Part shown: positions 1-61,974 of the stretch, piece after piece | Layout: each line of letters opens with the position of its first letter | Position numbering within the stretch: the stretch's first letter is position 1 | Assembly (NCBI GenBank): GCA_050331735.1 | Contig: JBHJGN010000058.1 | Location: 1-61,974 of the forward strand | Source: Cyanophyceae cyanobacterium | GTDB lineage: Bacteria; Cyanobacteriota; Cyanobacteriia; Cyanobacteriales; JBHJGN01 | DNA length: 61,974 nt | Direction of reading: 5' to 3' | Translations under genes and position numbers: made by a program | The notes under the pieces: generated by a model | The model's database searches: none | What the model saw: the letters and a program-made list of their open reading frames with translations, nothing else | What the model was told of the DNA's origin: nothing

Positions 1-80
1 GCAACTTTTCTGATCGAGCTATCACCTTTTTCTACGGCATCAATTATCTTTTCTCGCAAATCTAAGGAATAAGGCTTCAT
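1..80 (-). CDS. IS630-family transposase, N-terminal fragment (runs off the window)
   Basis: Hand translation gives MKPYSLDLREKIIDAVEKGDSSIRKVA. It is not in the supplied ORF track. Confidence 0.8.
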   Translation of the reverse strand, partial: MKPYSLDLREKIIDAVEKGDSSIRKV

Positions 81-139
81 CTGGCAACTTATTTTTACAA
101 TACTAGAGATTGTCCCCTATTTAGCTGCAAACTGCTGTA
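1..139 (-). mobile_element. End of an IS630-family insertion sequence (terminal repeat plus start of transposase; rest lies outside the window)
   Basis: The minus strand reads TA-CAGCAGTTTGCAGCTAAATAGGG..., an IS630-type end at a TA target (138-139). An ATG at 80 follows, encoding MKPYSLDLREKIIDAVEKGDSSIRKVA, the characteristic IS630 transposase N-terminal HTH (YSxDLR). Confidence 0.85.
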
Positions 140-468
140 AGATTTGCTCCTTGAAGAAACGCCCGATCCAAAAATGCTTTTTGAAGATTAGCTGCCTCAA
201 GAACTGCCTGCACTAGGTAGGTTCCTCTGAGAATAGCTTGACTCAGATTAGCTATCCTCAAATCTGCACCACCGAGAATCGCTGCACTCAGATTCGTACC
301 GCTTAGATTAGCGCCTTGCAGGTTAGCCCCCATTAAATAAGCTCCGCGCAAGTTTAAATTGCTGAGGTCGGCGTAACTGAGGTCGATGGGGTTCTCAACA
401 TTATCTTTGTGCAAATTCCAGTCGTATACTCCCCGTCGCAGCAAGGCGAAGTGTTCTTTATTTGCCAT
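121..468 (-). pseudogene. Pentapeptide-repeat protein, 3'-truncated by the IS630 insertion
   Basis: It has the cyanobacterial MANxEH-type start and A(D/N)LxxA repeats. The repeats stop at GANL and the last residues (TAVCS*) are read from the IS end. Confidence 0.75.
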
Positions 469-590
469 TTGCTCCTGCGTGGTATCTAGCTTGTAGGGCT
501 AGCACTAGTAAACATACTTAGCGGCTCGATCGGTCGTCTCTATCTGCGGGAAGATCCCTATCAGGATTGAAGCTTCAAAAAAGCTTAGCA

Positions 591-779
591 TCAACCTTCA
601 TAGTCGCTATCGATTTCAACATCTAGCGTCTCTTCATCGACTCGCAAGTAGAGTACGTTAGGACGACAGCACACTTGACAATCTTCCACATAAGATTGTT
701 GACTGCCAGCGCTGAGATCTACAAACGTCGTGTTGGATTCGCCGCAGAAGGCACAGATGTAGTCAGTAGTTGTTTGCAT
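591..779 (-). CDS. CPXCG-motif cysteine-rich small protein
   Basis: CAFCGE...YVEDCQVCCRP zinc-ribbon pattern. Confidence 0.85.
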   Translation of the reverse strand: MQTTTDYICAFCGESNTTFVDLSAGSQQSYVEDCQVCCRPNVLYLRVDEETLDVEIDSDYEG

Positions 780-880
780 TTATAGAAGAACTTATGCTTT
801 GGGAGTTACAGTTGCACATCTTAGGTATTTGTTGATTGTTGATTGTCCTCTGATTCCTCGGTTTGTAGACCTGATACTGT

Positions 881-2509
881 TTAAGAATTGCCAAGTACAG
901 GTTGTCGCTGCTGGAAATAACTCTTGGCATCGTCGAGGTGCTTGATTAAGGTTAACTGGGGTAGTGGACCCTGTAGATGACTCCAGGGGAGTACTTGCTC
1001 GGTTTGCCAGTCAGCATGGACGTAGTACTCTAACTCTGGCAGGTGTCCTTTGAGCTGCTTGAAAGCCCGCCTGTAGCTACCAACGGAATCTCCGAACTGG
1101 CGGGTAAGTTCTAGGAGATGAGAAAGACGGCGATCGCCTCTGGACATCAGTGCCTGAATTACCGACCAGTTATAGCTTTCGGGTCGAAAATCAATACCGT
1201 TGCGTCCGAGCTGCTTCTGCAAAAACTTGAGTCGCTGCTGCGCTTGGGGGTTTACACCAAACCACTGAAACGGCGTATGGGATTTCGGTACGAAGGTACT
1301 GCACCCAAACGTAATTCGTAATCCAGGAGCCGCCTTTTTCACCGCCTGTAACATGGCGACAGTGGCTTCGACATCCGTTTGCTCTTCTCCGGGGACTCCT
1401 ACCATCCCGTAGAACTTAATCGCCTGTAATCCTCCTGCTTTGGCGTTGACCGCTGCCTGAATAATCTCGTCATTCGTCAGCTTTTTGTTCACAATTTGCC
1501 GCAGCTTTTCGGAGCCGCTTTCAACAGCAATGGTAATCGAGCGAGTATCCCGACTAGCTAGGGTACGGGCTAATTTTTCAGTAACGGTGTTGGTACGAAC
1601 TGAAGCAATACTGAGCCGAACCGGCTCGTACTGCGGCTGAGCAAGATGATCGAGAAGTGTCTCAAATTCAGGATGTTGCGTCACCGAGGCTCCCAGTAAC
1701 CCAATGCGATTCGTGGCGGTTAACCCCCGCTCAATCGCCGGGATCAAACTGTCTACACTCCCCGTCCGAAATGGCAGAGTCAGGTAGCTTGCTAAGCAAA
1801 AGCGGCACATTTCCGGGCAGCTTCGCACCACTTCTACCATGTAGATGTTTTCCCAAGCCGCGTTAGGGGTGACAACGGTAGAGGCAGAGAGTGTGTTGCC
1901 CCGATAGGTTTGCTTGTGGACCTGAGCCGGAATAGCGGCATCGACAGGTTGAATAGAGTGAATGGGTCCGCCAGCCTCATAGGAGACGTTGTATAGACTC
2001 GGAACGTAGACTCCCGGAACCTGCGCGAGATGGCGTAACTGCGTCGTGCGATCGCTTCCTCTCACTGCTTTATACGCCTCAATCAACGCAGGCAGCAGAT
2101 TTTCCCCGTCTCCTAGCAAAATCAGATCGAAAAAGTCAGCAAACGGCTCTGGATTCGCCGTGAGGACAGGACCGCCGCCGAAAACGAGTGGATGAGCCGC
2201 TTCTCTCTCTGCTGCTCGAACTGGAATCTCTAATGACTCAAGCATATTGAGCAAGTTGACGTAATCTAGCTCCCAGGAGAAAGAAAAGCCCAGCAGTTCT
2301 GGCTGACGCGGCAAGGTTTCTTGAGCATCGGTAAATAAACGGCTCACCTGAACGTCTGAGCGCAGCGCCAGAGTTGTCCACACAATCTGATAGCCGAGGC
2401 TGGTAATGCCAACGCTATACTCGTTAGGAAAAGCAAAGATAATCGGAATCGCGTTCGTTTCCGGGGACGCTGGGGTAAACAGCAGGCGTTCGCTGGCAAA
2501 TATAGTCAA
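881..2509 (-). CDS. B12-binding-domain radical SAM protein
   Basis: CPEMCRFC (CxxxCxxC) motif, an N-terminal FPNEYSVGITSLG segment and a GGPVLTANPEP motif. Confidence 0.9.
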   Translation of the reverse strand: MTIFASERLLFTPASPETNAIPIIFAFPNEYSVGITSLGYQIVWTTLALRSDVQVSRLFTDAQETLPRQPELLGFSFSWELDYVNLLNMLESLEIPVRAAEREAAHPLVFGGGPVLTANPEPFADFFDLILLGDGENLLPALIEAYKAVRGSDRTTQLRHLAQVPGVYVPSLYNVSYEAGGPIHSIQPVDAAIPAQVHKQTYRGNTLSASTVVTPNAAWENIYMVEVVRSCPEMCRFCLASYLTLPFRTGSVDSLIPAIERGLTATNRIGLLGASVTQHPEFETLLDHLAQPQYEPVRLSIASVRTNTVTEKLARTLASRDTRSITIAVESGSEKLRQIVNKKLTNDEIIQAAVNAKAGGLQAIKFYGMVGVPGEEQTDVEATVAMLQAVKKAAPGLRITFGCSTFVPKSHTPFQWFGVNPQAQQRLKFLQKQLGRNGIDFRPESYNWSVIQALMSRGDRRLSHLLELTRQFGDSVGSYRRAFKQLKGHLPELEYYVHADWQTEQVLPWSHLQGPLPQLTLIKHLDDAKSYFQQRQPVLGNS

Positions 2510-2549
2510 AGGAAAGAGCCAAATTCTAAACTTCTTTCATTGTAAATAA

Positions 2550-2706
2550 GTCCCTTTGGGACGGGGAAAGGGGAAGGGGGAAGGGGGAAAGGGGAAGGGG
2601 AGTAATTACCAAGTTTTTCTTTAAATCCTGTGTTCTTTCCTCGTCCCGCTAGGGACAATTTTCCCTTTCCCCGTCCGGAGGGACAGTTTCCCCGCAGCTT
2701 CGCTGC
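2550..2706. repeat. Composite (GGGGAAA)n...(TTTCCCC)n intergenic repeat with embedded mini-hairpins
   Basis: Purine arm at 2563-2601 and a pyrimidine arm. Hairpins GTCCC-TTT-GGGAC (2550-2562), GTCCC-GCTA-GGGAC (2643-2656) and GCAGC-TTC-GCTGC (2694-2706). Closely similar to 55345-55472. Confidence 0.85.
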
Positions 2707-5700
2707 TTAATTCTCTGGTACTGGTCCTTCTAGAGCGGGAGCGAGTTCTTCTACGGGTCTGACAATGGCTGGAGCCTCTGACTCTGGGGTAAAAATGGCT
2801 TCTAGTGCCGCCTCTAGCGTTTCTGCCATGACGATGTTGCTTTCGTATACCACAATAACCCGGGCTAGGGTTGGCAGACTGTTCTGCTCGGCTTCTAGGT
2901 ACAGCGGCTCTACGTAGAGCAGCGATTGCTCGATGGGAATTACTAACAGATTTCCCTGAATCACCCGCGATCCTTCTCGGTTCCAGAGAGAAATTTGCTG
3001 AGAAATAATCGGGTCTTGGTTAATTAGCGCCTCAATCTGATTCGGACCGTATACTAGCTCTTGTTTAGGAAACTGATACAGCAGCAGGTTGCCGTACTCT
3101 TCTCCGTCCGAACGACCCGCTAGCCAAGCATTTAGGTTCGGACGACTGATCGGGGTATAGGGATGAATCAGAATAAATTCTTCTGAGGTTGCCGTTGGCA
3201 GTTTAATGATGAGGTAGTAGGGTTCGATGGGTTGAGCTTCGGTTCCGTAAATTTCTTGGGGAATTTGCCACTGGTCTTCCCGGTTGTAGAATACCTGTGG
3301 GTCGGTCATGTGGTAGGTCAGTAAGCGCTCGGACTGAGTACTAAAGAGATCTTGCGGGTAGCGAATATGGCTCCGCAGAGTTGCAGGCATCGCTGCTAGC
3401 GGTTGAAACAGTTCGGGAAAAATTTTGTCCCAGGTCTGAATAATTGGGTCGCTCGGATTAGCAATATAGAAAGCAACGTCGCCATTGTAGGCATCGACGA
3501 CTACCTTAACCGAGTTCCGCAGGTAGTTAAAGTTGTTTTCTCCTGGATCTGAGTAGGGATAGCGATCGCTGGCGGTATAGGCATCAATAATCCAGTAGAG
3601 ATAGTGGGCTGGTTGGGATTCGTCCCCGTCAGCGACGACGAGGTAGGGGTCGCGGTCATAGCGTAAAAACGGGGCGATCGCCCGAACGCGGCGATTGATG
3701 TTGCGTCGAAACAGCAGCTTGGTTTGCGGGGTAAAGTTATCGGTAAACAGCATCTGCCAGTCTTTAAGGTAGGAGGCAAACAGCAGCCGTCGCCAGGCAG
3801 CACCAATGTTGATTCCTCCCGCGCCGTCGTAGGTAAAATAAACGTTTTCGTCGCCGCTGGGAAAGTCAAACTCTAGGGCTTCTGTGTCGGTCATGATGTA
3901 GTTATCGGTCATTTCCCCGTAGTAGATGCGCGGCTTTCCAATCGGGATACTGTCTCGGATCAGTTCGCTGGAGGTTTGCAGCGCTCCCTCATCATCTCCT
4001 GTGCCAATATTTCTGACGTAGTAGAAGGGCAGTCCTCCCTCGGCCACTAAGTTGACAGGAGAGAGGGTAAAACCATAGCCGTGGGTATAAACGAGGTGTC
4101 TGTTGACCCAGGTTTTAGCCTGCTGTGGGACTTCGCTGTAGTCGAGTTCCCGGGCGGCAATAATCACCTGCTGTCTTTCGGTTGCGGGGGTGGGCGGTTG
4201 TGGGGTCGGAACGGGAACAAAGTCAGAGTCGGTTTGTGCTTCCGGCAACGGAGTTCCGGCAGTATCGGCCACGTTTTCTGTAAGCAGCGTATAGCGGTCG
4301 ATATCGGCGTCGGGAAATCGATAGTAAAGTCGAATCTGCTGAAGTTGACGATTCGTTTGTAGAATCGGACGAGTATCCCACAGCCGGATATTATCGATGG
4401 TGAGGTCGTTTTCGGCAATATCTTCGGCGGTGAGTTGACCTTGAGGGTCGAAGGTTTGTACCTCAATGTCGTCTAGATCGAACGCTGAGCGGGTGAGGGC
4501 GATACTCCGCTCGATGTAGGGACGTTCTAAATCTAGCTCGTTGGGTTGAACGACTAAGCGCTGAACCGTCTCGCTCCCGATAGCCCCAGATATTAACAAA
4601 ACGAGATAAATCAGGAATGGCCAGGGCGAGAACGGAATCTGCCGCCGCCTGCGGGAATAGGAAGTCATTTGTCCTTTTCCCGACCCCGTGATTGCTTTGA
4701 GCAATAGCCAGACGGCGATCGCGATCGCTGCTACAGATAACACGGTTTCAATAGGCAACTGGACTTTCGCATCGGTGTAGCTCATGCCGTAGGTCACGCC
4801 GCGCTCTGAATAGAGTAACTGATAGCGCTCTAGCCAATGATGGAGACCCAGAGTGAGCATGACTGCACCGCCCAACGCATAGAGATGCCGCAGTTGGAGA
4901 CGAGAAAACCCAGGGAACTTGCCCTGCGATAGACTGTCTCCAGAGAGTAAATAGGCGAGGGTAACAGCGACCAAGGCATACAAAAACAGTCCTCCTAGCC
5001 AGAAATCGAGCAGTTGCCACAGGGGAAAGCGAAACAGATAAAAGCTAATATTGTTGCCAAACACCGGGTCGCTTTGCTCGAAAGGGGTGGGGCTGAAATA
5101 CTGCAACCCTCTTGCCCAGTTCCCCGCCATTACTAGCCCAAATACAAAGCTGAACCCAACGGCGATCGCCCGCAGCCAAAACCGCTGATTCAGCAGCAGC
5201 ACCACGGCCACTCCCACCACGGCCCCAATGCGCCACAGTCGCTCAACCACCTCCCTCAGAAAGCGCGGCGAGAGGGAGACATCAAACCGAGACGGCAGGG
5301 GTGGCGTTACGTTGGTGAGGCTATAATCGGGTCGCCAGACCGAAATAGCAACCTCCGTGTAGTAGACCAGCATTAAGGCGATCAGCAGACTGAATCCGAG
5401 CGTAATCGTCAGCAGCGAGGGGAGCCCAAGAAAGCGCGATTGAGGAGTAACAGAGCGTACTGGCTCCTCCTGAGCCGAGTCAGCGGATAAGACACCGGGA
5501 GACGGAGCTTGCGGTGTCCGTTGGTTAACAGGCCATTGCCACCGCTGAGCAAACGACAAATTTCCCCATAAGAAGGCCAGCGAAACGCCACTAGCGATCG
5601 CCCACAGACCGAGCTGGGTCTGCAACCGCCGGATAAACGTCAGCAGATAATTGACTTCCTGAAACCAAAAAAGTTCTGCTGCTAAATAAGCCAGCAACGA

Positions 5701-5772
5701 CAGGACTAAACCGATCGCGAACAGCACGATCAGCACTTGTAGAAGACGGTCCCAGAAGCGTTTTGGCATCAA
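2707..5772 (-). CDS. UPF0182 family membrane protein
   Basis: Multiple N-terminal TM helices; [27 protein letters not shown] and YVEPLYL motifs. The exact start is uncertain. Confidence 0.92.
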
Positions 5773-5781
5773 TACAGCGCC

Positions 5782-6088
5782 GGGGAAAGTCGCTCCGCGA
5801 CGGGGAAAGGGTAAAGGGGAAGGGGAAAAGGGGGAGACGTATGAGTGGCTGTTTCCCTTTTTCTCGTCCTGTAGAAGACTTGTTTGGCTATTTACATTGT
5901 GACAGATAATTCATTTTCCGAAGGGAAAGTCGCTCCGCGACGGGGAAAGGGAAGGTTCTTGAAGAACAAGACAAGCAGACAAGATTGAGGAACAAGCTGA
6001 TTTATTCTCCCTTTCCCCCTTTCCCTTTGCCCTTTTCCCGCGCCGCAGGCGCTATCCCTTTGCCCTTTTCCCGCGACGCAGGCGCTTT
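5782..6088. repeat. Cluster of the same composite purine/pyrimidine repeat between UPF0182 and mutM
   Basis: GGGAAAGTCGCTCCGCGACGGGGAAAGGG occurs at 5783 and 5923. The core AATAAATCAGCTTGTTCCT is on the minus strand near 5988-6006. Hairpin GCGCC-GCA-GGCGC at 6040-6052 and a variant at 6073-6085. Confidence 0.85.
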
Positions 6089-6921
6089 TGGCAGCAAGGA
6101 CAAAAGTGAGCCGAACGTCCCGTCAACCGGATCCGCTCAATGGGGGTACCGCAAAAGCGGCAGGGTTCTCCTTGGCGACCATACACCCAGGCAACACCTC
6201 CGTAATTGCCCTTGACCCCTAACAGGTTGAGAAAGCCGCTAAAGGTTGTGCCGCCTCGGTCGATCGCTGCCTGCAAAACTTCAATAATTGCCTGACGTAG
6301 GCGCTTGACCTGTTCTGGTGTAAGGGTGCAGGCCGCTTCTTGTGGATGAATCTGGCTTTTAAAGAGCGATTCGTCGGCGTAAATATTGCCCAGTCCGGCA
6401 ACAACTCTTTGATCGAGGAGCAACGTTTTAATCGCGCGGCGACTCTTTGTGAGGCGATCGCTCAAATACTCAAAAGAAAATTCAGCCGAAAACGGCTCTG
6501 GTCCGAGCAACTGAAGCCCCGTCACAATCTGCTGCTGCGGGTGTTCTGGCGGCACCCACCACATCTGACCGAACTGCCGCATATCGACAAACCGCAATTC
6601 CTGTTCTTCCTGAAGAAACAACCGGATGCGAGTGTGTTTTTGCAGCGGTTCATGGACCGACAGCCACAGCAGTTGACCCGTCATGCGCAGATGGACTCCT
6701 AACCAGCCAGCAGAGCCGTTTTTCTGTAGTTGAGCCAGGAGGTATTTGCCTCGTCGCTGCCACTGAACGAAGGTCGTTCCGGTGATGCCAGCGATAAAGG
6801 TAGCTGGGGAAGGGTGGGCCAGCGAGCGCGCTAGCAACACTTCCCCCCCCTGAATGGTTTGTCCGAGTGTAATTTGATTTAACCCTCGACAAACTGTTTC
6901 GACTTCTGGCAGTTCTGGCAC
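6052..6921 (-). CDS. mutM: Formamidopyrimidine-DNA glycosylase
   Basis: N-terminal PELPEVE, RRGKYL, HLRMTG, H2TH GLGNIYADE and C-terminal zinc finger CRFC...CPCC. Confidence 0.97.
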   Translation of the reverse strand: MPELPEVETVCRGLNQITLGQTIQGGEVLLARSLAHPSPATFIAGITGTTFVQWQRRGKYLLAQLQKNGSAGWLGVHLRMTGQLLWLSVHEPLQKHTRIRLFLQEEQELRFVDMRQFGQMWWVPPEHPQQQIVTGLQLLGPEPFSAEFSFEYLSDRLTKSRRAIKTLLLDQRVVAGLGNIYADESLFKSQIHPQEAACTLTPEQVKRLRQAIIEVLQAAIDRGGTTFSGFLNLLGVKGNYGGVAWVYGRQGEPCRFCGTPIERIRLTGRSAHFCPCCQKRLRRGKRAKG

Positions 6922-6924
6922 TGC

Positions 6925-7308
6925 TTAACGAGCTTCGGTGCCTTGGTTAGGATCGCCCTCTTGCTTTTTGCTGCCTTCGGGTGATTCTGGTGAAGCGGCG
7001 GGCTTTTCTTGTCCGACTGCACCGCTACCGGTTCGGCGCTGTTGCGGATCGAGCTTGGTTTGCTTGCCGCCGGATGCTGTCGGCGTTGCCTTTTTACCTC
7101 CGGCTTTCTTCTTTTTGGGAGCCTCAATTTCTAGCACTTCGTCTTCGCCAAAGTTGTTGGTGTTGACGCCGGCGTAGTTCACTTTGTCAAAGCGAACGAT
7201 CACCGGGTAAATAATGCCGCTTTTATCGACACTAGCTACTTGACCAACATCTTGATACCAGTAAGATTCTTTGCGCAGAATTCTAACTTTTGAACCGCGT
7301 TCTACCAT
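6925..7308 (-). CDS. psaE: Photosystem I subunit IV (PsaE) with a long C-terminal extension
   Basis: [15 protein letters not shown]...[20 protein letters not shown] is the PsaE core. It lies 3 bp upstream of mutM. Confidence 0.95.
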
Positions 7309-7460
7309 AGTAATTTTCCTTATTCTTTTAGATAAAAGCCTACACCTCGAACGGGACTCTCAGCTCAGATCTTAGTTTAAGAATTATTGCAGCTCTGCTT
7401 CTGCGAGGCAGGCGATCGCTGGCCAGACAGCGCTTAGCAAATTCGGCGGGGCTTGTCCGT

Positions 7461-7745
7461 TTACGAAATCATTTCATCTTCTGGGGAATCTGACAGGGGC
7501 AGCGGACAACAGTTAACATCATCAAGACAGACTTTTCCCCACTGTAGCCCCCAGCGGACTAGCTCCACTCGGTTTCCGGTCTCTGTTTTATCCAAAATAT
7601 TGCTGACGTGGTTATCCACAGTTCTCTTACTAATGTCTAGCTTTTGAGCGATTCCGAGATTCGTTAAACCAGCGGCTACTAGCTCAAGAATTTCTAGCTC
7701 TCGCTCCGAAAGCGATGCTGAGGGCTTCAACTCACCATTCGCCAT
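7461..7745 (-). CDS. pedR: Small LuxR-type regulator PedR
   Basis: Stand-alone LuxR HTH (LSERELEILELVAAGLTN...ISKRTVDNHVSNIL) with C-terminal GKVCLDDVNCC cysteines. The ATG at 7745 is preferred over the longer track ORF. Confidence 0.85.
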   Translation of the reverse strand: MANGELKPSASLSERELEILELVAAGLTNLGIAQKLDISKRTVDNHVSNILDKTETGNRVELVRWGLQWGKVCLDDVNCCPLPLSDSPEDEMIS

Positions 7746-7986
7746 AGATATTTTCCTAGGTACATACACTCACTTTTTCTATTGTAAAAGATAGTTAAGT
7801 CGCTCAACAAACCGAAAAGAATTTAGGGTTCGTTTCTTGTCGTGGCGGGACAATGGTACTCTGGGGAGAGTAATTGCTCCACGAGCAGTTTTAAGTACCG
7901 TCATTCATAACGTCACAAGCTGTTAATTCTTAGCTCAAGATTGCGAACAGCTTATCTCCGCTGATTGATGACCGACCATTAAAAAC

Positions 7987-8985
7987 ATGCAAAATCCTCG
8001 TGTTATTTGCCTTGGTGAAGTCCTATTTGACCTCATTGCCGATCAAAAGGGACGAGCGTTAGCAGAGGTAGAATCCTGGAGTGCCTATCCAGGAGGGGCT
8101 CCCGCTAATGTCGCCTGTGCCCTGGTTAAGCTGGGTACTCCCACCGCTTTTGTCGGCTGCGTAGGGGAGGATCGCGCCGGGACAGAACTGGTTGAGCTAT
8201 TGCAGTCTGTGGGGGTAGAGACCTCCGGGATTCAGCGGCATCCCAGTGCGCCGACTCGCCAAGTGTATACACTTCGTTCTGCGGGGGGCGATCGCTCATT
8301 TGTTGGGTTTAGCTACGGTGACGCAGCGCAGCCAGAGATGCTCGCTCCAGATCGCTTTGCCGATGCCTATCTCCAGGCAGATTATCTGCCTTCAGAGCTA
8401 TTTGCCGAGGCAGATTTTTTAATTACTGGCACTCTAGAGTTAGCGTATGCCCACTCCCAAGCAGCGGTACTTCGCGCTCTTGAATTGGCGAAGCAGTACG
8501 AAGTGAAAATAATGGTGGATGTGAACTGGCGACCAATTTTTTGGAAAGATGACGAGCAGGCTAAGCAGGAAATTGAAAAACTCTGGCCGTTGCTGGACTT
8601 TCTGAAGGTGTCTCAAGAAGAAGCCGAGTGGCTGTTTGGGTCGGCGGATGCCGGAGAGATTGCCCGTCAGCTTGGTGCGGCTGAGGGAGTGGTGGTTTCA
8701 GCGGGCGATGCACCGGTTAGCTACTATTTGGGCGGAAGCGCCGGGACAGTAGCGCCTTTTGACGTAGATGTTCAAGACACAACCGGAGCCGGGGATAGCT
8801 TTGTTGCCGGGATTGTGCATCAGCTCGTGCAGCAAGGTCTAGGCTGTCTGAGTGACCCGAAAAAAGCCCAAGCAGTCATTGCCTACGCCTGTGCCGTAGG
8901 CGGAATGACGGCAACCAAAGCCGGAGCGATCGCCTCGCAACCCACTGCTGCCGAGGTAGAGACGTTTTTGCAGAAAATGTCTTAG
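7987..8985 (+). CDS. PfkB-family carbohydrate kinase (fructokinase-like)
   Basis: GGAPANVA and DTTGAGDSF PfkB signatures; DVNWR. Confidence 0.92.
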   Translation: MQNPRVICLGEVLFDLIADQKGRALAEVESWSAYPGGAPANVACALVKLGTPTAFVGCVGEDRAGTELVELLQSVGVETSGIQRHPSAPTRQVYTLRSAGGDRSFVGFSYGDAAQPEMLAPDRFADAYLQADYLPSELFAEADFLITGTLELAYAHSQAAVLRALELAKQYEVKIMVDVNWRPIFWKDDEQAKQEIEKLWPLLDFLKVSQEEAEWLFGSADAGEIARQLGAAEGVVVSAGDAPVSYYLGGSAGTVAPFDVDVQDTTGAGDSFVAGIVHQLVQQGLGCLSDPKKAQAVIAYACAVGGMTATKAGAIASQPTAAEVETFLQKMS

Positions 8986-9065
8986 CAGCGTCAGAAGTTT
9001 TAGTCAGCAGGCAGCAAACTATGCTCATAACCGAGTCAAGCTAAGCGCTAATAGCTCAGTGAAAT

Positions 9066-10121
9066 TTAATGCCTGGGCAGTCTGAGCGAGTCGGAGCCGA
9101 TGGGCAGCAGAATCTGACTGAGCTGGCGGAGCTGTTCTGCCGTTCCCATACAAATGAGTAAATCTCCGGCGAGGAGCTGAGTATCGCCAGTGGGTCCGCC
9201 AATGAGCGTACCATCTTCCCGACGCACAGCTAACACCAGAGCGCCCGATTGCGATCGCAGGCGAGCCTGCCGCAGGTTTTGCCCCACCAGCGGGCACGAC
9301 TGCGCGTCGATGAGAAATTCTTCCATGTAGAAGGAGCGATCGGTGCCGGTGAGGATCCCGTCTACAAAATCCATCACCTGGGGTCGAAGGGCGGCGGCGG
9401 CTAGCCGTCTTCCCCCGGTAATGTAGGGGGAAACCACCGCGTCGGCCCCGGCCCGCTGTAGCTTCTGCACCGCTTCTTCGGTGCTGGCGCGAGCGATCGC
9501 CCGAATTTGCGGGTTAAGAGATTTGGCAGAGAGAACAGTGTAGAGATTTTCGGCATCCGAGCGCAGGGCCGCGACCAAACAGACGGCTTTTTCAATCTTG
9601 GCCCCCAGCAGAGAATCATCGAGGGTCGCATCTCCCTGAAGTACCGAATAGTCGAGTTCTTTAGCGGCTTCCACCTGCTCCGGCTCTAAATCGATAACGA
9701 TAAAGGGAATCCCTTCTGCTTGGAATTCCAGAGCAATCTGTCGTCCTGTTCGTCCGAACCCGCAGACAATATAGTGTTTGTCGAGTGTATCGATCAATCG
9801 CTTTTGCTGCCTCCTGCGCAATCCTTCTTGAAAATAGCCGACAATGAGGGCTTCGGTAAATCGGTTGACGATGTAACCAATGGTAATCAACCCCATCAAG
9901 ATTAACCCAATCGTAAACAGGCGTGATCGCTCTCCCAGGGGACGCACTTCCGAAAACCCCACAGTGGAGAGGGTAATCATCGTCATATAGGCGGCTTCCG
10001 AGAGGGACCATTGCTCAATCAGCCAATACCAGAGGGTGCCAACGAGAAAAATCGCTCCGAGAACCAGCCCCCCGGCTAGCAACTGCTGTCGTAACCGTTG
10101 TTCTTGCTTGAAGGTATACAA
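9066..10121 (-). CDS. Potassium channel with RCK (TrkA-N/TrkA-C) domains
   Basis: Two TM helices plus pore motif TLSTVGF, Rossmann motif VCGFGRTG and a TrkA-C domain. Confidence 0.92.
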   Translation of the reverse strand: MYTFKQEQRLRQQLLAGGLVLGAIFLVGTLWYWLIEQWSLSEAAYMTMITLSTVGFSEVRPLGERSRLFTIGLILMGLITIGYIVNRFTEALIVGYFQEGLRRRQQKRLIDTLDKHYIVCGFGRTGRQIALEFQAEGIPFIVIDLEPEQVEAAKELDYSVLQGDATLDDSLLGAKIEKAVCLVAALRSDAENLYTVLSAKSLNPQIRAIARASTEEAVQKLQRAGADAVVSPYITGGRRLAAAALRPQVMDFVDGILTGTDRSFYMEEFLIDAQSCPLVGQNLRQARLRSQSGALVLAVRREDGTLIGGPTGDTQLLAGDLLICMGTAEQLRQLSQILLPIGSDSLRLPRH

Positions 10122-10427
10122 AGCAACTCAGTCCTGGTTAATTTCCACTCGTGCTGAACGCTATTCTAGGCTAGATTTTTGCCGACGAGCGTTAGCTACT
10201 CCACAATCGGGACATTGACTAGAGTCACCAGGGTGGTCGGAATTTTTGGAACGAATCGCGTACACTGATTCCAGATACACATGGCCTGGGTTGAGTTAGT
10301 GATGAGGGCGCATGTCAGCATCCCGCCACGAACTTTCCTAGGGCGTTGGCGAAGCTCCTCCATAGGAGACACTGAATTCGTTATGGCTGAACACAAAAAG
10401 CCATCGCTGGGTAGCTAAGAGGTACTA

Positions 10428-11570
10428 ATGAGAGTAAGAAATCAATTTAGGAGCATCTCCTCGGAAATCCGCTACATTTTATGGTTATTTTTGTCTACGC
10501 GGATTGTTTTGACCCTAATCGGGGTTCTTTCTCGGGCCTTTGTAGAGCGTGGATTTGGCAAACAGTATAGCTGGACAAGCCATCTCTGGCTCGATCTTTG
10601 GGGAGTATGGGATACATTCTGGTACATGGATATTGCCCAAAACGGCTATTCTACGATCGGTCCGATTGAATCTAGTCCGGCGCAAACCAACTTTGCTTTT
10701 TTCCCGCTCTATCCGCTGTTGATGAGCCTACTGGGGAGAATCACTGGAGGAAATTACTACTTAGCTGGCATTGTTATTTCCAACGTTTGTTTGCTGGTGG
10801 CTTGCTATCTGTTGTACAGGCTAGTAGAAATGGAGTCGGATCGTCCAACGGCCCGGCGATCGCTTAAATATTTGTTTCTCTATCCCGTCGCCTTCATTTT
10901 TTCGGGGGTATTCACCGAATCACTGTATCTTTGTTTAGTGCTGCTCTGTTTCTATCTATCGAAACGTCAGCACTGGCTGCTAGCTGGCATTGCTGGCGCA
11001 TTTTTATCGGCAACGCGCACTCTGGGGGTGCTGATTGCTCTACCGCTTCTGTTCGAGTATGGGCGCAGCATTGAATTTAAGCCGAGCAAAATCCGCCTGG
11101 ATATTCTGTTTGTCCTGCTGATCCCGCTGGGGTTGATGGGATTTGCCCTCTACAGCTACTCGGTGACAGGCGACTTCTTATTTTTCAAAACCAACCAAGC
11201 GGCTTGGGGACGAGAAATTACGAATCCGTTAACGGCCCTGTGGATTGGCCTCCAGCGAGGTCTCATCGAATCCAACCCAACCAGGCTACTGGAGTTTGGG
11301 TTCTCTGTGGCAGCTTTGCTGCTGCTGAACGTTTTTATCACCAAGATTGGCTGGACCTACTGGCTGTTTAGCATGTATTCTCTGCTGATTCCGCTAGCGG
11401 CTGGCATTAATTCTATGCCTCGCTATACCTTGCCGATTTTTCCGCTGTTCATTGTGCTAGCGAAGCTGAGCCGCAATGAATCGTGGGACGATGCCTTAAC
11501 TCTTTTCCTGGGACTGTTGCAGGGCTGCCTGATGGTGTTTTGGTGTACCGGGCAAGCACTGGTGGTTTAA
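10428..11570 (+). CDS. GT-C fold mannosyltransferase-like membrane protein (PIG-V-like)
   Basis: WDTFWYMDIAQNGY, AFFPLYP, FTESLYL and SMPRY motifs; many TM segments. Confidence 0.85.
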   Translation: MRVRNQFRSISSEIRYILWLFLSTRIVLTLIGVLSRAFVERGFGKQYSWTSHLWLDLWGVWDTFWYMDIAQNGYSTIGPIESSPAQTNFAFFPLYPLLMSLLGRITGGNYYLAGIVISNVCLLVACYLLYRLVEMESDRPTARRSLKYLFLYPVAFIFSGVFTESLYLCLVLLCFYLSKRQHWLLAGIAGAFLSATRTLGVLIALPLLFEYGRSIEFKPSKIRLDILFVLLIPLGLMGFALYSYSVTGDFLFFKTNQAAWGREITNPLTALWIGLQRGLIESNPTRLLEFGFSVAALLLLNVFITKIGWTYWLFSMYSLLIPLAAGINSMPRYTLPIFPLFIVLAKLSRNESWDDALTLFLGLLQGCLMVFWCTGQALVV

Positions 11571-11682
11571 GTTCTCGTTGGGGCGATCGCGATTGAGCTG
11601 TGGATGACATTTTTCGGTCACATTTGCTGGTCATACTGTTAGGTATCAACATTAAACTGACAGTTTTTCCTCGCATTGAGTA

Positions 11683-12921
11683 ATGAGCGCATCGCACATT
11701 TTTCGACTGCTGATTGTTAGTACCAGCGCAGTTAGCCTCGGGCTGACTGGATATCTGGCCGAGCGCTCCGACGGAGGGTCAGTAGAGCAGCAGTGGCCTG
11801 TCGCCAACGCTAGTTTGGCTGCTAGCAGCGCGGATGCCGATGTGGAAGCGCTGGTCACTCTCGGTCCAAGAGTGGCCGGCACGGCAGGCAGCCGAGAGGC
11901 GATCGCCTATTTGCGCAATGAGTACCGTAGGGCAGGCTACGTAACCAAAGTGCAAACCTTTACCTATCCCAAATTTGAGGATCGGGGGTCGAGTTTAGCA
12001 GTCAGCGGCACGGCGATTGAAGGACGAGCCTTGAATGATTCTCCAGCCGGGGAACTGACAACCTCCCTCGTAGCGGTGCCGAACGTCGGGCGAGAGTCAG
12101 ATTTCGCTGCCGTCGATGTCGCTGGCAAGATAGCGATTGTCCGGCGCGGAGAAATTCGGTTTTTAGAAAAAGCCAACAATGCAGCGGCAGCGGGGGCGGT
12201 GGGGTTAGTGATTGTCAATCACTCCCCGGAGAATTTTAGAGGGACTTTAGGAGAGGAAACATCAATTCCAGTGTTAGCGGTGTCTGGCGAACAAGGCAGC
12301 CCTTTACTCAACGCTCAAGGGGGTGAGGCAACGCTGGTTGTTGATACGGTGGAACGCCTGGTGACGGGGCGGAACTTAATTGCCCATCGAGAAGGAGTAA
12401 CAGAGCCGGAGGTGCTGCTGGGCGCTCATTACGATTCGGTGGTGGATTCTCCAGGAGCCAACGATAATGCCTCCGGAACGGCAGTTCTGCTCGATATTGC
12501 CCGGAATCTGCCCGCTGAATCTGCCCAGAAAACTTGGTTTGTGGCCTTTGACGGGGAAGAGGACGGTTTACAAGGCTCAAGAGCGTTTGTAGAAGCGACA
12601 TCTCCTCAGTTTCTTTCCCAGCTTCAAGGGATGCTGAATTTCGACATGGTGGGAGTGAACGAAGAACTCCAGGTGGGAGGGACTGCCGCTTTAACGACTC
12701 TGGTTCAACAAGGCTCGTCAGAAGCAGGAGGAGGAAGCGATCACGTCCCGTTTGCTGAGGCTGGCGTGCCGGTGCTTTTCTTTACGCGCGGGTTAGACCC
12801 TAACTATCATCAGCCAACGGATTTACAGGTTGTTCCCAGGCTACTCGATGAAACAACAGAAGCGGGTTTAGGGGTTGTTGAGAAGCTTTTGAGCGAAGGG
12901 GCGTTGCTGGATAGGAGATAG
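11683..12921 (+). CDS. Secreted M28 aminopeptidase with PA domain
   Basis: Signal-like N-terminus, PA domain GKIAIVRRG, and metal-site motifs GAHYDS, GANDNASG, DGEEDGL, NFDMVG, SDH and YHQPTD. Confidence 0.9.
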   Translation: MSASHIFRLLIVSTSAVSLGLTGYLAERSDGGSVEQQWPVANASLAASSADADVEALVTLGPRVAGTAGSREAIAYLRNEYRRAGYVTKVQTFTYPKFEDRGSSLAVSGTAIEGRALNDSPAGELTTSLVAVPNVGRESDFAAVDVAGKIAIVRRGEIRFLEKANNAAAAGAVGLVIVNHSPENFRGTLGEETSIPVLAVSGEQGSPLLNAQGGEATLVVDTVERLVTGRNLIAHREGVTEPEVLLGAHYDSVVDSPGANDNASGTAVLLDIARNLPAESAQKTWFVAFDGEEDGLQGSRAFVEATSPQFLSQLQGMLNFDMVGVNEELQVGGTAALTTLVQQGSSEAGGGSDHVPFAEAGVPVLFFTRGLDPNYHQPTDLQVVPRLLDETTEAGLGVVEKLLSEGALLDRR

Positions 12922-12936
12922 TTTGGAAGTTAGTCG

Positions 12937-13422
12937 TTAATCATCGATGATAAGTGGGTTTGCCAGACGCTTTTCCATCGCATAGTTGGTAAATGTTTCT
13001 CCTCGGCGAGCGACCTGCTGTTCTTTGAGCACTGAAAAACCGAGGCGTTGGAAGAAGGGCTTGGCAGTCATGCTGGCTTCTGTAAACAGACGAGGCAGCC
13101 TCAACTGTTGAGCCTGCGCCTCTATTGCTTCATAAAGACGAATCCCGACTCCTTGGCGCTGATAGTGCTTGTGGCAGTAGAAGCAATCGATATGACCATT
13201 TGGCTCAAGTTGGGCAAAACCAGCGATCGCTCCCGCTTGCTCGGCAACAACGGTAAACCGACTAGAGCATACCTGTTCCCAGTCCCTGAAATAGATGTCA
13301 TCAGGAGCCCATGCCTGAACCTGGCTTTCTGAATAATCGCGGCGATTGATTTCGCGCACTGTATCGTGAAATAACTGCGCGATCTGCTCAGTATCCTCGG
13401 GTCGAAACAGCCGGATTTTCAC
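12937..13422 (-). CDS. GNAT acetyltransferase (YafP-like)
   Basis: DYSESQVQAWA, YQRQGVG and EASMTAKPFF motifs. Its start overlaps the yebC stop by 4 bp. Confidence 0.9.
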   Translation of the reverse strand: MKIRLFRPEDTEQIAQLFHDTVREINRRDYSESQVQAWAPDDIYFRDWEQVCSSRFTVVAEQAGAIAGFAQLEPNGHIDCFYCHKHYQRQGVGIRLYEAIEAQAQQLRLPRLFTEASMTAKPFFQRLGFSVLKEQQVARRGETFTNYAMEKRLANPLIIDD

Positions 13423-14168
13423 GCCATGCTAACCGCCATGACTTCATCAGCCATTTCAAAGTTGGTCGTCACGTTTTGCACATCGTCTAGAGATTCTAGA
13501 GCATCAATCAGCTTCAGAAGCGATCGCGCCTGTTCCGCATCGGTAACTTCCACCGTATTGCTTGGAATCCAGCGGAGTTCGGCTTCGCTGACGGGAAATT
13601 GCTCCTGCAAGGTCTGATTAAGGGTTTCTAAATTGGCAACTTCGGTATAGACTGCTGCGGCATTGTCTTCGAGTTCGTAGGTTTCAGCCCCCCCTTCTAT
13701 TGAAGCTTCCAGCAACTGCTCTTCCTCTACTTCCCCGTCTAGATACACAACCCCCTTTTGCTCAAACATCCAGCTTACGCAGCCAGTTTCTCCTAAGTTG
13801 CCGCCGTTTTTACTAAAGGCTGAGCGGAGGTCGGCTGCGGTGCGGTTGCGGTTGTCGGTCAAAGCTTCAATGAGGATGGCTACTCCGCCAGGACCATAGC
13901 CCTCATAGCGAATTTCCTCGAGCGCTTCGCCGCTATCAAAGGTTCCTGCACCTTTAGCGATCGCTCTCTCAATATTGTCGTTCGGGATTCCTGCCGCCTT
14001 GGCCTTTTCGATGGCGGTGCGGAGTTGAAAGTTGCCGCTGGGATCGCTAAGACCATTACGCGCTGCTACAATAATCGCGCGGGATAGCTGAGTAAAGGTC
14101 TTGCCTTTCTTGGCATCAACTCTTTCTTTCTGACGTTTTATATTGGCCCACTTACTATGTCCTGCCAT
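13419..14168 (-). CDS. yebC: YebC/PmpR family protein
   Basis: MAGHSKWANIK, YEGYGPGG and TDNRNRT signatures. Confidence 0.96.
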   Translation of the reverse strand: MAGHSKWANIKRQKERVDAKKGKTFTQLSRAIIVAARNGLSDPSGNFQLRTAIEKAKAAGIPNDNIERAIAKGAGTFDSGEALEEIRYEGYGPGGVAILIEALTDNRNRTAADLRSAFSKNGGNLGETGCVSWMFEQKGVVYLDGEVEEEQLLEASIEGGAETYELEDNAAAVYTEVANLETLNQTLQEQFPVSEAELRWIPSNTVEVTDAEQARSLLKLIDALESLDDVQNVTTNFEMADEVMAVSMA

Positions 14169-14240
14169 AGCGATGATTCAACTAATCTTCAGATCTAGCT
14201 TACACAAGGTCAATTCAAAATTGAGCTTCAGCTAGTTAAG

Positions 14241-15287
14241 CTACAGATTATCGCTCACGGCATACAGAACTGAACCAATCAGTCCGACTTGAGGATTAAC
14301 GATAACGTTGATTGGGATTTGTTCGAGCAACACGCTTAAGCGTCCTTTTTGCTTAAACGCCGTCAAAAAGCGTTCTTCCTGCATTAAAGGCAAAATTTTA
14401 GCAGCAATGCCTCCAGCGATGTAAATACCGCCATAGGGCAGGAGTTTCAGCGCTAAGTTTCCGATTTCTGCCCCATACGCTTCCACAAACATCTGCATCG
14501 TTTTTTCGCAGAGGCGATCGCGCTTTTCTAAGGCGGCTTGAGAGATTACAGCCCCAGGATCGACGGTTCTTTCCTGTTTACTGGCGAGCTGTTGCTCCCA
14601 GGTTCTAATCTTCTCACTGATCTCGGATGATTCAGCAGCAAAATTAGTATCGCGCAAAAACTGATAAATTGCGGCGATTCCTTGACCAGACACCACCCGT
14701 TCGACGGAAACCCGACTGATGCTGTATTTTTTCTCAATGTACTGTAGCAACTGCCACTCTAGCTCAGTACGGGGTGCAAAATCGGTGTGTCCGCCTTCGG
14801 TGGCGATGACTTGGTAAGAACTATCACCTTTGGGAATCAGGAATCCCTCGCCTAAGCCTGTTCCCGCACCAATAACCGCCATTGGATGTTCGTCAGAAGC
14901 CGTTGCCGTCTGTAGCGTCTGCAAGTCGTCGTCTTTTAATCCGGGAATGCCGTAGCAAACGGCGGCGAAATCGTTGATTAAGCTGACTTTTTTGATGGCT
15001 AGTTCTTCGGCAAGTCGCTGGCTAGTGAGGAACCAGCTCAGATTAGTTAGCTTTGAAGTATTCTTGAATACAGGTCCGGCGATCGCAAAACAGGCAACAT
15101 CGGGCGCAGGGCGATCGGCATCAGCAAGAAAATCCTGCACAATTGGAACTAAATCGGAGTAGTTTCCACTCACGTATTGAGCGCTGTGGATAGATTCAAA
15201 TCCGTCTTGGGCAACCTCAACCAAGCGCAAAATCGTCTTAGTGCCGCCAATGTCTCCTGCTAGTAATAGCATCTGCTCAATTGTCAA
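14241..15287 (-). CDS. glk: Glucokinase
   Basis: GDIGGTKT, INDFAA, GAGTGLGE, EGGHTDF and GGIYIAGGI motifs. Confidence 0.95.
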   Translation of the reverse strand: MTIEQMLLLAGDIGGTKTILRLVEVAQDGFESIHSAQYVSGNYSDLVPIVQDFLADADRPAPDVACFAIAGPVFKNTSKLTNLSWFLTSQRLAEELAIKKVSLINDFAAVCYGIPGLKDDDLQTLQTATASDEHPMAVIGAGTGLGEGFLIPKGDSSYQVIATEGGHTDFAPRTELEWQLLQYIEKKYSISRVSVERVVSGQGIAAIYQFLRDTNFAAESSEISEKIRTWEQQLASKQERTVDPGAVISQAALEKRDRLCEKTMQMFVEAYGAEIGNLALKLLPYGGIYIAGGIAAKILPLMQEERFLTAFKQKGRLSVLLEQIPINVIVNPQVGLIGSVLYAVSDNL

Positions 15288-15336
15288 TCGATTACACCTA
15301 AAAGCATAAACTAGAAAGGTCTTTCCTCCTCTGTAT

Positions 15337-15927
15337 CTAAAAAGAAGAACCTGGCTGCTTGAGAAACGCCTCCTCTTCAGACGTATTCTCTCGCCCTAAA
15401 ATTTTGTTGCGATGGGGAAAGCGCCCAAAGCGTTCGATTACTTTGAGGTGACGATGAGCGTATTCTATATAGTCTGCCAGCGTTGGATCGTTTTCTAGAG
15501 TAGAAAATAGCCCAACGCAGCGTCTTTGATCTCGAATATTTTCACTGTGTTCAAAGGGAAGGTAAATAAACGTGCGCTGGATGGGGAGTAGTTGGTGGTC
15601 ATAGCCTTGAGAAACGGCGTGTTTAGCAAACTTAAGCGCTTGGGCATCTGTGGCGAAGGCTTGTGGCTGGAGACGAAATAGATTGCGCGGAAACTGATCG
15701 AGCAAGAGGATTAGGGCTAAACAGCTACGGGGTGAATCTTGCCAACTATCAAGTTCGCCTGCGGCGGCTTGTTGGTAGAGGGGGAGGAAGCGCGATCGCA
15801 CTTCTTCATCAAACTTCGGGTTTTTGATAAACCAGGCTTTACGAGGTTTACCGTAATCTTCATCATTGGGGTTGCCAAACCAGAAGGTTAGCATTTCTTT
15901 AACTTGCGACATAGGTTTTAGAGTCAA
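15337..15927 (-). CDS. DUF924 family protein
   Basis: FWF...WF, LDQFPRN, YLPFEHSE and RFGRFPHRN motifs. Confidence 0.93.
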   Translation of the reverse strand: MTLKPMSQVKEMLTFWFGNPNDEDYGKPRKAWFIKNPKFDEEVRSRFLPLYQQAAAGELDSWQDSPRSCLALILLLDQFPRNLFRLQPQAFATDAQALKFAKHAVSQGYDHQLLPIQRTFIYLPFEHSENIRDQRRCVGLFSTLENDPTLADYIEYAHRHLKVIERFGRFPHRNKILGRENTSEEEAFLKQPGSSF

Positions 15928-16017
15928 CCGTTGGTCGTTGATAATATAAGCAATTAGAATTTAAGGCTAGTATACTTTTACTTGGATCTAATTTTGTATA
16001 GGGAGTATTTTTAAGAG

Positions 16018-16752
16018 ATGAAGCTTCCATCAGAGAGAAAGCAGCAAGATTCAGGAATAGAGTATGTAGAAGAGGTCTTTAGAGAGCTAAAAAAAAGAGT
16101 GGTTCCCAGAAAAATTATCTTAGAATCTTCAAATCAAAAACTTAAAAAAACATTGATAGTATTCTATGTTGTGTCTTTCCTTTTACTTGCTGCTCTATTC
16201 ATGCTCAAGTCGCTGTTTCCATCTGGAAGCATAATATTTACAGCGATTGCAGTTTTTGTTTTTCTATTAATAGTTTTAACGATCAGCTTAATAATGCTCT
16301 ATTTTGTCATTATAGCCTTTACTAAAGAGGGAGGGAAAAGCCTAAAAACAAGCCGGTTTATTAGCAATGCAAAAGATACATTTATCAAAAGTAGGAAAGC
16401 GTCTAAATTTGCAGCAGTTGAAAGAGATGTGATCTTAAAATCGATAGAGCTGCATTTTGAGCATTTATATACAAAAAGTCAGGAGGCGAAAGAAGCACGA
16501 GTTAATATTATATCCGTTATCGTGAGCCTAATTTCAGTTGCTTTTACTGTTTTTATTTTCCCTGATTTTCTAAGTGAAAGTAAGATGGTCCTGATTGCTA
16601 CATGCGTAGGAGTATTTGCCGGATTGACAGCATTGGTTAAACCTTTACTTAGTGCTGTAGAGCCACATGATAAAAGTATCTATGAAAATTGTTTACTTGA
16701 GCTAAAACAGATGAGACTTGAAAATGAAACAACTGCCAAATCAGAACAATAA
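16018..16752 (+). CDS. Hypothetical membrane protein with about four TM helices, AT-rich
   Basis: 244-aa ORF with two pairs of hydrophobic helices. It is visibly more AT-rich than its neighbours. Confidence 0.7.
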   Translation: MKLPSERKQQDSGIEYVEEVFRELKKRVVPRKIILESSNQKLKKTLIVFYVVSFLLLAALFMLKSLFPSGSIIFTAIAVFVFLLIVLTISLIMLYFVIIAFTKEGGKSLKTSRFISNAKDTFIKSRKASKFAAVERDVILKSIELHFEHLYTKSQEAKEARVNIISVIVSLISVAFTVFIFPDFLSESKMVLIATCVGVFAGLTALVKPLLSAVEPHDKSIYENCLLELKQMRLENETTAKSEQ

Positions 16753-16759
16753 GTCAACT

Positions 16760-16925
16760 GTGCCTAGAGGACAAAACAAGGGGAAAAGACTGTTAACCAA
16801 GCTTAAAGAAGTAAAAATTCATGGTCCAGAAGACTTTGCTGCCAACATCGATTTATATCTGAGCGGAGAAAAGCGTATTGACGACAATCTTCATTGACAC
16901 TTACTCTGTTGTTGCTTTAGCGTGA
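16760..16925 (+). pseudogene. Relic of a VapBC-like toxin-antitoxin pair
   Basis: 16760-16897 encodes ...LLTKLKEVKIHGPEDFAANIDLYLSGEKRIDDNLH* (antitoxin-like). An overlapping TTG ORF at 16878-16925 encodes MTTIFIDTYSVVALA*, resembling the first strand of a PIN domain, then stops. Confidence 0.55.
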
Positions 16926-17446
16926 TCAGTACTGTAGAAAAAAGAGTAGAGCAAAGCCTTACGCGAGAAATGAAAAGCATAAAAATTAACACTTCAGAAG
17001 ATTTGGCTGCTAGTTTTAAGCTGTTTATTAACGAGGAAAAAATTAGCGAAGCCGTAGCGGTTGAGCATAACGGTGAGGTAGTAGGAGTTTACTACCCAAA
17101 ACGATGCCTTGATATGAAGTGCCTTGAGACGGTGACTCAGAAAGCATCAGTTGAAGCTGAGACCACTGAAGATGAATTTGCTGATGTTGAGGAAAGAGAA
17201 ACTCAAGTGTTAGCATTATCCTCCAATAATGAACCTATATCTTTTCTGGAAGCGACTCAGGAGTTTGCTGGTTGCTTAGATAGAGGACCAAAAGATCTTT
17301 CTGTCAGAAAGCTGGAGAATGATCGCCTCTTTGCTAAACTCGATCAAATACTTGATCGGATGGCAGCACAAAGTGGCATGACGAGAGATGAATTAGCTGA
17401 TGCTCTCGATCCAAGTAAACCATTTCCGTTTGAGCAAGATGATTAG
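16922..17446 (+). CDS. Antitoxin-like hypothetical protein (probable start ATG near 16970)
   Basis: Phd/YefM-like segment AVAVEHNGEVVGVYYP, an internal SFLEATQEFAGCLDRGPKDLS segment, and a C-terminal GMTRDELADALDPSKPFP. Confidence 0.55.
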   Translation: MISTVEKRVEQSLTREMKSIKINTSEDLAASFKLFINEEKISEAVAVEHNGEVVGVYYPKRCLDMKCLETVTQKASVEAETTEDEFADVEERETQVLALSSNNEPISFLEATQEFAGCLDRGPKDLSVRKLENDRLFAKLDQILDRMAAQSGMTRDELADALDPSKPFPFEQDD

Positions 17447-17459
17447 CCTCTTAAAGCTA

Positions 17460-18794
17460 TTAATTCGACGGCTGGCCAACTTCCTGAATACTCTTGGATA
17501 AAGCTTTCTCTTTTGACTGTAATACGAGAGACTCTACCTGCTTTTCTAGGCGATCGCAACAATATAAAACTAGCTGTAACCCCTCTTCATAAGATATCTT
17601 TCCAGTCGGTGACGCAAACTTATCGAGCAATTCTGCTTCTGTTGTTCGGTACTCTCCCATCGACTTGAGCTGATTCAAACACTCAAAGTTGCCTGCTGCC
17701 GAACTAAATTCTACGATTGAATCTATATAGTTTTTGACCTCTGCACTTTTAACGCCTTCAGTAACGGCACTGTGCAGCAAGCTCCCATTTAAATAGCTGA
17801 ATTCTGGCACTTTAAGCTGCTTGCCTGTAAGTTCAAAAGTCTTAACGGGTGCGGGTCGAACGGTAATTCCCTCCCGGCGCACTCGATTAGCCGCTTCCAC
17901 CACCAGCGTTACCAGTGCTAGAGTGACTTCAGGATAGTTACTATCCATTCCCCGTAGCTCTACCGTTCCGAGTTTATTGAGTCTTACCGGGTTCCAGCCA
18001 GCTTTAAGCAACTCACCGCCAGAGTCCCAAAACAACCGCCTTTCCACTCCGGCTTCATCCATCGCTTGCAGCCAAGTATAGTAGCGATAGAACTGCTGTT
18101 CCACCAAATCTTCTACTGTCTCGGCATAGGGCATCAAACCACCGACAGGCTGAAGATGAGTATAAACTCCTTCCCAACCAAACTCTTTGCTACCTCGGTA
18201 GTGCATCGTGCGCATCGCCATTCCTGCTTCTGTGCCATCGTAGAAAGGACAGGCGCGAGAGAGCGCAATCAAAGCAGCATCTAAGGCAGTCACCAGATTG
18301 TAAACGCTCAGCAGTTCTTCTCGATCCTCCGCAGAAGAACCATAAGCCACCCCAAGCCTGCGATCAATCACGCTTTCTGCTAATTCCAAATGAAGGTGAG
18401 TTCCGGTACATTTAGCAGCATTTTGAAAGCGCTTGGCTCCCACAGTCCGGACTTGCAGAAGCGCATTCTGTTTGTGGCGAACGACGGGGGTAAAGTGAAG
18501 CGGATAGGTAGAGAGAGGATAAAGCCTGAGATCGAGTTCTCGCGCTACTTTTAAAGCTAGTTGCAGGATGTCGAGGTAGTCCTCAGTGAGTTCAGCAATA
18601 TCGTGAACGGGAAGCGTGTTAATCTCGACGATACTTTTCACAAATTCTGTCGCAAAGCATTCTGAGGGTCGAGTGTGTGCAGCGGCATCTCGACACCGTT
18701 CCAGAAAGGCATCAGCTTGGTTAGATAACGCGCCATGAGCATCAACCAGAAAGAATTCCTGTTCCAGTCCGAGGCGACGGTTAGCAATATTCAT
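17460..18794 (-). CDS. Glutamate--cysteine ligase family 2 (GCS2) protein
   Basis: LGLEQEFFLVD, VEINT, GTHLH and GTVELR motifs. Confidence 0.85.
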   Translation of the reverse strand: MNIANRRLGLEQEFFLVDAHGALSNQADAFLERCRDAAAHTRPSECFATEFVKSIVEINTLPVHDIAELTEDYLDILQLALKVARELDLRLYPLSTYPLHFTPVVRHKQNALLQVRTVGAKRFQNAAKCTGTHLHLELAESVIDRRLGVAYGSSAEDREELLSVYNLVTALDAALIALSRACPFYDGTEAGMAMRTMHYRGSKEFGWEGVYTHLQPVGGLMPYAETVEDLVEQQFYRYYTWLQAMDEAGVERRLFWDSGGELLKAGWNPVRLNKLGTVELRGMDSNYPEVTLALVTLVVEAANRVRREGITVRPAPVKTFELTGKQLKVPEFSYLNGSLLHSAVTEGVKSAEVKNYIDSIVEFSSAAGNFECLNQLKSMGEYRTTEAELLDKFASPTGKISYEEGLQLVLYCCDRLEKQVESLVLQSKEKALSKSIQEVGQPSN

Positions 18795-19126
18795 GCAGCT
18801 CCTGCTAGGCTAAGATCCTCAATTCTAATCTCTGTTAAGGATTAGTAAACGTCGGAGTACGGTTCGATTATTATTTTGCTGTTTTAGCAAGAGCGCTGTC
18901 ACGGTTGCTACAGACAACCGAATTGCTTCACCGATAGATATAGAACCCTATGATTAGAGCGAAGAAGGATAGCACGACATAAATAAAAATCAGATTAAAG
19001 AAAAAATTTTTGAAGTTCTTGAACATCATGTCAATCGATAACGATAAATTTAGATAAATTTATTCTACCGACTTCTCTTTCTTGAATCCTCCACCGTCTA
19101 TAGCTCATAAAACTTGTCTGGGATTA

Positions 19127-19900
19127 TCAAGCGATCGCCGCCCAGTCGGTATTAGGAACAGAATCGAGAAAAGCGCTGCCAATTTGGGTTGTGCCATTCA
19201 TGTACCAAACCGCATTTTTTCCGTTGGCGGCGTTACGCCACATCAGGTCGGGGTTGTTATCGCCGTTGAAGTCGTTGACTCCAGCAATATCCCAATCCCG
19301 GTTGCTCACCCGGTTCAAGTTAGCACTGCCAATCCGTTGCGTTTGGTTCATATGCCAGACGACGTTCAATCCATTGCTCCCGTTACGCCATACGAGATCT
19401 TCTGAGCCGTCACCGTTAAAGTCTCCAACTCCTTTGATGTTCCAGTCGGTGTTTTTCACTGGGTCAAGGTTGGCGCTGCCGATACGCCGGGTATTATTCA
19501 TGTACCAAACCGAGTTGAGACCGGTTCTAGAGTTGCGCCAGAGCAAATCGTCCTTGTCGTCGCCGTTAAAGTCTCCAACGCTAACAATATCCCAGTTTAA
19601 GTTGCGAACTTGGTAGAATGAATCGCTGCCAATGCGTTCTGTCCCGTTCATATACCAAACAGCGTTGATTCCTGTTGCCGAGTTACGCCAAATCAGGTCT
19701 TCCAAGCCATCATCGTTGAAGTCTCCCGTCCCCTTAATTTTCCAATCAGAGTTACGAGCTTGCATCAGGGAGACGTTATCCATGCGGGTTATGCCGTTCA
19801 TATACCAGACCGCGTTCTGTCCGGTCGCTTCATTGCGCCACATCAGATCCGCTCTACCGTCGTTATTCAAGTCACCTATAGTGCTGAGGTTCCAATTTAG
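19127..19900 (-). repeat. FG-GAP/VCBS-type tandem repeats (about 49 aa x4)
   Basis: WxIxxxGDFNxDGxxDLxWRNxxxGxNxVWxMN is repeated four times. Confidence 0.9.
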
Positions 19901-22900
19901 CTGGTTGTCGTCGTATTTGATTTTTAGAGTAAAGTTTTTGGTAAAGCTTTGGGTCGGGGTTCCGTCGTCAGTAACAGTTATGGCTAAATCTAATGTGGTT
20001 TCGTTTTGCAATGTCAGGACTGGTTCACTCTTGATGCGAAGCTGTCCGTCAACGACTTCAAAGCGGTCGTCGTTGAAACTGTAGGTAAAGTTATCGCTGT
20101 CTGGGTCTTCTACAAGAATGGTGCTGATAGTTTGCCCCGCCGCTGGGTCAAAGACTACCTGAGTCTGATTAACGGCAGCCGGAAGATTAATTCTGACCGG
20201 AGCATCATTAACGGGCTTGATAGCGATGGCGGTCGATTCAACCACTTGCTGTAAATTTCCACGACCCGCGCCTAAATCATTAGCCGTGACGGTGAGGGTA
20301 TCTGAACCGCTGTAGTTGAAATTTCCTCGATACGTTATTCCTTCTATAGCCCCGTTTACATCAGCGACGGTTCCTTGCAAACTAACCCTCCCAGTGCCGT
20401 TTCCTGTAAGCTCTAAGAGGTTGTTGGTCGAGCCGATAGTGAGAGTCCCTTGCTCAACGGTCAAGGTGACTTGAACTCGGTCGGTAAAGAGTTGCCCATT
20501 AAGAGTGGAATCAAAGTCAACATCGCTGATCTCGATGCGGTTGTTATGAGCACGACCGAAGACTAGGGGGGTATCTTCATCAACTTCCTGTTGTGCCGGA
20601 ACGTCAATTACTGGAGCATCATTAACGGCGTTGACGGTAACGCTAATCAGAGTATCTTCAGCATCAAGGCTTCCGCCTGCGCCGCTATTTCCTAGGTCTT
20701 GCGTTGCGACGGTAATTGTGGTCTCACCATTAAAATTGGTTGTGGGGGTAAAAGCGATGCCGTTTAAGGCATTATTAATATTTTCAATGGTGCCTGTAAA
20801 GGCTAAAGTCCCGTCTGTTCCATCAGCATCCGAGAAAGTGATAGCCTCCGTGCCGCTGTTGAGACTGAGGATTCCGTCGGCAGCAGCTAGTGAAACTTGT
20901 AATTCTCGATTGTCAGCGTCAACATCGCTGACAGAAATTTGATTACTTTCTGTAAAGACCAGAACGTTGTCTTCGTCAACAGTCTGGGGTGGCGGCAGGG
21001 TATTAAGCGGTCGATCGTTCTCGGCAACGACGTTAATCTTGATCGTTGCTGGAACACTATTTTGACTGGTGCGATCGCCAAACCCGCCGCCGTCGTTAAC
21101 CGTTATAGAGATGGTGCGGCTCGAATGAGGAGTATCGGAAGTATTCTGATAGGTGAGGTTTTCGATGAGAGCTTCAACGGCTTCTAGAGTAGCGCCGCTA
21201 GTCAAGTTAACGACTAAATTTCTCCCATTGCGACCGTTATTGGCGACATCAACACTGCCAATGACCACGCCATTGAAGCTAACTTGACTCCCGTTAAAGC
21301 GAAGAGAACCACCATTCTCACGAATCGAAAGGTGGTTTTCTGCTCCCCCCCCTTGTTGATACGCAACGGTTAGATTCCCCCCGTCGAAATTTGGCGAATC
21401 CACATCCGTCAAGGTGACATTGCTATCGAAAACTTTTGCCTCTGTGTTCAGAGCGTTTTCTTGCAAAACAACCGAGGAATTTACATTGGTGAGTATCGGG
21501 CGATCGTTAACTCTAGAGAAAGAAATCTCGGCGGCTTCTTGAGCAGAGGAATTAAAACCATCATCGACTTCTAAAGAAAATGATGGGGCAGCTTCACTGC
21601 CATCATGGGTAAACTCTACTTTACCCGCGTTAATATCCTGTTGAGTAAAGCGAGAACTGACGATGCCATTCAGTCTGAATTGACCATGCTGAAGATTAGT
21701 GATGTTATAGGTAATCTGAGTAGGATCGCTATTGTCAATATCAGTGGTGTCAAATTGAGCAGGAGAAAGAAGCAGATTTTCTCCTTCTTTAATGGCCAAG
21801 CTGTTGTTGATGATTTGAGGCTGAGTAATAAAGCGAATAGAATTAATTCCATCCAGGCTCGCTTGATTAAACGAATACTTCAAGCCAGAACCATTGCTGC
21901 CATTTAAACCAATAGTCGCAGTAGCGCCATTGGCTAGACTGAGCTGATCGTAAACGAAATCTATATTATGACTACCTTGACGCAATATAGCTTGAAACGT
22001 GAGGTTGCTATTGGCAATATCTTCGCTGCTAAAGTTACTCCACTGAATAATCAAGCTGTTGTCAACTTGCTGGTAGTGAACCTGTCCTCCCGTCAAATCG
22101 TCCCAGAAAGGAAAAGCGGCATTGGACGGAACGTTAGGACTAGTGGTAGGCAAATTAGCGTTGTTGCTTCTCAACTGAGCTGTTCCGCTCTTAACAAAAG
22201 CTAAACCTCCATTTTCACCAATAATAATTTTGTCGGCAGTGCTATAGTCTGTACCGTAGAAATTGAAGTCGAAAGGTAAATCGACAGCGGCTTGCTGATC
22301 TCGAGGAATCGTAAGCTGAGTTCCACTGCTCCTAATATCATTGAAGGCAACCGTTCCTTGGCCGTCTAGTTCTTTGGAGTCATAGTATCGATATTTATTG
22401 TCGCTTCCTGTTCCCAATACTCCAGCATAGTTAGCTAAAAAATCTGATTCAAATGGCGCTGCTTGTTCGCTAGATTCTCCTATGCAAACATCTAAGTTCC
22501 AACTGCCACCTCGTCTCGAATTTCCTACTGGAGTGCTAGAAGCATATAATGTCGCTTTGGTAAGTTGATGGAGATTCTTTAAAAACTTCCTGCCAGCCTG
22601 TGTAGCCGCAACCCTACAGCTATAAAAGCTTAATCTCGGTATAGAGATAGAAGAATGTTGAAGCGATGGGAACCAAGCACCGATCTGCTTTGTGTACCTT
22701 GTCAAGGTGGAATGATCTAATTTAGCATTCCCTAAATACAGAGTTCCCGGTTCACCATGAGAAACAATATAAAGAGCCTGTAGATCTTCGTACTGAGCGA
22801 GAGTTTGCGTTATCTGGTCAACGCCGTCGATTTCTGGGCGCAATAGATAAACGGGAGAGTCTATGGCGAGATGTGATTTGAGCCTTTGAGGATCTTCTAC

Positions 22901-22972
22901 CCCGGCATCAATAAAGATTACGGTGGAACCTGACTGTACGCGAGGAGAGGTTGCAATTGTTTCTGAGGCCAC
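19127..22972 (-). CDS. Large surface/secreted protein: DUF4347, nidogen-like domain, cadherin/Ig-like repeats and four FG-GAP repeats
   Basis: DUF4347 (FIDAGV...VSHGEPG...YSC...GGSWNL); LPFDFNFYG...PFWDDL; FTQQDINAGKVEFTHDGSE; several VNDAP linkers; four GDFNxDGxxDLxWRN repeats. GTG start. Confidence 0.88.
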   Translation of the reverse strand: MASETIATSPRVQSGSTVIFIDAGVEDPQRLKSHLAIDSPVYLLRPEIDGVDQITQTLAQYEDLQALYIVSHGEPGTLYLGNAKLDHSTLTRYTKQIGAWFPSLQHSSISIPRLSFYSCRVAATQAGRKFLKNLHQLTKATLYASSTPVGNSRRGGSWNLDVCIGESSEQAAPFESDFLANYAGVLGTGSDNKYRYYDSKELDGQGTVAFNDIRSSGTQLTIPRDQQAAVDLPFDFNFYGTDYSTADKIIIGENGGLAFVKSGTAQLRSNNANLPTTSPNVPSNAAFPFWDDLTGGQVHYQQVDNSLIIQWSNFSSEDIANSNLTFQAILRQGSHNIDFVYDQLSLANGATATIGLNGSNGSGLKYSFNQASLDGINSIRFITQPQIINNSLAIKEGENLLLSPAQFDTTDIDNSDPTQITYNITNLQHGQFRLNGIVSSRFTQQDINAGKVEFTHDGSEAAPSFSLEVDDGFNSSAQEAAEISFSRVNDRPILTNVNSSVVLQENALNTEAKVFDSNVTLTDVDSPNFDGGNLTVAYQQGGGAENHLSIRENGGSLRFNGSQVSFNGVVIGSVDVANNGRNGRNLVVNLTSGATLEAVEALIENLTYQNTSDTPHSSRTISITVNDGGGFGDRTSQNSVPATIKINVVAENDRPLNTLPPPQTVDEDNVLVFTESNQISVSDVDADNRELQVSLAAADGILSLNSGTEAITFSDADGTDGTLAFTGTIENINNALNGIAFTPTTNFNGETTITVATQDLGNSGAGGSLDAEDTLISVTVNAVNDAPVIDVPAQQEVDEDTPLVFGRAHNNRIEISDVDFDSTLNGQLFTDRVQVTLTVEQGTLTIGSTNNLLELTGNGTGRVSLQGTVADVNGAIEGITYRGNFNYSGSDTLTVTANDLGAGRGNLQQVVESTAIAIKPVNDAPVRINLPAAVNQTQVVFDPAAGQTISTILVEDPDSDNFTYSFNDDRFEVVDGQLRIKSEPVLTLQNETTLDLAITVTDDGTPTQSFTKNFTLKIKYDDNQLNWNLSTIGDLNNDGRADLMWRNEATGQNAVWYMNGITRMDNVSLMQARNSDWKIKGTGDFNDDGLEDLIWRNSATGINAVWYMNGTERIGSDSFYQVRNLNWDIVSVGDFNGDDKDDLLWRNSRTGLNSVWYMNNTRRIGSANLDPVKNTDWNIKGVGDFNGDGSEDLVWRNGSNGLNVVWHMNQTQRIGSANLNRVSNRDWDIAGVNDFNGDNNPDLMWRNAANGKNAVWYMNGTTQIGSAFLDSVPNTDWAAIA

Positions 22973-23267
22973 AGCCGTTTTTTCCTCCAGATATTAGTCA
23001 ACCCAATTTATAAAATTGATGTAGGAAAAACACCTCTGTACAATCACATAAATTAGAAGAATATTCTTTTTATTTGCTCAGTAATCTTCCAGGTTAGTGA
23101 GAGTTGAGCAAGAGCTTTATTATTTCTTAAACATTGTTAGCTAATTTAGGGCCATTCTCTAGCTTTTTCATTAGTACTAGTAAAGCTGGCTCTCAATATT
23201 CTAAAGGGATCTGAAACGTTGATGACATAATACCAATTAGAAAAAGTAATAGGAGACTTAATGAGTT

Positions 23268-23327
23268 GGGGGAAAGGGGAAGGGGTCAAGGGGAAAGGGA
23301 AGCACAGCAGCTCTTTGCCCTTGAACC
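23268..23327. repeat. Short copy of the purine-rich heptamer repeat
   Basis: GGGGGAAAGGGGAAGGGGTCAAGGGGAAAGGG...CTCTTTGCCCTTGAACC forms an imperfect inverted pair. Confidence 0.65.
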
Positions 23328-23696
23328 TACAATGCTTAGTTAGTTTAAGGAACTATCTGACTACTTTCGGTAAATGGTGTAACATATCTTTACTTTTTTC
23401 TCGGCAATAATAGCTGACTTTACCAGGAACTCTGCGCGAATGCCTCGTTATCGCAGGATTTTGTCTCCTGTTGTCTCCGTCGTTGCTTGTTGCTAGCCGG
23501 AGTACTTAGTAATTGAAGATTGACCCTGTTCTTTAAGAAGCCTTGCAACCTACGGTTTGTACGGAATTAATACTAATTTACATAAATATTTCGGTATTTT
23601 TACTAAACCGCAAAGTATGACTATCTACTTAAATTGCTACAGATGTAAGCAGTTTATTTTTGATCGGTTCAAGCTGACCACTACAGGAGAAAAATC

Positions 23697-23945
23697 ATGG
23701 CAACGGTAAAGCAGAAAGTTTATCTAATAACTGAGCAGCAACGTAATGCATTGCTTAACTATCTTCAAAATCAACCATATCGTGAGGTTGCATTAGCTGT
23801 TCAGTTCCTGGCTAAAGCCCCTTCGAGCGAGATCAGCTTGGAGGCTCCCGATGAGCAAACAGAAAAAACAGTTGCTCAAGAGACCCCCCAAACAAACTTA
23901 AATTCTGAAAACTTGCAGCTAGAGGTAGTTGCTCCTGCCCTATAG
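23697..23945 (+). CDS. Small hypothetical protein upstream of the giant gene
   Basis: Good RBS (CAGGAG) before the ATG. Compact N-terminal motif LLNYLQNQPYREVA followed by an acidic, low-complexity tail. Confidence 0.75.
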   Translation: MATVKQKVYLITEQQRNALLNYLQNQPYREVALAVQFLAKAPSSEISLEAPDEQTEKTVAQETPQTNLNSENLQLEVVAPAL

Positions 23946-24091
23946 CAAGTGTCAATTAAGAATCAGGCTTCGACGTGTTTTCTACTTTTGAATTTTCTGT
24001 TTAATTCAGTTAACCTTGGGGTTCTATTTTATAGGCAAGCTATGGTTTGAATAAAAGTGGCAGACAAAAAATATAGTTTTCTTACACAGGT

Positions 24092-24141
24092 TCACTTTTG
24101 TACTACCCCTCAAACACCAGCTAGTACAAAAGTGATTTTTT
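24092..24141 (+). terminator. Intrinsic terminator-like hairpin
   Basis: Perfect 14-bp inverted repeat TCACTTTTGTACTA (24092-24105) / TAGTACAAAAGTGA (24122-24135), followed directly by TTTTTT. The stem is AT-rich and the loop is 16 nt, which is atypical. Confidence 0.6.
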
Positions 24142-24269
24142 GGTTTTTCTATCGATCAACTCGAATATTAGCAAGCAGTCGAGTACTGCGTTTTCATTTT
24201 GCCGTCTGAAAACGACGAACACTTATCTAAATCACCACCCATAGCCTGTCTTAAGTAAGGTAGAAAGCG

Positions 24270-27200
24270 ATGGATATTAACCAAGAAGATTGGGGCTTGA
24301 ATCTTCAAGAGCAGCCACTATTATCAAATCCGCTAACTGTTCAAGACTCTTTATCAGCTCTTGGTTTGCCAAAAACGGTTACTGGAGCGATGGATTTTCC
24401 AGACGCAGAGCTGTCTAATTCTTTTTTAAAGATAGTTGATGGGATTGAAGACAATCCTGCTATAAATGTTGATAGTGGATGGCTGTTTGAACAACAGCTT
24501 GGTCATGAAATTCTTGCTGAAAACTTAGCGGAAGTTGTAGTTGGGATTCAGGCTGAAGATTCTTTAGTTAATCCAGGAGCGATCGCCTATGAAGACAAGA
24601 GACAAGGCGCAGATAGTGGTAATATCCAGTTAGTTTTTATTGACTCTCGCATTGCAAGGTACGAAACATTACTAGCAGAAGCGGCACCCCATGCAGAAGT
24701 ATGGTTACTAGATGCAAATCGGGATGGGGTAGAGCAAATCAGTGAAACGCTGGCGCAACGAAAGGATATTGCAGCGGTTCACGTTATTTCCCACGGCAGT
24801 GAGGCCAGTGTACAGCTAGGTTCTAGTACGTTGAATCTAGAGACACTATCAGGCTATGCAGATATGCTGCGCCAGTGGGGTAAAGCCTTCACGGCAGATG
24901 CCGATTTGCTCTTTTATGGGTGCGATATCGCTGCGGGGGAAACAGGAAAAGCATTGGTGCAACAGTTGAGCCAACTGACGCAAGCCGATGTTGCGGCATC
25001 GGACGATCTTACGGGTCATACTGCGCTAGGAGGAGACTGGTCTCTAGAATATGCGGTGGGAGCGATCGCTGCCGACTCACTCACTAGTCAATATGAAGGG
25101 GTATTACTCGATCAACTCACCCTAGATGAACTCTACAGCGCTTGGCAAAACGATGACTTGCCCTCACTCGAAGCGATTGAACTCCGCTTCGACGACGCTA
25201 CCCTGATTCAAGGGGAGCTAAGTATTGCGGTCAACAACAGTAACGAGCTTCAGTTGACTGGAACCAGCTTGACTGGATTTGTCGGTCAAGGCATGGAGTC
25301 TACTGCCACCGATGACGATGTCGGTCTCAATTTCACGAATGCTGATGCCAGCATCACTTTCTCGGCTGACGGCAGCATCGCCTACGAATTTTCTGGGGCA
25401 GTCGCTTTGACGGGGATCGAGAATGTATCTTTGCAAGCCAGCACAGCAACCGCGACCAGCAGCAGCAACGGCACTCTAGTAAGCCTTAGTGATGTTCAAC
25501 TCGGCATCAGCGATGCTGCCCACATTCAGGTGGCGAATCTCCTCTATAGTGCTCAAAACGACCAAATTAGCCTAGAAGCCGACGAGATCAATGCGTTTGT
25601 TGGTGCAGGAGCTGCCACTGACTCTACCGATGACGACCAGGGGATTAGAGTGACCGATGCGGGGTTTTCCCTGACAATCAACGCAGATCGCACCTATACA
25701 TTCGATCTTAGTCCGGCGGCGAATACTTCTTTAGAGTTGGTCAATCTGCCCTCCGATTTGCAAGCACTGATAGTTGCAGCCGGAGGAGCAGGCTGGGCTT
25801 TTAGTGGAGGCAGCGATACTCAAACCTTTACCTTTAACGAGGTCGATCTCACCTTGGGTCAGGTGGGTCAATTACGAGGAGATTTTCGTCTAACGGTTTC
25901 AAAAGACAGTGACGGTTTTGAGCTAACACTACAGGGGGAGAATATTGATGTCTTTCTCGGACAGGGGGGAGAAACGGCAAACAGTCTCGACGATGCGGGA
26001 CTATTCATCAGCAACGCTGCTGTAAACCTAGCACTCGGTCAGCAAACCTACAGCTACAGCATTAGCCAGGGGAGTGTGGCGCTAGAGGGAATTGAGGGTG
26101 TGGTCGTAGAAGCTGATGGAGTCACGGCTACTGGGGATGCAGATGATGCAACCGTTTCTCTCACGGGGGTCACTCTCAACCTCGGTTCTGCCCGTCTGCA
26201 AGGAGAACAGCTTGATTTTACGACAACACAGACTGGCGATGGTCTGGCTGTCGGCTTTAATGCCGAGGAACTCTCGGCGTTTGTGGGGTCGGGGACAGAT
26301 ACCGACACTCTCGAAGACGATCTGGGATTGGCGATCGCTAATGCTAACCTGGCGCTGAATGTCGGCGCAGATCGTAGTTATGACTACAGCCTTAGCGCCG
26401 CTGCTGCTGAACTCCGAGGCTTGGGTGCAATTGACCTGATCGGCTCCAGCATTAGCGCTAGCGGCAACAACAGCACCACAACCGTCGATGTGGGAACTTT
26501 TGGGCTAACAGTTGGGGAGACAGCCAACCTGACAGGAAATGGTCTCCGTTTTACTGCCGACTCCGATAATCTGCTGTTTGGTGCCACTGGCGTTAACGCC
26601 TTCTTGGGAAGCGGCTACGGCACAGCCGATGTCCTCGGGGTGGAACTCTCTGGTGCTTCTTTGGGACTGGCTCTCTATGGTTATGGCAATGCCAAGCCGA
26701 AATACGCTCTTAAAGCCGCAGGTAACGCGGCTCTTCTGGGAGTTCAAGACCTGTCTCTGGCTGGCAGTCTGGAGCTAGCTGTTAATGCGACGGGCGAGGC
26801 AGTGCAGGAAGAAATCGCCCTGCAAAACGGCGATATCCTAGACCTGACCCTAGCCGATGGTGGGGTAGAAATTCCCCGTCTGGCAGGAAGTGTCGATTTG
26901 GCGATCGCTGATTTTGCCGAACTAAGCGGCGAGTTTGCCATTGAGCAGGCGATCATCGAGAACGGGGGGCAACAGCAAAGCCAGTTACTTATCGGTGCCA
27001 GCAATGTAGAGGCTTGGGTTGGGGATAAAGGAAACGATATTGGTGTCAAGCTCAGTGACGGCGAACTCGGTCTCTACGTCGAAAGCGGTGCTGATGACCA
27101 TTACGCCCTCAGTGCCAGCGGGACGGCAAGCGTTCGAGGCATAGCCGGGGTCAATTTGTCCGGCAGCATTGAACTAGAGTTGAACCGCTTGGGGCGGGAA

Positions 27201-30200
27201 ATTGCCCAAACGATCGTGACTCCCACTAGCCAAGTAGACCTTAGCTATAGCGCTGCTGAAGGCGAGCACCAGAAAATTACCGGGGAGTGGGAGTTGGGGT
27301 TAGCTGAATTTGCCGAGGTATCTGGTGAATTCGGCATCGAGCAAACGGCTGACGCGCTCCACATCGGCGGCAGGAATGTCGAAGCCTTTGTCGGCGAAGA
27401 TGCTGGTTTGCAGATCGACGATGCGGATCTGGGACTGATTCTGTATACCGCCCCCGATGCCGGATATGCTCTGCAAGGTCGCGGTCAAGCCTCGTTAATA
27501 GGCATGAACGACGTGACTTTAGAAGGAGATGTCGAGCTAGCGATTAACCGCAGCAGTCGAGCGGTTAATGAAATAGTGGCCATGCCGGGAGAAGATCTCC
27601 CCGTCGAGTTCGACTCTGGGGTAAACCTCACTCAAGTTCGCGGTATCGCCAATATAGATATCGCTGGGTTTGTCAGCCTCAACGGAGCCATGTTTCTTGA
27701 GAAGCAAACCCAAACCAGCGACGACCTCACCACAACTGACTTCTTGCTGGGCATTACCGATGGGACGGCGTTCGTCGGGAGTGACCAGGGCAGCGCTCAG
27801 GCGATCGGTGTTGAGCTGAACGAGAGCCAACTGGGATTAATTCTGAGCCAAACGCACAACGAAACCACCCAAGAAAGGACGCAGGGATTTGCCCTTCAAG
27901 GTTCTGGCGCTGCTGGTCTTATTGGTGTTGAAGAACTAGCTATCAGCGGAACCCTCGATGTCGCCATTAACCGTCTGGGCGAGGCGGTGAACACCACCAT
28001 TAACACACCGCAAAGCAGCATCACGGTAGACTTTGCCGACGGTAGCGAAGTAACAGCGCTCTCCGGTGAAGCCACCCTGGACCTAGGAGGCGTTGTCCAG
28101 GCTTCTGGAGATTTTGGACTTCAGAAAACGGTAACAACTGCTGAAAATCTAAGCGAAACTAAACTGCTGGTCGGGCTGGCAAACGCCAGGACATTTATTG
28201 GGGCTGAAGGAGGCACTGACGCTGCCTCCGGGATTGAGTTGAGGGATGGCGAGCTGGGCCTCGTTATCTACGGGGAAAGCGATCGCACAACGGGAACAAC
28301 CCAAAGCAGCTATGCCACAACCGCTAGCGGCACTGCGGCGCTGGTTGGCGTGGATGAACTATCCCTCGACGGCAGCCTGACGGTTTTCATCAACGAAACG
28401 GGAGCTAGCGTCAACGAAACGATTGCCGTTGGGACAGATAACACCGTCGAGGTAGTCTTTGACGACAGCCAAGGGAACCAACGGCGAGTAGAAGGCACCG
28501 TTTCTGGAGAGGCGGCTGGGGCGATCGCTTTTGGTGGGGACTATTCGATGGAGTGGTTCACCGAGCAGACCCCTGGCGCTCTTAATCTCAGCTCCACCCT
28601 TAGCGATCAAGAACTGACTTTCACTCAGTACGACACCACCTTCAGCGAACCCCTCTACCACTCCCTGCGCCAGATACTGGCAGACGAAAAGGCGCGGCTA
28701 GAGGCGGAACACTTAACGGTAAACAGCCTCAGCGCTACGGTGGATGGTGGAGCCTTTAACGAAGACTTCGTTGATACGGAGCGGGATTGGCTCACTTTCC
28801 AACAGCCCCACGGATGGTCAACGGGACAGCAACTGGTCTACTCGGTTGACGCGGACGGGACAGCGATCGGGGGCTTGGAAACTGGTCGGGAATACCGGGT
28901 CCAGGTCATCAACGATCAGCGCCTTCAGCTAGTCGATGCAACAGAGTCAGTTGTGGACCTCACCAGCGACGGTAGCGGCACCCACAGGCTACAAACCGTG
29001 CTCGACTTCAACGCCACGAACCAGATTGCGGTCGATCTTGACCAAGACCAGATATTCTTCAGCCAGCCCCACGGTCTCAGCAACATGAGCCGGGTGCAGT
29101 ACGACGCTGGGCAGAACGCCCCGATTGGCGGGCTAGAAAACGGAACCCAGTATACGGTGGAGGTGCTTGATGAGACCACCGTGAAGCTACGCACTCTCAA
29201 TGGAAGTGCAGTGGTAGACCTCACTGCCGACAGCCAAGGCGAGCATCGCCTGCATGGGGTGCTGTCCTTCCCCACCGAAAATGAACCGGGCAGCAGCGTT
29301 AGTGTTGATACCGATACGATCGCCTTTGAGTCTAAGCACTACCTGCAAACCGGAGACAGAATCCAGTATTACGACCCCTCAACCGGAGATCCTGTCGGCG
29401 GCACCTTTGATGCCCTCAGCGGCAGCTACGATGTCTTTCCCTTCACCGTCATTCGCATCAGCGATACGGAAATTGCCCTCGCCCGCAGTCGTGACGATGC
29501 TCTGGCAGGAACGGCTCTAGATCTGACGAGTTCTGGCAGCGGCACTCAGACGATAACCCTGATCGAGCGTAGCAACGGCGCTCGCGATCACCTGGTGTTT
29601 CATCCGGCCTCCAGCATCCAGTCCGTTACCGATGGCAAGATCTCCCTTAACTACACTCACGGGTTTCGCACCGGGCAGCGGGTGTCTCTTCAGCTTGACT
29701 CTACTGCTGCCACACCCAAATCTCCTCTAGACGGTATCGCTGCCAACAAGTACGATAGTCGTCCCCAGGTTTACGAACCAACAGAAGCGAACAGCTACGT
29801 GGTCAAAGTCCTCTCCAGTAAGTCCTTCCGACTGGCAGAAACCGCTGAAGACCTAGCAAACGGTAACTACGTAGATGTCGCCAAGCTGTCGGGGGGGTCG
29901 AGGTATCGATTTATGCCCACCTGGCACTTCGGCAACCAGGCTGGGCTAACGCGCGTTGACGTTCAAAATGATGCCATTGTTTTTGAGTCGAGTCACGGGC
30001 TAGCGGACGGGGCACAGGTGCGCTACGACCTCGATGCCAATCAGCGAGCGATCGCAGGACTAGAAGCCGATGAAACCTACACCGTCAAACGCCTCAGCGA
30101 CACCCAAATTCAGTTAACGGCTGCTCCGGGTGGCGCTGCCATCGATCTCACCGCTGCTGGGATTGGCACCCATCGCTTCTTAAAGCTAGGACTGTCTTTT

Positions 30201-33200
30201 GTCCCTGAGAACCAGATTCAGGTAGATGTGGGGGGAAACGCCATTATTCTGCCCGAGGCCAATCAGTTTAGGGTTGGGGAGTCGATTCAGTACCGAGCCG
30301 CAGACGAACCCATTGGCGGACTGGTTGACGGTGGTACGTATGTGGTTGCTAGCGTTAGCGGTCGTCGTCTCCAGCTAGCCGATGAGGGCGGTAGCGTCAT
30401 CGCTTTGAGCGCCGCTGGGGGACCGGGCAGCCATCAGTTTGTGAAAGCCGGGATTGAGTTTAACGCCACCAACGACATCGCCCAGCAGCGGAGAGAAGCC
30501 GCTGTCTCTCTAGCAAACCGCCTCTCCCACGACTTAGGCATAGCGGTAACTTTAACAGCCGGGGATGCCACCTCTACCAACGATCCTACGGCTACCGATG
30601 CGGAGATAGCAGCCCATCGCCAAGTCAGCGTCCGCGATATCGCCCTTGACTATGACGAGGAACAAACCGAAAAAACCAAGCTCCTCGGCGGAATTACCAA
30701 CGGCTATGCCTTCATGGGGAGTGGCTTCGGGACAGAGGCAGAAACTGGGGTCAAGGTTGAGAACGTTAATTTAGGGCTGGCGCTGTTCAAAACCGTTGAC
30801 TACACCAAGCCCCTGAACGCTCAAGGCACAATGACCTATGCCCTCTTGGGAGAAGGCGATGGGTCTGTGGTCGGGCTGCCCAACCTAACGCTGGATGGCT
30901 CTTTAAAAGTGGAGGTGAACCGCACTCAGGAAACGGTGCAGGAAACCATCACTACTCCAGGAGGAACCGTTGAACTTTCCTTCAGCGATTCCGCAGACCT
31001 GACCCGCATGACAGGCAGTGCCGACCTTAACATTGCTAATACCCTATCCCTATCTGGACAGTTTGGGATTGAGCAGGCGGAGGAGAAGCTCCTCCTGGGC
31101 GCAACAGACGTAACGGCCTTTGTCGGCACCGGATATAACACGAGCGCTGAGCTAGGGGTCAAGCTGAGCGAGGGCTATCTCGGCATGGTGCTGCCGGATG
31201 CCAACGATTCGGAACCAACCTATGCACTGGAGGTGGGAGGAACGGCTGCTCTAGTGGGCGTACCGGATGTCACGCTGACCGGAGATCTCAAGGCCCGCAT
31301 TAACCGCACCGGAGCAGCCGTTGATGAAACCCTTACCCTTAGCTCTGAGCAAACGGTGAACCTGGCTTTCTCCGCAGAGGAAGGTCAATTGACCGCAGTA
31401 GAAGGAACGGCTGCCTTCAGCTTGGCTGGAGTTGTGGATCTCACTACCCAGGTGGCTCTCGATTTTGGCGAGATTGACGACAGTGGACAGCGGGCGATCG
31501 CCGTTCAAGCCCAAGATATTGACCTCTTCGTCGGCACAGGGGCCGATACCCCAGATTCCAATGACGATGTTGGCGCACGCCTCAGCAACGGCATTCTCAA
31601 CCTCATCCTTAACCCCGATCGAACCTATCGGTATACCATCGACGATGCCGACGTGGAGTTAGTCGGCATCGATCTGTTGAGCTTCAGCGGCAAGATTGGG
31701 GCCGTGGGCGACCAGGATAGCCTAGAGCTACAGCTATCGGACCTCGAACTCACCATTGGCGAACTCGGTTCCCTCAGCGGCGACTTTACTTTTAATGTCA
31801 ATGAGGACGACACGATCGATTTTACCGCTACCGATGCCAGCGCTTTTGTCGGCTTAGGTCTCGACACTCCTGACGACCCAAGCGACGATCGCGGCTTGCG
31901 CCTCAGCCAAGCAGCCGTTGACCTTACCCTTCAGCCCAACGGCACCTATACCTACACTCTTACCAACGCCCAGGCACAGCTACAGGGGATTGAAGGAGCG
32001 GCGTTTTCCGGCACGATCGACGCGACCGGGAATCAAGACCAGATCGATGTCACTCTGGCAGAAATGACGCTTCAGCTCACAGATTACGCCAGAATCAGCG
32101 GCGATTTCGACTTCTCTGTAGATCAGGAGCAGACCACCATTAACCTCGGTGGTCAAAATATCGCTGCCCAGCTTGGTCTCGGAGCGAACACAGACCTACC
32201 CGACGACGATCTGGGAGTCCAGTTGAGCAACGCCAGTTTTGCGCTCACTTTAGATAGCGATTCCTATCGCTATACTCTCACCGACGCTGATGCCACCTTC
32301 CTCGGCCTGGATATCCAGATGGCTGCCCAGCTCAGCGCTAGCGGCGATAACAGTGGGGTGGAAGTGTTGCTGAATGATGCTAGCTTGGCCATTTCAGACT
32401 ATGTGCAGTTGAGCGGCAATCTCGCCCTCCAGTTCTCAGAAGAGAACGATGCACAACTTCTAGAATTTGTCGCCAACGATGCGGCGGCGTTCGTCGGTAG
32501 CGGGGCTAGCACCGCCACGACCGATGATGATATCGGGGTGCAGCTCAGTGAGGTGAATGGAGCCGTGCGGTTCTTCTCTGGGGCGGCGGAGTCGGAAACC
32601 GCCTATACTCTTTCCGGTAACGTCGCGCTGGTCGGTGTATCTGGACTCACGCTCAGCGGGGCCGTTGAGGCGCAGTTTAACAGTACAGACACCGAACTGC
32701 TGGTGGGGGGAATTTCTGTCGCAGCGGAGGCTAACTTTATTCAGGGGAACGGTATCGAGCTGGCGATCGCCGATCTGACCACCCTCAGCGGCGACCTGAG
32801 TCTGCAGCTGCGCGAAGCGGATGGCGCGCTGCTGGCAGCCGGACAAAATCTGTCCGCCACGGTCAGTCTCACGGACGGCATGAGCGGCAGCCTCACTAAC
32901 GGAAGCTTAGGGCTAGTGCTGCTCAACGATGGTAGCTATGCGCTTCAAGGTTCTGGAACAGCCAACGTAGACGTTGCGGGTCTGGCCTTTACTGGAGAGC
33001 TAGCCCTTGAGGTCAACACCACCGGCCAAAAGATTTCAGAAACCATCGCCATCAACAATCAGGTGCAGGTTGTTGAGTTTACGACCAGTGATGATGTTAG
33101 CCGCTTCAACGCGACCAACCTAGACGTGGTGCTGACCGACGCTCTGCGGGATGCTTTACTAGCCGGAGCAGAAGAACTGATCGACATTCAAACCAGCCTC

Positions 33201-36200
33201 GTTCCCACCTACGACGACGAGGGCAACCTGATCTCCGATAGTCCTCTAGCAACCACTCTCCCCGGCACCGATACGACCCTAGACGGCTTCTTAGGTATTA
33301 GTACTTACTTTGCCCTTGGAGAATCGATCAAAGAATACGTTGATGAAGACGACGACAGCACCACCGAAACCCTGCGCGGACTGATTCAGTATCTGCAAAC
33401 CGACTGGGTGTCTACCCTTCCCATTGCTGATGGTCTCGACTTTATTCTCGGCGAAACGGGCTTTTCCCTGTCCTATGCGGCAGAAAACCGCTACGAAAAA
33501 ACCATTGGCTTCGCCCTGCCCGAAGCAGCCGCTCAGTTTGGGTTGGAACTCCGGGGAGAAACGAATCTCACCGTTGGCGTAGATTTGGGCATTGATTTTG
33601 ACCTGAGCTTTGACTGGTCGGACTTCTCCACCGATTTCACCCTCAACGACCTCTCCTTTAACGCCAACGCCACTGCCGACGATATTGTGCTGGGAGCCTA
33701 CTTTGGTCCCCTGGAGATGAGCATTGGCTCTCATGACCCTGGGAAGGAGAAAGGAGAGGTCAGCCTCAATTTAGGCGGCTCGATTAGTTACGTCAACCAG
33801 GAGTTTGCGGTCGATACGAGCAACAACCGCATCGATGCAATGCTGCCTTTCTATGCTTCTCTCGCTGGCAACGACCTCAGCGCGGGAGGCACGCCGAAGG
33901 TGTATCTGAACGGCGAGCTGTTCGGTGGGGATGGCGTGTCTTTCCGCCACGAAAACTTCGATCAGCTCCTGAACTTCCGCAACTTTGGCGTGGGCAGCAT
34001 CATTTCCATGCTGCGGGATACCGTGACGTGGGCGGAAGATTACCGCAACTACGAAGTCATGCAAACCTCCCTGCCGTTTGTAGATTTACAGCTTGGAGAT
34101 GTCCTCGATTTCGCCAGCGCTATTAATGATAACGTCCTTGAAAAAATTGATATCTATCAGCCGAGAGTAGATCTGTTCGCAGGCAGCGGCGCTTCCGTTA
34201 CCGAGGGCGTTCTCACTGTCCCCTCCGGCGGTCTCACCGACGATTTCAGCGGCAAATACATTACCTTCGACAGCGGCGACACCTACGAAATCGGCAGCGT
34301 TATCGATGCCAATACCCTGAAATTACCAGAAGCTGGCAATCTCACCTTCAGCGATCGCAGCTTTGTGATCCACGAACAGCGAGAGCTCATCCGTTCCTAT
34401 CAAGAGCTAGTGGTCGCCATTAATAGCTCCGGCGTTTTACCGTCAGGTGTTTCTCTCACCTACGACCCGGTTCAAAACGAACTGGTGCTGCCCTTTAGCT
34501 TTGAGAAGACGATGCCTGTCTTCAACGATGTGGCGCTCGACTTTGGCTTTGATTTAGGAGAGCTGTCTCTGTCTACCGATTCCAGAGCCGCGCTTCAGGC
34601 AGCAGTCAGCGGTCGCCTCGATTTGGTGATTGACTTCGACGGTCCCAACAACAACGGCGGCATCAGCCTCTACATCGACAACGCCGAACTGAACGGGGAA
34701 GCGCAGTTTACCGTGGCGGATTTAACGGTAGCCGCCGCCCTCGGCTTCGTCGGGCTAACGGCAGGCGGGGCTGGCAGCGGTTCTGGGGTGTCCCTCAACG
34801 CAGCGGTGTCCGCTGGTCTAGACCGCAACCCGGACGAAGAGCTTCCCGGCGATCGCCGCTTTAGCTTCACCGATCTGCTCGATGGCGAACTCTACGATGC
34901 CTTCAACATTCAGTTCAACGGCAGCGCAGCGGCAACGCTGAAGGGGCTATCCGTCAACGGCGGGTTTGGCGATATTAACATTGCTCCTAGCGCTGAACTG
35001 GGGGTCTACGTCCCTAACCTATCGACTCTATCGGCAGCACCCCAAATTGTGTATCAAGATCCAACTCAGGCGTTTGACCTCGACGCTCAGCTTGCTAGCA
35101 ATGCGGTGACCGACCAAGGGGCGATCGTCGTGCTGCCAGATGTGTCCAGCCTGCTCGACCTCAAGGATCTGAGCTTCCTCGACATCATTCGCGGCATTCG
35201 AGCTGGCATTGACTTCCTCGACGAATCCCTGGCAGACACTAGCTTCTACACCACAGAGCTGCCCATTATTAATCAGTCCTTAGAGGAGCAGTTTACCTTC
35301 CTCGACGATCTTGCTGCTCAACTAGAAGCTGCCGCCGAAAATCCGGCTGGGGTGCTGCAAGAGGTGGAAACTCTGATCGAGAAGGCTCTGGGGCTTGAGG
35401 ACAATAATACCCTGGCTGCCGACAAGCAGATGTTCTCCTTATCCCTCAACGGAGACTACCTCGATATTCATCTGGGCTGGCAGGCCCTGTTTAGCGACAG
35501 CTTTGCCTTTGCTCTTGATCTGGCTACCCTCAAAGAACTCTCCGGGAACGTCGGGGCAGCAGCCTTGGACGGCATCGATACTTTAGCGGACCTCAACGGC
35601 GGCGGTAGCCTGCTCCTGGAAGCGATCGCCCAGCTTAACTTCGATGTTGCGGTCGATCTCAGCAGCCTCACACAGGGCGATATCCCCGACATTGTGCTGC
35701 GGGATTACGATGCAACCACCGGGAAGGGCACCCACGCTCAGGTCGGAGTTCGACTGAGGGGCGAAAACCTGGATCTCGGCTTTAAAGTTGGTCCGATGGA
35801 TATCGGGGTGATTGGCGGCAGCGTTATCCTTGATGGCGATGGTCAGAAGAATACTCAGGACTACGCCGGAGTCTTAGTTGCCTTGGATCAAAAGCCAGGA
35901 GCTTCAGCCGTAGTCGATGATGGTCTTTTCTACATTGCTTCCGAGTCGGTCGGCGACAATCTCCAGACAAAGATTACCGGAGGCTTTGATGTTAACCTGC
36001 CCGTCAATCTTAACGTAGCAGGACTCGGCATTGACCTCGGGGCGATCGAGGTGAAAACGAACCCCGTCTACGGCGACCAGGGCGTTGCTCAACTCTTTAA
36101 GCACCTCACTGGTTCCCCAACGGCAGGCAGTGAAGACCCTTTAGTAATGTCCTTCCCAGATATTAAGGGCAAATTTGCGGAACTGGGGGGACAGTTCTCG

Positions 36201-39200
36201 CTGCTGGCGCTCATCAACGATCCCTCCTTTATTCTCGACGGGGTAGACCTGGCCGTGGGCACTCTGCAAGATGTCCTCGACTCCAACCTGTCTCAGAATC
36301 TCCCCTTAGTGGGCGACACGTTAGGAGAAGCGGCATCCTTTCTGCGGGAGATGCGCTACGGCATCTTAGCCGACCTGCGGGAGAAGCTCAGCGGCGACGG
36401 CAAGGCGATCGCCTATCTCCAGGAAACCCTGTGGAATATCCTTGGTCCCAGCAACCTCGATCTGTTGCTCGACCTCAATCAGGACGGTCAGTTGACCATT
36501 GATGACGTTCAGGTAGGCTGGTACGATGCTGCTGGTCAGTGGATGCAGAATTGGGCAGTGGGCGGCGGTCTTCCCACCGATGCTGATGCGATCCAGTTCA
36601 ATATGCAGCTAGGCGGCAATATCTTCGGTACCGGCATTGATATTCCCCTCGCTCTCGATGTCCCTGGCTTTAGCCTCAACGTCGATGGCGGCTTTGCCCT
36701 CGATATCGACTGGAGCTTCGACTTTGGCTTTGGTCTTTCCCTACAAGATACCTTCTACCTCACCGCTGCCCAGGACGCTGCCGATCCAGAGCTAGAGCTG
36801 AACGTCGATGTCTTCCTAGATGGCGACCCGGAAGACCCTAACGTGACCACTCCCTTTGCCGCTGACGGTAGCCTGCTGTTCTTTAAAGCCCAGCTAGAGG
36901 ATAACACCCCTAAAGGTCGGGCGAGCGGTGTCTACGGCGGACTGTCTCTCGATCTAGTAGGCAACGAGCGCGATCGCCTCACTTTAGAGCGGCTGCTGTC
37001 AGGAAGCTTGGGCGAGGTTTTTGCCGTTGACTTTGGGGTGGATGCCGAGGTCGATTTGGGCATGACCCTCGAACTCGACGGCGTGAACGGACTGCCGCGC
37101 CTTGGGGGAGATCTCGAAATCGATTGGGACTGGTCGGTTGGGCAAGAACTAACGGCTCCGAGCATCGGCATCACCGATTTCCGGGTCGATCTCGGAAGCT
37201 TCGTCACCGACTTTTTAACGCCGATCGCCTCTAACGTCCACGATGTCTTAAAGCCGATGGAGCCGCTGATCGATGTCCTGACTAAGGAAGTCCCCGGTCT
37301 GGATATCATGCTCAGTGACAACACCCTTAAAGGACTAATCAACGCCATCATGGAGCTGAAAGGGCGATCTCCGATCGACTGGAGCTTCCTCGAGGAAGCG
37401 AAGCAGATGCTGGCGCTGGTAGACCAAATCGCCACTCTCAACGCCGGCGACTGGCTGATGCTCGGAGATATTACCGGCTTTGGGACATCTGACCTCTCCG
37501 CGACCCAGGCGGAGCCAGCGAATAATGCGTCGCTTCAAGAACTCGATTCCTTCTTCGAGCAGAATACCCGCCAGTCGTCCCACAGCGTTAAGAAAGGAAC
37601 AACGCCTCGCTCCGGCTTCAAGATGCTGGAGTATATCAAAGATATCTCCAACTGGACTGCCCTCCTCAGCGGCGGCGATGCCACCCTGTTTACTTACGAG
37701 ATGCCGCTGCTGGAGTTCCGGGCAGAGTTTGAAGTGCTGCTGGCTTCGATTGGCATTCTGCCCCGCATTGCTTCCTTCGACGTATTTGCGAACGGGAGCT
37801 TTGGGGCCACAGCAGATTTAGGCTTTGGCTACGATACCTTCGGCATTCGCAAGTCGATCGAGACGAGCAACCCCCTGTATGCCCTCGATGGTTTCTTCAT
37901 CAGCGATTTTGATACCGCCGGCAACGAGAAAGACGAGTTTTACTTAGATGGCGATCTTGGTCTTAGGGGGCAACTGACCTTTGGACCGATCGCGGCGGGA
38001 CTCCAAGGAGGAATTGAAGCCTACTTTGGGGTAGATATGCAGGACATTGAGAAATCCATCCTCGTCAAGGACGATGCCGGGTACGTTGTTGACCAAATTT
38101 GGGAGAGCGATGGCAGAATCCGGGGTTCTGAGCTGGCGACCATGTGGGGATACCAGGACGGCGGCATCGCCAATCTGTTCAACATCACCGGCGACGTTGA
38201 TTTTGTGGCCAGCGCCTTTGTGGATCTCGATCTCAAAATCAAGACGGTTAACCTTTTCGAGCAGGAACTATTTAGAGCTGATTTACTCAGCCTCAACTAC
38301 GATGCGCCGAAGGTCCAGCCTCTGCTCGGACGAGTGGAGAACGGAACGCTGTATCTGCATAGCGGCAGTCGGGCAGGCGATCGCATCTACAACACCGATG
38401 ACGGCGGCGAGCAGTTCTTCTTCTACGGCGAAAACGGGACGGTTTATGTTGAGTACGACAACTACTACCAGGAGTACACTGGCGTTTCTAAGATCATTGC
38501 CGACGGCGGCGCTGGCGACGATTTCTTCGATGCCTCTCGCCTGCGGGGAGTGGCGGTCGAAATTACCGGAGGCGCAGGCAATGATACCCTGATTGCTGGC
38601 ACGGGCGGCGGTATCCTAGATGGGGGAGCCGGAGAAGACAACCTTACGGGCGGCAGCGGCGCTGATATGCTGTACGGCGGCTCTGAAGAGGATACCCTCA
38701 GCGGCGGACTCGGCGACGACACCTTAGAAGGCGGCTTGGGGGTCGATCGTCTCTCTGGGGAAGCGGGCGACGACACCTACGTCTTTGGCGATAATTTCAA
38801 TGTAGATCGCCTGAGCGATCGCGAGGGCAACAACACCTTTGATTTCTCCACCACAACAGATGATTTAGGAGTCACCATCAACCGCAGCGGCATTGAGGTG
38901 CAGTTGAACAACGGTCTGAGCGAGGTAAAATCTCGCGGTCTGAGCGTTAACACGGTGATTCTGGGAACCGGAAACGATGAGGTCGTCGTTACTAATTTTG
39001 CCGCTGGCACGTTAAACCTCGGCGATGCTGGCGGTAACGATACTTATCGCGTTCGCTTGGGTCAAGCTGTGGGGTCTCAAGCAAACGGCATCGTTAACCT
39101 CGATGACGCAGCGGGAGACTTCGACCAGGCGATCCTAGAGCAAACCATGCGCGAGGCGATCGCCCTCAACGAGCAGCAGGTTCAGAACGGGCGCGAAATC

Positions 39201-42200
39201 TTCAACTACACCGATGGGTTAGAGCGCCTCACCGTGTTAGGGAAGGCAGCCCAGTTTAACGATGCGGATGGCGTTCTCGACTTTGGCGCTCCGGTGAGCT
39301 TTACCACCAATAACACGGTCCAAACCCGGCAAACCGAACTCCGAGCCATTGGGTCTGCTATCGACCTCGGCAGTCAAATCAACGCTGGAGCGATCATTCT
39401 GGATTCTTTGGCGGATCTCCAGGTTACGCAAACCCTCAACGCCAATAGCAATCGCTACATCGATCTGCGTACCTACGGCGACGGCTCAAACATTGAGCTA
39501 GCCGCCGATCTCAAGGTTTCTAGCGGTGGGTCCGAAGACGGTCTTGGTAGCGGCTGGATTCGCCTCACCGCCCCCGATGGCTCGATCCTCAACACCAACG
39601 GCTCCCGCATTGTCGGCACCGACAGTCATCTAATTGTGAAGGCGAAGGATGCAATTGGTACGGTGGATGCGGCGCTCTTAACGGAGGTTGCTGAACTAAC
39701 GGCGGCGACTGCCCTCTCTGGGGAAGGCAACGTTGTCATCACCGAGGCGAACGATCTGAACCTGGTTATGAACGGCGATGAACTGAACCAGGTTAAGAAC
39801 AGCGATAAAGAAGCCTTCCAAAACCCCGGTCTGCTGCTGCCCGATGTGGAAATCACCCCAGAATGGATGGCCGAGCAAGACTGGGTAACCCAGCTTAGCG
39901 AAGACTGGCGCGAGCAGATTTTGGATGGCAACGACCTCTATGCGATCGCCAACGGCAGCGGCCATTTAACCCTGTCCTTAGCGGAGCAAGATGCGCTTCT
40001 CATTCTAGAAAGCGGCAGCATCACCGGACGCCACGAGGAAGCGAACCTGACACTAAGGGCGGACGATATGAACTTCCGTACCGGAGCCGATCAGGTGAAC
40101 GGCATTGGCAACCTGTTTCTAGAGGCGAATCAGCTCGTCTGGGATTACCGCTTAGGCGGAGCGGCGGAAAATAGCGCGGGGCAAGACCTCAACGAAGTTG
40201 GCATCGATAATGCCGATGTCATGGAACTCTCCAGCTTAGATTTAGCTGCGATTCACAACAGCTTCAATGCCGTTACCATTGGTCGCCGAGATGCGGGGAA
40301 CACCATGACTCTAGGAGACATCCTATACGGCGAGACGGGCAAAATGGTGGCTGAGCCGCGCAATTCCCAAGCCTATCAGCCCGAATTTCGTAATTCCACA
40401 ACGCTTTTGAGCGATCGCCTAGACGTAGAGGGTGATGTCCGCGCTACCAACGAAAGCTTAGCTGTAGAGGCACGGCTGGTAAACGTTAATTCCCAGAACC
40501 TCCACAACCCCAACGGTTTGCCCGACTCTGGCATCACGGCAGGCAACCTGCAACTGCTCGTTGACGAGCAAATGGTGGTCGGGGGCTGGTTACGGGCGAC
40601 AGAAAATCTCTCGATTCAAATTCAAGAGACCAGCGGCAGCGATGTCCTGGTGTCTTTTGCGGGAGAAGGAGCCAACAGTCTGAAAACCGACATTGGCAGT
40701 GAAATTGCTGTTACCGAGGCAGGAGGAGTCATCGACATTGATACGATTGCCTCGGCTAAAATTGCTGGACTCGTAGAGGCCAAAGGCGCTGGCTCCACTG
40801 CCGACATCTATGCAACCACCGTGCTGAATCTGATGGAAGGGGCTGTCGTTGCGGCCCGCGATGACGAGGGACAGATTCGCCTAGAAGCCGGGGAAGTTGT
40901 CCTCACCGATAGCGGCAGTGCCGTTACCGCTGGAGCCAGATTTGAAGACATCAACGGTAAGCCCACGGCTGTTAAAACGGGGGAAGGGGCGGATGCTCGC
41001 ATCCTCTCTCCTCATGAGCTAGTCATCAAGGGAACCGTTACCACCAGCGACGAGATGGTGCTTGCGGCGGGAGCTCCCCTTAACAGCTACGTCGACAGCT
41101 ACTTCAATCAGTTGCCGACCGATGCCAACGGCAACGACCACTATCTCAAGCACATTGGCGAAGACCAGTTCAGCATCCTCATGGCTGGAACCCTAACCAG
41201 TTTGGCGGACGATACCGAGCTAGCGATCGCCGCCCAGGACGACATCATTATTCGTGGCAACATCGATGTCCTGGGCGCGAACTCAAACCTCACCGTGGGT
41301 TCTGAGGGCTGGGTGTACGTTGAGAGCTTCCTCACGGCTCAAAACAACATCAGCATTGCTGGCGGCTTCGATGCCGAGAGCACCTCGACGAACGGAGCCA
41401 ATAGCGACGGCTCCAGCGTCTATGTCCACGGAACGGCTCGTCTTAACTCTAAGCAGGCGGGCAGCCAGATTCGGATCGAGGGGGCGCAGGATGTTGACCT
41501 GCTGGGCACCGTCGTGGCTGGCGGTGACGTTGGCGAAACTGGCGTTACCTGGACGGGGAGCGGTGCTGAAGTTTTTGTGAAAGCCGGACAGCAGGTGTAT
41601 CTAGACACCGGACTCTTGGGGTCTCAGTCGGTTACGGTCGAGGGCGGCACCGCAGCAGTAGACGATCGCGGGCTGGGTGTCCTCGTTACCCCGGCAGGGG
41701 GGGCCACGGCTGGCGGCACTAGCGGCACTGGCACCGTCAGGATTTCCAGCGCTAGCAGCATAGAAATGATGGGCACCCTCGTCTCTGGCGGTACGCTGCG
41801 TCAGGAATTCGATGAGGATGGCAATCTCATTAACCAGACGGTGGACTGGTCTGGCGGCGATGGACTGATTCGCGTCGAGGCTGAAGGACAAGCCATGATC
41901 GGCGGCAACACCACCAACAGACAGGGCGAAGCCATCGAAACGGGGGGCTATCTTTTTGCGAGCGATCGCATCGAAGTTGTCGGCGGCGAGCACGAGTCCG
42001 GTACGGGGGTCTACGTCCAGGGGGCGAGTGAACTGGTGGCACATCAAGCCCATGGCTCCATCTTCATCGATGCTGCCCAGGATGCCGATATTCAGGGGCT
42101 GCTTCTCCCTGGTGGGGAAGTAACTCAGGTCCGCGACGAGCAGGGAACCTATATCGGGCGCACCAGCGAACATTTTAATGGCAACTCCACCATTCGCATC

Positions 42201-45200
42201 GAAGCTGACCACCAAATTCGCATCGGTCAGGAGCTAAGAGCCGGAAAGCAGATCGATCTGATTGGCGGAATCGACCCTGTAGAGGCTAACGAGACTTACT
42301 CTGGTCGCGGAATCGTCCTCTACGGTTCGACGCAGCTAGAAACCTGGCAAGAGAACAGCCAAATTAACCTCAACGCACCGGGTCGTCTTGACATCCTTGC
42401 CCCAGCCCATACGAATGAAATTGCGGCGGCGGGCTTTGTGGAGAAAGCGACCGGCCAACTGGCTCAAGATGTCACTCTGCAACTGCGGGTACACCGGGGC
42501 GATGAAACCCTAGAAGCCAACGTCACCGTCAGCGCTAGCGACACCGCTGATAACGAAACGATTACGGATCTAATGGCGGATCTAGAGACTGCTCTCAAGA
42601 TCGCTAACTGGAAAATAGCTGAATCTAACCAAGTCTTTACTCCGGTCGATGAACTGAACTGGAAAGTAAAGCTTTGCAACGGTAATTTTCTCCTAACCAG
42701 CGCCTATGAATTTGCTTTAGTGCAGGCTGGTTCCCAGAACGCTCATCTGTTGGGCTTCACCAACCTCACAGCCGATATCGATTCTTCCTTACCCTACACC
42801 ATTAGCGCCAAAGAAGCCGGGTCTGTCGTCTCGATTGGGGCTCCCGCTGGACCCAACGGCAAGCTTTATATTGCGGGTCAGGTGCTGGCTCACGACACCA
42901 TCAACCTCTACAGCGGCACTTCTCCTGACGGCATTGATATTGAGTTAGACGCAACGGGGCTGCTAGAAACCATCAACGGCTCTATTGCCATGAATGTGGG
43001 CAAGTTCGGCATCGTTAAGGGCGACATCGTGGCCGGAGGTGCTGGCTCGGATATTGCTTTGTCTGCTGAAAACACCCTAGAACTCTACGGTAGCCTCACG
43101 GCTAATGATGAAGTGCGCCTGACCGCAGGCACGACGATTACCCCTGGGGAAACCAGCATTGCCACCTATGGAACAAGCATCATTAACGGGCGCAGTGCCA
43201 CGATTACGGGTCTTAACGACGTGCAGATCGATAGCACCATCGGCGGGGAAGGTAAAACTCTAGAAACCGTTGATATTGCCTCCACAACAGGAACGCTCAC
43301 GGTCAGTCGCTCCTCCGGGCGGATCGTCAGCAATGCCAACATCGCCCTCACCGGGGAGGATGTGGAGATGTTAGGTGTTCTGTTCCAAGGCACGGCAGAC
43401 AGCGACAGCACTACCAAGGAAGTCACACTCCAGGGAACTAACGCTGTTACGGTTGCAGGAGACTTGACGAGTCAAGGTTCTGTGTTGCTCGAAGCCGGAA
43501 ACGAAGTAAATGTCTACAACGGTCAAATCTTGGTTGAGGGAGCAGGAGAAACGCTGGCAATTCTCCAGACCAATACTGATGGCACCATTGCCTTTGGAAA
43601 ACTCGTTGAGGTAGACGGCAAGCTCACTCAGCAGGGGGCGGTACTGAGCGCTTTAGATGGAGTCACGATCACCGGACAAGCGGTAACTATTGGTGCAGGA
43701 GTAGCAGTCTCTAGCCAGAACAGCAACAGCGAACTTCAGATTACTGCCGAATCTCTACGCTTAGCAGGTTCCCTCGCGGCTGGCAACCGCACCGTCGATG
43801 ACAACACCTGGGCTGGAGAAAATGCTCAGGTCAACATTGCTGCGACTGATGCCGTTATTGTAGGCGGACTCGGAGCAGATGAAGATGGCAAACTGGTCAA
43901 CCGGGGCGGCTCTATTCAAGCAACAGAGGCCGTAGCTATCGATGCGGGAAGCATTGACATCTCCCGCGAGAGCTTGATGACGACCAAGAATGCTAGTGGA
44001 CAAATTGACATAAATGTGCTATGCGACGCGACTCTGCGCGGTGCGATCGGCTCAATTCAGGAAAACCTGACCGATACGGTTGATATTACCGCAGGTGGTT
44101 TAATCCTGGTAGACGGCACTGTTAAGGGACAGAGCCGCGTTACGCTCGACGGCGGCAGTGATGCAGGGCTAGGCGTACTTGTCAACGCCCTGCGTTTCCA
44201 GGACAGTAACGGGCGCTACGTCAACGGCTCCAACTATCTCATTAACGCTAGCGGCGAGTACGTAGATGCAGCCGGGAACCTGCTCGCTGCGGGTTCAGCT
44301 CCGGTGGCGTACACAGGTAGCCCAGCAGATCTACAGCGGATTAGCGGCGGCAGCATCGAAACCGCCGGAACGGTCAGTATCATCGATATCCGTGCTGATG
44401 GAGCAATTTCTCTCCAGGGTAATGTCGGCGCGCTGGATCTCGAAAACGGTGAACTGCTTGCCAGCACCGGAAGTATCACCGTAGACAGCAGCAGCGATGT
44501 CACCGTATATGATGGTCGCCTCGGCGCACAGACCAACATTAACATTAGCGCTCAAAACCTTAGCCTTTTTGGGGAAGGCTGGCTCAAGACTACTCATGCA
44601 GACGGTACGGTTAAACTAAGAGCCAACGAGCAGGTCTCTGTGCTGCGCCATGCCTTTAGTCTGCCTCGTGCTGCCGTAGAAACGGCAGGGCTGCTAGACA
44701 TTGCCGCGACCGATATTTTGGTAGATGGCTTCCTCAGCGGTGGCAACAATAGCCGCATTTTACTCAACGCCGCCGATGCAGTTGAGATAACTGGACGGCT
44801 CGACTCTGCCCAGGATATCGACGTTCGTGCTGGCGTTGACCTGAACTGGAATGAAGCGAAGCTGCTCGGAGAGCTGACCCGAGCCGATCTTACTGACGGT
44901 ACGATTACCATCAGCGCCGCAGGCTTACTAGATACGGTGGGAGACGTTGCTTTGCTGGCAGGCGGCGACGTGACGCTCCAGGCGGGAGCCTCTCTTCAGG
45001 ACGGCACCAAGGCTGCTAGCTTCTCTTCCCTGCGGCAAACGGCGATTACGGTTCCTGTCGTTACCGGAACCTTCGAGGTCGAAGATGGAACTCGCCAAGT
45101 GGAGGTAGTCACTTATATTGATACAGTCTCGACGGAGCAGGTAGGCTTTGATGAGGTGCGCATCGGGACCGAAAACTTCACAATGGATGTAAAGCTAACT

Positions 45201-48200
45201 CAGGATGCTTACTACAGCGGTGCCACCGGAGATATTAAGGAGTGGTTTGTTCATCGGGTTGATTACAATCTCGGCGACATTAACTGGAGTGGTGTCGAAA
45301 CGCCGAGTGCCGACCATAGCTTTAATGAGCTTAACGATGCTCAGCAGGCAAAGGTTTTAGCATCTCTAGGCTATGAGAAGCTCTACGATTTCAGCTTCAA
45401 CAACGCAGAGGTTAACCGAACTCTCAACGGCAATCCGACCACCAACACTGTCTACTGGAAGCTCGAAGAGGCGACGGAATCTGTTGAAGAAGAAACTGTG
45501 GAGCTAACGGTTTACGTCAATCAAGACGGAACTGAAAAAGATACCTTTGTTAAGGGGATTGACTACACCATCGACAGCATTGCCTGGGGCACCGCAGGGA
45601 CACCCAGGGCTGACCATACCTTTGCTGAGCTAACAGGTGCTCAGCAGCAGGCTGTCCTAGAGCAGCTTGGCTACGAGGAAACCGTTAGAGAAGTGACTCA
45701 AACTAAGCAGATTGTCGGCGGTCAAGACTACAAGCAAGGCTTTGTGAATGGGATTGACTACACTGAGGATAAGATCAACTGGGACGGTGTTGGAACCCCT
45801 GCGAATAATCACAAATTTGAGAACTTAACGCCTGAACAAAAAGAAGCTGTTGCTAAATCTTTGGGCTATGCCAGCAGCTATAGTTTTATCGTCGAAACCT
45901 TCTCAAACCCACTGACGGGCGAGAGCCAGCAAAGCTTTAACAATGGTATCGATTACAACATCAATCAGATCAACTGGACTGTTGCTGAACCCGTTGCAGG
46001 AGATTCCTTTGCAAGTCTGTCAGCAGATCAAAAGGCGTTAGTAATTGCTCATTTAGGATATATTCCTGCTAGTAATCTAACCGCTACTCAAAAAGCTGAT
46101 GTTAACTCCCGCTTTGGCATTACTCTAAACGCGGGCGATTACTGGAACCCAACCAGCTATCAAGTAAAACAGTCTTTTGTAACGGGTACTGACTATGCCA
46201 TTAGCGACATTACCTGGGATGTCGCAGCACCTGAACCTGGGCACAAATTTGAAGACTTAAATAGTGCTCAGAAAGACCGGATCTTGAAGCACTTAGGATA
46301 TTTCAATAGAAGCTATCAGAAAGCTGCTGATGCTGCTGAAACTGAGGTTGTTAAGGTCAATATCGATGGCTGGGGCGATAAGTATATTCGGATGCCACAA
46401 GGCATGGAAGCGGATGTTTTATCTGTGCTGCGGGTAGTTTCTCAAGGCGAGGCGAAAACTTGGCAGGAACGTGTCGGTGAATACTGGGATGAAGCCGAAG
46501 TATTCTACACACAGACTCATTCAGCCCATACAGAATATACCTTCACTCATGATGAAACTGGTAAGCCTGCAACTGTAACGGATAATGACGGTCGAGCTGC
46601 CCTATGGAATGTTTCATACATTAGTTCTACTGGTGAAAGGTATTACGACCTGATCGATAGAAGTAATAATGCTTTCCATAATTACGATCCTGAATGGTCG
46701 CCGATGACCAAAGATACGATTCGTGATGCACCTATTAGAGCGACGCAAGCACCATCTTTGTACTTCTCCACAACAGATTCTTTAGTTAACGAGCAGCTCG
46801 AAAACACTGATTCAAAAGCTGTTGGTACGAATCCAGTTGGAAGCTCCAGAGATGAATGGCGAACCTCAGAGCCATCAGTTGCGTATTATAAGTCGCTAGC
46901 TGGCTCAAATAGATACGTTAGGTTGAGTGAGAAAGATAACTATGGCGGCGAGACTGACACATTTGGTCGAGGAGAATATAGCAACCTAGAAACTCATAAC
47001 AATAACAAAGCCAGTGATGACTATAGTGCTGTAGATGTAAACCACGGAATGCGCGCTATTTTGTACGACAATACTTCATTTGGCGGAAGCTCCATAATAA
47101 TTGACTCGGATATTGGCAAACTGAGCGATAGGGGCTGGAATGATCGAGCTTCATCGCTGAGGGTTGAAGAAAACTTTAGAATTTGGTCCGCTACCACAAT
47201 CTATGAGGATTTCAAAGACTATGCCTACAGTTGGAAGTCTGTAGACAACGATATCTACGACACTCGCCTCACCCTCGACTACCAGTGGGTCAGCAACGCT
47301 CAAGATATCTTCGACCAACGCCCCCGCTACGAAACGGTAGAAGGACTGGTCAAAGTCGTTGATTTTAAGACCGAAACCCTCTTCCGAACAGAAACTATTA
47401 CCCAAGATCAGCTTTTCTGGAGAACCGAGCGCCAGACTGGGGAGGAAAAAGCTTTTGGTGGCTTCAGCGGCGATTCCATTCAAGCCAGCAACATTACCAT
47501 CGATGCGGGTAACGACGTAACCATCAGCGCTCAGCTCAGCGCCCAGGGTAACGATAGCGCGATCGCCATCAACGCGGTTGGCACGGCTCACATCAAAGGA
47601 CAACTCCCCGAAGGCAGCGATGCGGATGAAGTTCTCGCGGCACCCGCCCTGCTCACGGCTCAAAGCAATATTACCGTTCAGGCAAACCAGATTACCGTTA
47701 GCGATGCTAGCGAACTGACGGTAACGGACAGCAACGGTCGCGTGACCCTAACCTCTGCCAGCAACCTCGCCTTCGGCGGCATCACCACTGCTGGCGAGCT
47801 AACTAATACAGGCACTGGTCAGGTACAGCTTAGCGCCGCCACCAATATCGACCTCAACGGCAAGCTTAACGCTAGCGCCACCGTCGCTGTTAACGCAGGC
47901 ACCAGCGGCATAGGCAGCATCGAGGGCAGCGCTGTCACTGAATTATTGACCGCCGATAGCGGCACCATCCGCCTCGCGGCGGGAGCCAACGACGGCAACA
48001 TTACTTTACCGGGGGCCAGCCTTCAGGGAGGCACCGTCGCACTAATCGCCGATGCAGGCAGCATCAGCAACTACGATCGCACCTCCGACGCTGACGGAAA
48101 TCTCAGCGAAGTCCTTGACGGTCAGATCGTCGGAGATGCCGTTACCCTACAAGCGCAAGAGCGGATCGATGCCAACGTCCGAGCGGACGAACTCAGCGCG

Positions 48201-51200
48201 ACGAGTGATGCCGCCATCGACCTCAGCTTAGATGATGCTGAAACCTCCACTGTCGTCACTGCCAGCGCCGCCGACCTAAACCTGACTGCCTTGGGTGATA
48301 TCACAGTAAACAACATCGCTGCCACCAATGCGGCTGTCCTCGCTCTCCTTCAGGGCGACCTCACCTTCGCGGCTAATGGCAAATTAGCAGCAGCAACTCA
48401 AGTTAACCTTAATGTTCAGGGAGACATCATCGATAGCGCTGGTAGCAGTCAATTAACTACTGATTTCTTAGAGCTTTTAGCTGCTGGCGATGCCGCCATC
48501 AACACAACCATCAACAGTTTGAAGATCGAGAGTGTCGGCGCCGGTCAGGTAGAAATTGCGAATACGGGCGAGCTGACGTTGGTAGAAAGCGCCCTCAGCG
48601 GTGGAGATTTTGTTCTCTCTACCACAGGCAATTTGGCGGTCGATACCGTTCAGCAAACCGCTGACCGCGAGGAAGGCCAATCCATTGCTCTGACGGCTGG
48701 CGGCCATATTACCTTCGACCTCATCGATGCCGGACAATACTACGGCAACCTGAATCTGACGGCGGGAGGGGCGATCGCTGCGGGTGCTGTGGGCGATCGC
48801 CAAGTCGATTTGCGCTCAAACACCCTCAGCCTAGAAGCCAATGCCCTGACTGCCCTCGAAACCAACGTGGCGCGGGTTGAATCTGCTGTGGTGGCGACAG
48901 GCGACATTAATCTCCATAACTGGTTTGAAGACCTCCTCAACGAACACCAGCGCGCTGTAGAAATCAACCGCATTGAAGCGACAGCGGGCAATATCTTCTT
49001 TGAATCAGGAGGAACCATTCAAACTACAACGGCTCTTACCGCTGGTGGCGGAACTATTGATATCACCAGTCGCGGAGACAGCATTAAGGTGGATGTCGTT
49101 ACAGACGAGCAGAACAACGTCATCGACGACACCATTAGCAGTCAGAGTCTGGCGCTACGCGGCACCGGGCAACTCGTCACCGATAGACGGGTGATCCTCG
49201 ATGCCGACGAAATTACGCTGGGCTATGGGGAAACGGGTGTTCTGCAAGGCGCTGTTAGCTTACCGAATATCAATACCAAGGATCTGGACCTAGAGCTAGG
49301 ATCCGGCAGCATCATCGTCTCTCCCGAAACTTTCGGTAACTCTGTGGAGCAACTCGACAGAGTTAACCTCGTAGCGCGAGGCAATCAGGTGGTGGTGCGC
49401 GATCGCCTCAACTTCCGCGAGTATGTCGATTTCAATAGCGGCGAAGTTTACTACTACAGCCTCGCTGAAGACAAGAATCTTCACGACAGCGAGGCGATCG
49501 TCAAGGACCAATACTACAAAGACGTGCGGGGCACTCTTGAGCCGGTGAATCCTAGCGGTTTACAGCTCGTTGAGGCTCGTGAACTAGTCGGTTACTATCG
49601 CTACCGCGAAGTCAACCGTGGCGAAACCTACTACCTCGACCAGCCCGATACCGAAGCTGCCCGCATCTTTGCCTACGGCGATAGTACGCTGCAAGAACTT
49701 GACGACACCGCCAAGGCAGCGCTCGTCTTAGCTCCCGTCCTGAAGGTGATGAGCTACCAAGAACGGGAGGCTCAAAGCGGTCGCTATGTCTTCATCGGCA
49801 GCGACGGACGAGAATACTATAAAGACCGTCCCGATAGCAGTGAGGTGTACACCCGCCAAAACGCTGAGGGCAAGTACCTCTACGCCGTTCTCGAGGATGG
49901 CAACCCTAATCAAATTCCTGTCTACAAAGTTGTCGCCTCCGACGAAGCGGACTACGAAGTTTTTGCAACTACCAATGCTGACCAGTACACAGAAGCGGAA
50001 ATCAACTTTGTGGAAGTAACTAACCCCGTGGAGCTAGAGGCTAAGCTTGTTGAAGAACTAGCCGGGGGAATTCAACTGGGTGAATCGGCTGGGGAACTGA
50101 AACAGGACCGACAAGGCTTGACCGTTGGTGCCCAAACCCTCGTGCTGTCGGCACAGCGCGATCTCGGGGACATTACTAGCTTTGCGGACCTCGCCGGGTC
50201 GAGCGTTACCATTGCTAGCGGCGGTAGCCTCCATTTTAAAGATGCCCCCCAGGAAGCAACTGACCTCACGATTGCCTCTATGGGGTACTTTGACAGCGCG
50301 GGTCAATTCACGGGCGGTCGCATTACGAGCGATATCACGCTGGCAGCGCAAGATTTGTCTCTGTCTGCTGTAGAAGGATTTGATGTTTCTACTGACGTTG
50401 ATGTACTCACGGCCAAGATTTTAAATACCGGAGATATGAGCGTTCGCGAAGCTGATGGTGTAAAGCTTCAGGATATTTCTGTCGCTGATGGCAGCTTTGA
50501 ACTCGTCTCTGAGTCCGGAATCGTTGAGCTGGGAAATGTGGTCGGCACCAGCGCCACCATCACGGCTCAGCAGCTTAACGGCATCAACCTCGATGAGATT
50601 CCGGAGCTGACGGCTCAAAGTCTGACGGTCAACGTTTCTGACGGCATCGGGAGTGCTAACGCACCGCTAGAAACCTCAGTTGAGACCCTCAAGGTCACTG
50701 CGGGTGACTCCGTTAACCTGAGCAACTATGGTGCTATGTCTGTTAACGGCATCAGCTCCGGTGCTGATATTCAGCTTGAAACTCATAGTCCTCTCACTGT
50801 TGCTGAGGATATTAGCTCTGGGGGCACCATCACTCTGAGAGCGAATGAATCTGCTGCGCCGGATTCCGATCGCCTGACGATCGAGACAGGGGTCACTATT
50901 CAGTCTAGCGATCGCCGGATCACTTTAGAAGCGGGAGACGATATCGTTGTTGAAACCGGGGCCACTATCGATGCTGGCAGTAGCGACATTGAAATTCGCG
51001 GTGACTATCAGAATGAAGAGGACAGTAGTGGCAGCACCATGACTCTTGCTGGAACCTTTAACAGCGATCGCATCTCCATTGCAGGAGGCCAAGATGAAGA
51101 CATCATCAATCTCAGCGGCAGCTTCAATACCGCGACTACCGAAATCTCAACCGGGAAGAGTGACGATACGATTAACCTGAGCGACGACAATCAAACTGTT

Positions 51201-53330
51201 GACCAGATCAAAGGCAACCTAATCCTTCACGGCAACGAACACGACAGCGGAGATGTGCTCAACGTCGACTCTAGCGGCAAAAATGCTGTCAATAGTTTAG
51301 TCGTCACCGAAAACACCATTACGGGACTTGCCGGGATGGCAGGAACCATTACCTACGATACCCTAGAGTTCATTAATATTTTGCTGGGCAATAGCAACAA
51401 CACCGTCAGCGTTGATTCCGATATTACCGCTCAGGTAACGGTTGATTCAGGAGACGGTCAGAATACGATTCTGTTAGACTACTCCGATGCCACTGAAGCT
51501 TTCGAGCTAGCGCTCGCCAATAATCAAGTGAGCGGCTTCAAGACCTCCGGCAGCCTTAAGTTCAGCGATTTTGATGCCATCGACCTCTATTTAGGCAGCG
51601 GCGACGATACCTTTACCGTCAAAGATACTAGCTTTACTGTCGATTTGTTGGTTAACTCCGGTTCCGGTAGCGATACGCTATTCCTTGATTTCCAATTACA
51701 CCCCACTCCCTATCAAGAGGCCGTTCAAATTACCGATAGTCACGTCTTCGGCTTCGGGCTGGACAGTCGCTTCCACTATGCGGATATGGAGCACATCGAC
51801 GTTCAGCTTGGAGCTGCCGATGATACGATCGAACTGAACAATCAATACAATGGCGAGTTAAGCTTCGACTCTGGGGCAGGGAATGACCGCATTAACTTTG
51901 TGGCGGAGGCTGATACCGGCACAAGTTTAATCTCCACCGGGACCGGAAACGATACGATAGAAGTCGAAGCGATCGCGACTGACACGACCGTTTCAGGTGG
52001 TGAGGACAACGATATCGTTCGCGTTAGTAATCAAGCTCAAACACTAACAGATATCCAAGCCAGCTTATTCGTTAGCGGTGATGACGGAGAGGATCTTCTT
52101 GATATTGTTAACTCTGGCGACACAACGAATAACAGTGCAACCTTAACCGATACCCAACTGAGAGGTTTGGGAACAAAAGAGGGCCTTGTTTACAGTGATT
52201 TTGAAGATCTAGATATTCAACTGGGTGCGGGTAATGATACTTTCACCGTCGAAAATACTCATCAGCAAAAGACTTATGTTCACACCGGCTTAGGTGATGA
52301 TACCGTTAACGCCCAAAGGATTGCTGGAGAAACAAGCATTAAACTATCGACTGGAGATGATAGCGTCACCATCAGTAATCTCAATCAGCAAACTGATGAG
52401 ATTTTGGCCTCTCTGCTCATTTCCGGCGGTGTTGGCAACGATCGTCTCAAGGTAGATGACTCCGGCGATACTCAGAACAATACCGCGATGGTCTACGATA
52501 CCCTGATTACGGGTCTGGGGATGAATGGAGAAATTGACTACGGTAGCTTTGAGGATTTAGACATTCAGCTCGGCTCTGGTCACGATATCCTGACTGTAGA
52601 AAACACTCATCAGCAACGGACCTCCATCAATACCCGGATGGGAAATGATACTGTCAATTTAGAAGGGATTGCCGCAGAAACGCACCTTGAACTAGGAGAT
52701 GGCGATGACACTGCCAACGTCGGAAACCTTGACCAAAAAGTGGAGGAGATTTTAGCCACGCTCGTCATTGCGGGTGGGTCAGGAGAGGATCGGCTCCGCG
52801 TAGATGATTCCGGCGATACTCAAGACAATACCGCGATGGTCTACGATACCCTGATTACGGGACTAGGGATGAGCGGAGAAATCGACTACGGTAGCTTTGA
52901 GGACTTAGATCTTCATCTCGGTTCTGGGAGCGATATTCTAACGGTCGCCAGTACTCATCAGCAAAGAACTTATATTCATGCCGGGTGGGGCAACGACATC
53001 GTTAACGCAGAAAGGATTGCCGGAGAAACCAGTATCAAGCTGTCGGCTGGGGATGACACGGCCAACGTCGGAAACCTTGACCAAAAAGTGAAGGAGATTT
53101 TAGCCGCTCTTATCATTGCGGGTGGGGTAGGAGAGGATCGGCTCCGCGTAGATAATTCCGGCGATACACAAGACAATACCGCTACGGTCTACGATACCCT
53201 CATTACCGGCCTGGGGATGAACGGAGAAATCGACTACGGTAGCTTTGAGGATCTAGACATTCAGCTCGGCTCTGGGAGCGATATTTTGACGGTTGAAAGT
53301 ACTCATACTGATAAAACAGAGGAGCGATGA
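24270..53330 (+). CDS. Giant (9686 aa) acidic repetitive surface protein/adhesin: DUF4347, beta-rich repeats, RTX nonamers, beta/gamma-crystallin
   Basis: Uninterrupted 29-kb ORF. DUF4347 at about 24627-25110 (FIDSR...VISHG...YGCDIA...GGDWSLE); GGxGxD repeats at about 38500-38790; crystallin-like segment at about 46914-47165. No Sec signal peptide is apparent. Confidence 0.92.
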   Translation: MDINQEDWGLNLQEQPLLSNPLTVQDSLSALGLPKTVTGAMDFPDAELSNSFLKIVDGIEDNPAINVDSGWLFEQQLGHEILAENLAEVVVGIQAEDSLVNPGAIAYEDKRQGADSGNIQLVFIDSRIARYETLLAEAAPHAEVWLLDANRDGVEQISETLAQRKDIAAVHVISHGSEASVQLGSSTLNLETLSGYADMLRQWGKAFTADADLLFYGCDIAAGETGKALVQQLSQLTQADVAASDDLTGHTALGGDWSLEYAVGAIAADSLTSQYEGVLLDQLTLDELYSAWQNDDLPSLEAIELRFDDATLIQGELSIAVNNSNELQLTGTSLTGFVGQGMESTATDDDVGLNFTNADASITFSADGSIAYEFSGAVALTGIENVSLQASTATATSSSNGTLVSLSDVQLGISDAAHIQVANLLYSAQNDQISLEADEINAFVGAGAATDSTDDDQGIRVTDAGFSLTINADRTYTFDLSPAANTSLELVNLPSDLQALIVAAGGAGWAFSGGSDTQTFTFNEVDLTLGQVGQLRGDFRLTVSKDSDGFELTLQGENIDVFLGQGGETANSLDDAGLFISNAAVNLALGQQTYSYSISQGSVALEGIEGVVVEADGVTATGDADDATVSLTGVTLNLGSARLQGEQLDFTTTQTGDGLAVGFNAEELSAFVGSGTDTDTLEDDLGLAIANANLALNVGADRSYDYSLSAAAAELRGLGAIDLIGSSISASGNNSTTTVDVGTFGLTVGETANLTGNGLRFTADSDNLLFGATGVNAFLGSGYGTADVLGVELSGASLGLALYGYGNAKPKYALKAAGNAALLGVQDLSLAGSLELAVNATGEAVQEEIALQNGDILDLTLADGGVEIPRLAGSVDLAIADFAELSGEFAIEQAIIENGGQQQSQLLIGASNVEAWVGDKGNDIGVKLSDGELGLYVESGADDHYALSASGTASVRGIAGVNLSGSIELELNRLGREIAQTIVTPTSQVDLSYSAAEGEHQKITGEWELGLAEFAEVSGEFGIEQTADALHIGGRNVEAFVGEDAGLQIDDADLGLILYTAPDAGYALQGRGQASLIGMNDVTLEGDVELAINRSSRAVNEIVAMPGEDLPVEFDSGVNLTQVRGIANIDIAGFVSLNGAMFLEKQTQTSDDLTTTDFLLGITDGTAFVGSDQGSAQAIGVELNESQLGLILSQTHNETTQERTQGFALQGSGAAGLIGVEELAISGTLDVAINRLGEAVNTTINTPQSSITVDFADGSEVTALSGEATLDLGGVVQASGDFGLQKTVTTAENLSETKLLVGLANARTFIGAEGGTDAASGIELRDGELGLVIYGESDRTTGTTQSSYATTASGTAALVGVDELSLDGSLTVFINETGASVNETIAVGTDNTVEVVFDDSQGNQRRVEGTVSGEAAGAIAFGGDYSMEWFTEQTPGALNLSSTLSDQELTFTQYDTTFSEPLYHSLRQILADEKARLEAEHLTVNSLSATVDGGAFNEDFVDTERDWLTFQQPHGWSTGQQLVYSVDADGTAIGGLETGREYRVQVINDQRLQLVDATESVVDLTSDGSGTHRLQTVLDFNATNQIAVDLDQDQIFFSQPHGLSNMSRVQYDAGQNAPIGGLENGTQYTVEVLDETTVKLRTLNGSAVVDLTADSQGEHRLHGVLSFPTENEPGSSVSVDTDTIAFESKHYLQTGDRIQYYDPSTGDPVGGTFDALSGSYDVFPFTVIRISDTEIALARSRDDALAGTALDLTSSGSGTQTITLIERSNGARDHLVFHPASSIQSVTDGKISLNYTHGFRTGQRVSLQLDSTAATPKSPLDGIAANKYDSRPQVYEPTEANSYVVKVLSSKSFRLAETAEDLANGNYVDVAKLSGGSRYRFMPTWHFGNQAGLTRVDVQNDAIVFESSHGLADGAQVRYDLDANQRAIAGLEADETYTVKRLSDTQIQLTAAPGGAAIDLTAAGIGTHRFLKLGLSFVPENQIQVDVGGNAIILPEANQFRVGESIQYRAADEPIGGLVDGGTYVVASVSGRRLQLADEGGSVIALSAAGGPGSHQFVKAGIEFNATNDIAQQRREAAVSLANRLSHDLGIAVTLTAGDATSTNDPTATDAEIAAHRQVSVRDIALDYDEEQTEKTKLLGGITNGYAFMGSGFGTEAETGVKVENVNLGLALFKTVDYTKPLNAQGTMTYALLGEGDGSVVGLPNLTLDGSLKVEVNRTQETVQETITTPGGTVELSFSDSADLTRMTGSADLNIANTLSLSGQFGIEQAEEKLLLGATDVTAFVGTGYNTSAELGVKLSEGYLGMVLPDANDSEPTYALEVGGTAALVGVPDVTLTGDLKARINRTGAAVDETLTLSSEQTVNLAFSAEEGQLTAVEGTAAFSLAGVVDLTTQVALDFGEIDDSGQRAIAVQAQDIDLFVGTGADTPDSNDDVGARLSNGILNLILNPDRTYRYTIDDADVELVGIDLLSFSGKIGAVGDQDSLELQLSDLELTIGELGSLSGDFTFNVNEDDTIDFTATDASAFVGLGLDTPDDPSDDRGLRLSQAAVDLTLQPNGTYTYTLTNAQAQLQGIEGAAFSGTIDATGNQDQIDVTLAEMTLQLTDYARISGDFDFSVDQEQTTINLGGQNIAAQLGLGANTDLPDDDLGVQLSNASFALTLDSDSYRYTLTDADATFLGLDIQMAAQLSASGDNSGVEVLLNDASLAISDYVQLSGNLALQFSEENDAQLLEFVANDAAAFVGSGASTATTDDDIGVQLSEVNGAVRFFSGAAESETAYTLSGNVALVGVSGLTLSGAVEAQFNSTDTELLVGGISVAAEANFIQGNGIELAIADLTTLSGDLSLQLREADGALLAAGQNLSATVSLTDGMSGSLTNGSLGLVLLNDGSYALQGSGTANVDVAGLAFTGELALEVNTTGQKISETIAINNQVQVVEFTTSDDVSRFNATNLDVVLTDALRDALLAGAEELIDIQTSLVPTYDDEGNLISDSPLATTLPGTDTTLDGFLGISTYFALGESIKEYVDEDDDSTTETLRGLIQYLQTDWVSTLPIADGLDFILGETGFSLSYAAENRYEKTIGFALPEAAAQFGLELRGETNLTVGVDLGIDFDLSFDWSDFSTDFTLNDLSFNANATADDIVLGAYFGPLEMSIGSHDPGKEKGEVSLNLGGSISYVNQEFAVDTSNNRIDAMLPFYASLAGNDLSAGGTPKVYLNGELFGGDGVSFRHENFDQLLNFRNFGVGSIISMLRDTVTWAEDYRNYEVMQTSLPFVDLQLGDVLDFASAINDNVLEKIDIYQPRVDLFAGSGASVTEGVLTVPSGGLTDDFSGKYITFDSGDTYEIGSVIDANTLKLPEAGNLTFSDRSFVIHEQRELIRSYQELVVAINSSGVLPSGVSLTYDPVQNELVLPFSFEKTMPVFNDVALDFGFDLGELSLSTDSRAALQAAVSGRLDLVIDFDGPNNNGGISLYIDNAELNGEAQFTVADLTVAAALGFVGLTAGGAGSGSGVSLNAAVSAGLDRNPDEELPGDRRFSFTDLLDGELYDAFNIQFNGSAAATLKGLSVNGGFGDINIAPSAELGVYVPNLSTLSAAPQIVYQDPTQAFDLDAQLASNAVTDQGAIVVLPDVSSLLDLKDLSFLDIIRGIRAGIDFLDESLADTSFYTTELPIINQSLEEQFTFLDDLAAQLEAAAENPAGVLQEVETLIEKALGLEDNNTLAADKQMFSLSLNGDYLDIHLGWQALFSDSFAFALDLATLKELSGNVGAAALDGIDTLADLNGGGSLLLEAIAQLNFDVAVDLSSLTQGDIPDIVLRDYDATTGKGTHAQVGVRLRGENLDLGFKVGPMDIGVIGGSVILDGDGQKNTQDYAGVLVALDQKPGASAVVDDGLFYIASESVGDNLQTKITGGFDVNLPVNLNVAGLGIDLGAIEVKTNPVYGDQGVAQLFKHLTGSPTAGSEDPLVMSFPDIKGKFAELGGQFSLLALINDPSFILDGVDLAVGTLQDVLDSNLSQNLPLVGDTLGEAASFLREMRYGILADLREKLSGDGKAIAYLQETLWNILGPSNLDLLLDLNQDGQLTIDDVQVGWYDAAGQWMQNWAVGGGLPTDADAIQFNMQLGGNIFGTGIDIPLALDVPGFSLNVDGGFALDIDWSFDFGFGLSLQDTFYLTAAQDAADPELELNVDVFLDGDPEDPNVTTPFAADGSLLFFKAQLEDNTPKGRASGVYGGLSLDLVGNERDRLTLERLLSGSLGEVFAVDFGVDAEVDLGMTLELDGVNGLPRLGGDLEIDWDWSVGQELTAPSIGITDFRVDLGSFVTDFLTPIASNVHDVLKPMEPLIDVLTKEVPGLDIMLSDNTLKGLINAIMELKGRSPIDWSFLEEAKQMLALVDQIATLNAGDWLMLGDITGFGTSDLSATQAEPANNASLQELDSFFEQNTRQSSHSVKKGTTPRSGFKMLEYIKDISNWTALLSGGDATLFTYEMPLLEFRAEFEVLLASIGILPRIASFDVFANGSFGATADLGFGYDTFGIRKSIETSNPLYALDGFFISDFDTAGNEKDEFYLDGDLGLRGQLTFGPIAAGLQGGIEAYFGVDMQDIEKSILVKDDAGYVVDQIWESDGRIRGSELATMWGYQDGGIANLFNITGDVDFVASAFVDLDLKIKTVNLFEQELFRADLLSLNYDAPKVQPLLGRVENGTLYLHSGSRAGDRIYNTDDGGEQFFFYGENGTVYVEYDNYYQEYTGVSKIIADGGAGDDFFDASRLRGVAVEITGGAGNDTLIAGTGGGILDGGAGEDNLTGGSGADMLYGGSEEDTLSGGLGDDTLEGGLGVDRLSGEAGDDTYVFGDNFNVDRLSDREGNNTFDFSTTTDDLGVTINRSGIEVQLNNGLSEVKSRGLSVNTVILGTGNDEVVVTNFAAGTLNLGDAGGNDTYRVRLGQAVGSQANGIVNLDDAAGDFDQAILEQTMREAIALNEQQVQNGREIFNYTDGLERLTVLGKAAQFNDADGVLDFGAPVSFTTNNTVQTRQTELRAIGSAIDLGSQINAGAIILDSLADLQVTQTLNANSNRYIDLRTYGDGSNIELAADLKVSSGGSEDGLGSGWIRLTAPDGSILNTNGSRIVGTDSHLIVKAKDAIGTVDAALLTEVAELTAATALSGEGNVVITEANDLNLVMNGDELNQVKNSDKEAFQNPGLLLPDVEITPEWMAEQDWVTQLSEDWREQILDGNDLYAIANGSGHLTLSLAEQDALLILESGSITGRHEEANLTLRADDMNFRTGADQVNGIGNLFLEANQLVWDYRLGGAAENSAGQDLNEVGIDNADVMELSSLDLAAIHNSFNAVTIGRRDAGNTMTLGDILYGETGKMVAEPRNSQAYQPEFRNSTTLLSDRLDVEGDVRATNESLAVEARLVNVNSQNLHNPNGLPDSGITAGNLQLLVDEQMVVGGWLRATENLSIQIQETSGSDVLVSFAGEGANSLKTDIGSEIAVTEAGGVIDIDTIASAKIAGLVEAKGAGSTADIYATTVLNLMEGAVVAARDDEGQIRLEAGEVVLTDSGSAVTAGARFEDINGKPTAVKTGEGADARILSPHELVIKGTVTTSDEMVLAAGAPLNSYVDSYFNQLPTDANGNDHYLKHIGEDQFSILMAGTLTSLADDTELAIAAQDDIIIRGNIDVLGANSNLTVGSEGWVYVESFLTAQNNISIAGGFDAESTSTNGANSDGSSVYVHGTARLNSKQAGSQIRIEGAQDVDLLGTVVAGGDVGETGVTWTGSGAEVFVKAGQQVYLDTGLLGSQSVTVEGGTAAVDDRGLGVLVTPAGGATAGGTSGTGTVRISSASSIEMMGTLVSGGTLRQEFDEDGNLINQTVDWSGGDGLIRVEAEGQAMIGGNTTNRQGEAIETGGYLFASDRIEVVGGEHESGTGVYVQGASELVAHQAHGSIFIDAAQDADIQGLLLPGGEVTQVRDEQGTYIGRTSEHFNGNSTIRIEADHQIRIGQELRAGKQIDLIGGIDPVEANETYSGRGIVLYGSTQLETWQENSQINLNAPGRLDILAPAHTNEIAAAGFVEKATGQLAQDVTLQLRVHRGDETLEANVTVSASDTADNETITDLMADLETALKIANWKIAESNQVFTPVDELNWKVKLCNGNFLLTSAYEFALVQAGSQNAHLLGFTNLTADIDSSLPYTISAKEAGSVVSIGAPAGPNGKLYIAGQVLAHDTINLYSGTSPDGIDIELDATGLLETINGSIAMNVGKFGIVKGDIVAGGAGSDIALSAENTLELYGSLTANDEVRLTAGTTITPGETSIATYGTSIINGRSATITGLNDVQIDSTIGGEGKTLETVDIASTTGTLTVSRSSGRIVSNANIALTGEDVEMLGVLFQGTADSDSTTKEVTLQGTNAVTVAGDLTSQGSVLLEAGNEVNVYNGQILVEGAGETLAILQTNTDGTIAFGKLVEVDGKLTQQGAVLSALDGVTITGQAVTIGAGVAVSSQNSNSELQITAESLRLAGSLAAGNRTVDDNTWAGENAQVNIAATDAVIVGGLGADEDGKLVNRGGSIQATEAVAIDAGSIDISRESLMTTKNASGQIDINVLCDATLRGAIGSIQENLTDTVDITAGGLILVDGTVKGQSRVTLDGGSDAGLGVLVNALRFQDSNGRYVNGSNYLINASGEYVDAAGNLLAAGSAPVAYTGSPADLQRISGGSIETAGTVSIIDIRADGAISLQGNVGALDLENGELLASTGSITVDSSSDVTVYDGRLGAQTNINISAQNLSLFGEGWLKTTHADGTVKLRANEQVSVLRHAFSLPRAAVETAGLLDIAATDILVDGFLSGGNNSRILLNAADAVEITGRLDSAQDIDVRAGVDLNWNEAKLLGELTRADLTDGTITISAAGLLDTVGDVALLAGGDVTLQAGASLQDGTKAASFSSLRQTAITVPVVTGTFEVEDGTRQVEVVTYIDTVSTEQVGFDEVRIGTENFTMDVKLTQDAYYSGATGDIKEWFVHRVDYNLGDINWSGVETPSADHSFNELNDAQQAKVLASLGYEKLYDFSFNNAEVNRTLNGNPTTNTVYWKLEEATESVEEETVELTVYVNQDGTEKDTFVKGIDYTIDSIAWGTAGTPRADHTFAELTGAQQQAVLEQLGYEETVREVTQTKQIVGGQDYKQGFVNGIDYTEDKINWDGVGTPANNHKFENLTPEQKEAVAKSLGYASSYSFIVETFSNPLTGESQQSFNNGIDYNINQINWTVAEPVAGDSFASLSADQKALVIAHLGYIPASNLTATQKADVNSRFGITLNAGDYWNPTSYQVKQSFVTGTDYAISDITWDVAAPEPGHKFEDLNSAQKDRILKHLGYFNRSYQKAADAAETEVVKVNIDGWGDKYIRMPQGMEADVLSVLRVVSQGEAKTWQERVGEYWDEAEVFYTQTHSAHTEYTFTHDETGKPATVTDNDGRAALWNVSYISSTGERYYDLIDRSNNAFHNYDPEWSPMTKDTIRDAPIRATQAPSLYFSTTDSLVNEQLENTDSKAVGTNPVGSSRDEWRTSEPSVAYYKSLAGSNRYVRLSEKDNYGGETDTFGRGEYSNLETHNNNKASDDYSAVDVNHGMRAILYDNTSFGGSSIIIDSDIGKLSDRGWNDRASSLRVEENFRIWSATTIYEDFKDYAYSWKSVDNDIYDTRLTLDYQWVSNAQDIFDQRPRYETVEGLVKVVDFKTETLFRTETITQDQLFWRTERQTGEEKAFGGFSGDSIQASNITIDAGNDVTISAQLSAQGNDSAIAINAVGTAHIKGQLPEGSDADEVLAAPALLTAQSNITVQANQITVSDASELTVTDSNGRVTLTSASNLAFGGITTAGELTNTGTGQVQLSAATNIDLNGKLNASATVAVNAGTSGIGSIEGSAVTELLTADSGTIRLAAGANDGNITLPGASLQGGTVALIADAGSISNYDRTSDADGNLSEVLDGQIVGDAVTLQAQERIDANVRADELSATSDAAIDLSLDDAETSTVVTASAADLNLTALGDITVNNIAATNAAVLALLQGDLTFAANGKLAAATQVNLNVQGDIIDSAGSSQLTTDFLELLAAGDAAINTTINSLKIESVGAGQVEIANTGELTLVESALSGGDFVLSTTGNLAVDTVQQTADREEGQSIALTAGGHITFDLIDAGQYYGNLNLTAGGAIAAGAVGDRQVDLRSNTLSLEANALTALETNVARVESAVVATGDINLHNWFEDLLNEHQRAVEINRIEATAGNIFFESGGTIQTTTALTAGGGTIDITSRGDSIKVDVVTDEQNNVIDDTISSQSLALRGTGQLVTDRRVILDADEITLGYGETGVLQGAVSLPNINTKDLDLELGSGSIIVSPETFGNSVEQLDRVNLVARGNQVVVRDRLNFREYVDFNSGEVYYYSLAEDKNLHDSEAIVKDQYYKDVRGTLEPVNPSGLQLVEARELVGYYRYREVNRGETYYLDQPDTEAARIFAYGDSTLQELDDTAKAALVLAPVLKVMSYQEREAQSGRYVFIGSDGREYYKDRPDSSEVYTRQNAEGKYLYAVLEDGNPNQIPVYKVVASDEADYEVFATTNADQYTEAEINFVEVTNPVELEAKLVEELAGGIQLGESAGELKQDRQGLTVGAQTLVLSAQRDLGDITSFADLAGSSVTIASGGSLHFKDAPQEATDLTIASMGYFDSAGQFTGGRITSDITLAAQDLSLSAVEGFDVSTDVDVLTAKILNTGDMSVREADGVKLQDISVADGSFELVSESGIVELGNVVGTSATITAQQLNGINLDEIPELTAQSLTVNVSDGIGSANAPLETSVETLKVTAGDSVNLSNYGAMSVNGISSGADIQLETHSPLTVAEDISSGGTITLRANESAAPDSDRLTIETGVTIQSSDRRITLEAGDDIVVETGATIDAGSSDIEIRGDYQNEEDSSGSTMTLAGTFNSDRISIAGGQDEDIINLSGSFNTATTEISTGKSDDTINLSDDNQTVDQIKGNLILHGNEHDSGDVLNVDSSGKNAVNSLVVTENTITGLAGMAGTITYDTLEFINILLGNSNNTVSVDSDITAQVTVDSGDGQNTILLDYSDATEAFELALANNQVSGFKTSGSLKFSDFDAIDLYLGSGDDTFTVKDTSFTVDLLVNSGSGSDTLFLDFQLHPTPYQEAVQITDSHVFGFGLDSRFHYADMEHIDVQLGAADDTIELNNQYNGELSFDSGAGNDRINFVAEADTGTSLISTGTGNDTIEVEAIATDTTVSGGEDNDIVRVSNQAQTLTDIQASLFVSGDDGEDLLDIVNSGDTTNNSATLTDTQLRGLGTKEGLVYSDFEDLDIQLGAGNDTFTVENTHQQKTYVHTGLGDDTVNAQRIAGETSIKLSTGDDSVTISNLNQQTDEILASLLISGGVGNDRLKVDDSGDTQNNTAMVYDTLITGLGMNGEIDYGSFEDLDIQLGSGHDILTVENTHQQRTSINTRMGNDTVNLEGIAAETHLELGDGDDTANVGNLDQKVEEILATLVIAGGSGEDRLRVDDSGDTQDNTAMVYDTLITGLGMSGEIDYGSFEDLDLHLGSGSDILTVASTHQQRTYIHAGWGNDIVNAERIAGETSIKLSAGDDTANVGNLDQKVKEILAALIIAGGVGEDRLRVDNSGDTQDNTATVYDTLITGLGMNGEIDYGSFEDLDIQLGSGSDILTVESTHTDKTEER
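28760..30460 (+). repeat. Six ~85-100 aa beta-domain repeats inside the giant protein
   Basis: Consensus approximately D.I.F...HG..G..V.Y....IGGL..G..Y.V......L......DLT..G.G.H, seen six times. Confidence 0.8.
38500..38790 (+). repeat. RTX/haemolysin-type Ca-binding nonamers
   Basis: GGAGDD, GGAGND, GGAGED, GGSGAD, GGSEED, GGLGDD, GGLGVD, GEAGDD. Confidence 0.88.
45240..46305 (+). repeat. Five ~45-aa F..G.DY....I.W....P...H.F..L...Q...V...LGY repeats
   Basis: Five copies can be read in the translation, from WFVHRVDY...LGY to SFVTGTDY...LGY. Confidence 0.85.
52113..53330 (+). repeat. 348-bp (116-aa) tandem repeats at the 3' end of the giant gene
   Basis: The anchor TC(C/T)GGCGA(T/C)AC occurs at 52113, 52461, 52809 and 53157. 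The last copies are highly similar at DNA level and the final one is incomplete. Confidence 0.9.
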
Positions 53331-53522
53331 GCTCCTGTTACTCGTTACCGATAGATGCCCAGGAATCGGTCATCGGTAGCGATCGCAGCATCAGCTCACT
53401 GTTTGTGCTGCTCAATTTTTGTTGTCAATCAACAAACTTACAATACTACCTAACCGATAACAAAAAACTGATTATCAATTGAAAAACTTGTACAATTGTG
53501 CTTGCTCATCGTTTTGGGAAAC

Positions 53523-55319
53523 ATGCAACTGCGATACTCGCCGCGCCGGACCAAAATTGTTGCCACGATTGGACCTGCTACCGCCCAACCAGAGGTTCTT
53601 CGCCAGCTCATTCAAGCTGGAGCAACCACTCTGCGACTGAACTTCTCTCACGGAACCCATGAAGATCACCAACGCAGTATTCGCCTGATTCGGCAAACGG
53701 CGTTTGAACTGAATCAGCCAGTCGGCATTCTGCAAGACCTCCAGGGACCGAAGATTCGCCTCGGTAAATTTGCCTGTGGCTCGATTGTTCTCAAAAATGG
53801 CGATCGCTTTACCCTCACCAGCCGTCAAGTAGAGTGTACCCAAGAAATTAGCTACATCAGCTACGAACGCCTTGCGGAGGAAGTTCCCCCAGGAGCTAAG
53901 ATTCTGCTTGACGATGGCAAGGTAGAGATGCAGGTAGAGGAAGTGGACTTAACCCAGCAAAACTTGCACTGTCGCGTCGTTGTCGGTGGTTCTCTGTCAA
54001 GCAACAAAGGCGTTAATTTCCCAGGCGTTTATCTCTCTGTGCGCGCTTTAACCGCGAAAGATCGTACAGATTTAATGTTCGGACTCGACCAAGGGGTAGA
54101 CTGGGTAGCGCTTAGCTTTGTTCGCAACCCCCAAGACATGCTGGAAATTAAGGATCTAATTGCTAGCGCGGGTAAATCGGTTCCCGTCATTGCCAAAATT
54201 GAGAAACACGAAGCCATTGAGCAAATGGAAGCCGTGCTTTCTCTGTGTGATGGCGTGATGGTCGCCAGAGGAGACTTGGGAGTTGAACTACCAGCCGAAG
54301 ATGTCCCGATTCTGCAAAAGCGACTGATTGCAACGGCAAATCAGCTTGGCATCCCCGTGATTACCGCGACGCAGATGTTAGACAGCATGGTTAACAATCC
54401 GCGCCCGACTCGGGCGGAAGTTTCTGACGTAGCGAACGCGATTCTAGACGGGACGGATGCCGTCATGTTGTCTAACGAAACGGCAGTGGGTAAGTACCCG
54501 ATTGAAGCGGTAGCGACAATGGCGCGGGTGGCAAGGCGCATCGAGCAAGAACCAACCAACGTTGAGCAGATGGAGTCTCCGCAGCGGACGATTCCCAATG
54601 CCATTTCTGGAGCCGTGAGTAAAATTGCTGAGCAGCTTGATGCTGCCGCGATTATGACGCTCACTAAGACAGGAGCTACGGCTCGGAACGTGTCTAAATT
54701 CCGTCCCCGCACTCCTATTTTAGCCGTTACCCCCCACGTTGATGTCTCTCGTCAGCTTCAGCTTGTTTGGGGAGTGAAGCCGCTGTTGGTGCTGGATTTG
54801 CCTTCTACTAGCCAAACGTTTCAGGCGGCAATCAACGTCGCTCAAGAGAATGATTTACTGGCTGAGAGGGATTTAGTTGTGATGACGGCAGGCACTCTTC
54901 AGGGAGTTCCTGGTTCTACGGATTTAATCAAGGTAGAGGTGGTCACCGCCGTCCTCGGGCAAGGATTAGGCATTGGTCAGAGCGCTGTCAGCGGACGAGC
55001 GCGAGTTGCTCATCATGCCAGCGACATTGGCAACTTTAGTACGGGAGAGATTTTAGTCGCGCCAGCCACAAACGCCGAATTTGTGGACGTGATTCGCAAA
55101 GCTGCCGGAATTATTACCGAAGAAGCGAGCCTAACCAGCCATGCAGCCGTGTTGGGTTTACGCTTAGGAGTTCCGGTCATTGTTGGCTTTGAGCAGGCTA
55201 CTCAAGCGATTCGGGAGGGAGCCATCGTCACCCTCGATGCTCAGCGCGGGTTGGTCTATTCCGGCACGATGACAAGAAGTGCTGGGAACGGGAGACCGTT
55301 ACCGCTACCAACTCAATGA
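53523..55319 (+). CDS. pyk: Pyruvate kinase with C-terminal PEP-utilising mobile domain
   Basis: RRTKIVATIGP, RLNFSHG, DLQGPKIR, IAKIE, MVARGDLGVE, TATQMLDSM and a C-terminal TSHAAV motif. The ATG at 53523 is preferred over the track start at 53496. Confidence 0.96.
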   Translation: MQLRYSPRRTKIVATIGPATAQPEVLRQLIQAGATTLRLNFSHGTHEDHQRSIRLIRQTAFELNQPVGILQDLQGPKIRLGKFACGSIVLKNGDRFTLTSRQVECTQEISYISYERLAEEVPPGAKILLDDGKVEMQVEEVDLTQQNLHCRVVVGGSLSSNKGVNFPGVYLSVRALTAKDRTDLMFGLDQGVDWVALSFVRNPQDMLEIKDLIASAGKSVPVIAKIEKHEAIEQMEAVLSLCDGVMVARGDLGVELPAEDVPILQKRLIATANQLGIPVITATQMLDSMVNNPRPTRAEVSDVANAILDGTDAVMLSNETAVGKYPIEAVATMARVARRIEQEPTNVEQMESPQRTIPNAISGAVSKIAEQLDAAAIMTLTKTGATARNVSKFRPRTPILAVTPHVDVSRQLQLVWGVKPLLVLDLPSTSQTFQAAINVAQENDLLAERDLVVMTAGTLQGVPGSTDLIKVEVVTAVLGQGLGIGQSAVSGRARVAHHASDIGNFSTGEILVAPATNAEFVDVIRKAAGIITEEASLTSHAAVLGLRLGVPVIVGFEQATQAIREGAIVTLDAQRGLVYSGTMTRSAGNGRPLPLPTQ

Positions 55320-55344
55320 CTGTGTCGCAGGCGTAAGAAAAGCG

Positions 55345-55472
55345 GTAAAAGGGGAAAGGGGAAAGGGGAAGGGGTAAAGGGGAAATAAATCAGCTTGTTC
55401 CTTAGCCCTGTGTTCTTTTCCCGTCCCGCTAGGGACAGATTTCCCTTCTCCCCTTTCCCGTCCCGGAGGGAC
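55345..55472. repeat. Composite purine/pyrimidine repeat between convergent pyk and TPR genes
   Basis: (GGGGAAA)n arm, core AAATAAATCAGCTTGTTCCTTAGCCCTGTG, and hairpins GTCCC-GCTA-GGGAC (55423-55436) and GTCCC-GGA-GGGAC (55460-55472). Confidence 0.88.
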
Positions 55473-55474
55473 TT

Positions 55475-58400
55475 CTATCCTTCAATCAGTTGCCAAAATC
55501 GCTCGGTTTGAGAAATGGTTTCAAAATCGGGGTCTGTTCTGGCTTCTTCTCGAAGACTAGCATCTTTCTCAATGGCTTGCCTTAAGTTATCAAAGGCGGA
55601 TTGGGCCTGGTTTTGTAGAGCATGACAAATGGCTTTATTGTAGTAGGCACGGGCGTAGTCGGGATTAATCTCTATCGCTCGGTCAAAGCTTTCAATGGCT
55701 TCTTTGTCTCGCTCTAGCTTGATCAGGGTATCGCCTCTGCGGTTCCAGGCTTGATAGAAATCTGGTTTAGCGGCTGCTGCTTTGTCGAAGGAAGCTACCG
55801 CCTCTTCGTACCGCTCTAGCATATCTAACGCCATACCGCGATTCATCCAGGCGATCGCATCATCGGGTTTAATCTGCACAGCCCGATCGAAAGATTGAAA
55901 TGCTTCCTCGTGGCGCTGCAAGCTTCCCAGTACCGCGCCGCGATCCACCCAGGCTTGGTGAAACTCCGGATTAATTTCTAGCGCTCGATCGAAGGAGGCG
56001 ATCGCCTCGTCGGTGCGCTTGAGTCGGCGCAGCATCATGCCTCGATTCAGCCACGCCGTCTGATTGTCGGGTTCTAGCTTAACCACACGGTTGAAGGCGG
56101 CGACAGCGCCCTCGTAGCGCTTGAGTTCTTTGAGGATTAACCCCCGCTCGTACCAAAATTTCGGCTCATCCTGTAGCTCCAGCGCTCGGTCAAACGAGGC
56201 GATCGCCTCTTCATACTGCTGTGATTTGCCGAAAGCAATACCTCGCTGATACCACACCTCCGGCTGAGGCTGAAGTTCGAGCGCTCGATCGTAGGCGGCG
56301 ATCGCTTCTGGGTAACGCTCTTGACTCAATAGCTCGTTCCCCCGCTCAACGATCTCGTTGGGGTTGAGAAATAGCTGCGGATGATTCGTTTGCAGACGCT
56401 CTAGCTTTTCTGTTATGGTTTGCATTCCCTCTAAAACTTCAGCGATCGCTGATTCCACAATTGATGTTGCTGAAATTTCGGTAAGCTGCTGTAAAATTTG
56501 CTCTTTCTGTGCTTGAGCATCGGTATGTACCTGGGAGAGTTGTTCAGCCAGTTTATTCTCTAAATTACTAACTTTTTGCAAAATTTGTGTTCTACGCTCT
56601 TGCAAGGTGGACCGAAACTCAGAAACCCCAGTCTTCAATTCGGTTTGCAGTTGTTCGAGCTGCTGAGCGAGCTGCTCTTTTTGTGCTTGAGTGTTAGTCT
56701 GCAACTGTGCAGATTGCGTTTTGGCTTCTGCTTCAAGGGTTTCCAAACGCTTGAAAGCGTCATCTTTTTTCCCTTGAATTTCGGTATTTAAGCTCGCCGC
56801 TTGTTCATTGACTTCATTGGTTAGAGTTTCTAACTGCTGGAAAGTATTACTCTTTCTCTCTTGAATCTCGGTATCTAAGCTCGCCACCCGCGCCTTAACT
56901 TCATCAGAGAGGGTGGTTAAGTCTTTCAACGTGTCATCCTTTTTCCCGTGAATTTCGGAGCCTAACTGAGCCACTTGCTCGACGAACTCTGTTTCAGATT
57001 GTTTGAGCTGATCTAGACTCTGTTCCTTTTGCTGCTTAATATCAGACTGAGACTGAGCAAGTTCTGCCGTAATGTTCTCACTAATCTGTTCGAGGTTTTG
57101 GAGGGTTAATGCTTGTTGCTGCTGCGCCTTTTGTTCTGCCTTGGCTTTGATGTGAGCGAGCTGAGGTGAAAAGTCCGCTTCTAGCTGCTTGATATGTTCT
57201 AGAGACATATCTCGCTGCTGTTCTACTGTTGTTGTTAATTGAGATAGCTGCGTGGAAAACTGCGTTTGCGACTGCTGCAAATCGATTAAAACAGTCTCTT
57301 TGCGTTGCTCTGCCTCCGCCTGAAGCTTGGCGAGTTCTGGCGCGAATTCAGAGCTGAGTTTCTCTAAATTTTCTAGGGTTGTATCTCGTTGCTGTTGAGC
57401 CTCGGTATGAAGTTTAGATAGTTGCGTTCCAAATTGAGCTTGAGCCTGCTGTAGTTCGGTGAAAAGGTCGTTCTGGCGTTCTTGAGCCTCTGCTTGCAGC
57501 TTAGCGAGTTCAGGCGCAAATTCAGCACTGATAGTTTCTAAATTTTGCAGCAGTTGATGGCGCTGCTGCTGAGTGTCGGCTTGCAGTTCTGAAAGCTGCA
57601 CTGAAAATTGCGTTTGCGACTGCTGGAGGAACTCTAACACCTGATTCTGGCGCTCTTGCACGTCAGCTTGCAGTTGAGTCACCGCTGGCGTAAAGTCAGC
57701 GCCAATCTTCTCGAGATTTTGCAGCATCGCGTCTTGCTGCTGCTGAGCGTTCGCTTCTAGGTGAGAGAGGCGATCGCCAAACTGCTGTGCTAACTGTTGC
57801 AGGCTGTCTAAAAGAGCCTGCTGGCGTTCTTGCATCTCGGTTTCGAGAGCGGATACTTGAGGAGTAAAGTCAGCGCTGATGGTTTCCAGGTTGCGGATCA
57901 GGGAGTCTTGCTGCTGTTGAGCGTTGGCTTGTAGCTCATCTAAATGCTTGCCAAACTGCGATCTCAGCTCGTGCAGCGAGTCTGCAAACTCTGTTGACTG
58001 GGTTTCTAGTTCTCTGCGGGACTGTTGCTTAAACTGCGCTAATTCAGACAGCAGCTTTGATACCTGAGCGCGTTTAGCATCAAGATCTTTCTGGAAGTTA
58101 GTGGCTTCACGATTAACGGTGTTGGCAACGGCTTCCGCTGATTGCAGGAGCGTTTCTACTCTTTGATTGGAGCGTTCGATTTGACCTTCTAAATCGGTGC
58201 GCTGATTGAGATGGACGCGCACTAAATCCGCCACCTCTCGAATGACAGCTCGTCGCAGCAGCCATAGGGCGGCGATCGCGGCTCCCACCAGCAGCACTAG
58301 AGTGGATAAGAGAATCAGGAGGAGAATTGTTGCCTGAGTTTGCGCCTGGGTTTGTGCCTGTTCTGGGCGCACCTCAGAGGGGGTTTGCGCGAGGACAGGA

Positions 58401-58489
58401 GGTGAAGTCGGAGTAATGGCGATCCCAATCGCTAGCGCTAGGGCAGACTGACTAGACAACACCAGTTGAAATCGTTTGCGCTTCATCAA
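55475..58489 (-). CDS. Membrane-anchored coiled-coil plus TPR-repeat protein
   Basis: Signal-like N-terminus and a TM helix, ~600 aa of Q/E/L-rich coiled coil, and about eight TPRs (AIASFDRALEINP type). Confidence 0.9.
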   Translation of the reverse strand: MMKRKRFQLVLSSQSALALAIGIAITPTSPPVLAQTPSEVRPEQAQTQAQTQATILLLILLSTLVLLVGAAIAALWLLRRAVIREVADLVRVHLNQRTDLEGQIERSNQRVETLLQSAEAVANTVNREATNFQKDLDAKRAQVSKLLSELAQFKQQSRRELETQSTEFADSLHELRSQFGKHLDELQANAQQQQDSLIRNLETISADFTPQVSALETEMQERQQALLDSLQQLAQQFGDRLSHLEANAQQQQDAMLQNLEKIGADFTPAVTQLQADVQERQNQVLEFLQQSQTQFSVQLSELQADTQQQRHQLLQNLETISAEFAPELAKLQAEAQERQNDLFTELQQAQAQFGTQLSKLHTEAQQQRDTTLENLEKLSSEFAPELAKLQAEAEQRKETVLIDLQQSQTQFSTQLSQLTTTVEQQRDMSLEHIKQLEADFSPQLAHIKAKAEQKAQQQQALTLQNLEQISENITAELAQSQSDIKQQKEQSLDQLKQSETEFVEQVAQLGSEIHGKKDDTLKDLTTLSDEVKARVASLDTEIQERKSNTFQQLETLTNEVNEQAASLNTEIQGKKDDAFKRLETLEAEAKTQSAQLQTNTQAQKEQLAQQLEQLQTELKTGVSEFRSTLQERRTQILQKVSNLENKLAEQLSQVHTDAQAQKEQILQQLTEISATSIVESAIAEVLEGMQTITEKLERLQTNHPQLFLNPNEIVERGNELLSQERYPEAIAAYDRALELQPQPEVWYQRGIAFGKSQQYEEAIASFDRALELQDEPKFWYERGLILKELKRYEGAVAAFNRVVKLEPDNQTAWLNRGMMLRRLKRTDEAIASFDRALEINPEFHQAWVDRGAVLGSLQRHEEAFQSFDRAVQIKPDDAIAWMNRGMALDMLERYEEAVASFDKAAAAKPDFYQAWNRRGDTLIKLERDKEAIESFDRAIEINPDYARAYYNKAICHALQNQAQSAFDNLRQAIEKDASLREEARTDPDFETISQTERFWQLIEG

Positions 58490-58576
58490 GTCTTCCTCTC
58501 TAACGTTGTTTGCGATCGCCTATTTCTAGATTAATTAAAATTATATTCAAGTTATGTAAGTCTCCAGGATTGACGA

Positions 58577-59218
58577 ATGCTATTAGAACTGAAGCGCATT
58601 ACGGTTGCTCCCGGGCAGCGGGTTCTGCTCCACGACACTAGCTGGCCAGACTTTGAAGCAATTTTAGAGGATTTGGGAGAACATCGCGCCTCTAGAGTAG
58701 CTTACGACAATGGAACGTTAGAAATCATGACCCCGCTGCCGGAACATGAAAAAAACAAAGAAACAATTGGAGATTTAATCAAAGCTCTTCTAGAAGAATT
58801 AGATGTGGAGTTTTGTCCGTTAGGTTCGACCACATTCAAAAAAACGACAGTGAGCAAAGGAATCGAGCCGGATAACTGTTTCTACATCCAAAATGAAGCG
58901 GCAGTTAGAGGCAAAAATCGATTAGATTTAACGGTCGATCCTCCCCCAGACTTGGCATCAGAGATCGATATTACCTCGCGCACTCATCCGAGTATTTACG
59001 AAGCGCTAGGAGTGCCTGAACTGTGGCGATTTGAAGCAGAGCAACTCCAGATTAATGTGCTTCAAGAAGGCAAGTATGTAGAGTGCGAGTATAGCCCTAA
59101 TTTTCCGAATCTACCTCTGCGTGAGGCCATTCTTGACTATTTGCAGCAAAGTAGAACCCTTGGCAGAAATAAGGCGATGAAGGCTTTTCGCGCTTGGGTG
59201 AGAGGGTTCAACAGCTAG
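58577..59218 (+). CDS. Uma2-family (DUF820) endonuclease-like protein
   Basis: LEIMTPLPEHE, GSTTF, EPDNCFYI, PPPDLASEID and LGVPELWRF motifs. Confidence 0.93.
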   Translation: MLLELKRITVAPGQRVLLHDTSWPDFEAILEDLGEHRASRVAYDNGTLEIMTPLPEHEKNKETIGDLIKALLEELDVEFCPLGSTTFKKTTVSKGIEPDNCFYIQNEAAVRGKNRLDLTVDPPPDLASEIDITSRTHPSIYEALGVPELWRFEAEQLQINVLQEGKYVECEYSPNFPNLPLREAILDYLQQSRTLGRNKAMKAFRAWVRGFNS

Positions 59219-59319
59219 CTTTACCAGAGGCCAATATATAACTCGGCATCAGCGTATGTTTCGCCCCTCCGGTGCAAGGTTTGTTAGTCCTCGTGGCACC
59301 GCAAGATGCTCCAAGAAGA

Positions 59320-59568
59320 TTAACTGGCTTGTGCTAAAGAGCGCACAGTAAGGATTTCGTCGGCACGTAAGGCTTCTACAGCAGATACTGGAACAGCTAC
59401 CACCGCGATAGACTCCCCCACTGCGTTAAATACCTCCAACACGCATCCGTCTTCTCCACCTGTGGGATGAGAAACAAAATCTATTAAAGTGGCAATATCA
59501 CCTGCTCTAAGCTGGTGTTCTGGTACATTGCGGGTGAGAGCAACTTCCTGATATAGCTCAAGTGTCAT
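59320..59568 (-). CDS. DUF4926 domain protein (putative antitoxin/immunity partner)
   Basis: MTLELYQEVALTRNVPEHQLRAGDIATLID...LEVFNAVGESIAVVAV. The ATG at 59568 overlaps the upstream gene's end. Confidence 0.8.
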   Translation of the reverse strand: MTLELYQEVALTRNVPEHQLRAGDIATLIDFVSHPTGGEDGCVLEVFNAVGESIAVVAVPVSAVEALRADEILTVRSLAQAS

Positions 59569-59899
59569 AGCGAGACTCCTTGCGAGGTTTGAGAGTGACA
59601 AACTGAAACTTACTGTCAATCTGTCGCTGTAGCCAAATGGTAGTCACCGATAAGTTCACTCTATTATTACCGATTAGCTCTCCTTCAACCTGATAGAAGG
59701 TGCCGTATTCATTAGTTCTATCTTCTACCGCTTCGCCTGACTCAACAACTGCCTGGATATCTGTCCGCAATGCTTCTGGGTTCTCTAGGGTAAATCCAGC
59801 TTGTGCCAGAAATTTAGATTTGTCATTTCTTGCCTTGTATACCAACAAATAGCGAGTCAATTTATCATTTGGGACGATCGCATCGGCAGGAATTCTCAC
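59558..59899 (-). CDS. DUF6883 domain protein (putative toxin)
   Basis: KLTRYLL...DKSKFLAQAGF...NEYGTFYQVEG...VTTIW...FVTLKP. Confidence 0.8.
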   Translation of the reverse strand: MRIPADAIVPNDKLTRYLLVYKARNDKSKFLAQAGFTLENPEALRTDIQAVVESGEAVEDRTNEYGTFYQVEGELIGNNRVNLSVTTIWLQRQIDSKFQFVTLKPRKESRYDT

Positions 59900-60488
59900 A
59901 TTGACACCTCATATCCCCCTAGATAACCGTCTAGCATGCTCATGCGATCGCTCGATGGGGACTTTATTTGTTGAGCGGCGATTTCTAATTGCTGAACGTG
60001 GATTGGAGCAACAGCCAAGGCGATCGCCTTTAAAATTAGGCTGGTCAGTTTCTTGTTGAAATTTTATTTTAAGTCTTGTCAATAGGGAGCTTTATGTTTC
60101 AGCAATAATCGTTAAGCTCAAATTAAATGCACTATTAATTGAGGCGATCGCCACTAAAATTTAGTCGTCGGTCAATCTGGATAATAAATGAAAAGTGACG
60201 CAGCATACTTTTCTGGCCTTTAGATGCCTCTTCAGTTTTTATGACAATTGAAGCTTGAGTCCGGAATGCGATCGCCTGAGCCTGTAGCTGTTAATATCTC
60301 GGCATGAAAGAGAGCGTTCTCAGAAAACAATTCCAATATTGTTCAAGAGCAGTTAGAGAGGCTGTACTGTGATGCCGTCTTACATTTTAGTTGTTTGTTG
60401 ATGGTTGACTGTCCTCTGCCGATTTCACTTGCAAATCTTATTAGCTTGGGGAACTGTAAAATGGAGTTCTTACTTCTCATAAATTGAT

Positions 60489-60929
60489 ATGGCAGCGGAA
60501 CAGGACGTAAAAAAATATCTGGCTCACTGGTTTCAGTTAGGTAAAAAAGTTTCTCTTCAGAATGGCAAAGAAACCTTATCGCCTCAATCTGTGATTCAAG
60601 GCGATCGCTACTCAGCAGAATTTGAGCAGTGCTGGCAGCGCGTTCTTGATGCTGATAGCAAGGATTGCTACCTAGAAGGAACCGACCAGACCATTCAAGA
60701 ACTGCTCTCAGACCAGTGGGACATCAATTCCTGCGCTCGATGCAGCATGCCCATTCCTATGAAGACGATGGGAATGCCGCCTCTCGACTGTCCCTGTAGC
60801 GATTTAAATAACTGGCCCAACACCGAACTGCCCGCTCCGCGATCGCCCGTCGATAGTTCAGCGCGGCTTAACACCATTCGGCAGCGACTCAACAAAGCGC
60901 CGCAGGCGCGGGAAAAGGGGAAAGGGTAA
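60489..60929 (+). CDS. Conserved cyanobacterial hypothetical protein with CxxC/CxC motifs
   Basis: YLAHWFQLGK, CYLEGTDQTI, CARC, CPC and WPNTELP motifs. Confidence 0.82.
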   Translation: MAAEQDVKKYLAHWFQLGKKVSLQNGKETLSPQSVIQGDRYSAEFEQCWQRVLDADSKDCYLEGTDQTIQELLSDQWDINSCARCSMPIPMKTMGMPPLDCPCSDLNNWPNTELPAPRSPVDSSARLNTIRQRLNKAPQAREKGKG

Positions 60930-61066
60930 GGGGGAAAGCGCCGCAGGCGCGGGAAAAGGGGAAAGGGTAAGGGGGAAAGGGGAAATAAATCAGCTTATTC
61001 CTTAGCCCTGTGTTTTTGTCCCGTTCCGGAGGAACTATTTACCCCTTTCCCGTTCCGCAGGGACTG
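60894..61066. repeat. Composite purine/pyrimidine repeat between convergent genes, including a 41-bp tandem duplication
   Basis: GCGCCGCAGGCGC at 60897 and 60938; core AAATAAATCAGCTTATTCCTTAGCCCTGTG; hairpins GTTCC-GGA-GGAAC (61023-61035) and GTTCC-GCA-GGGAC (61052-61064). Confidence 0.88.
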
Positions 61067-61686
61067 ACCTTAACCCGGTACAGCAGCTTATCCCCTTGAC
61101 GATAACCTGCGTAGCGAACTTTGACCTGTTCTCCTGGTTCAGCGGTGCCTTCGATGAGCTGATGCCGCTGCGGATCGTAGGCGACTGTTTCGCCAACAGC
61201 GGCAATTTTCGTGACTCCCCACTGCTGAAGTAACTGTTCGACGGGTTTAACCAGGGGCAGCAATCTTACTGCCGGAAGCTGAGGATTGTTTTCCGCCGCC
61301 GCTGCTGCCGTGGGCCACTGCAATAGCCACGATTCTAACGTCTGTAGGCTATTTGCCTGAAACTCTTGCAGGAGTTCTTCTCGCTGGTGTTGCATCTGCT
61401 GCTGGAGTCGCTGATACTCCTGTTTGAGAGCTTTCTCGTGCTCTTGCTGAGGGTCAGCAACATCAAAGTGAGACAGGAGTTGACTCAGCGAAATCTGCAA
61501 AGCTTGAGCCACCTTGAGCAAGGTTTCTACCGACATCTTGGGCAGTAACCCATATTGCAGGCGAATAATTTGGAGCTCAGGAACCCCGGCTAGTTCGCTA
61601 AGCTGTTTGATGCTGTTAATTCCCGCCTGCTGCATTAGCTGTTGCAGTTGGTCGTGCTTACGGGGATAGGACTCACTCATACTCAA
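61039..61686 (-). CDS. XRE/Cro-type HTH fused to a GrpE-like C-terminal domain
   Basis: N-terminal HTH (IKQLSELAGV...LLKVAQAL), a coiled coil, then VGETVAYDPQRHQ...VKVRYAGYRQGDKLL. Confidence 0.8.
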   Translation of the reverse strand: MSMSESYPRKHDQLQQLMQQAGINSIKQLSELAGVPELQIIRLQYGLLPKMSVETLLKVAQALQISLSQLLSHFDVADPQQEHEKALKQEYQRLQQQMQHQREELLQEFQANSLQTLESWLLQWPTAAAAAENNPQLPAVRLLPLVKPVEQLLQQWGVTKIAAVGETVAYDPQRHQLIEGTAEPGEQVKVRYAGYRQGDKLLYRVKVSPCGTGKG

Positions 61687-61834
61687 GAATTGGCGATCGC
61701 TGATACTTCATTATCCTCTGTCCGAGATACGCCAATTTCGGTTCGTTGATATTTGTTTATAGCCCGGGTTATGGATTCGGTTTAATGAGTTCCATTCTTA
61801 GCTCAAAGAGCGTTAGTTAGCGGTTAGTGGCTAA

Positions 61835-61974
61835 ATGAACTACCCCTGCTTACTTCGTTGAAGCAGGGGTTTCTAGCTTCGCAGGAAATTGCCTTGTCTT
61901 AGTCTTGCGACCGCGAGTTGGTCTGACATTTCCTCCACTAGCAGAGACGGGTGTTCCCTCCGTCTTTAGTAGTC
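61835..61974 (-). mobile_element. Right end of an IS200/IS605-family tnpB element (omega/reRNA region)
   Basis: The minus strand reads GAAACCCCTGCTT-CAACGAAGT-AAGCAGGGGTAGTTCAT, a subterminal hairpin plus TTCA(T) end typical of IS605 right ends. It is preceded by a TnpB-like tail. Confidence 0.8.
61850..61974 (-). CDS. tnpB: C-terminal tail of TnpB (RNA-guided nuclease), partial
   Basis: Hand translation gives ...LLKTEGTPVSASGGNVRPTRGRKTKTRQFPAKLETPASTK*, resembling cyanobacterial TnpB C-termini. The catalytic region lies outside the window. Confidence 0.7.
   Translation of the reverse strand, partial: LLKTEGTPVSASGGNVRPTRGRKTKTRQFPAKLETPASTK

Follow-up and report, generated by a model that had tools for sequence, protein, structure and literature searches.

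The window, the whole 61,974-nucleotide stretch of a cyanobacterial contig analyzed here, contains short palindromes set into arrays of purine heptamers. The question it raises is whether these mini-hairpins are micro-elements in their own right, recognized or mobilized by a protein, as an earlier note on this DNA had proposed, or parts of something larger. Every hairpin reported in that note was found at its place, and its variants with an AAA loop (2550) and with GCTA loops (2643 and 55423) are all present (Table 1). The loops of the hairpins at 5789 and 5929, TCC on the plus strand, are GGA on the minus strand.

Table 1. Hairpins, heptamer arrays, cores and repeat units of the window
Feature	Position	Strand	Remark
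GTCCC-TTT-GGGAC mini-hairpin (AAA loop on minus strand)	2550..2562		caps purine arm of element A on the outside
Element A purine heptamer array, 5.7 units	2563..2601	+	
Element A diverged core-like spacer	2602..2642	+	by-eye reading; no detection by the core model
GTCCC-GCTA-GGGAC mini-hairpin	2643..2656		4-nt loop, G-N-N-A on C-rich strand
Degenerate hairpin in pyrimidine arm	2673..2684		5' arm short by one base; direct reading
GCAGC-TTC-GCTGC mini-hairpin	2694..2706		outer cap adjoining stop of minus-strand ORF 2707-5772
GTCGC-TCC-GCGAC mini-hairpin	5789..5801		flush ahead of purine array 5802-5833
GTCGC-TCC-GCGAC mini-hairpin	5929..5941		flush ahead of short purine array
Element B core	5971..6005	-	core model E = 4.4e-4
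Pyrimidine-strand heptamer array	6006..6039	-	purine strand is minus
GCGCC-GCA-GGCGC mini-hairpin	6040..6052		within 33-bp unit repeated 2.0 times (6022-6086)
GCGAC-GCA-GGCGC imperfect copy	6073..6085		4/5 pairs
Element C purine heptamer array	55348..55385	+	arm without hairpin
Element C conserved 38-bp core	55385..55422	+	E = 3.7e-10
GTCCC-GCTA-GGGAC mini-hairpin	55423..55436		
GTCCC-GGA-GGGAC mini-hairpin	55460..55472		outer cap, 3 nt ahead of stop of minus-strand ORF 55475-58489
GCGCC-GCA-GGCGC mini-hairpin	60897..60909		outer cap, within terminal part of ORF 60489-60929
Higher-order 41-bp unit (hairpin + 4 heptamers)	60894..60979	+	2.1 repeats, 100% identity
GCGCC-GCA-GGCGC mini-hairpin, second copy	60938..60950		
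Element D conserved core	60985..61022	+	E = 2.4e-8
GTTCC-GGA-GGAAC mini-hairpin	61023..61035		
GTTCC-GCA-GGGAC imperfect hairpin	61052..61064		4/5 pairs (one T/G); outer cap; mixes two stem classes

Position within the heptamer arrays

Taken over the whole window, palindromes with a 5-bp stem and a 3-nt loop are not enriched (69 were counted, where a rate of 1/1024 per position predicts about 60), and the hairpin signal is confined entirely to the heptamer context. Chance or an assembly artefact could be argued from this count and from the breaks that independent contigs of the source run show at the elements. However, genome-wide a perfect hairpin with a 5-bp stem lies flush against the first G at 411 of 2428 heptamer-unit starts, where about 10 would be expected by chance. 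The reversed pattern, used as a control in the motif search, gave 1 match against 254 for the true pattern, and the 13-nt units, which are far shorter than the reads, are present on most contigs. We therefore regard an origin by chance or assembly as having a negligible probability.

Period-7 tandem units lie between genes and form 524 purine arrays genome-wide. A perfect hairpin ends at offset 0 in 189 of these arrays (23 at the next commonest offset and no more at any other), which bears out the fixed position within the heptamer that had been claimed. Similarly, 176 of the 192 GTCCC-type palindromes in the genome are flush to GGG or CCC. The proposed AA/GGG junction holds on one side: on the purine strand the 3' edge of the hairpin is flush to GGG, whereas the 5' edge is not uniform, the GCGCC and GTTGC types abutting AA(A) and the GTCCC, GTTCC and GTCGC types sitting behind a tail of 2-3 nt. 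The unit measures 13-14 nt, or 15-16 nt when the tail is counted, and its stem keeps a sharply defined length of 5 bp between unpaired flanks.

Conserved pairing and loop types

The stems fall into at least nine covarying classes. Among 343 sequences, conditioned on pairs 1 and 5 only, all three inner pairs were kept in 295 (shuffle mean 57), and each inner pair was Watson-Crick in 94-96%; at pair 3, four kinds of pair occur (C:G 132, T:A 105, G:C 72, A:T 12). A comparison of 48 paralog pairs yielded 9 hairpins with altered stem letters and all 5 pairs intact, against about 0.5 expected by our own arithmetic if the changes were independent, although some of these compensated changes may be module swaps, since alignments of repeat arms can match non-homologous modules. 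Paralogs differ at 7.2% of stem sites, 22.3% of loop sites and 9.9% of the remainder. The pairing constraint is not absolute, as 16 of 69 paralog hairpins retain 4/5 pairs. Covariation of the stems, with structure kept over sequence, and the C-G closing pair were both correctly recognized in the earlier note.

Its preference for GNA loops also stands, but is specific to the C-rich strand: G-N-A was found there in 208 of 309 triloops, compared with 30 on the purine strand, and G-N-N-A occupies the C-rich strand in 53 of 86 tetraloops. The GCGCC class has no loop bias (G..A on either strand in 26 of 61), and the flip of the loop relative to the arms occurs in this class (GCA 9, TGC 9) but not in the GT classes. 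DNA mini-hairpins of the C-GNA-G and C-GNNA-G types were described by Hirao, Yoshizawa and colleagues, and according to passages of a review (PMC13037366), G-N-A alone of 64 triloops formed mini-hairpins in vitro. Because the loops match these types, a fold at the level of DNA is favored. A nearest-neighbor model gives −3.5 kcal/mol on either strand, a value that may not cover any special stability of such loops. The DNA-type loops and the conserved pairing agree with the suggested selection on single-stranded or cruciform DNA shape; the associated suggestion of a protein is considered below.

The likeness to DNA mini-hairpins lies in the C-G closing pair, the G-N-A or G-N-N-A loop on one strand and the very short stem; most of the GCGCC class lacks this loop. 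The natural examples named in parts of the same review (the phage G4 origin, RSF1010 ssiA and the phage N4 early promoters) are single regulatory sites read by primase or RNA polymerase, whereas here hundreds of copies lie within a repeat.

Anatomy and placement of the mosaic repeat

Rather than standing free, the hairpins belong as modules to an asymmetric mosaic repeat about 110-200 bp long. Its parts follow in the order A-rich flank, purine arm, conserved 38-bp core and pyrimidine arm. Heptamers of the purine arm are interrupted and capped by GCGCC- or GTTGC-type hairpins and those of the pyrimidine arm by GTCCC-, GTTCC- or GTCGC-type hairpins. Islands running from purine to pyrimidine number 166, against 10 in the opposite order, and the arm ends in a perfect hairpin on the left in 90 and on the right in 85 of the 166 (control, 2). 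Right arms carry GTCCC (36), GTTCC (21), GTCGC (16) and GCGCC (5) hairpins, and left arms GCGCC (21), GTTGC (21), GTCGC (9) and GTCCC (1). The core model detected 103 cores, and only 152 of the 411 flush hairpins lie within 200 nt of one. Elements occur at more than 160 sites, with A-rich sequence at one side and T-rich sequence at the other; a target-site duplication is not defined. Hairpins are spaced at 22, 29 and 36 nt, and the 33-bp unit of the window (6022-6086) has 96% identity between its repeats. As the assembly derives from a short-read metagenome and contigs break at the elements, the number of modules given for an element may not be exact.

Two elements of the window are predicted to fold into a long stem between their arms, from which the mini-hairpins branch, with RNA fold energies of −59 and −73 kcal/mol. 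The z-scores of whole-element folds are weak (−1.6 to −2.2) because shuffled G-rich and C-rich sequence pairs too. We tentatively prefer, at somewhat less than even confidence, to explain the hairpins as self-folding palindromic-unit modules of a lineage-private mosaic intergenic repeat, folded most likely as DNA and needing no dedicated protein. Since the arms are complementary, a single strand of the element would fold back on itself, and since the hairpin classes differ between the arms, pairing from arm to arm is impossible for the hairpins, which would have to self-fold as side branches. An arm may tolerate only self-pairing inserts with stable loops, which would preserve base pairing, C-G closure and G-N-A or G-N-N-A loops while the stem letters drift. 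The fold probably forms in DNA that is single-stranded at replication or extruded.

Selection for self-folding would keep the stems perfect, probably with the aid of template switching at replication, by which both arms would be repaired at once; a published account describes such switching as able to create and repair perfect stems (PMC8794818). Local multiplication of the modules may proceed by slippage of units made of a hairpin and n heptamers, and whole elements may persist at the least harmful places, directly behind stop codons. A dedicated protein would not be required by the data.

The mosaic repeats are indeed located behind stop codons. Of the genome's 2875 tandem gaps, 48 hold a detected core, as do 35 of its 847 convergent gaps and 2 of its 852 divergent gaps; in 37 of the 48 tandem cases the core is closer to the stop upstream. 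This location and the enrichment in convergent and tandem gaps, with almost none in divergent gaps, would suit an element acting in RNA, that is, a transcribed 3'-UTR structure serving as a bidirectional terminator or as a REP-like block to 3' exonucleases, with the mini-hairpins as selected RNA branches. So would the predicted RNA folds and the lack of orientation bias among cores (26 vs 22), as either orientation is expected of a fold-back. However, cores were detected in no more than about 4% of convergent gaps and 1.7% of tandem ones, and the elements are thus not the terminator in general use. They are not followed by a U-tract, no Rfam family matched, G:T mismatches are no more favored than A:C (17 vs 18), and only 13 of the 53 G-N-N-A tetraloops are of the RNA-favored GNRA type, the other 40 being non-GNRA. 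We consider a role in RNA unlikely.

Among the genomes compared, the repeat is private to one cyanobacterial lineage. The hairpin motif had 0 matches in 30 genomes of the same order, and the strict hairpin-plus-heptamer pattern matched two public collections at chance level only. Of 400 other cyanobacterial genomes that were sampled, 21 also have the purine heptamer array itself, and a flush palindrome was found in 1 of 58 runs of similar arrays from five other cyanobacteria, against 319 of 1116 here. In the same genome, none of the 96 heptamer arrays of a separate MITE family carries a hairpin. Both comparisons weigh against the view that the hairpins are a mutational by-product with no selected role, in which stalling or slippage in purine-pyrimidine arrays leads to template switches that create and re-perfect short inverted copies. 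That view would accommodate the hypervariable loops, the GGGAC and GGAAC arms lying one base away from heptamer substrings, and one-step changes at several stem sites, such as GCGCC to GTTGC with three pairs altered, and its mechanism is documented, as noted above. It predicts neither the one-strand loop bias nor the split of classes between arms, and the sharply fixed stem length with unpaired flanks also speaks against it; we judge it rather improbable.

Mobility and relation to known repeats

A further possibility, which we likewise hold to have a low probability, is that each 13-16-nt hairpin was inserted at an A/GGG junction as a micro mobile element and is read as a single-stranded hairpin by a RAYT-like Y1 transposase or a primase-like enzyme. 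The fixed insertion phase, the hairpins at both element ends, like those of IS200/IS605-type elements, and the strand-specific loop bias expected of single-strand recognition agree with it, and Nostoc SDRs are described as mobile in passages of two papers (PMC5861425, PMC4390886). Gaps between paralogs are most often 7 nt long (172) and form another peak at 13-15 nt (34), for example a 13-nt GCGCC unit or a 15-nt TT+GTCCC unit facing uninterrupted arrays; however, the gap-bearing pairs are only 71-79% identical, and a gap may therefore be a deletion or a misalignment. The genome has eight Y1_Tnp loci, but six adjoin TnpB as ordinary IS200/IS605 units and two are solo fragments, and at none of them does a hairpin or heptamer element come within 700 bp of the Y1 gene. 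Moreover, the empty MITE-family arrays contrast with about 40 occupied ones expected by our own arithmetic at the genome-wide occupancy of 17%, hairpins occur in no other context, and different classes in the two arms are not expected of random insertion. Neither a RAYT-like partner gene in the genome nor an autonomous parent among six candidates was found. Consequently, the protein proposed to recognize or mobilize the hairpins has no counterpart among these loci, and the idea of a free-standing micro-element gives way to hairpins held almost only by one mosaic family.

To call the system undescribed was also an overstatement, as palindromic repeats in cyanobacterial heptamer arrays (SDR) and REP/BIME mosaics are known kinds. 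The closest are the Nostoc SDR/STRR repeats and REP/BIME, of which the present repeat is a local variant. Elhai and colleagues reportedly found SDRs in 2008, with a repeat unit of 21-27 nt, nested within the tandem heptamers of Nostoc punctiforme and its relatives. Both kinds are very small, partly palindromic cyanobacterial repeats precisely placed within tandem heptamers and other repeats, and both are intergenic, noncoding and without a known enzyme. The units here are shorter than those of SDRs and, in their many covarying stem classes, bound to one mosaic element, whereas SDRs are dispersed. Part of one report gives SDRs as absent outside Nostocaceae (PMC5861425); the host genome, the sole representative of its family among the genomes compared, probably lies outside Nostocaceae.

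REP and BIME of E. coli and Pseudomonas are, in the relevant passages, likewise high-copy extragenic palindromic units mosaicked with other motifs, clustered behind genes in either orientation (PMC3116915, PMC3733652). REP palindromes measure 20-40 nt and are headed by GTAG or CGTC (PMC3733652), whereas the 13-nt units here have stems beginning with GTC, GTT, GCG or GCA and never with GTAG; there is no RAYT gene flanked by repeats, and the heptamer arms and conserved core have no counterpart in BIME. Compared with MITEs, the arms are inverted and hairpin-capped, and a parent is lacking among the candidates. With the STRR and G-rich heptamer repeats of cyanobacteria and Xanthomonas, the present arrays share an intergenic location near stops and G-quadruplex potential, but those arrays are plain, as the single flush palindrome in five genomes indicates; the paper describing them (Rehm et al. 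2015, PMC4692102) mentions no SDR, STRR or interruptions, and uses "palindrome" and "hairpin" only as general background. The present genome also has 4851 copies of the HIP1 octamer, where 85 would be expected.

Mini-hairpins and the anatomy of the element

The hairpins that an earlier note had listed in the window were all found at the positions claimed for them. They are here called mini-hairpins, with a 5-bp stem and a loop of 3 nt (13 nt in total) or 4 nt (14 nt), and flush when they end directly before the first G of a purine heptamer. The window as a whole contains no excess of palindromes with a 5-bp stem and a 3-nt loop (69 compared with approximately 60 expected at 1/1024 per position), and the excess is limited to a single context, the heptamer arrays. 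The genome (5.57 Mb in 99 contigs, of which the window is one, C58) carries 524 purine heptamer arrays that are 16 nt or longer. A perfect hairpin directly precedes the first G in 189 of these arrays and every other offset accounts for at most 23, which bears out the proposal of a fixed position in the heptamer. When all heptamer-unit starts without a preceding G were counted, 411 of 2428 had a flush perfect hairpin, compared with approximately 10 by chance (four loop lengths, each at 1/1024). At offset 0, sequences with a 3-nt loop had five of five pairs in 309 cases, four in 83, and three in 144. Palindromes of the GTCCC type (stem classes are named by the 5' arm) are flush to GGG or CCC in 176 of 192 cases genome-wide, and the remainder lie mostly beside degenerate units.

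Positions of mini-hairpins, cores, adjoining ORFs and the separate MITE in the window
Feature	Position (nt)	Remark
Perfect mini-hairpins	2550, 2694, 5789, 5929, 6040, 55460, 60897, 60938, 61023	5-bp stem, 3-nt loop
Variant mini-hairpins	2643, 55423	4-nt loop
Imperfect mini-hairpin copies	6073, 61052	4/5 pairs
Conserved 38-bp core	55385-55422	used to orient elements
Other or diverged core	2602-2642
ORFs whose stops are abutted by the four window elements	2707-5772, 6052-6921, 53496-55319, 55475-58489, 60489-60929, 61039-61686
MITE copy	23231-23381	without mini-hairpins

The hairpins had been proposed to be a micro-element system, but they were found not to be free-standing and to be parts of mosaic elements of approximately 110-200 bp with a conserved 38-bp core. 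Oriented by this core, an element consists of an A-rich flank, a purine (left) arm of heptamers and hairpins, the core, a pyrimidine (right) arm of heptamers and hairpins in which each hairpin is followed by a short A/T tail, and a T-rich flank. Islands with the purine-then-pyrimidine order number 166, compared with 10 in the reverse order. A profile search found 103 copies of the core at E ≤0.01. For only 152 of the 411 hairpins is a detected core found within 200 nt, and therefore other or diverged cores exist, one of them in the window. The two arms are asymmetric in their hairpins: the right arms contain GTCCC (36), GTTCC (21), GTCGC (16), and GCGCC (5), and the left arms GCGCC (21), GTTGC (21), GTCGC (9), and GTCCC (1). 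The outermost unit of the arm abuts a perfect hairpin in 90 left and 85 right arms of the 166 islands, with a further 32 and 31 having four of five pairs, compared with 2 at a control position 30 nt farther out.

The distance from one hairpin to the next is 22, 29, or 36 nt, and the window contains a 41-bp tandem unit (a hairpin plus four heptamers; 2.1 repeats, 100% identity) and a repeated 33-bp unit (96% identity). Gaps between paralogous elements are most often 7 nt (172) or 6 nt (102) long, and a further maximum lies at 13-15 nt (34). The arms therefore lengthen and shorten in steps of heptamers and of pieces the size of a hairpin or of a hairpin together with heptamers. The paralog pairs with clean hairpin-sized gaps share only 71-79% identity and are not decisive as proof of insertion.

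The core, which contains a 5-nt word directly repeated approximately 15 nt apart (55394-55416), is better conserved than any other part of the element and could be a protein site. In right arms on four other contigs (C24, C39, C1, and C5), several copies carry, in place of the first mini-hairpin after the core, a longer nested insert of approximately 35-40 nt that is itself an imperfect hairpin, which appears to be an additional module type of the mosaic. Element B of the window has two more palindromic pieces adjoining a second purine arm (5868-5881 and 5955-5967; one imperfect and one perfect, GTTCT-TGA-AGAAC), and this locus looks like two fused elements.

Pairing constraint and loop polarity

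Nine stem classes cover 388 of the 411 hairpins: GTCCC (108), GCGCC (61), GTTGC (58), GTCGC (55), GTTCC (54), GCAGC (23), ATCGC (11), GCCGC (10), and GTGCC (8). To avoid circularity, covariation was examined in 13-mers chosen for their context and for pairs 1 and 5 alone (343 sequences, 109 distinct). Watson-Crick pairing holds at the three inner positions in 95.6%, 93.6%, and 94.5% of these, and pair 3 occurs in all four types (C:G 132, T:A 105, G:C 72, and A:T 12). All three inner pairs are kept in 295 of the 343, whereas 1000 shuffles of the 3' halves gave 57 on average and never more than 80. The covariation that had been noticed in the window thus persists genome-wide.

Because common descent among copies inflates counts of this kind, paralogs were also compared (48 disjoint element pairs, median identity 84%). 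Among their 69 triloop palindromes, a few of which are chance palindromes not of the family, 17 were identical, 19 differed only in the loop, 6 had an indel, and 9 had changed stem letters with all five pairs retained; 16 had dropped to four of five pairs and 2 to three. One compensated case is the element at window 60910 compared with an element on contig C39 (GTCCC to GTTCC), and another is that at 5802 compared with one on contig C97 (GCGCC to GTTGC), in which three pairs changed together. Per-site divergence was 7.2% in stems (49/684), 22.3% in loops (45/202), and 9.9% elsewhere (506/5111), figures for which alignment within repeat arms may match non-homologous modules. By our arithmetic, independent changes at 7.2% would give approximately 0.5 compensated pairs in 315. 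Perfect stems may be maintained by selection, by template switching during replication, or by the two together. A single template-switching event can produce or restore both stem arms (PMC8794818, as far as the part consulted goes), which fits the simultaneous change of three pairs and the high variability of the loops. These same two features would suit hairpins that are purely a mutational by-product; considering also the partition of stem classes between the arms and a loop preference that differs between the strands, we regard this explanation as quite unlikely.

Triloops of the form G-N-A occur on the C-rich strand in 208 of 309 hairpins and on the purine strand in 30 (chance, 6% each), so that the loop bias suggested by the earlier note is borne out across the genome. 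Tetraloops follow the same code: among 86, the C-rich strand has G-N-N-A in 53 and the purine strand in 1, and 15 are of the G..C form. A perfect palindrome has identical arms on either strand and the loop is therefore the sole mark of its orientation; by this mark, the GT classes are strongly polar relative to the heptamer strand. The exception is the GCGCC class, with a G..A loop in 14 and 12 of 61 on the two strands, and it is this class, present in both loop orientations, that had been seen as a loop "flip".

Gene-end placement and the folding molecule

In a crude map of 4673 ORFs (2875 tandem, 847 convergent, and 852 divergent gaps), 48 cores lie in tandem gaps, 35 in convergent gaps, and only 2 in divergent gaps; 17 fall within the crude ORFs. 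The upstream stop is the nearer end in 37 of the 48 tandem gaps, and core orientation shows no bias (26 compared with 22). Such placement would be expected of elements acting in RNA as part of 3' untranslated regions. A wobble test for an RNA signal was uninformative, with 17 G:T and 18 A:C mismatches, and a search of the whole window against Rfam gave no match at the gathering score. DNA nearest-neighbor energies do not separate the two hairpin strands. The RNA-favored GNRA type accounts for just 13 of the 53 G-N-N-A loops, and among 64 triloops only G-N-A, together with G-N-N-A tetraloops, is described as forming mini-hairpins in vitro in the part of PMC13037366 consulted. The loop types thus argue for DNA over RNA as the probable folding molecule, and we consider a 3'-UTR role unlikely.

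We tentatively suggest, at somewhat less than even confidence, that the hairpins are DNA-level self-folding modules within a fold-back mosaic element. As the arms are complementary, a single strand of the element would fold back on itself, and in predicted folds the mini-hairpins are side branches of this structure. Hairpin inserts would be unable to pair across the arms because the classes differ between them. A self-folding insert would be the least disruptive kind in a fold-back arm, and shape might therefore be conserved without conserved letters. If the DNA-level reading is true, the genome offers several hundred natural replicates of a minimal hairpin that show compensatory changes and a loop code specific to the strand, and rare in-genome evidence of constraint on short hairpins of DNA besides those of RNA.

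Lineage restriction, candidate partners and assembly

A degenerate hairpin-plus-GGG pattern gave 254 matches in this genome (reversed control, 1) and none in 30 genomes that share its order but belong to other families. A strict GTCCC-hairpin-plus-heptamer pattern gave 33 matches here, 1 (an Anaerolineae MAG) in a set with one genome for each of approximately 185,000 species, and 3 in a metagenome collection. We rejected these four outside matches as chance, since none has HIP1 (a cyanobacterial octamer that occurs 4851 times in this genome, where 85 are expected, with 70 of the occurrences in the window), only one has a single short array, and none resembles this genome. When a whole window element was searched against 400 cyanobacterial genomes, 20 others matched in nothing but the purine array, and one in a 24-nt stretch just past the core start; the hairpin arm was unmatched among the 400. 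With an identical routine, a flush perfect palindrome was found at 1 of 58 G-rich purine runs elsewhere (30 loci from five genomes matched by the element query), compared with 319 of 1116 here. A separate MITE, approximately 150 bp long and flanked by TA, has terminal inverted repeats and is present in 96 copies, several of which lie at the ends of contigs. It has the same purine heptamer array as the elements, of 11, 18, 25, or 32 nt (4 + 7n), and none of its 96 arrays contains a mini-hairpin.

It had also been proposed that a protein recognizes or mobilizes the hairpins, and none was found. The genome contains eight matches to the Y1 transposase family: six adjoin a TnpB gene, as ordinary IS200/IS605 units do, and the other two are solo fragments. 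All eight are more than 700 bp from any hairpin or heptamer element, and we therefore rejected a RAYT or IS200/IS605 link. An autonomous parent element was also rejected, as six candidate arm-gene-arm intervals have no common interior. Although hairpins at the outer ends of so many arms would suit independently mobile hairpins with a reader protein, we judge this possibility improbable. A bolder proposal, which we hold to be more improbable again, is that no smaller self-propagating DNA modules have yet been seen than these 13-16-nt units, which would be specified by shape (a 5-bp stem, C-G closure, and, on the C-rich strand, a loop of G-N-A or G-N-N-A) and not by sequence. A candidate factor reading the single-stranded hairpin would copy them into the A|GGG phase of heptamer arrays, and the arm repertoires would reflect two strand-specific insertion modes.

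The nearest described kinds are the small dispersed repeats (SDR) nested within Nostoc heptamer arrays (Elhai et al. 2008, as cited in the parts consulted of PMC5861425 and PMC4390886), REP/BIME mosaics (PMC3116915 and PMC3733652, in part), and plain STRR or G-rich heptamer arrays (PMC4692102, in part). The hairpin units differ from SDR in size and from REP in lacking the head motif and RAYT, and therefore belong to neither family. The claim of an undescribed system is nevertheless too strong, since kinds close to it have been described. Only Elhai et al. 2008, as cited, was found on hairpins within STRR arrays; the portions consulted of Delihas 2011 (PMC3184786) and Rehm 2015 (PMC4692102) do not treat such inserts. 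The present elements would probably extend SDR-like nested palindromes past Nostocaceae and provide a tractable case for BIME-type mosaic growth, whether by hairpin-plus-heptamer slippage, template switching, or a dedicated enzyme. If they are merely tolerated selfish DNA, they still form a marker set for strain typing.

Contigs of the sequencing runs X1-X3 end at elements, a warning for assemblers, and the listed joints, with short sides of 21-33 letters, are probably junctions of paralogous copies. The breaks might raise the question of an artefact, to which we give next to no weight considering the 411 flush hairpins where approximately 10 are expected. Among sequencing runs listed as carrying the sequence, the only one is the probable source run, with no RNA run beside it. 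In run X1, window 53400-61900 is also covered by a second contig set at approximately one-quarter of the main depth with clustered base differences in coding parts (e.g., 54731-54794 and 61105-61153), which suggests a co-occurring related strain. On the plus strand, window 24270-53330 is a single open frame of 9686 amino acids with a 348-bp unit repeated 2.5 times near its end (52452-53306).
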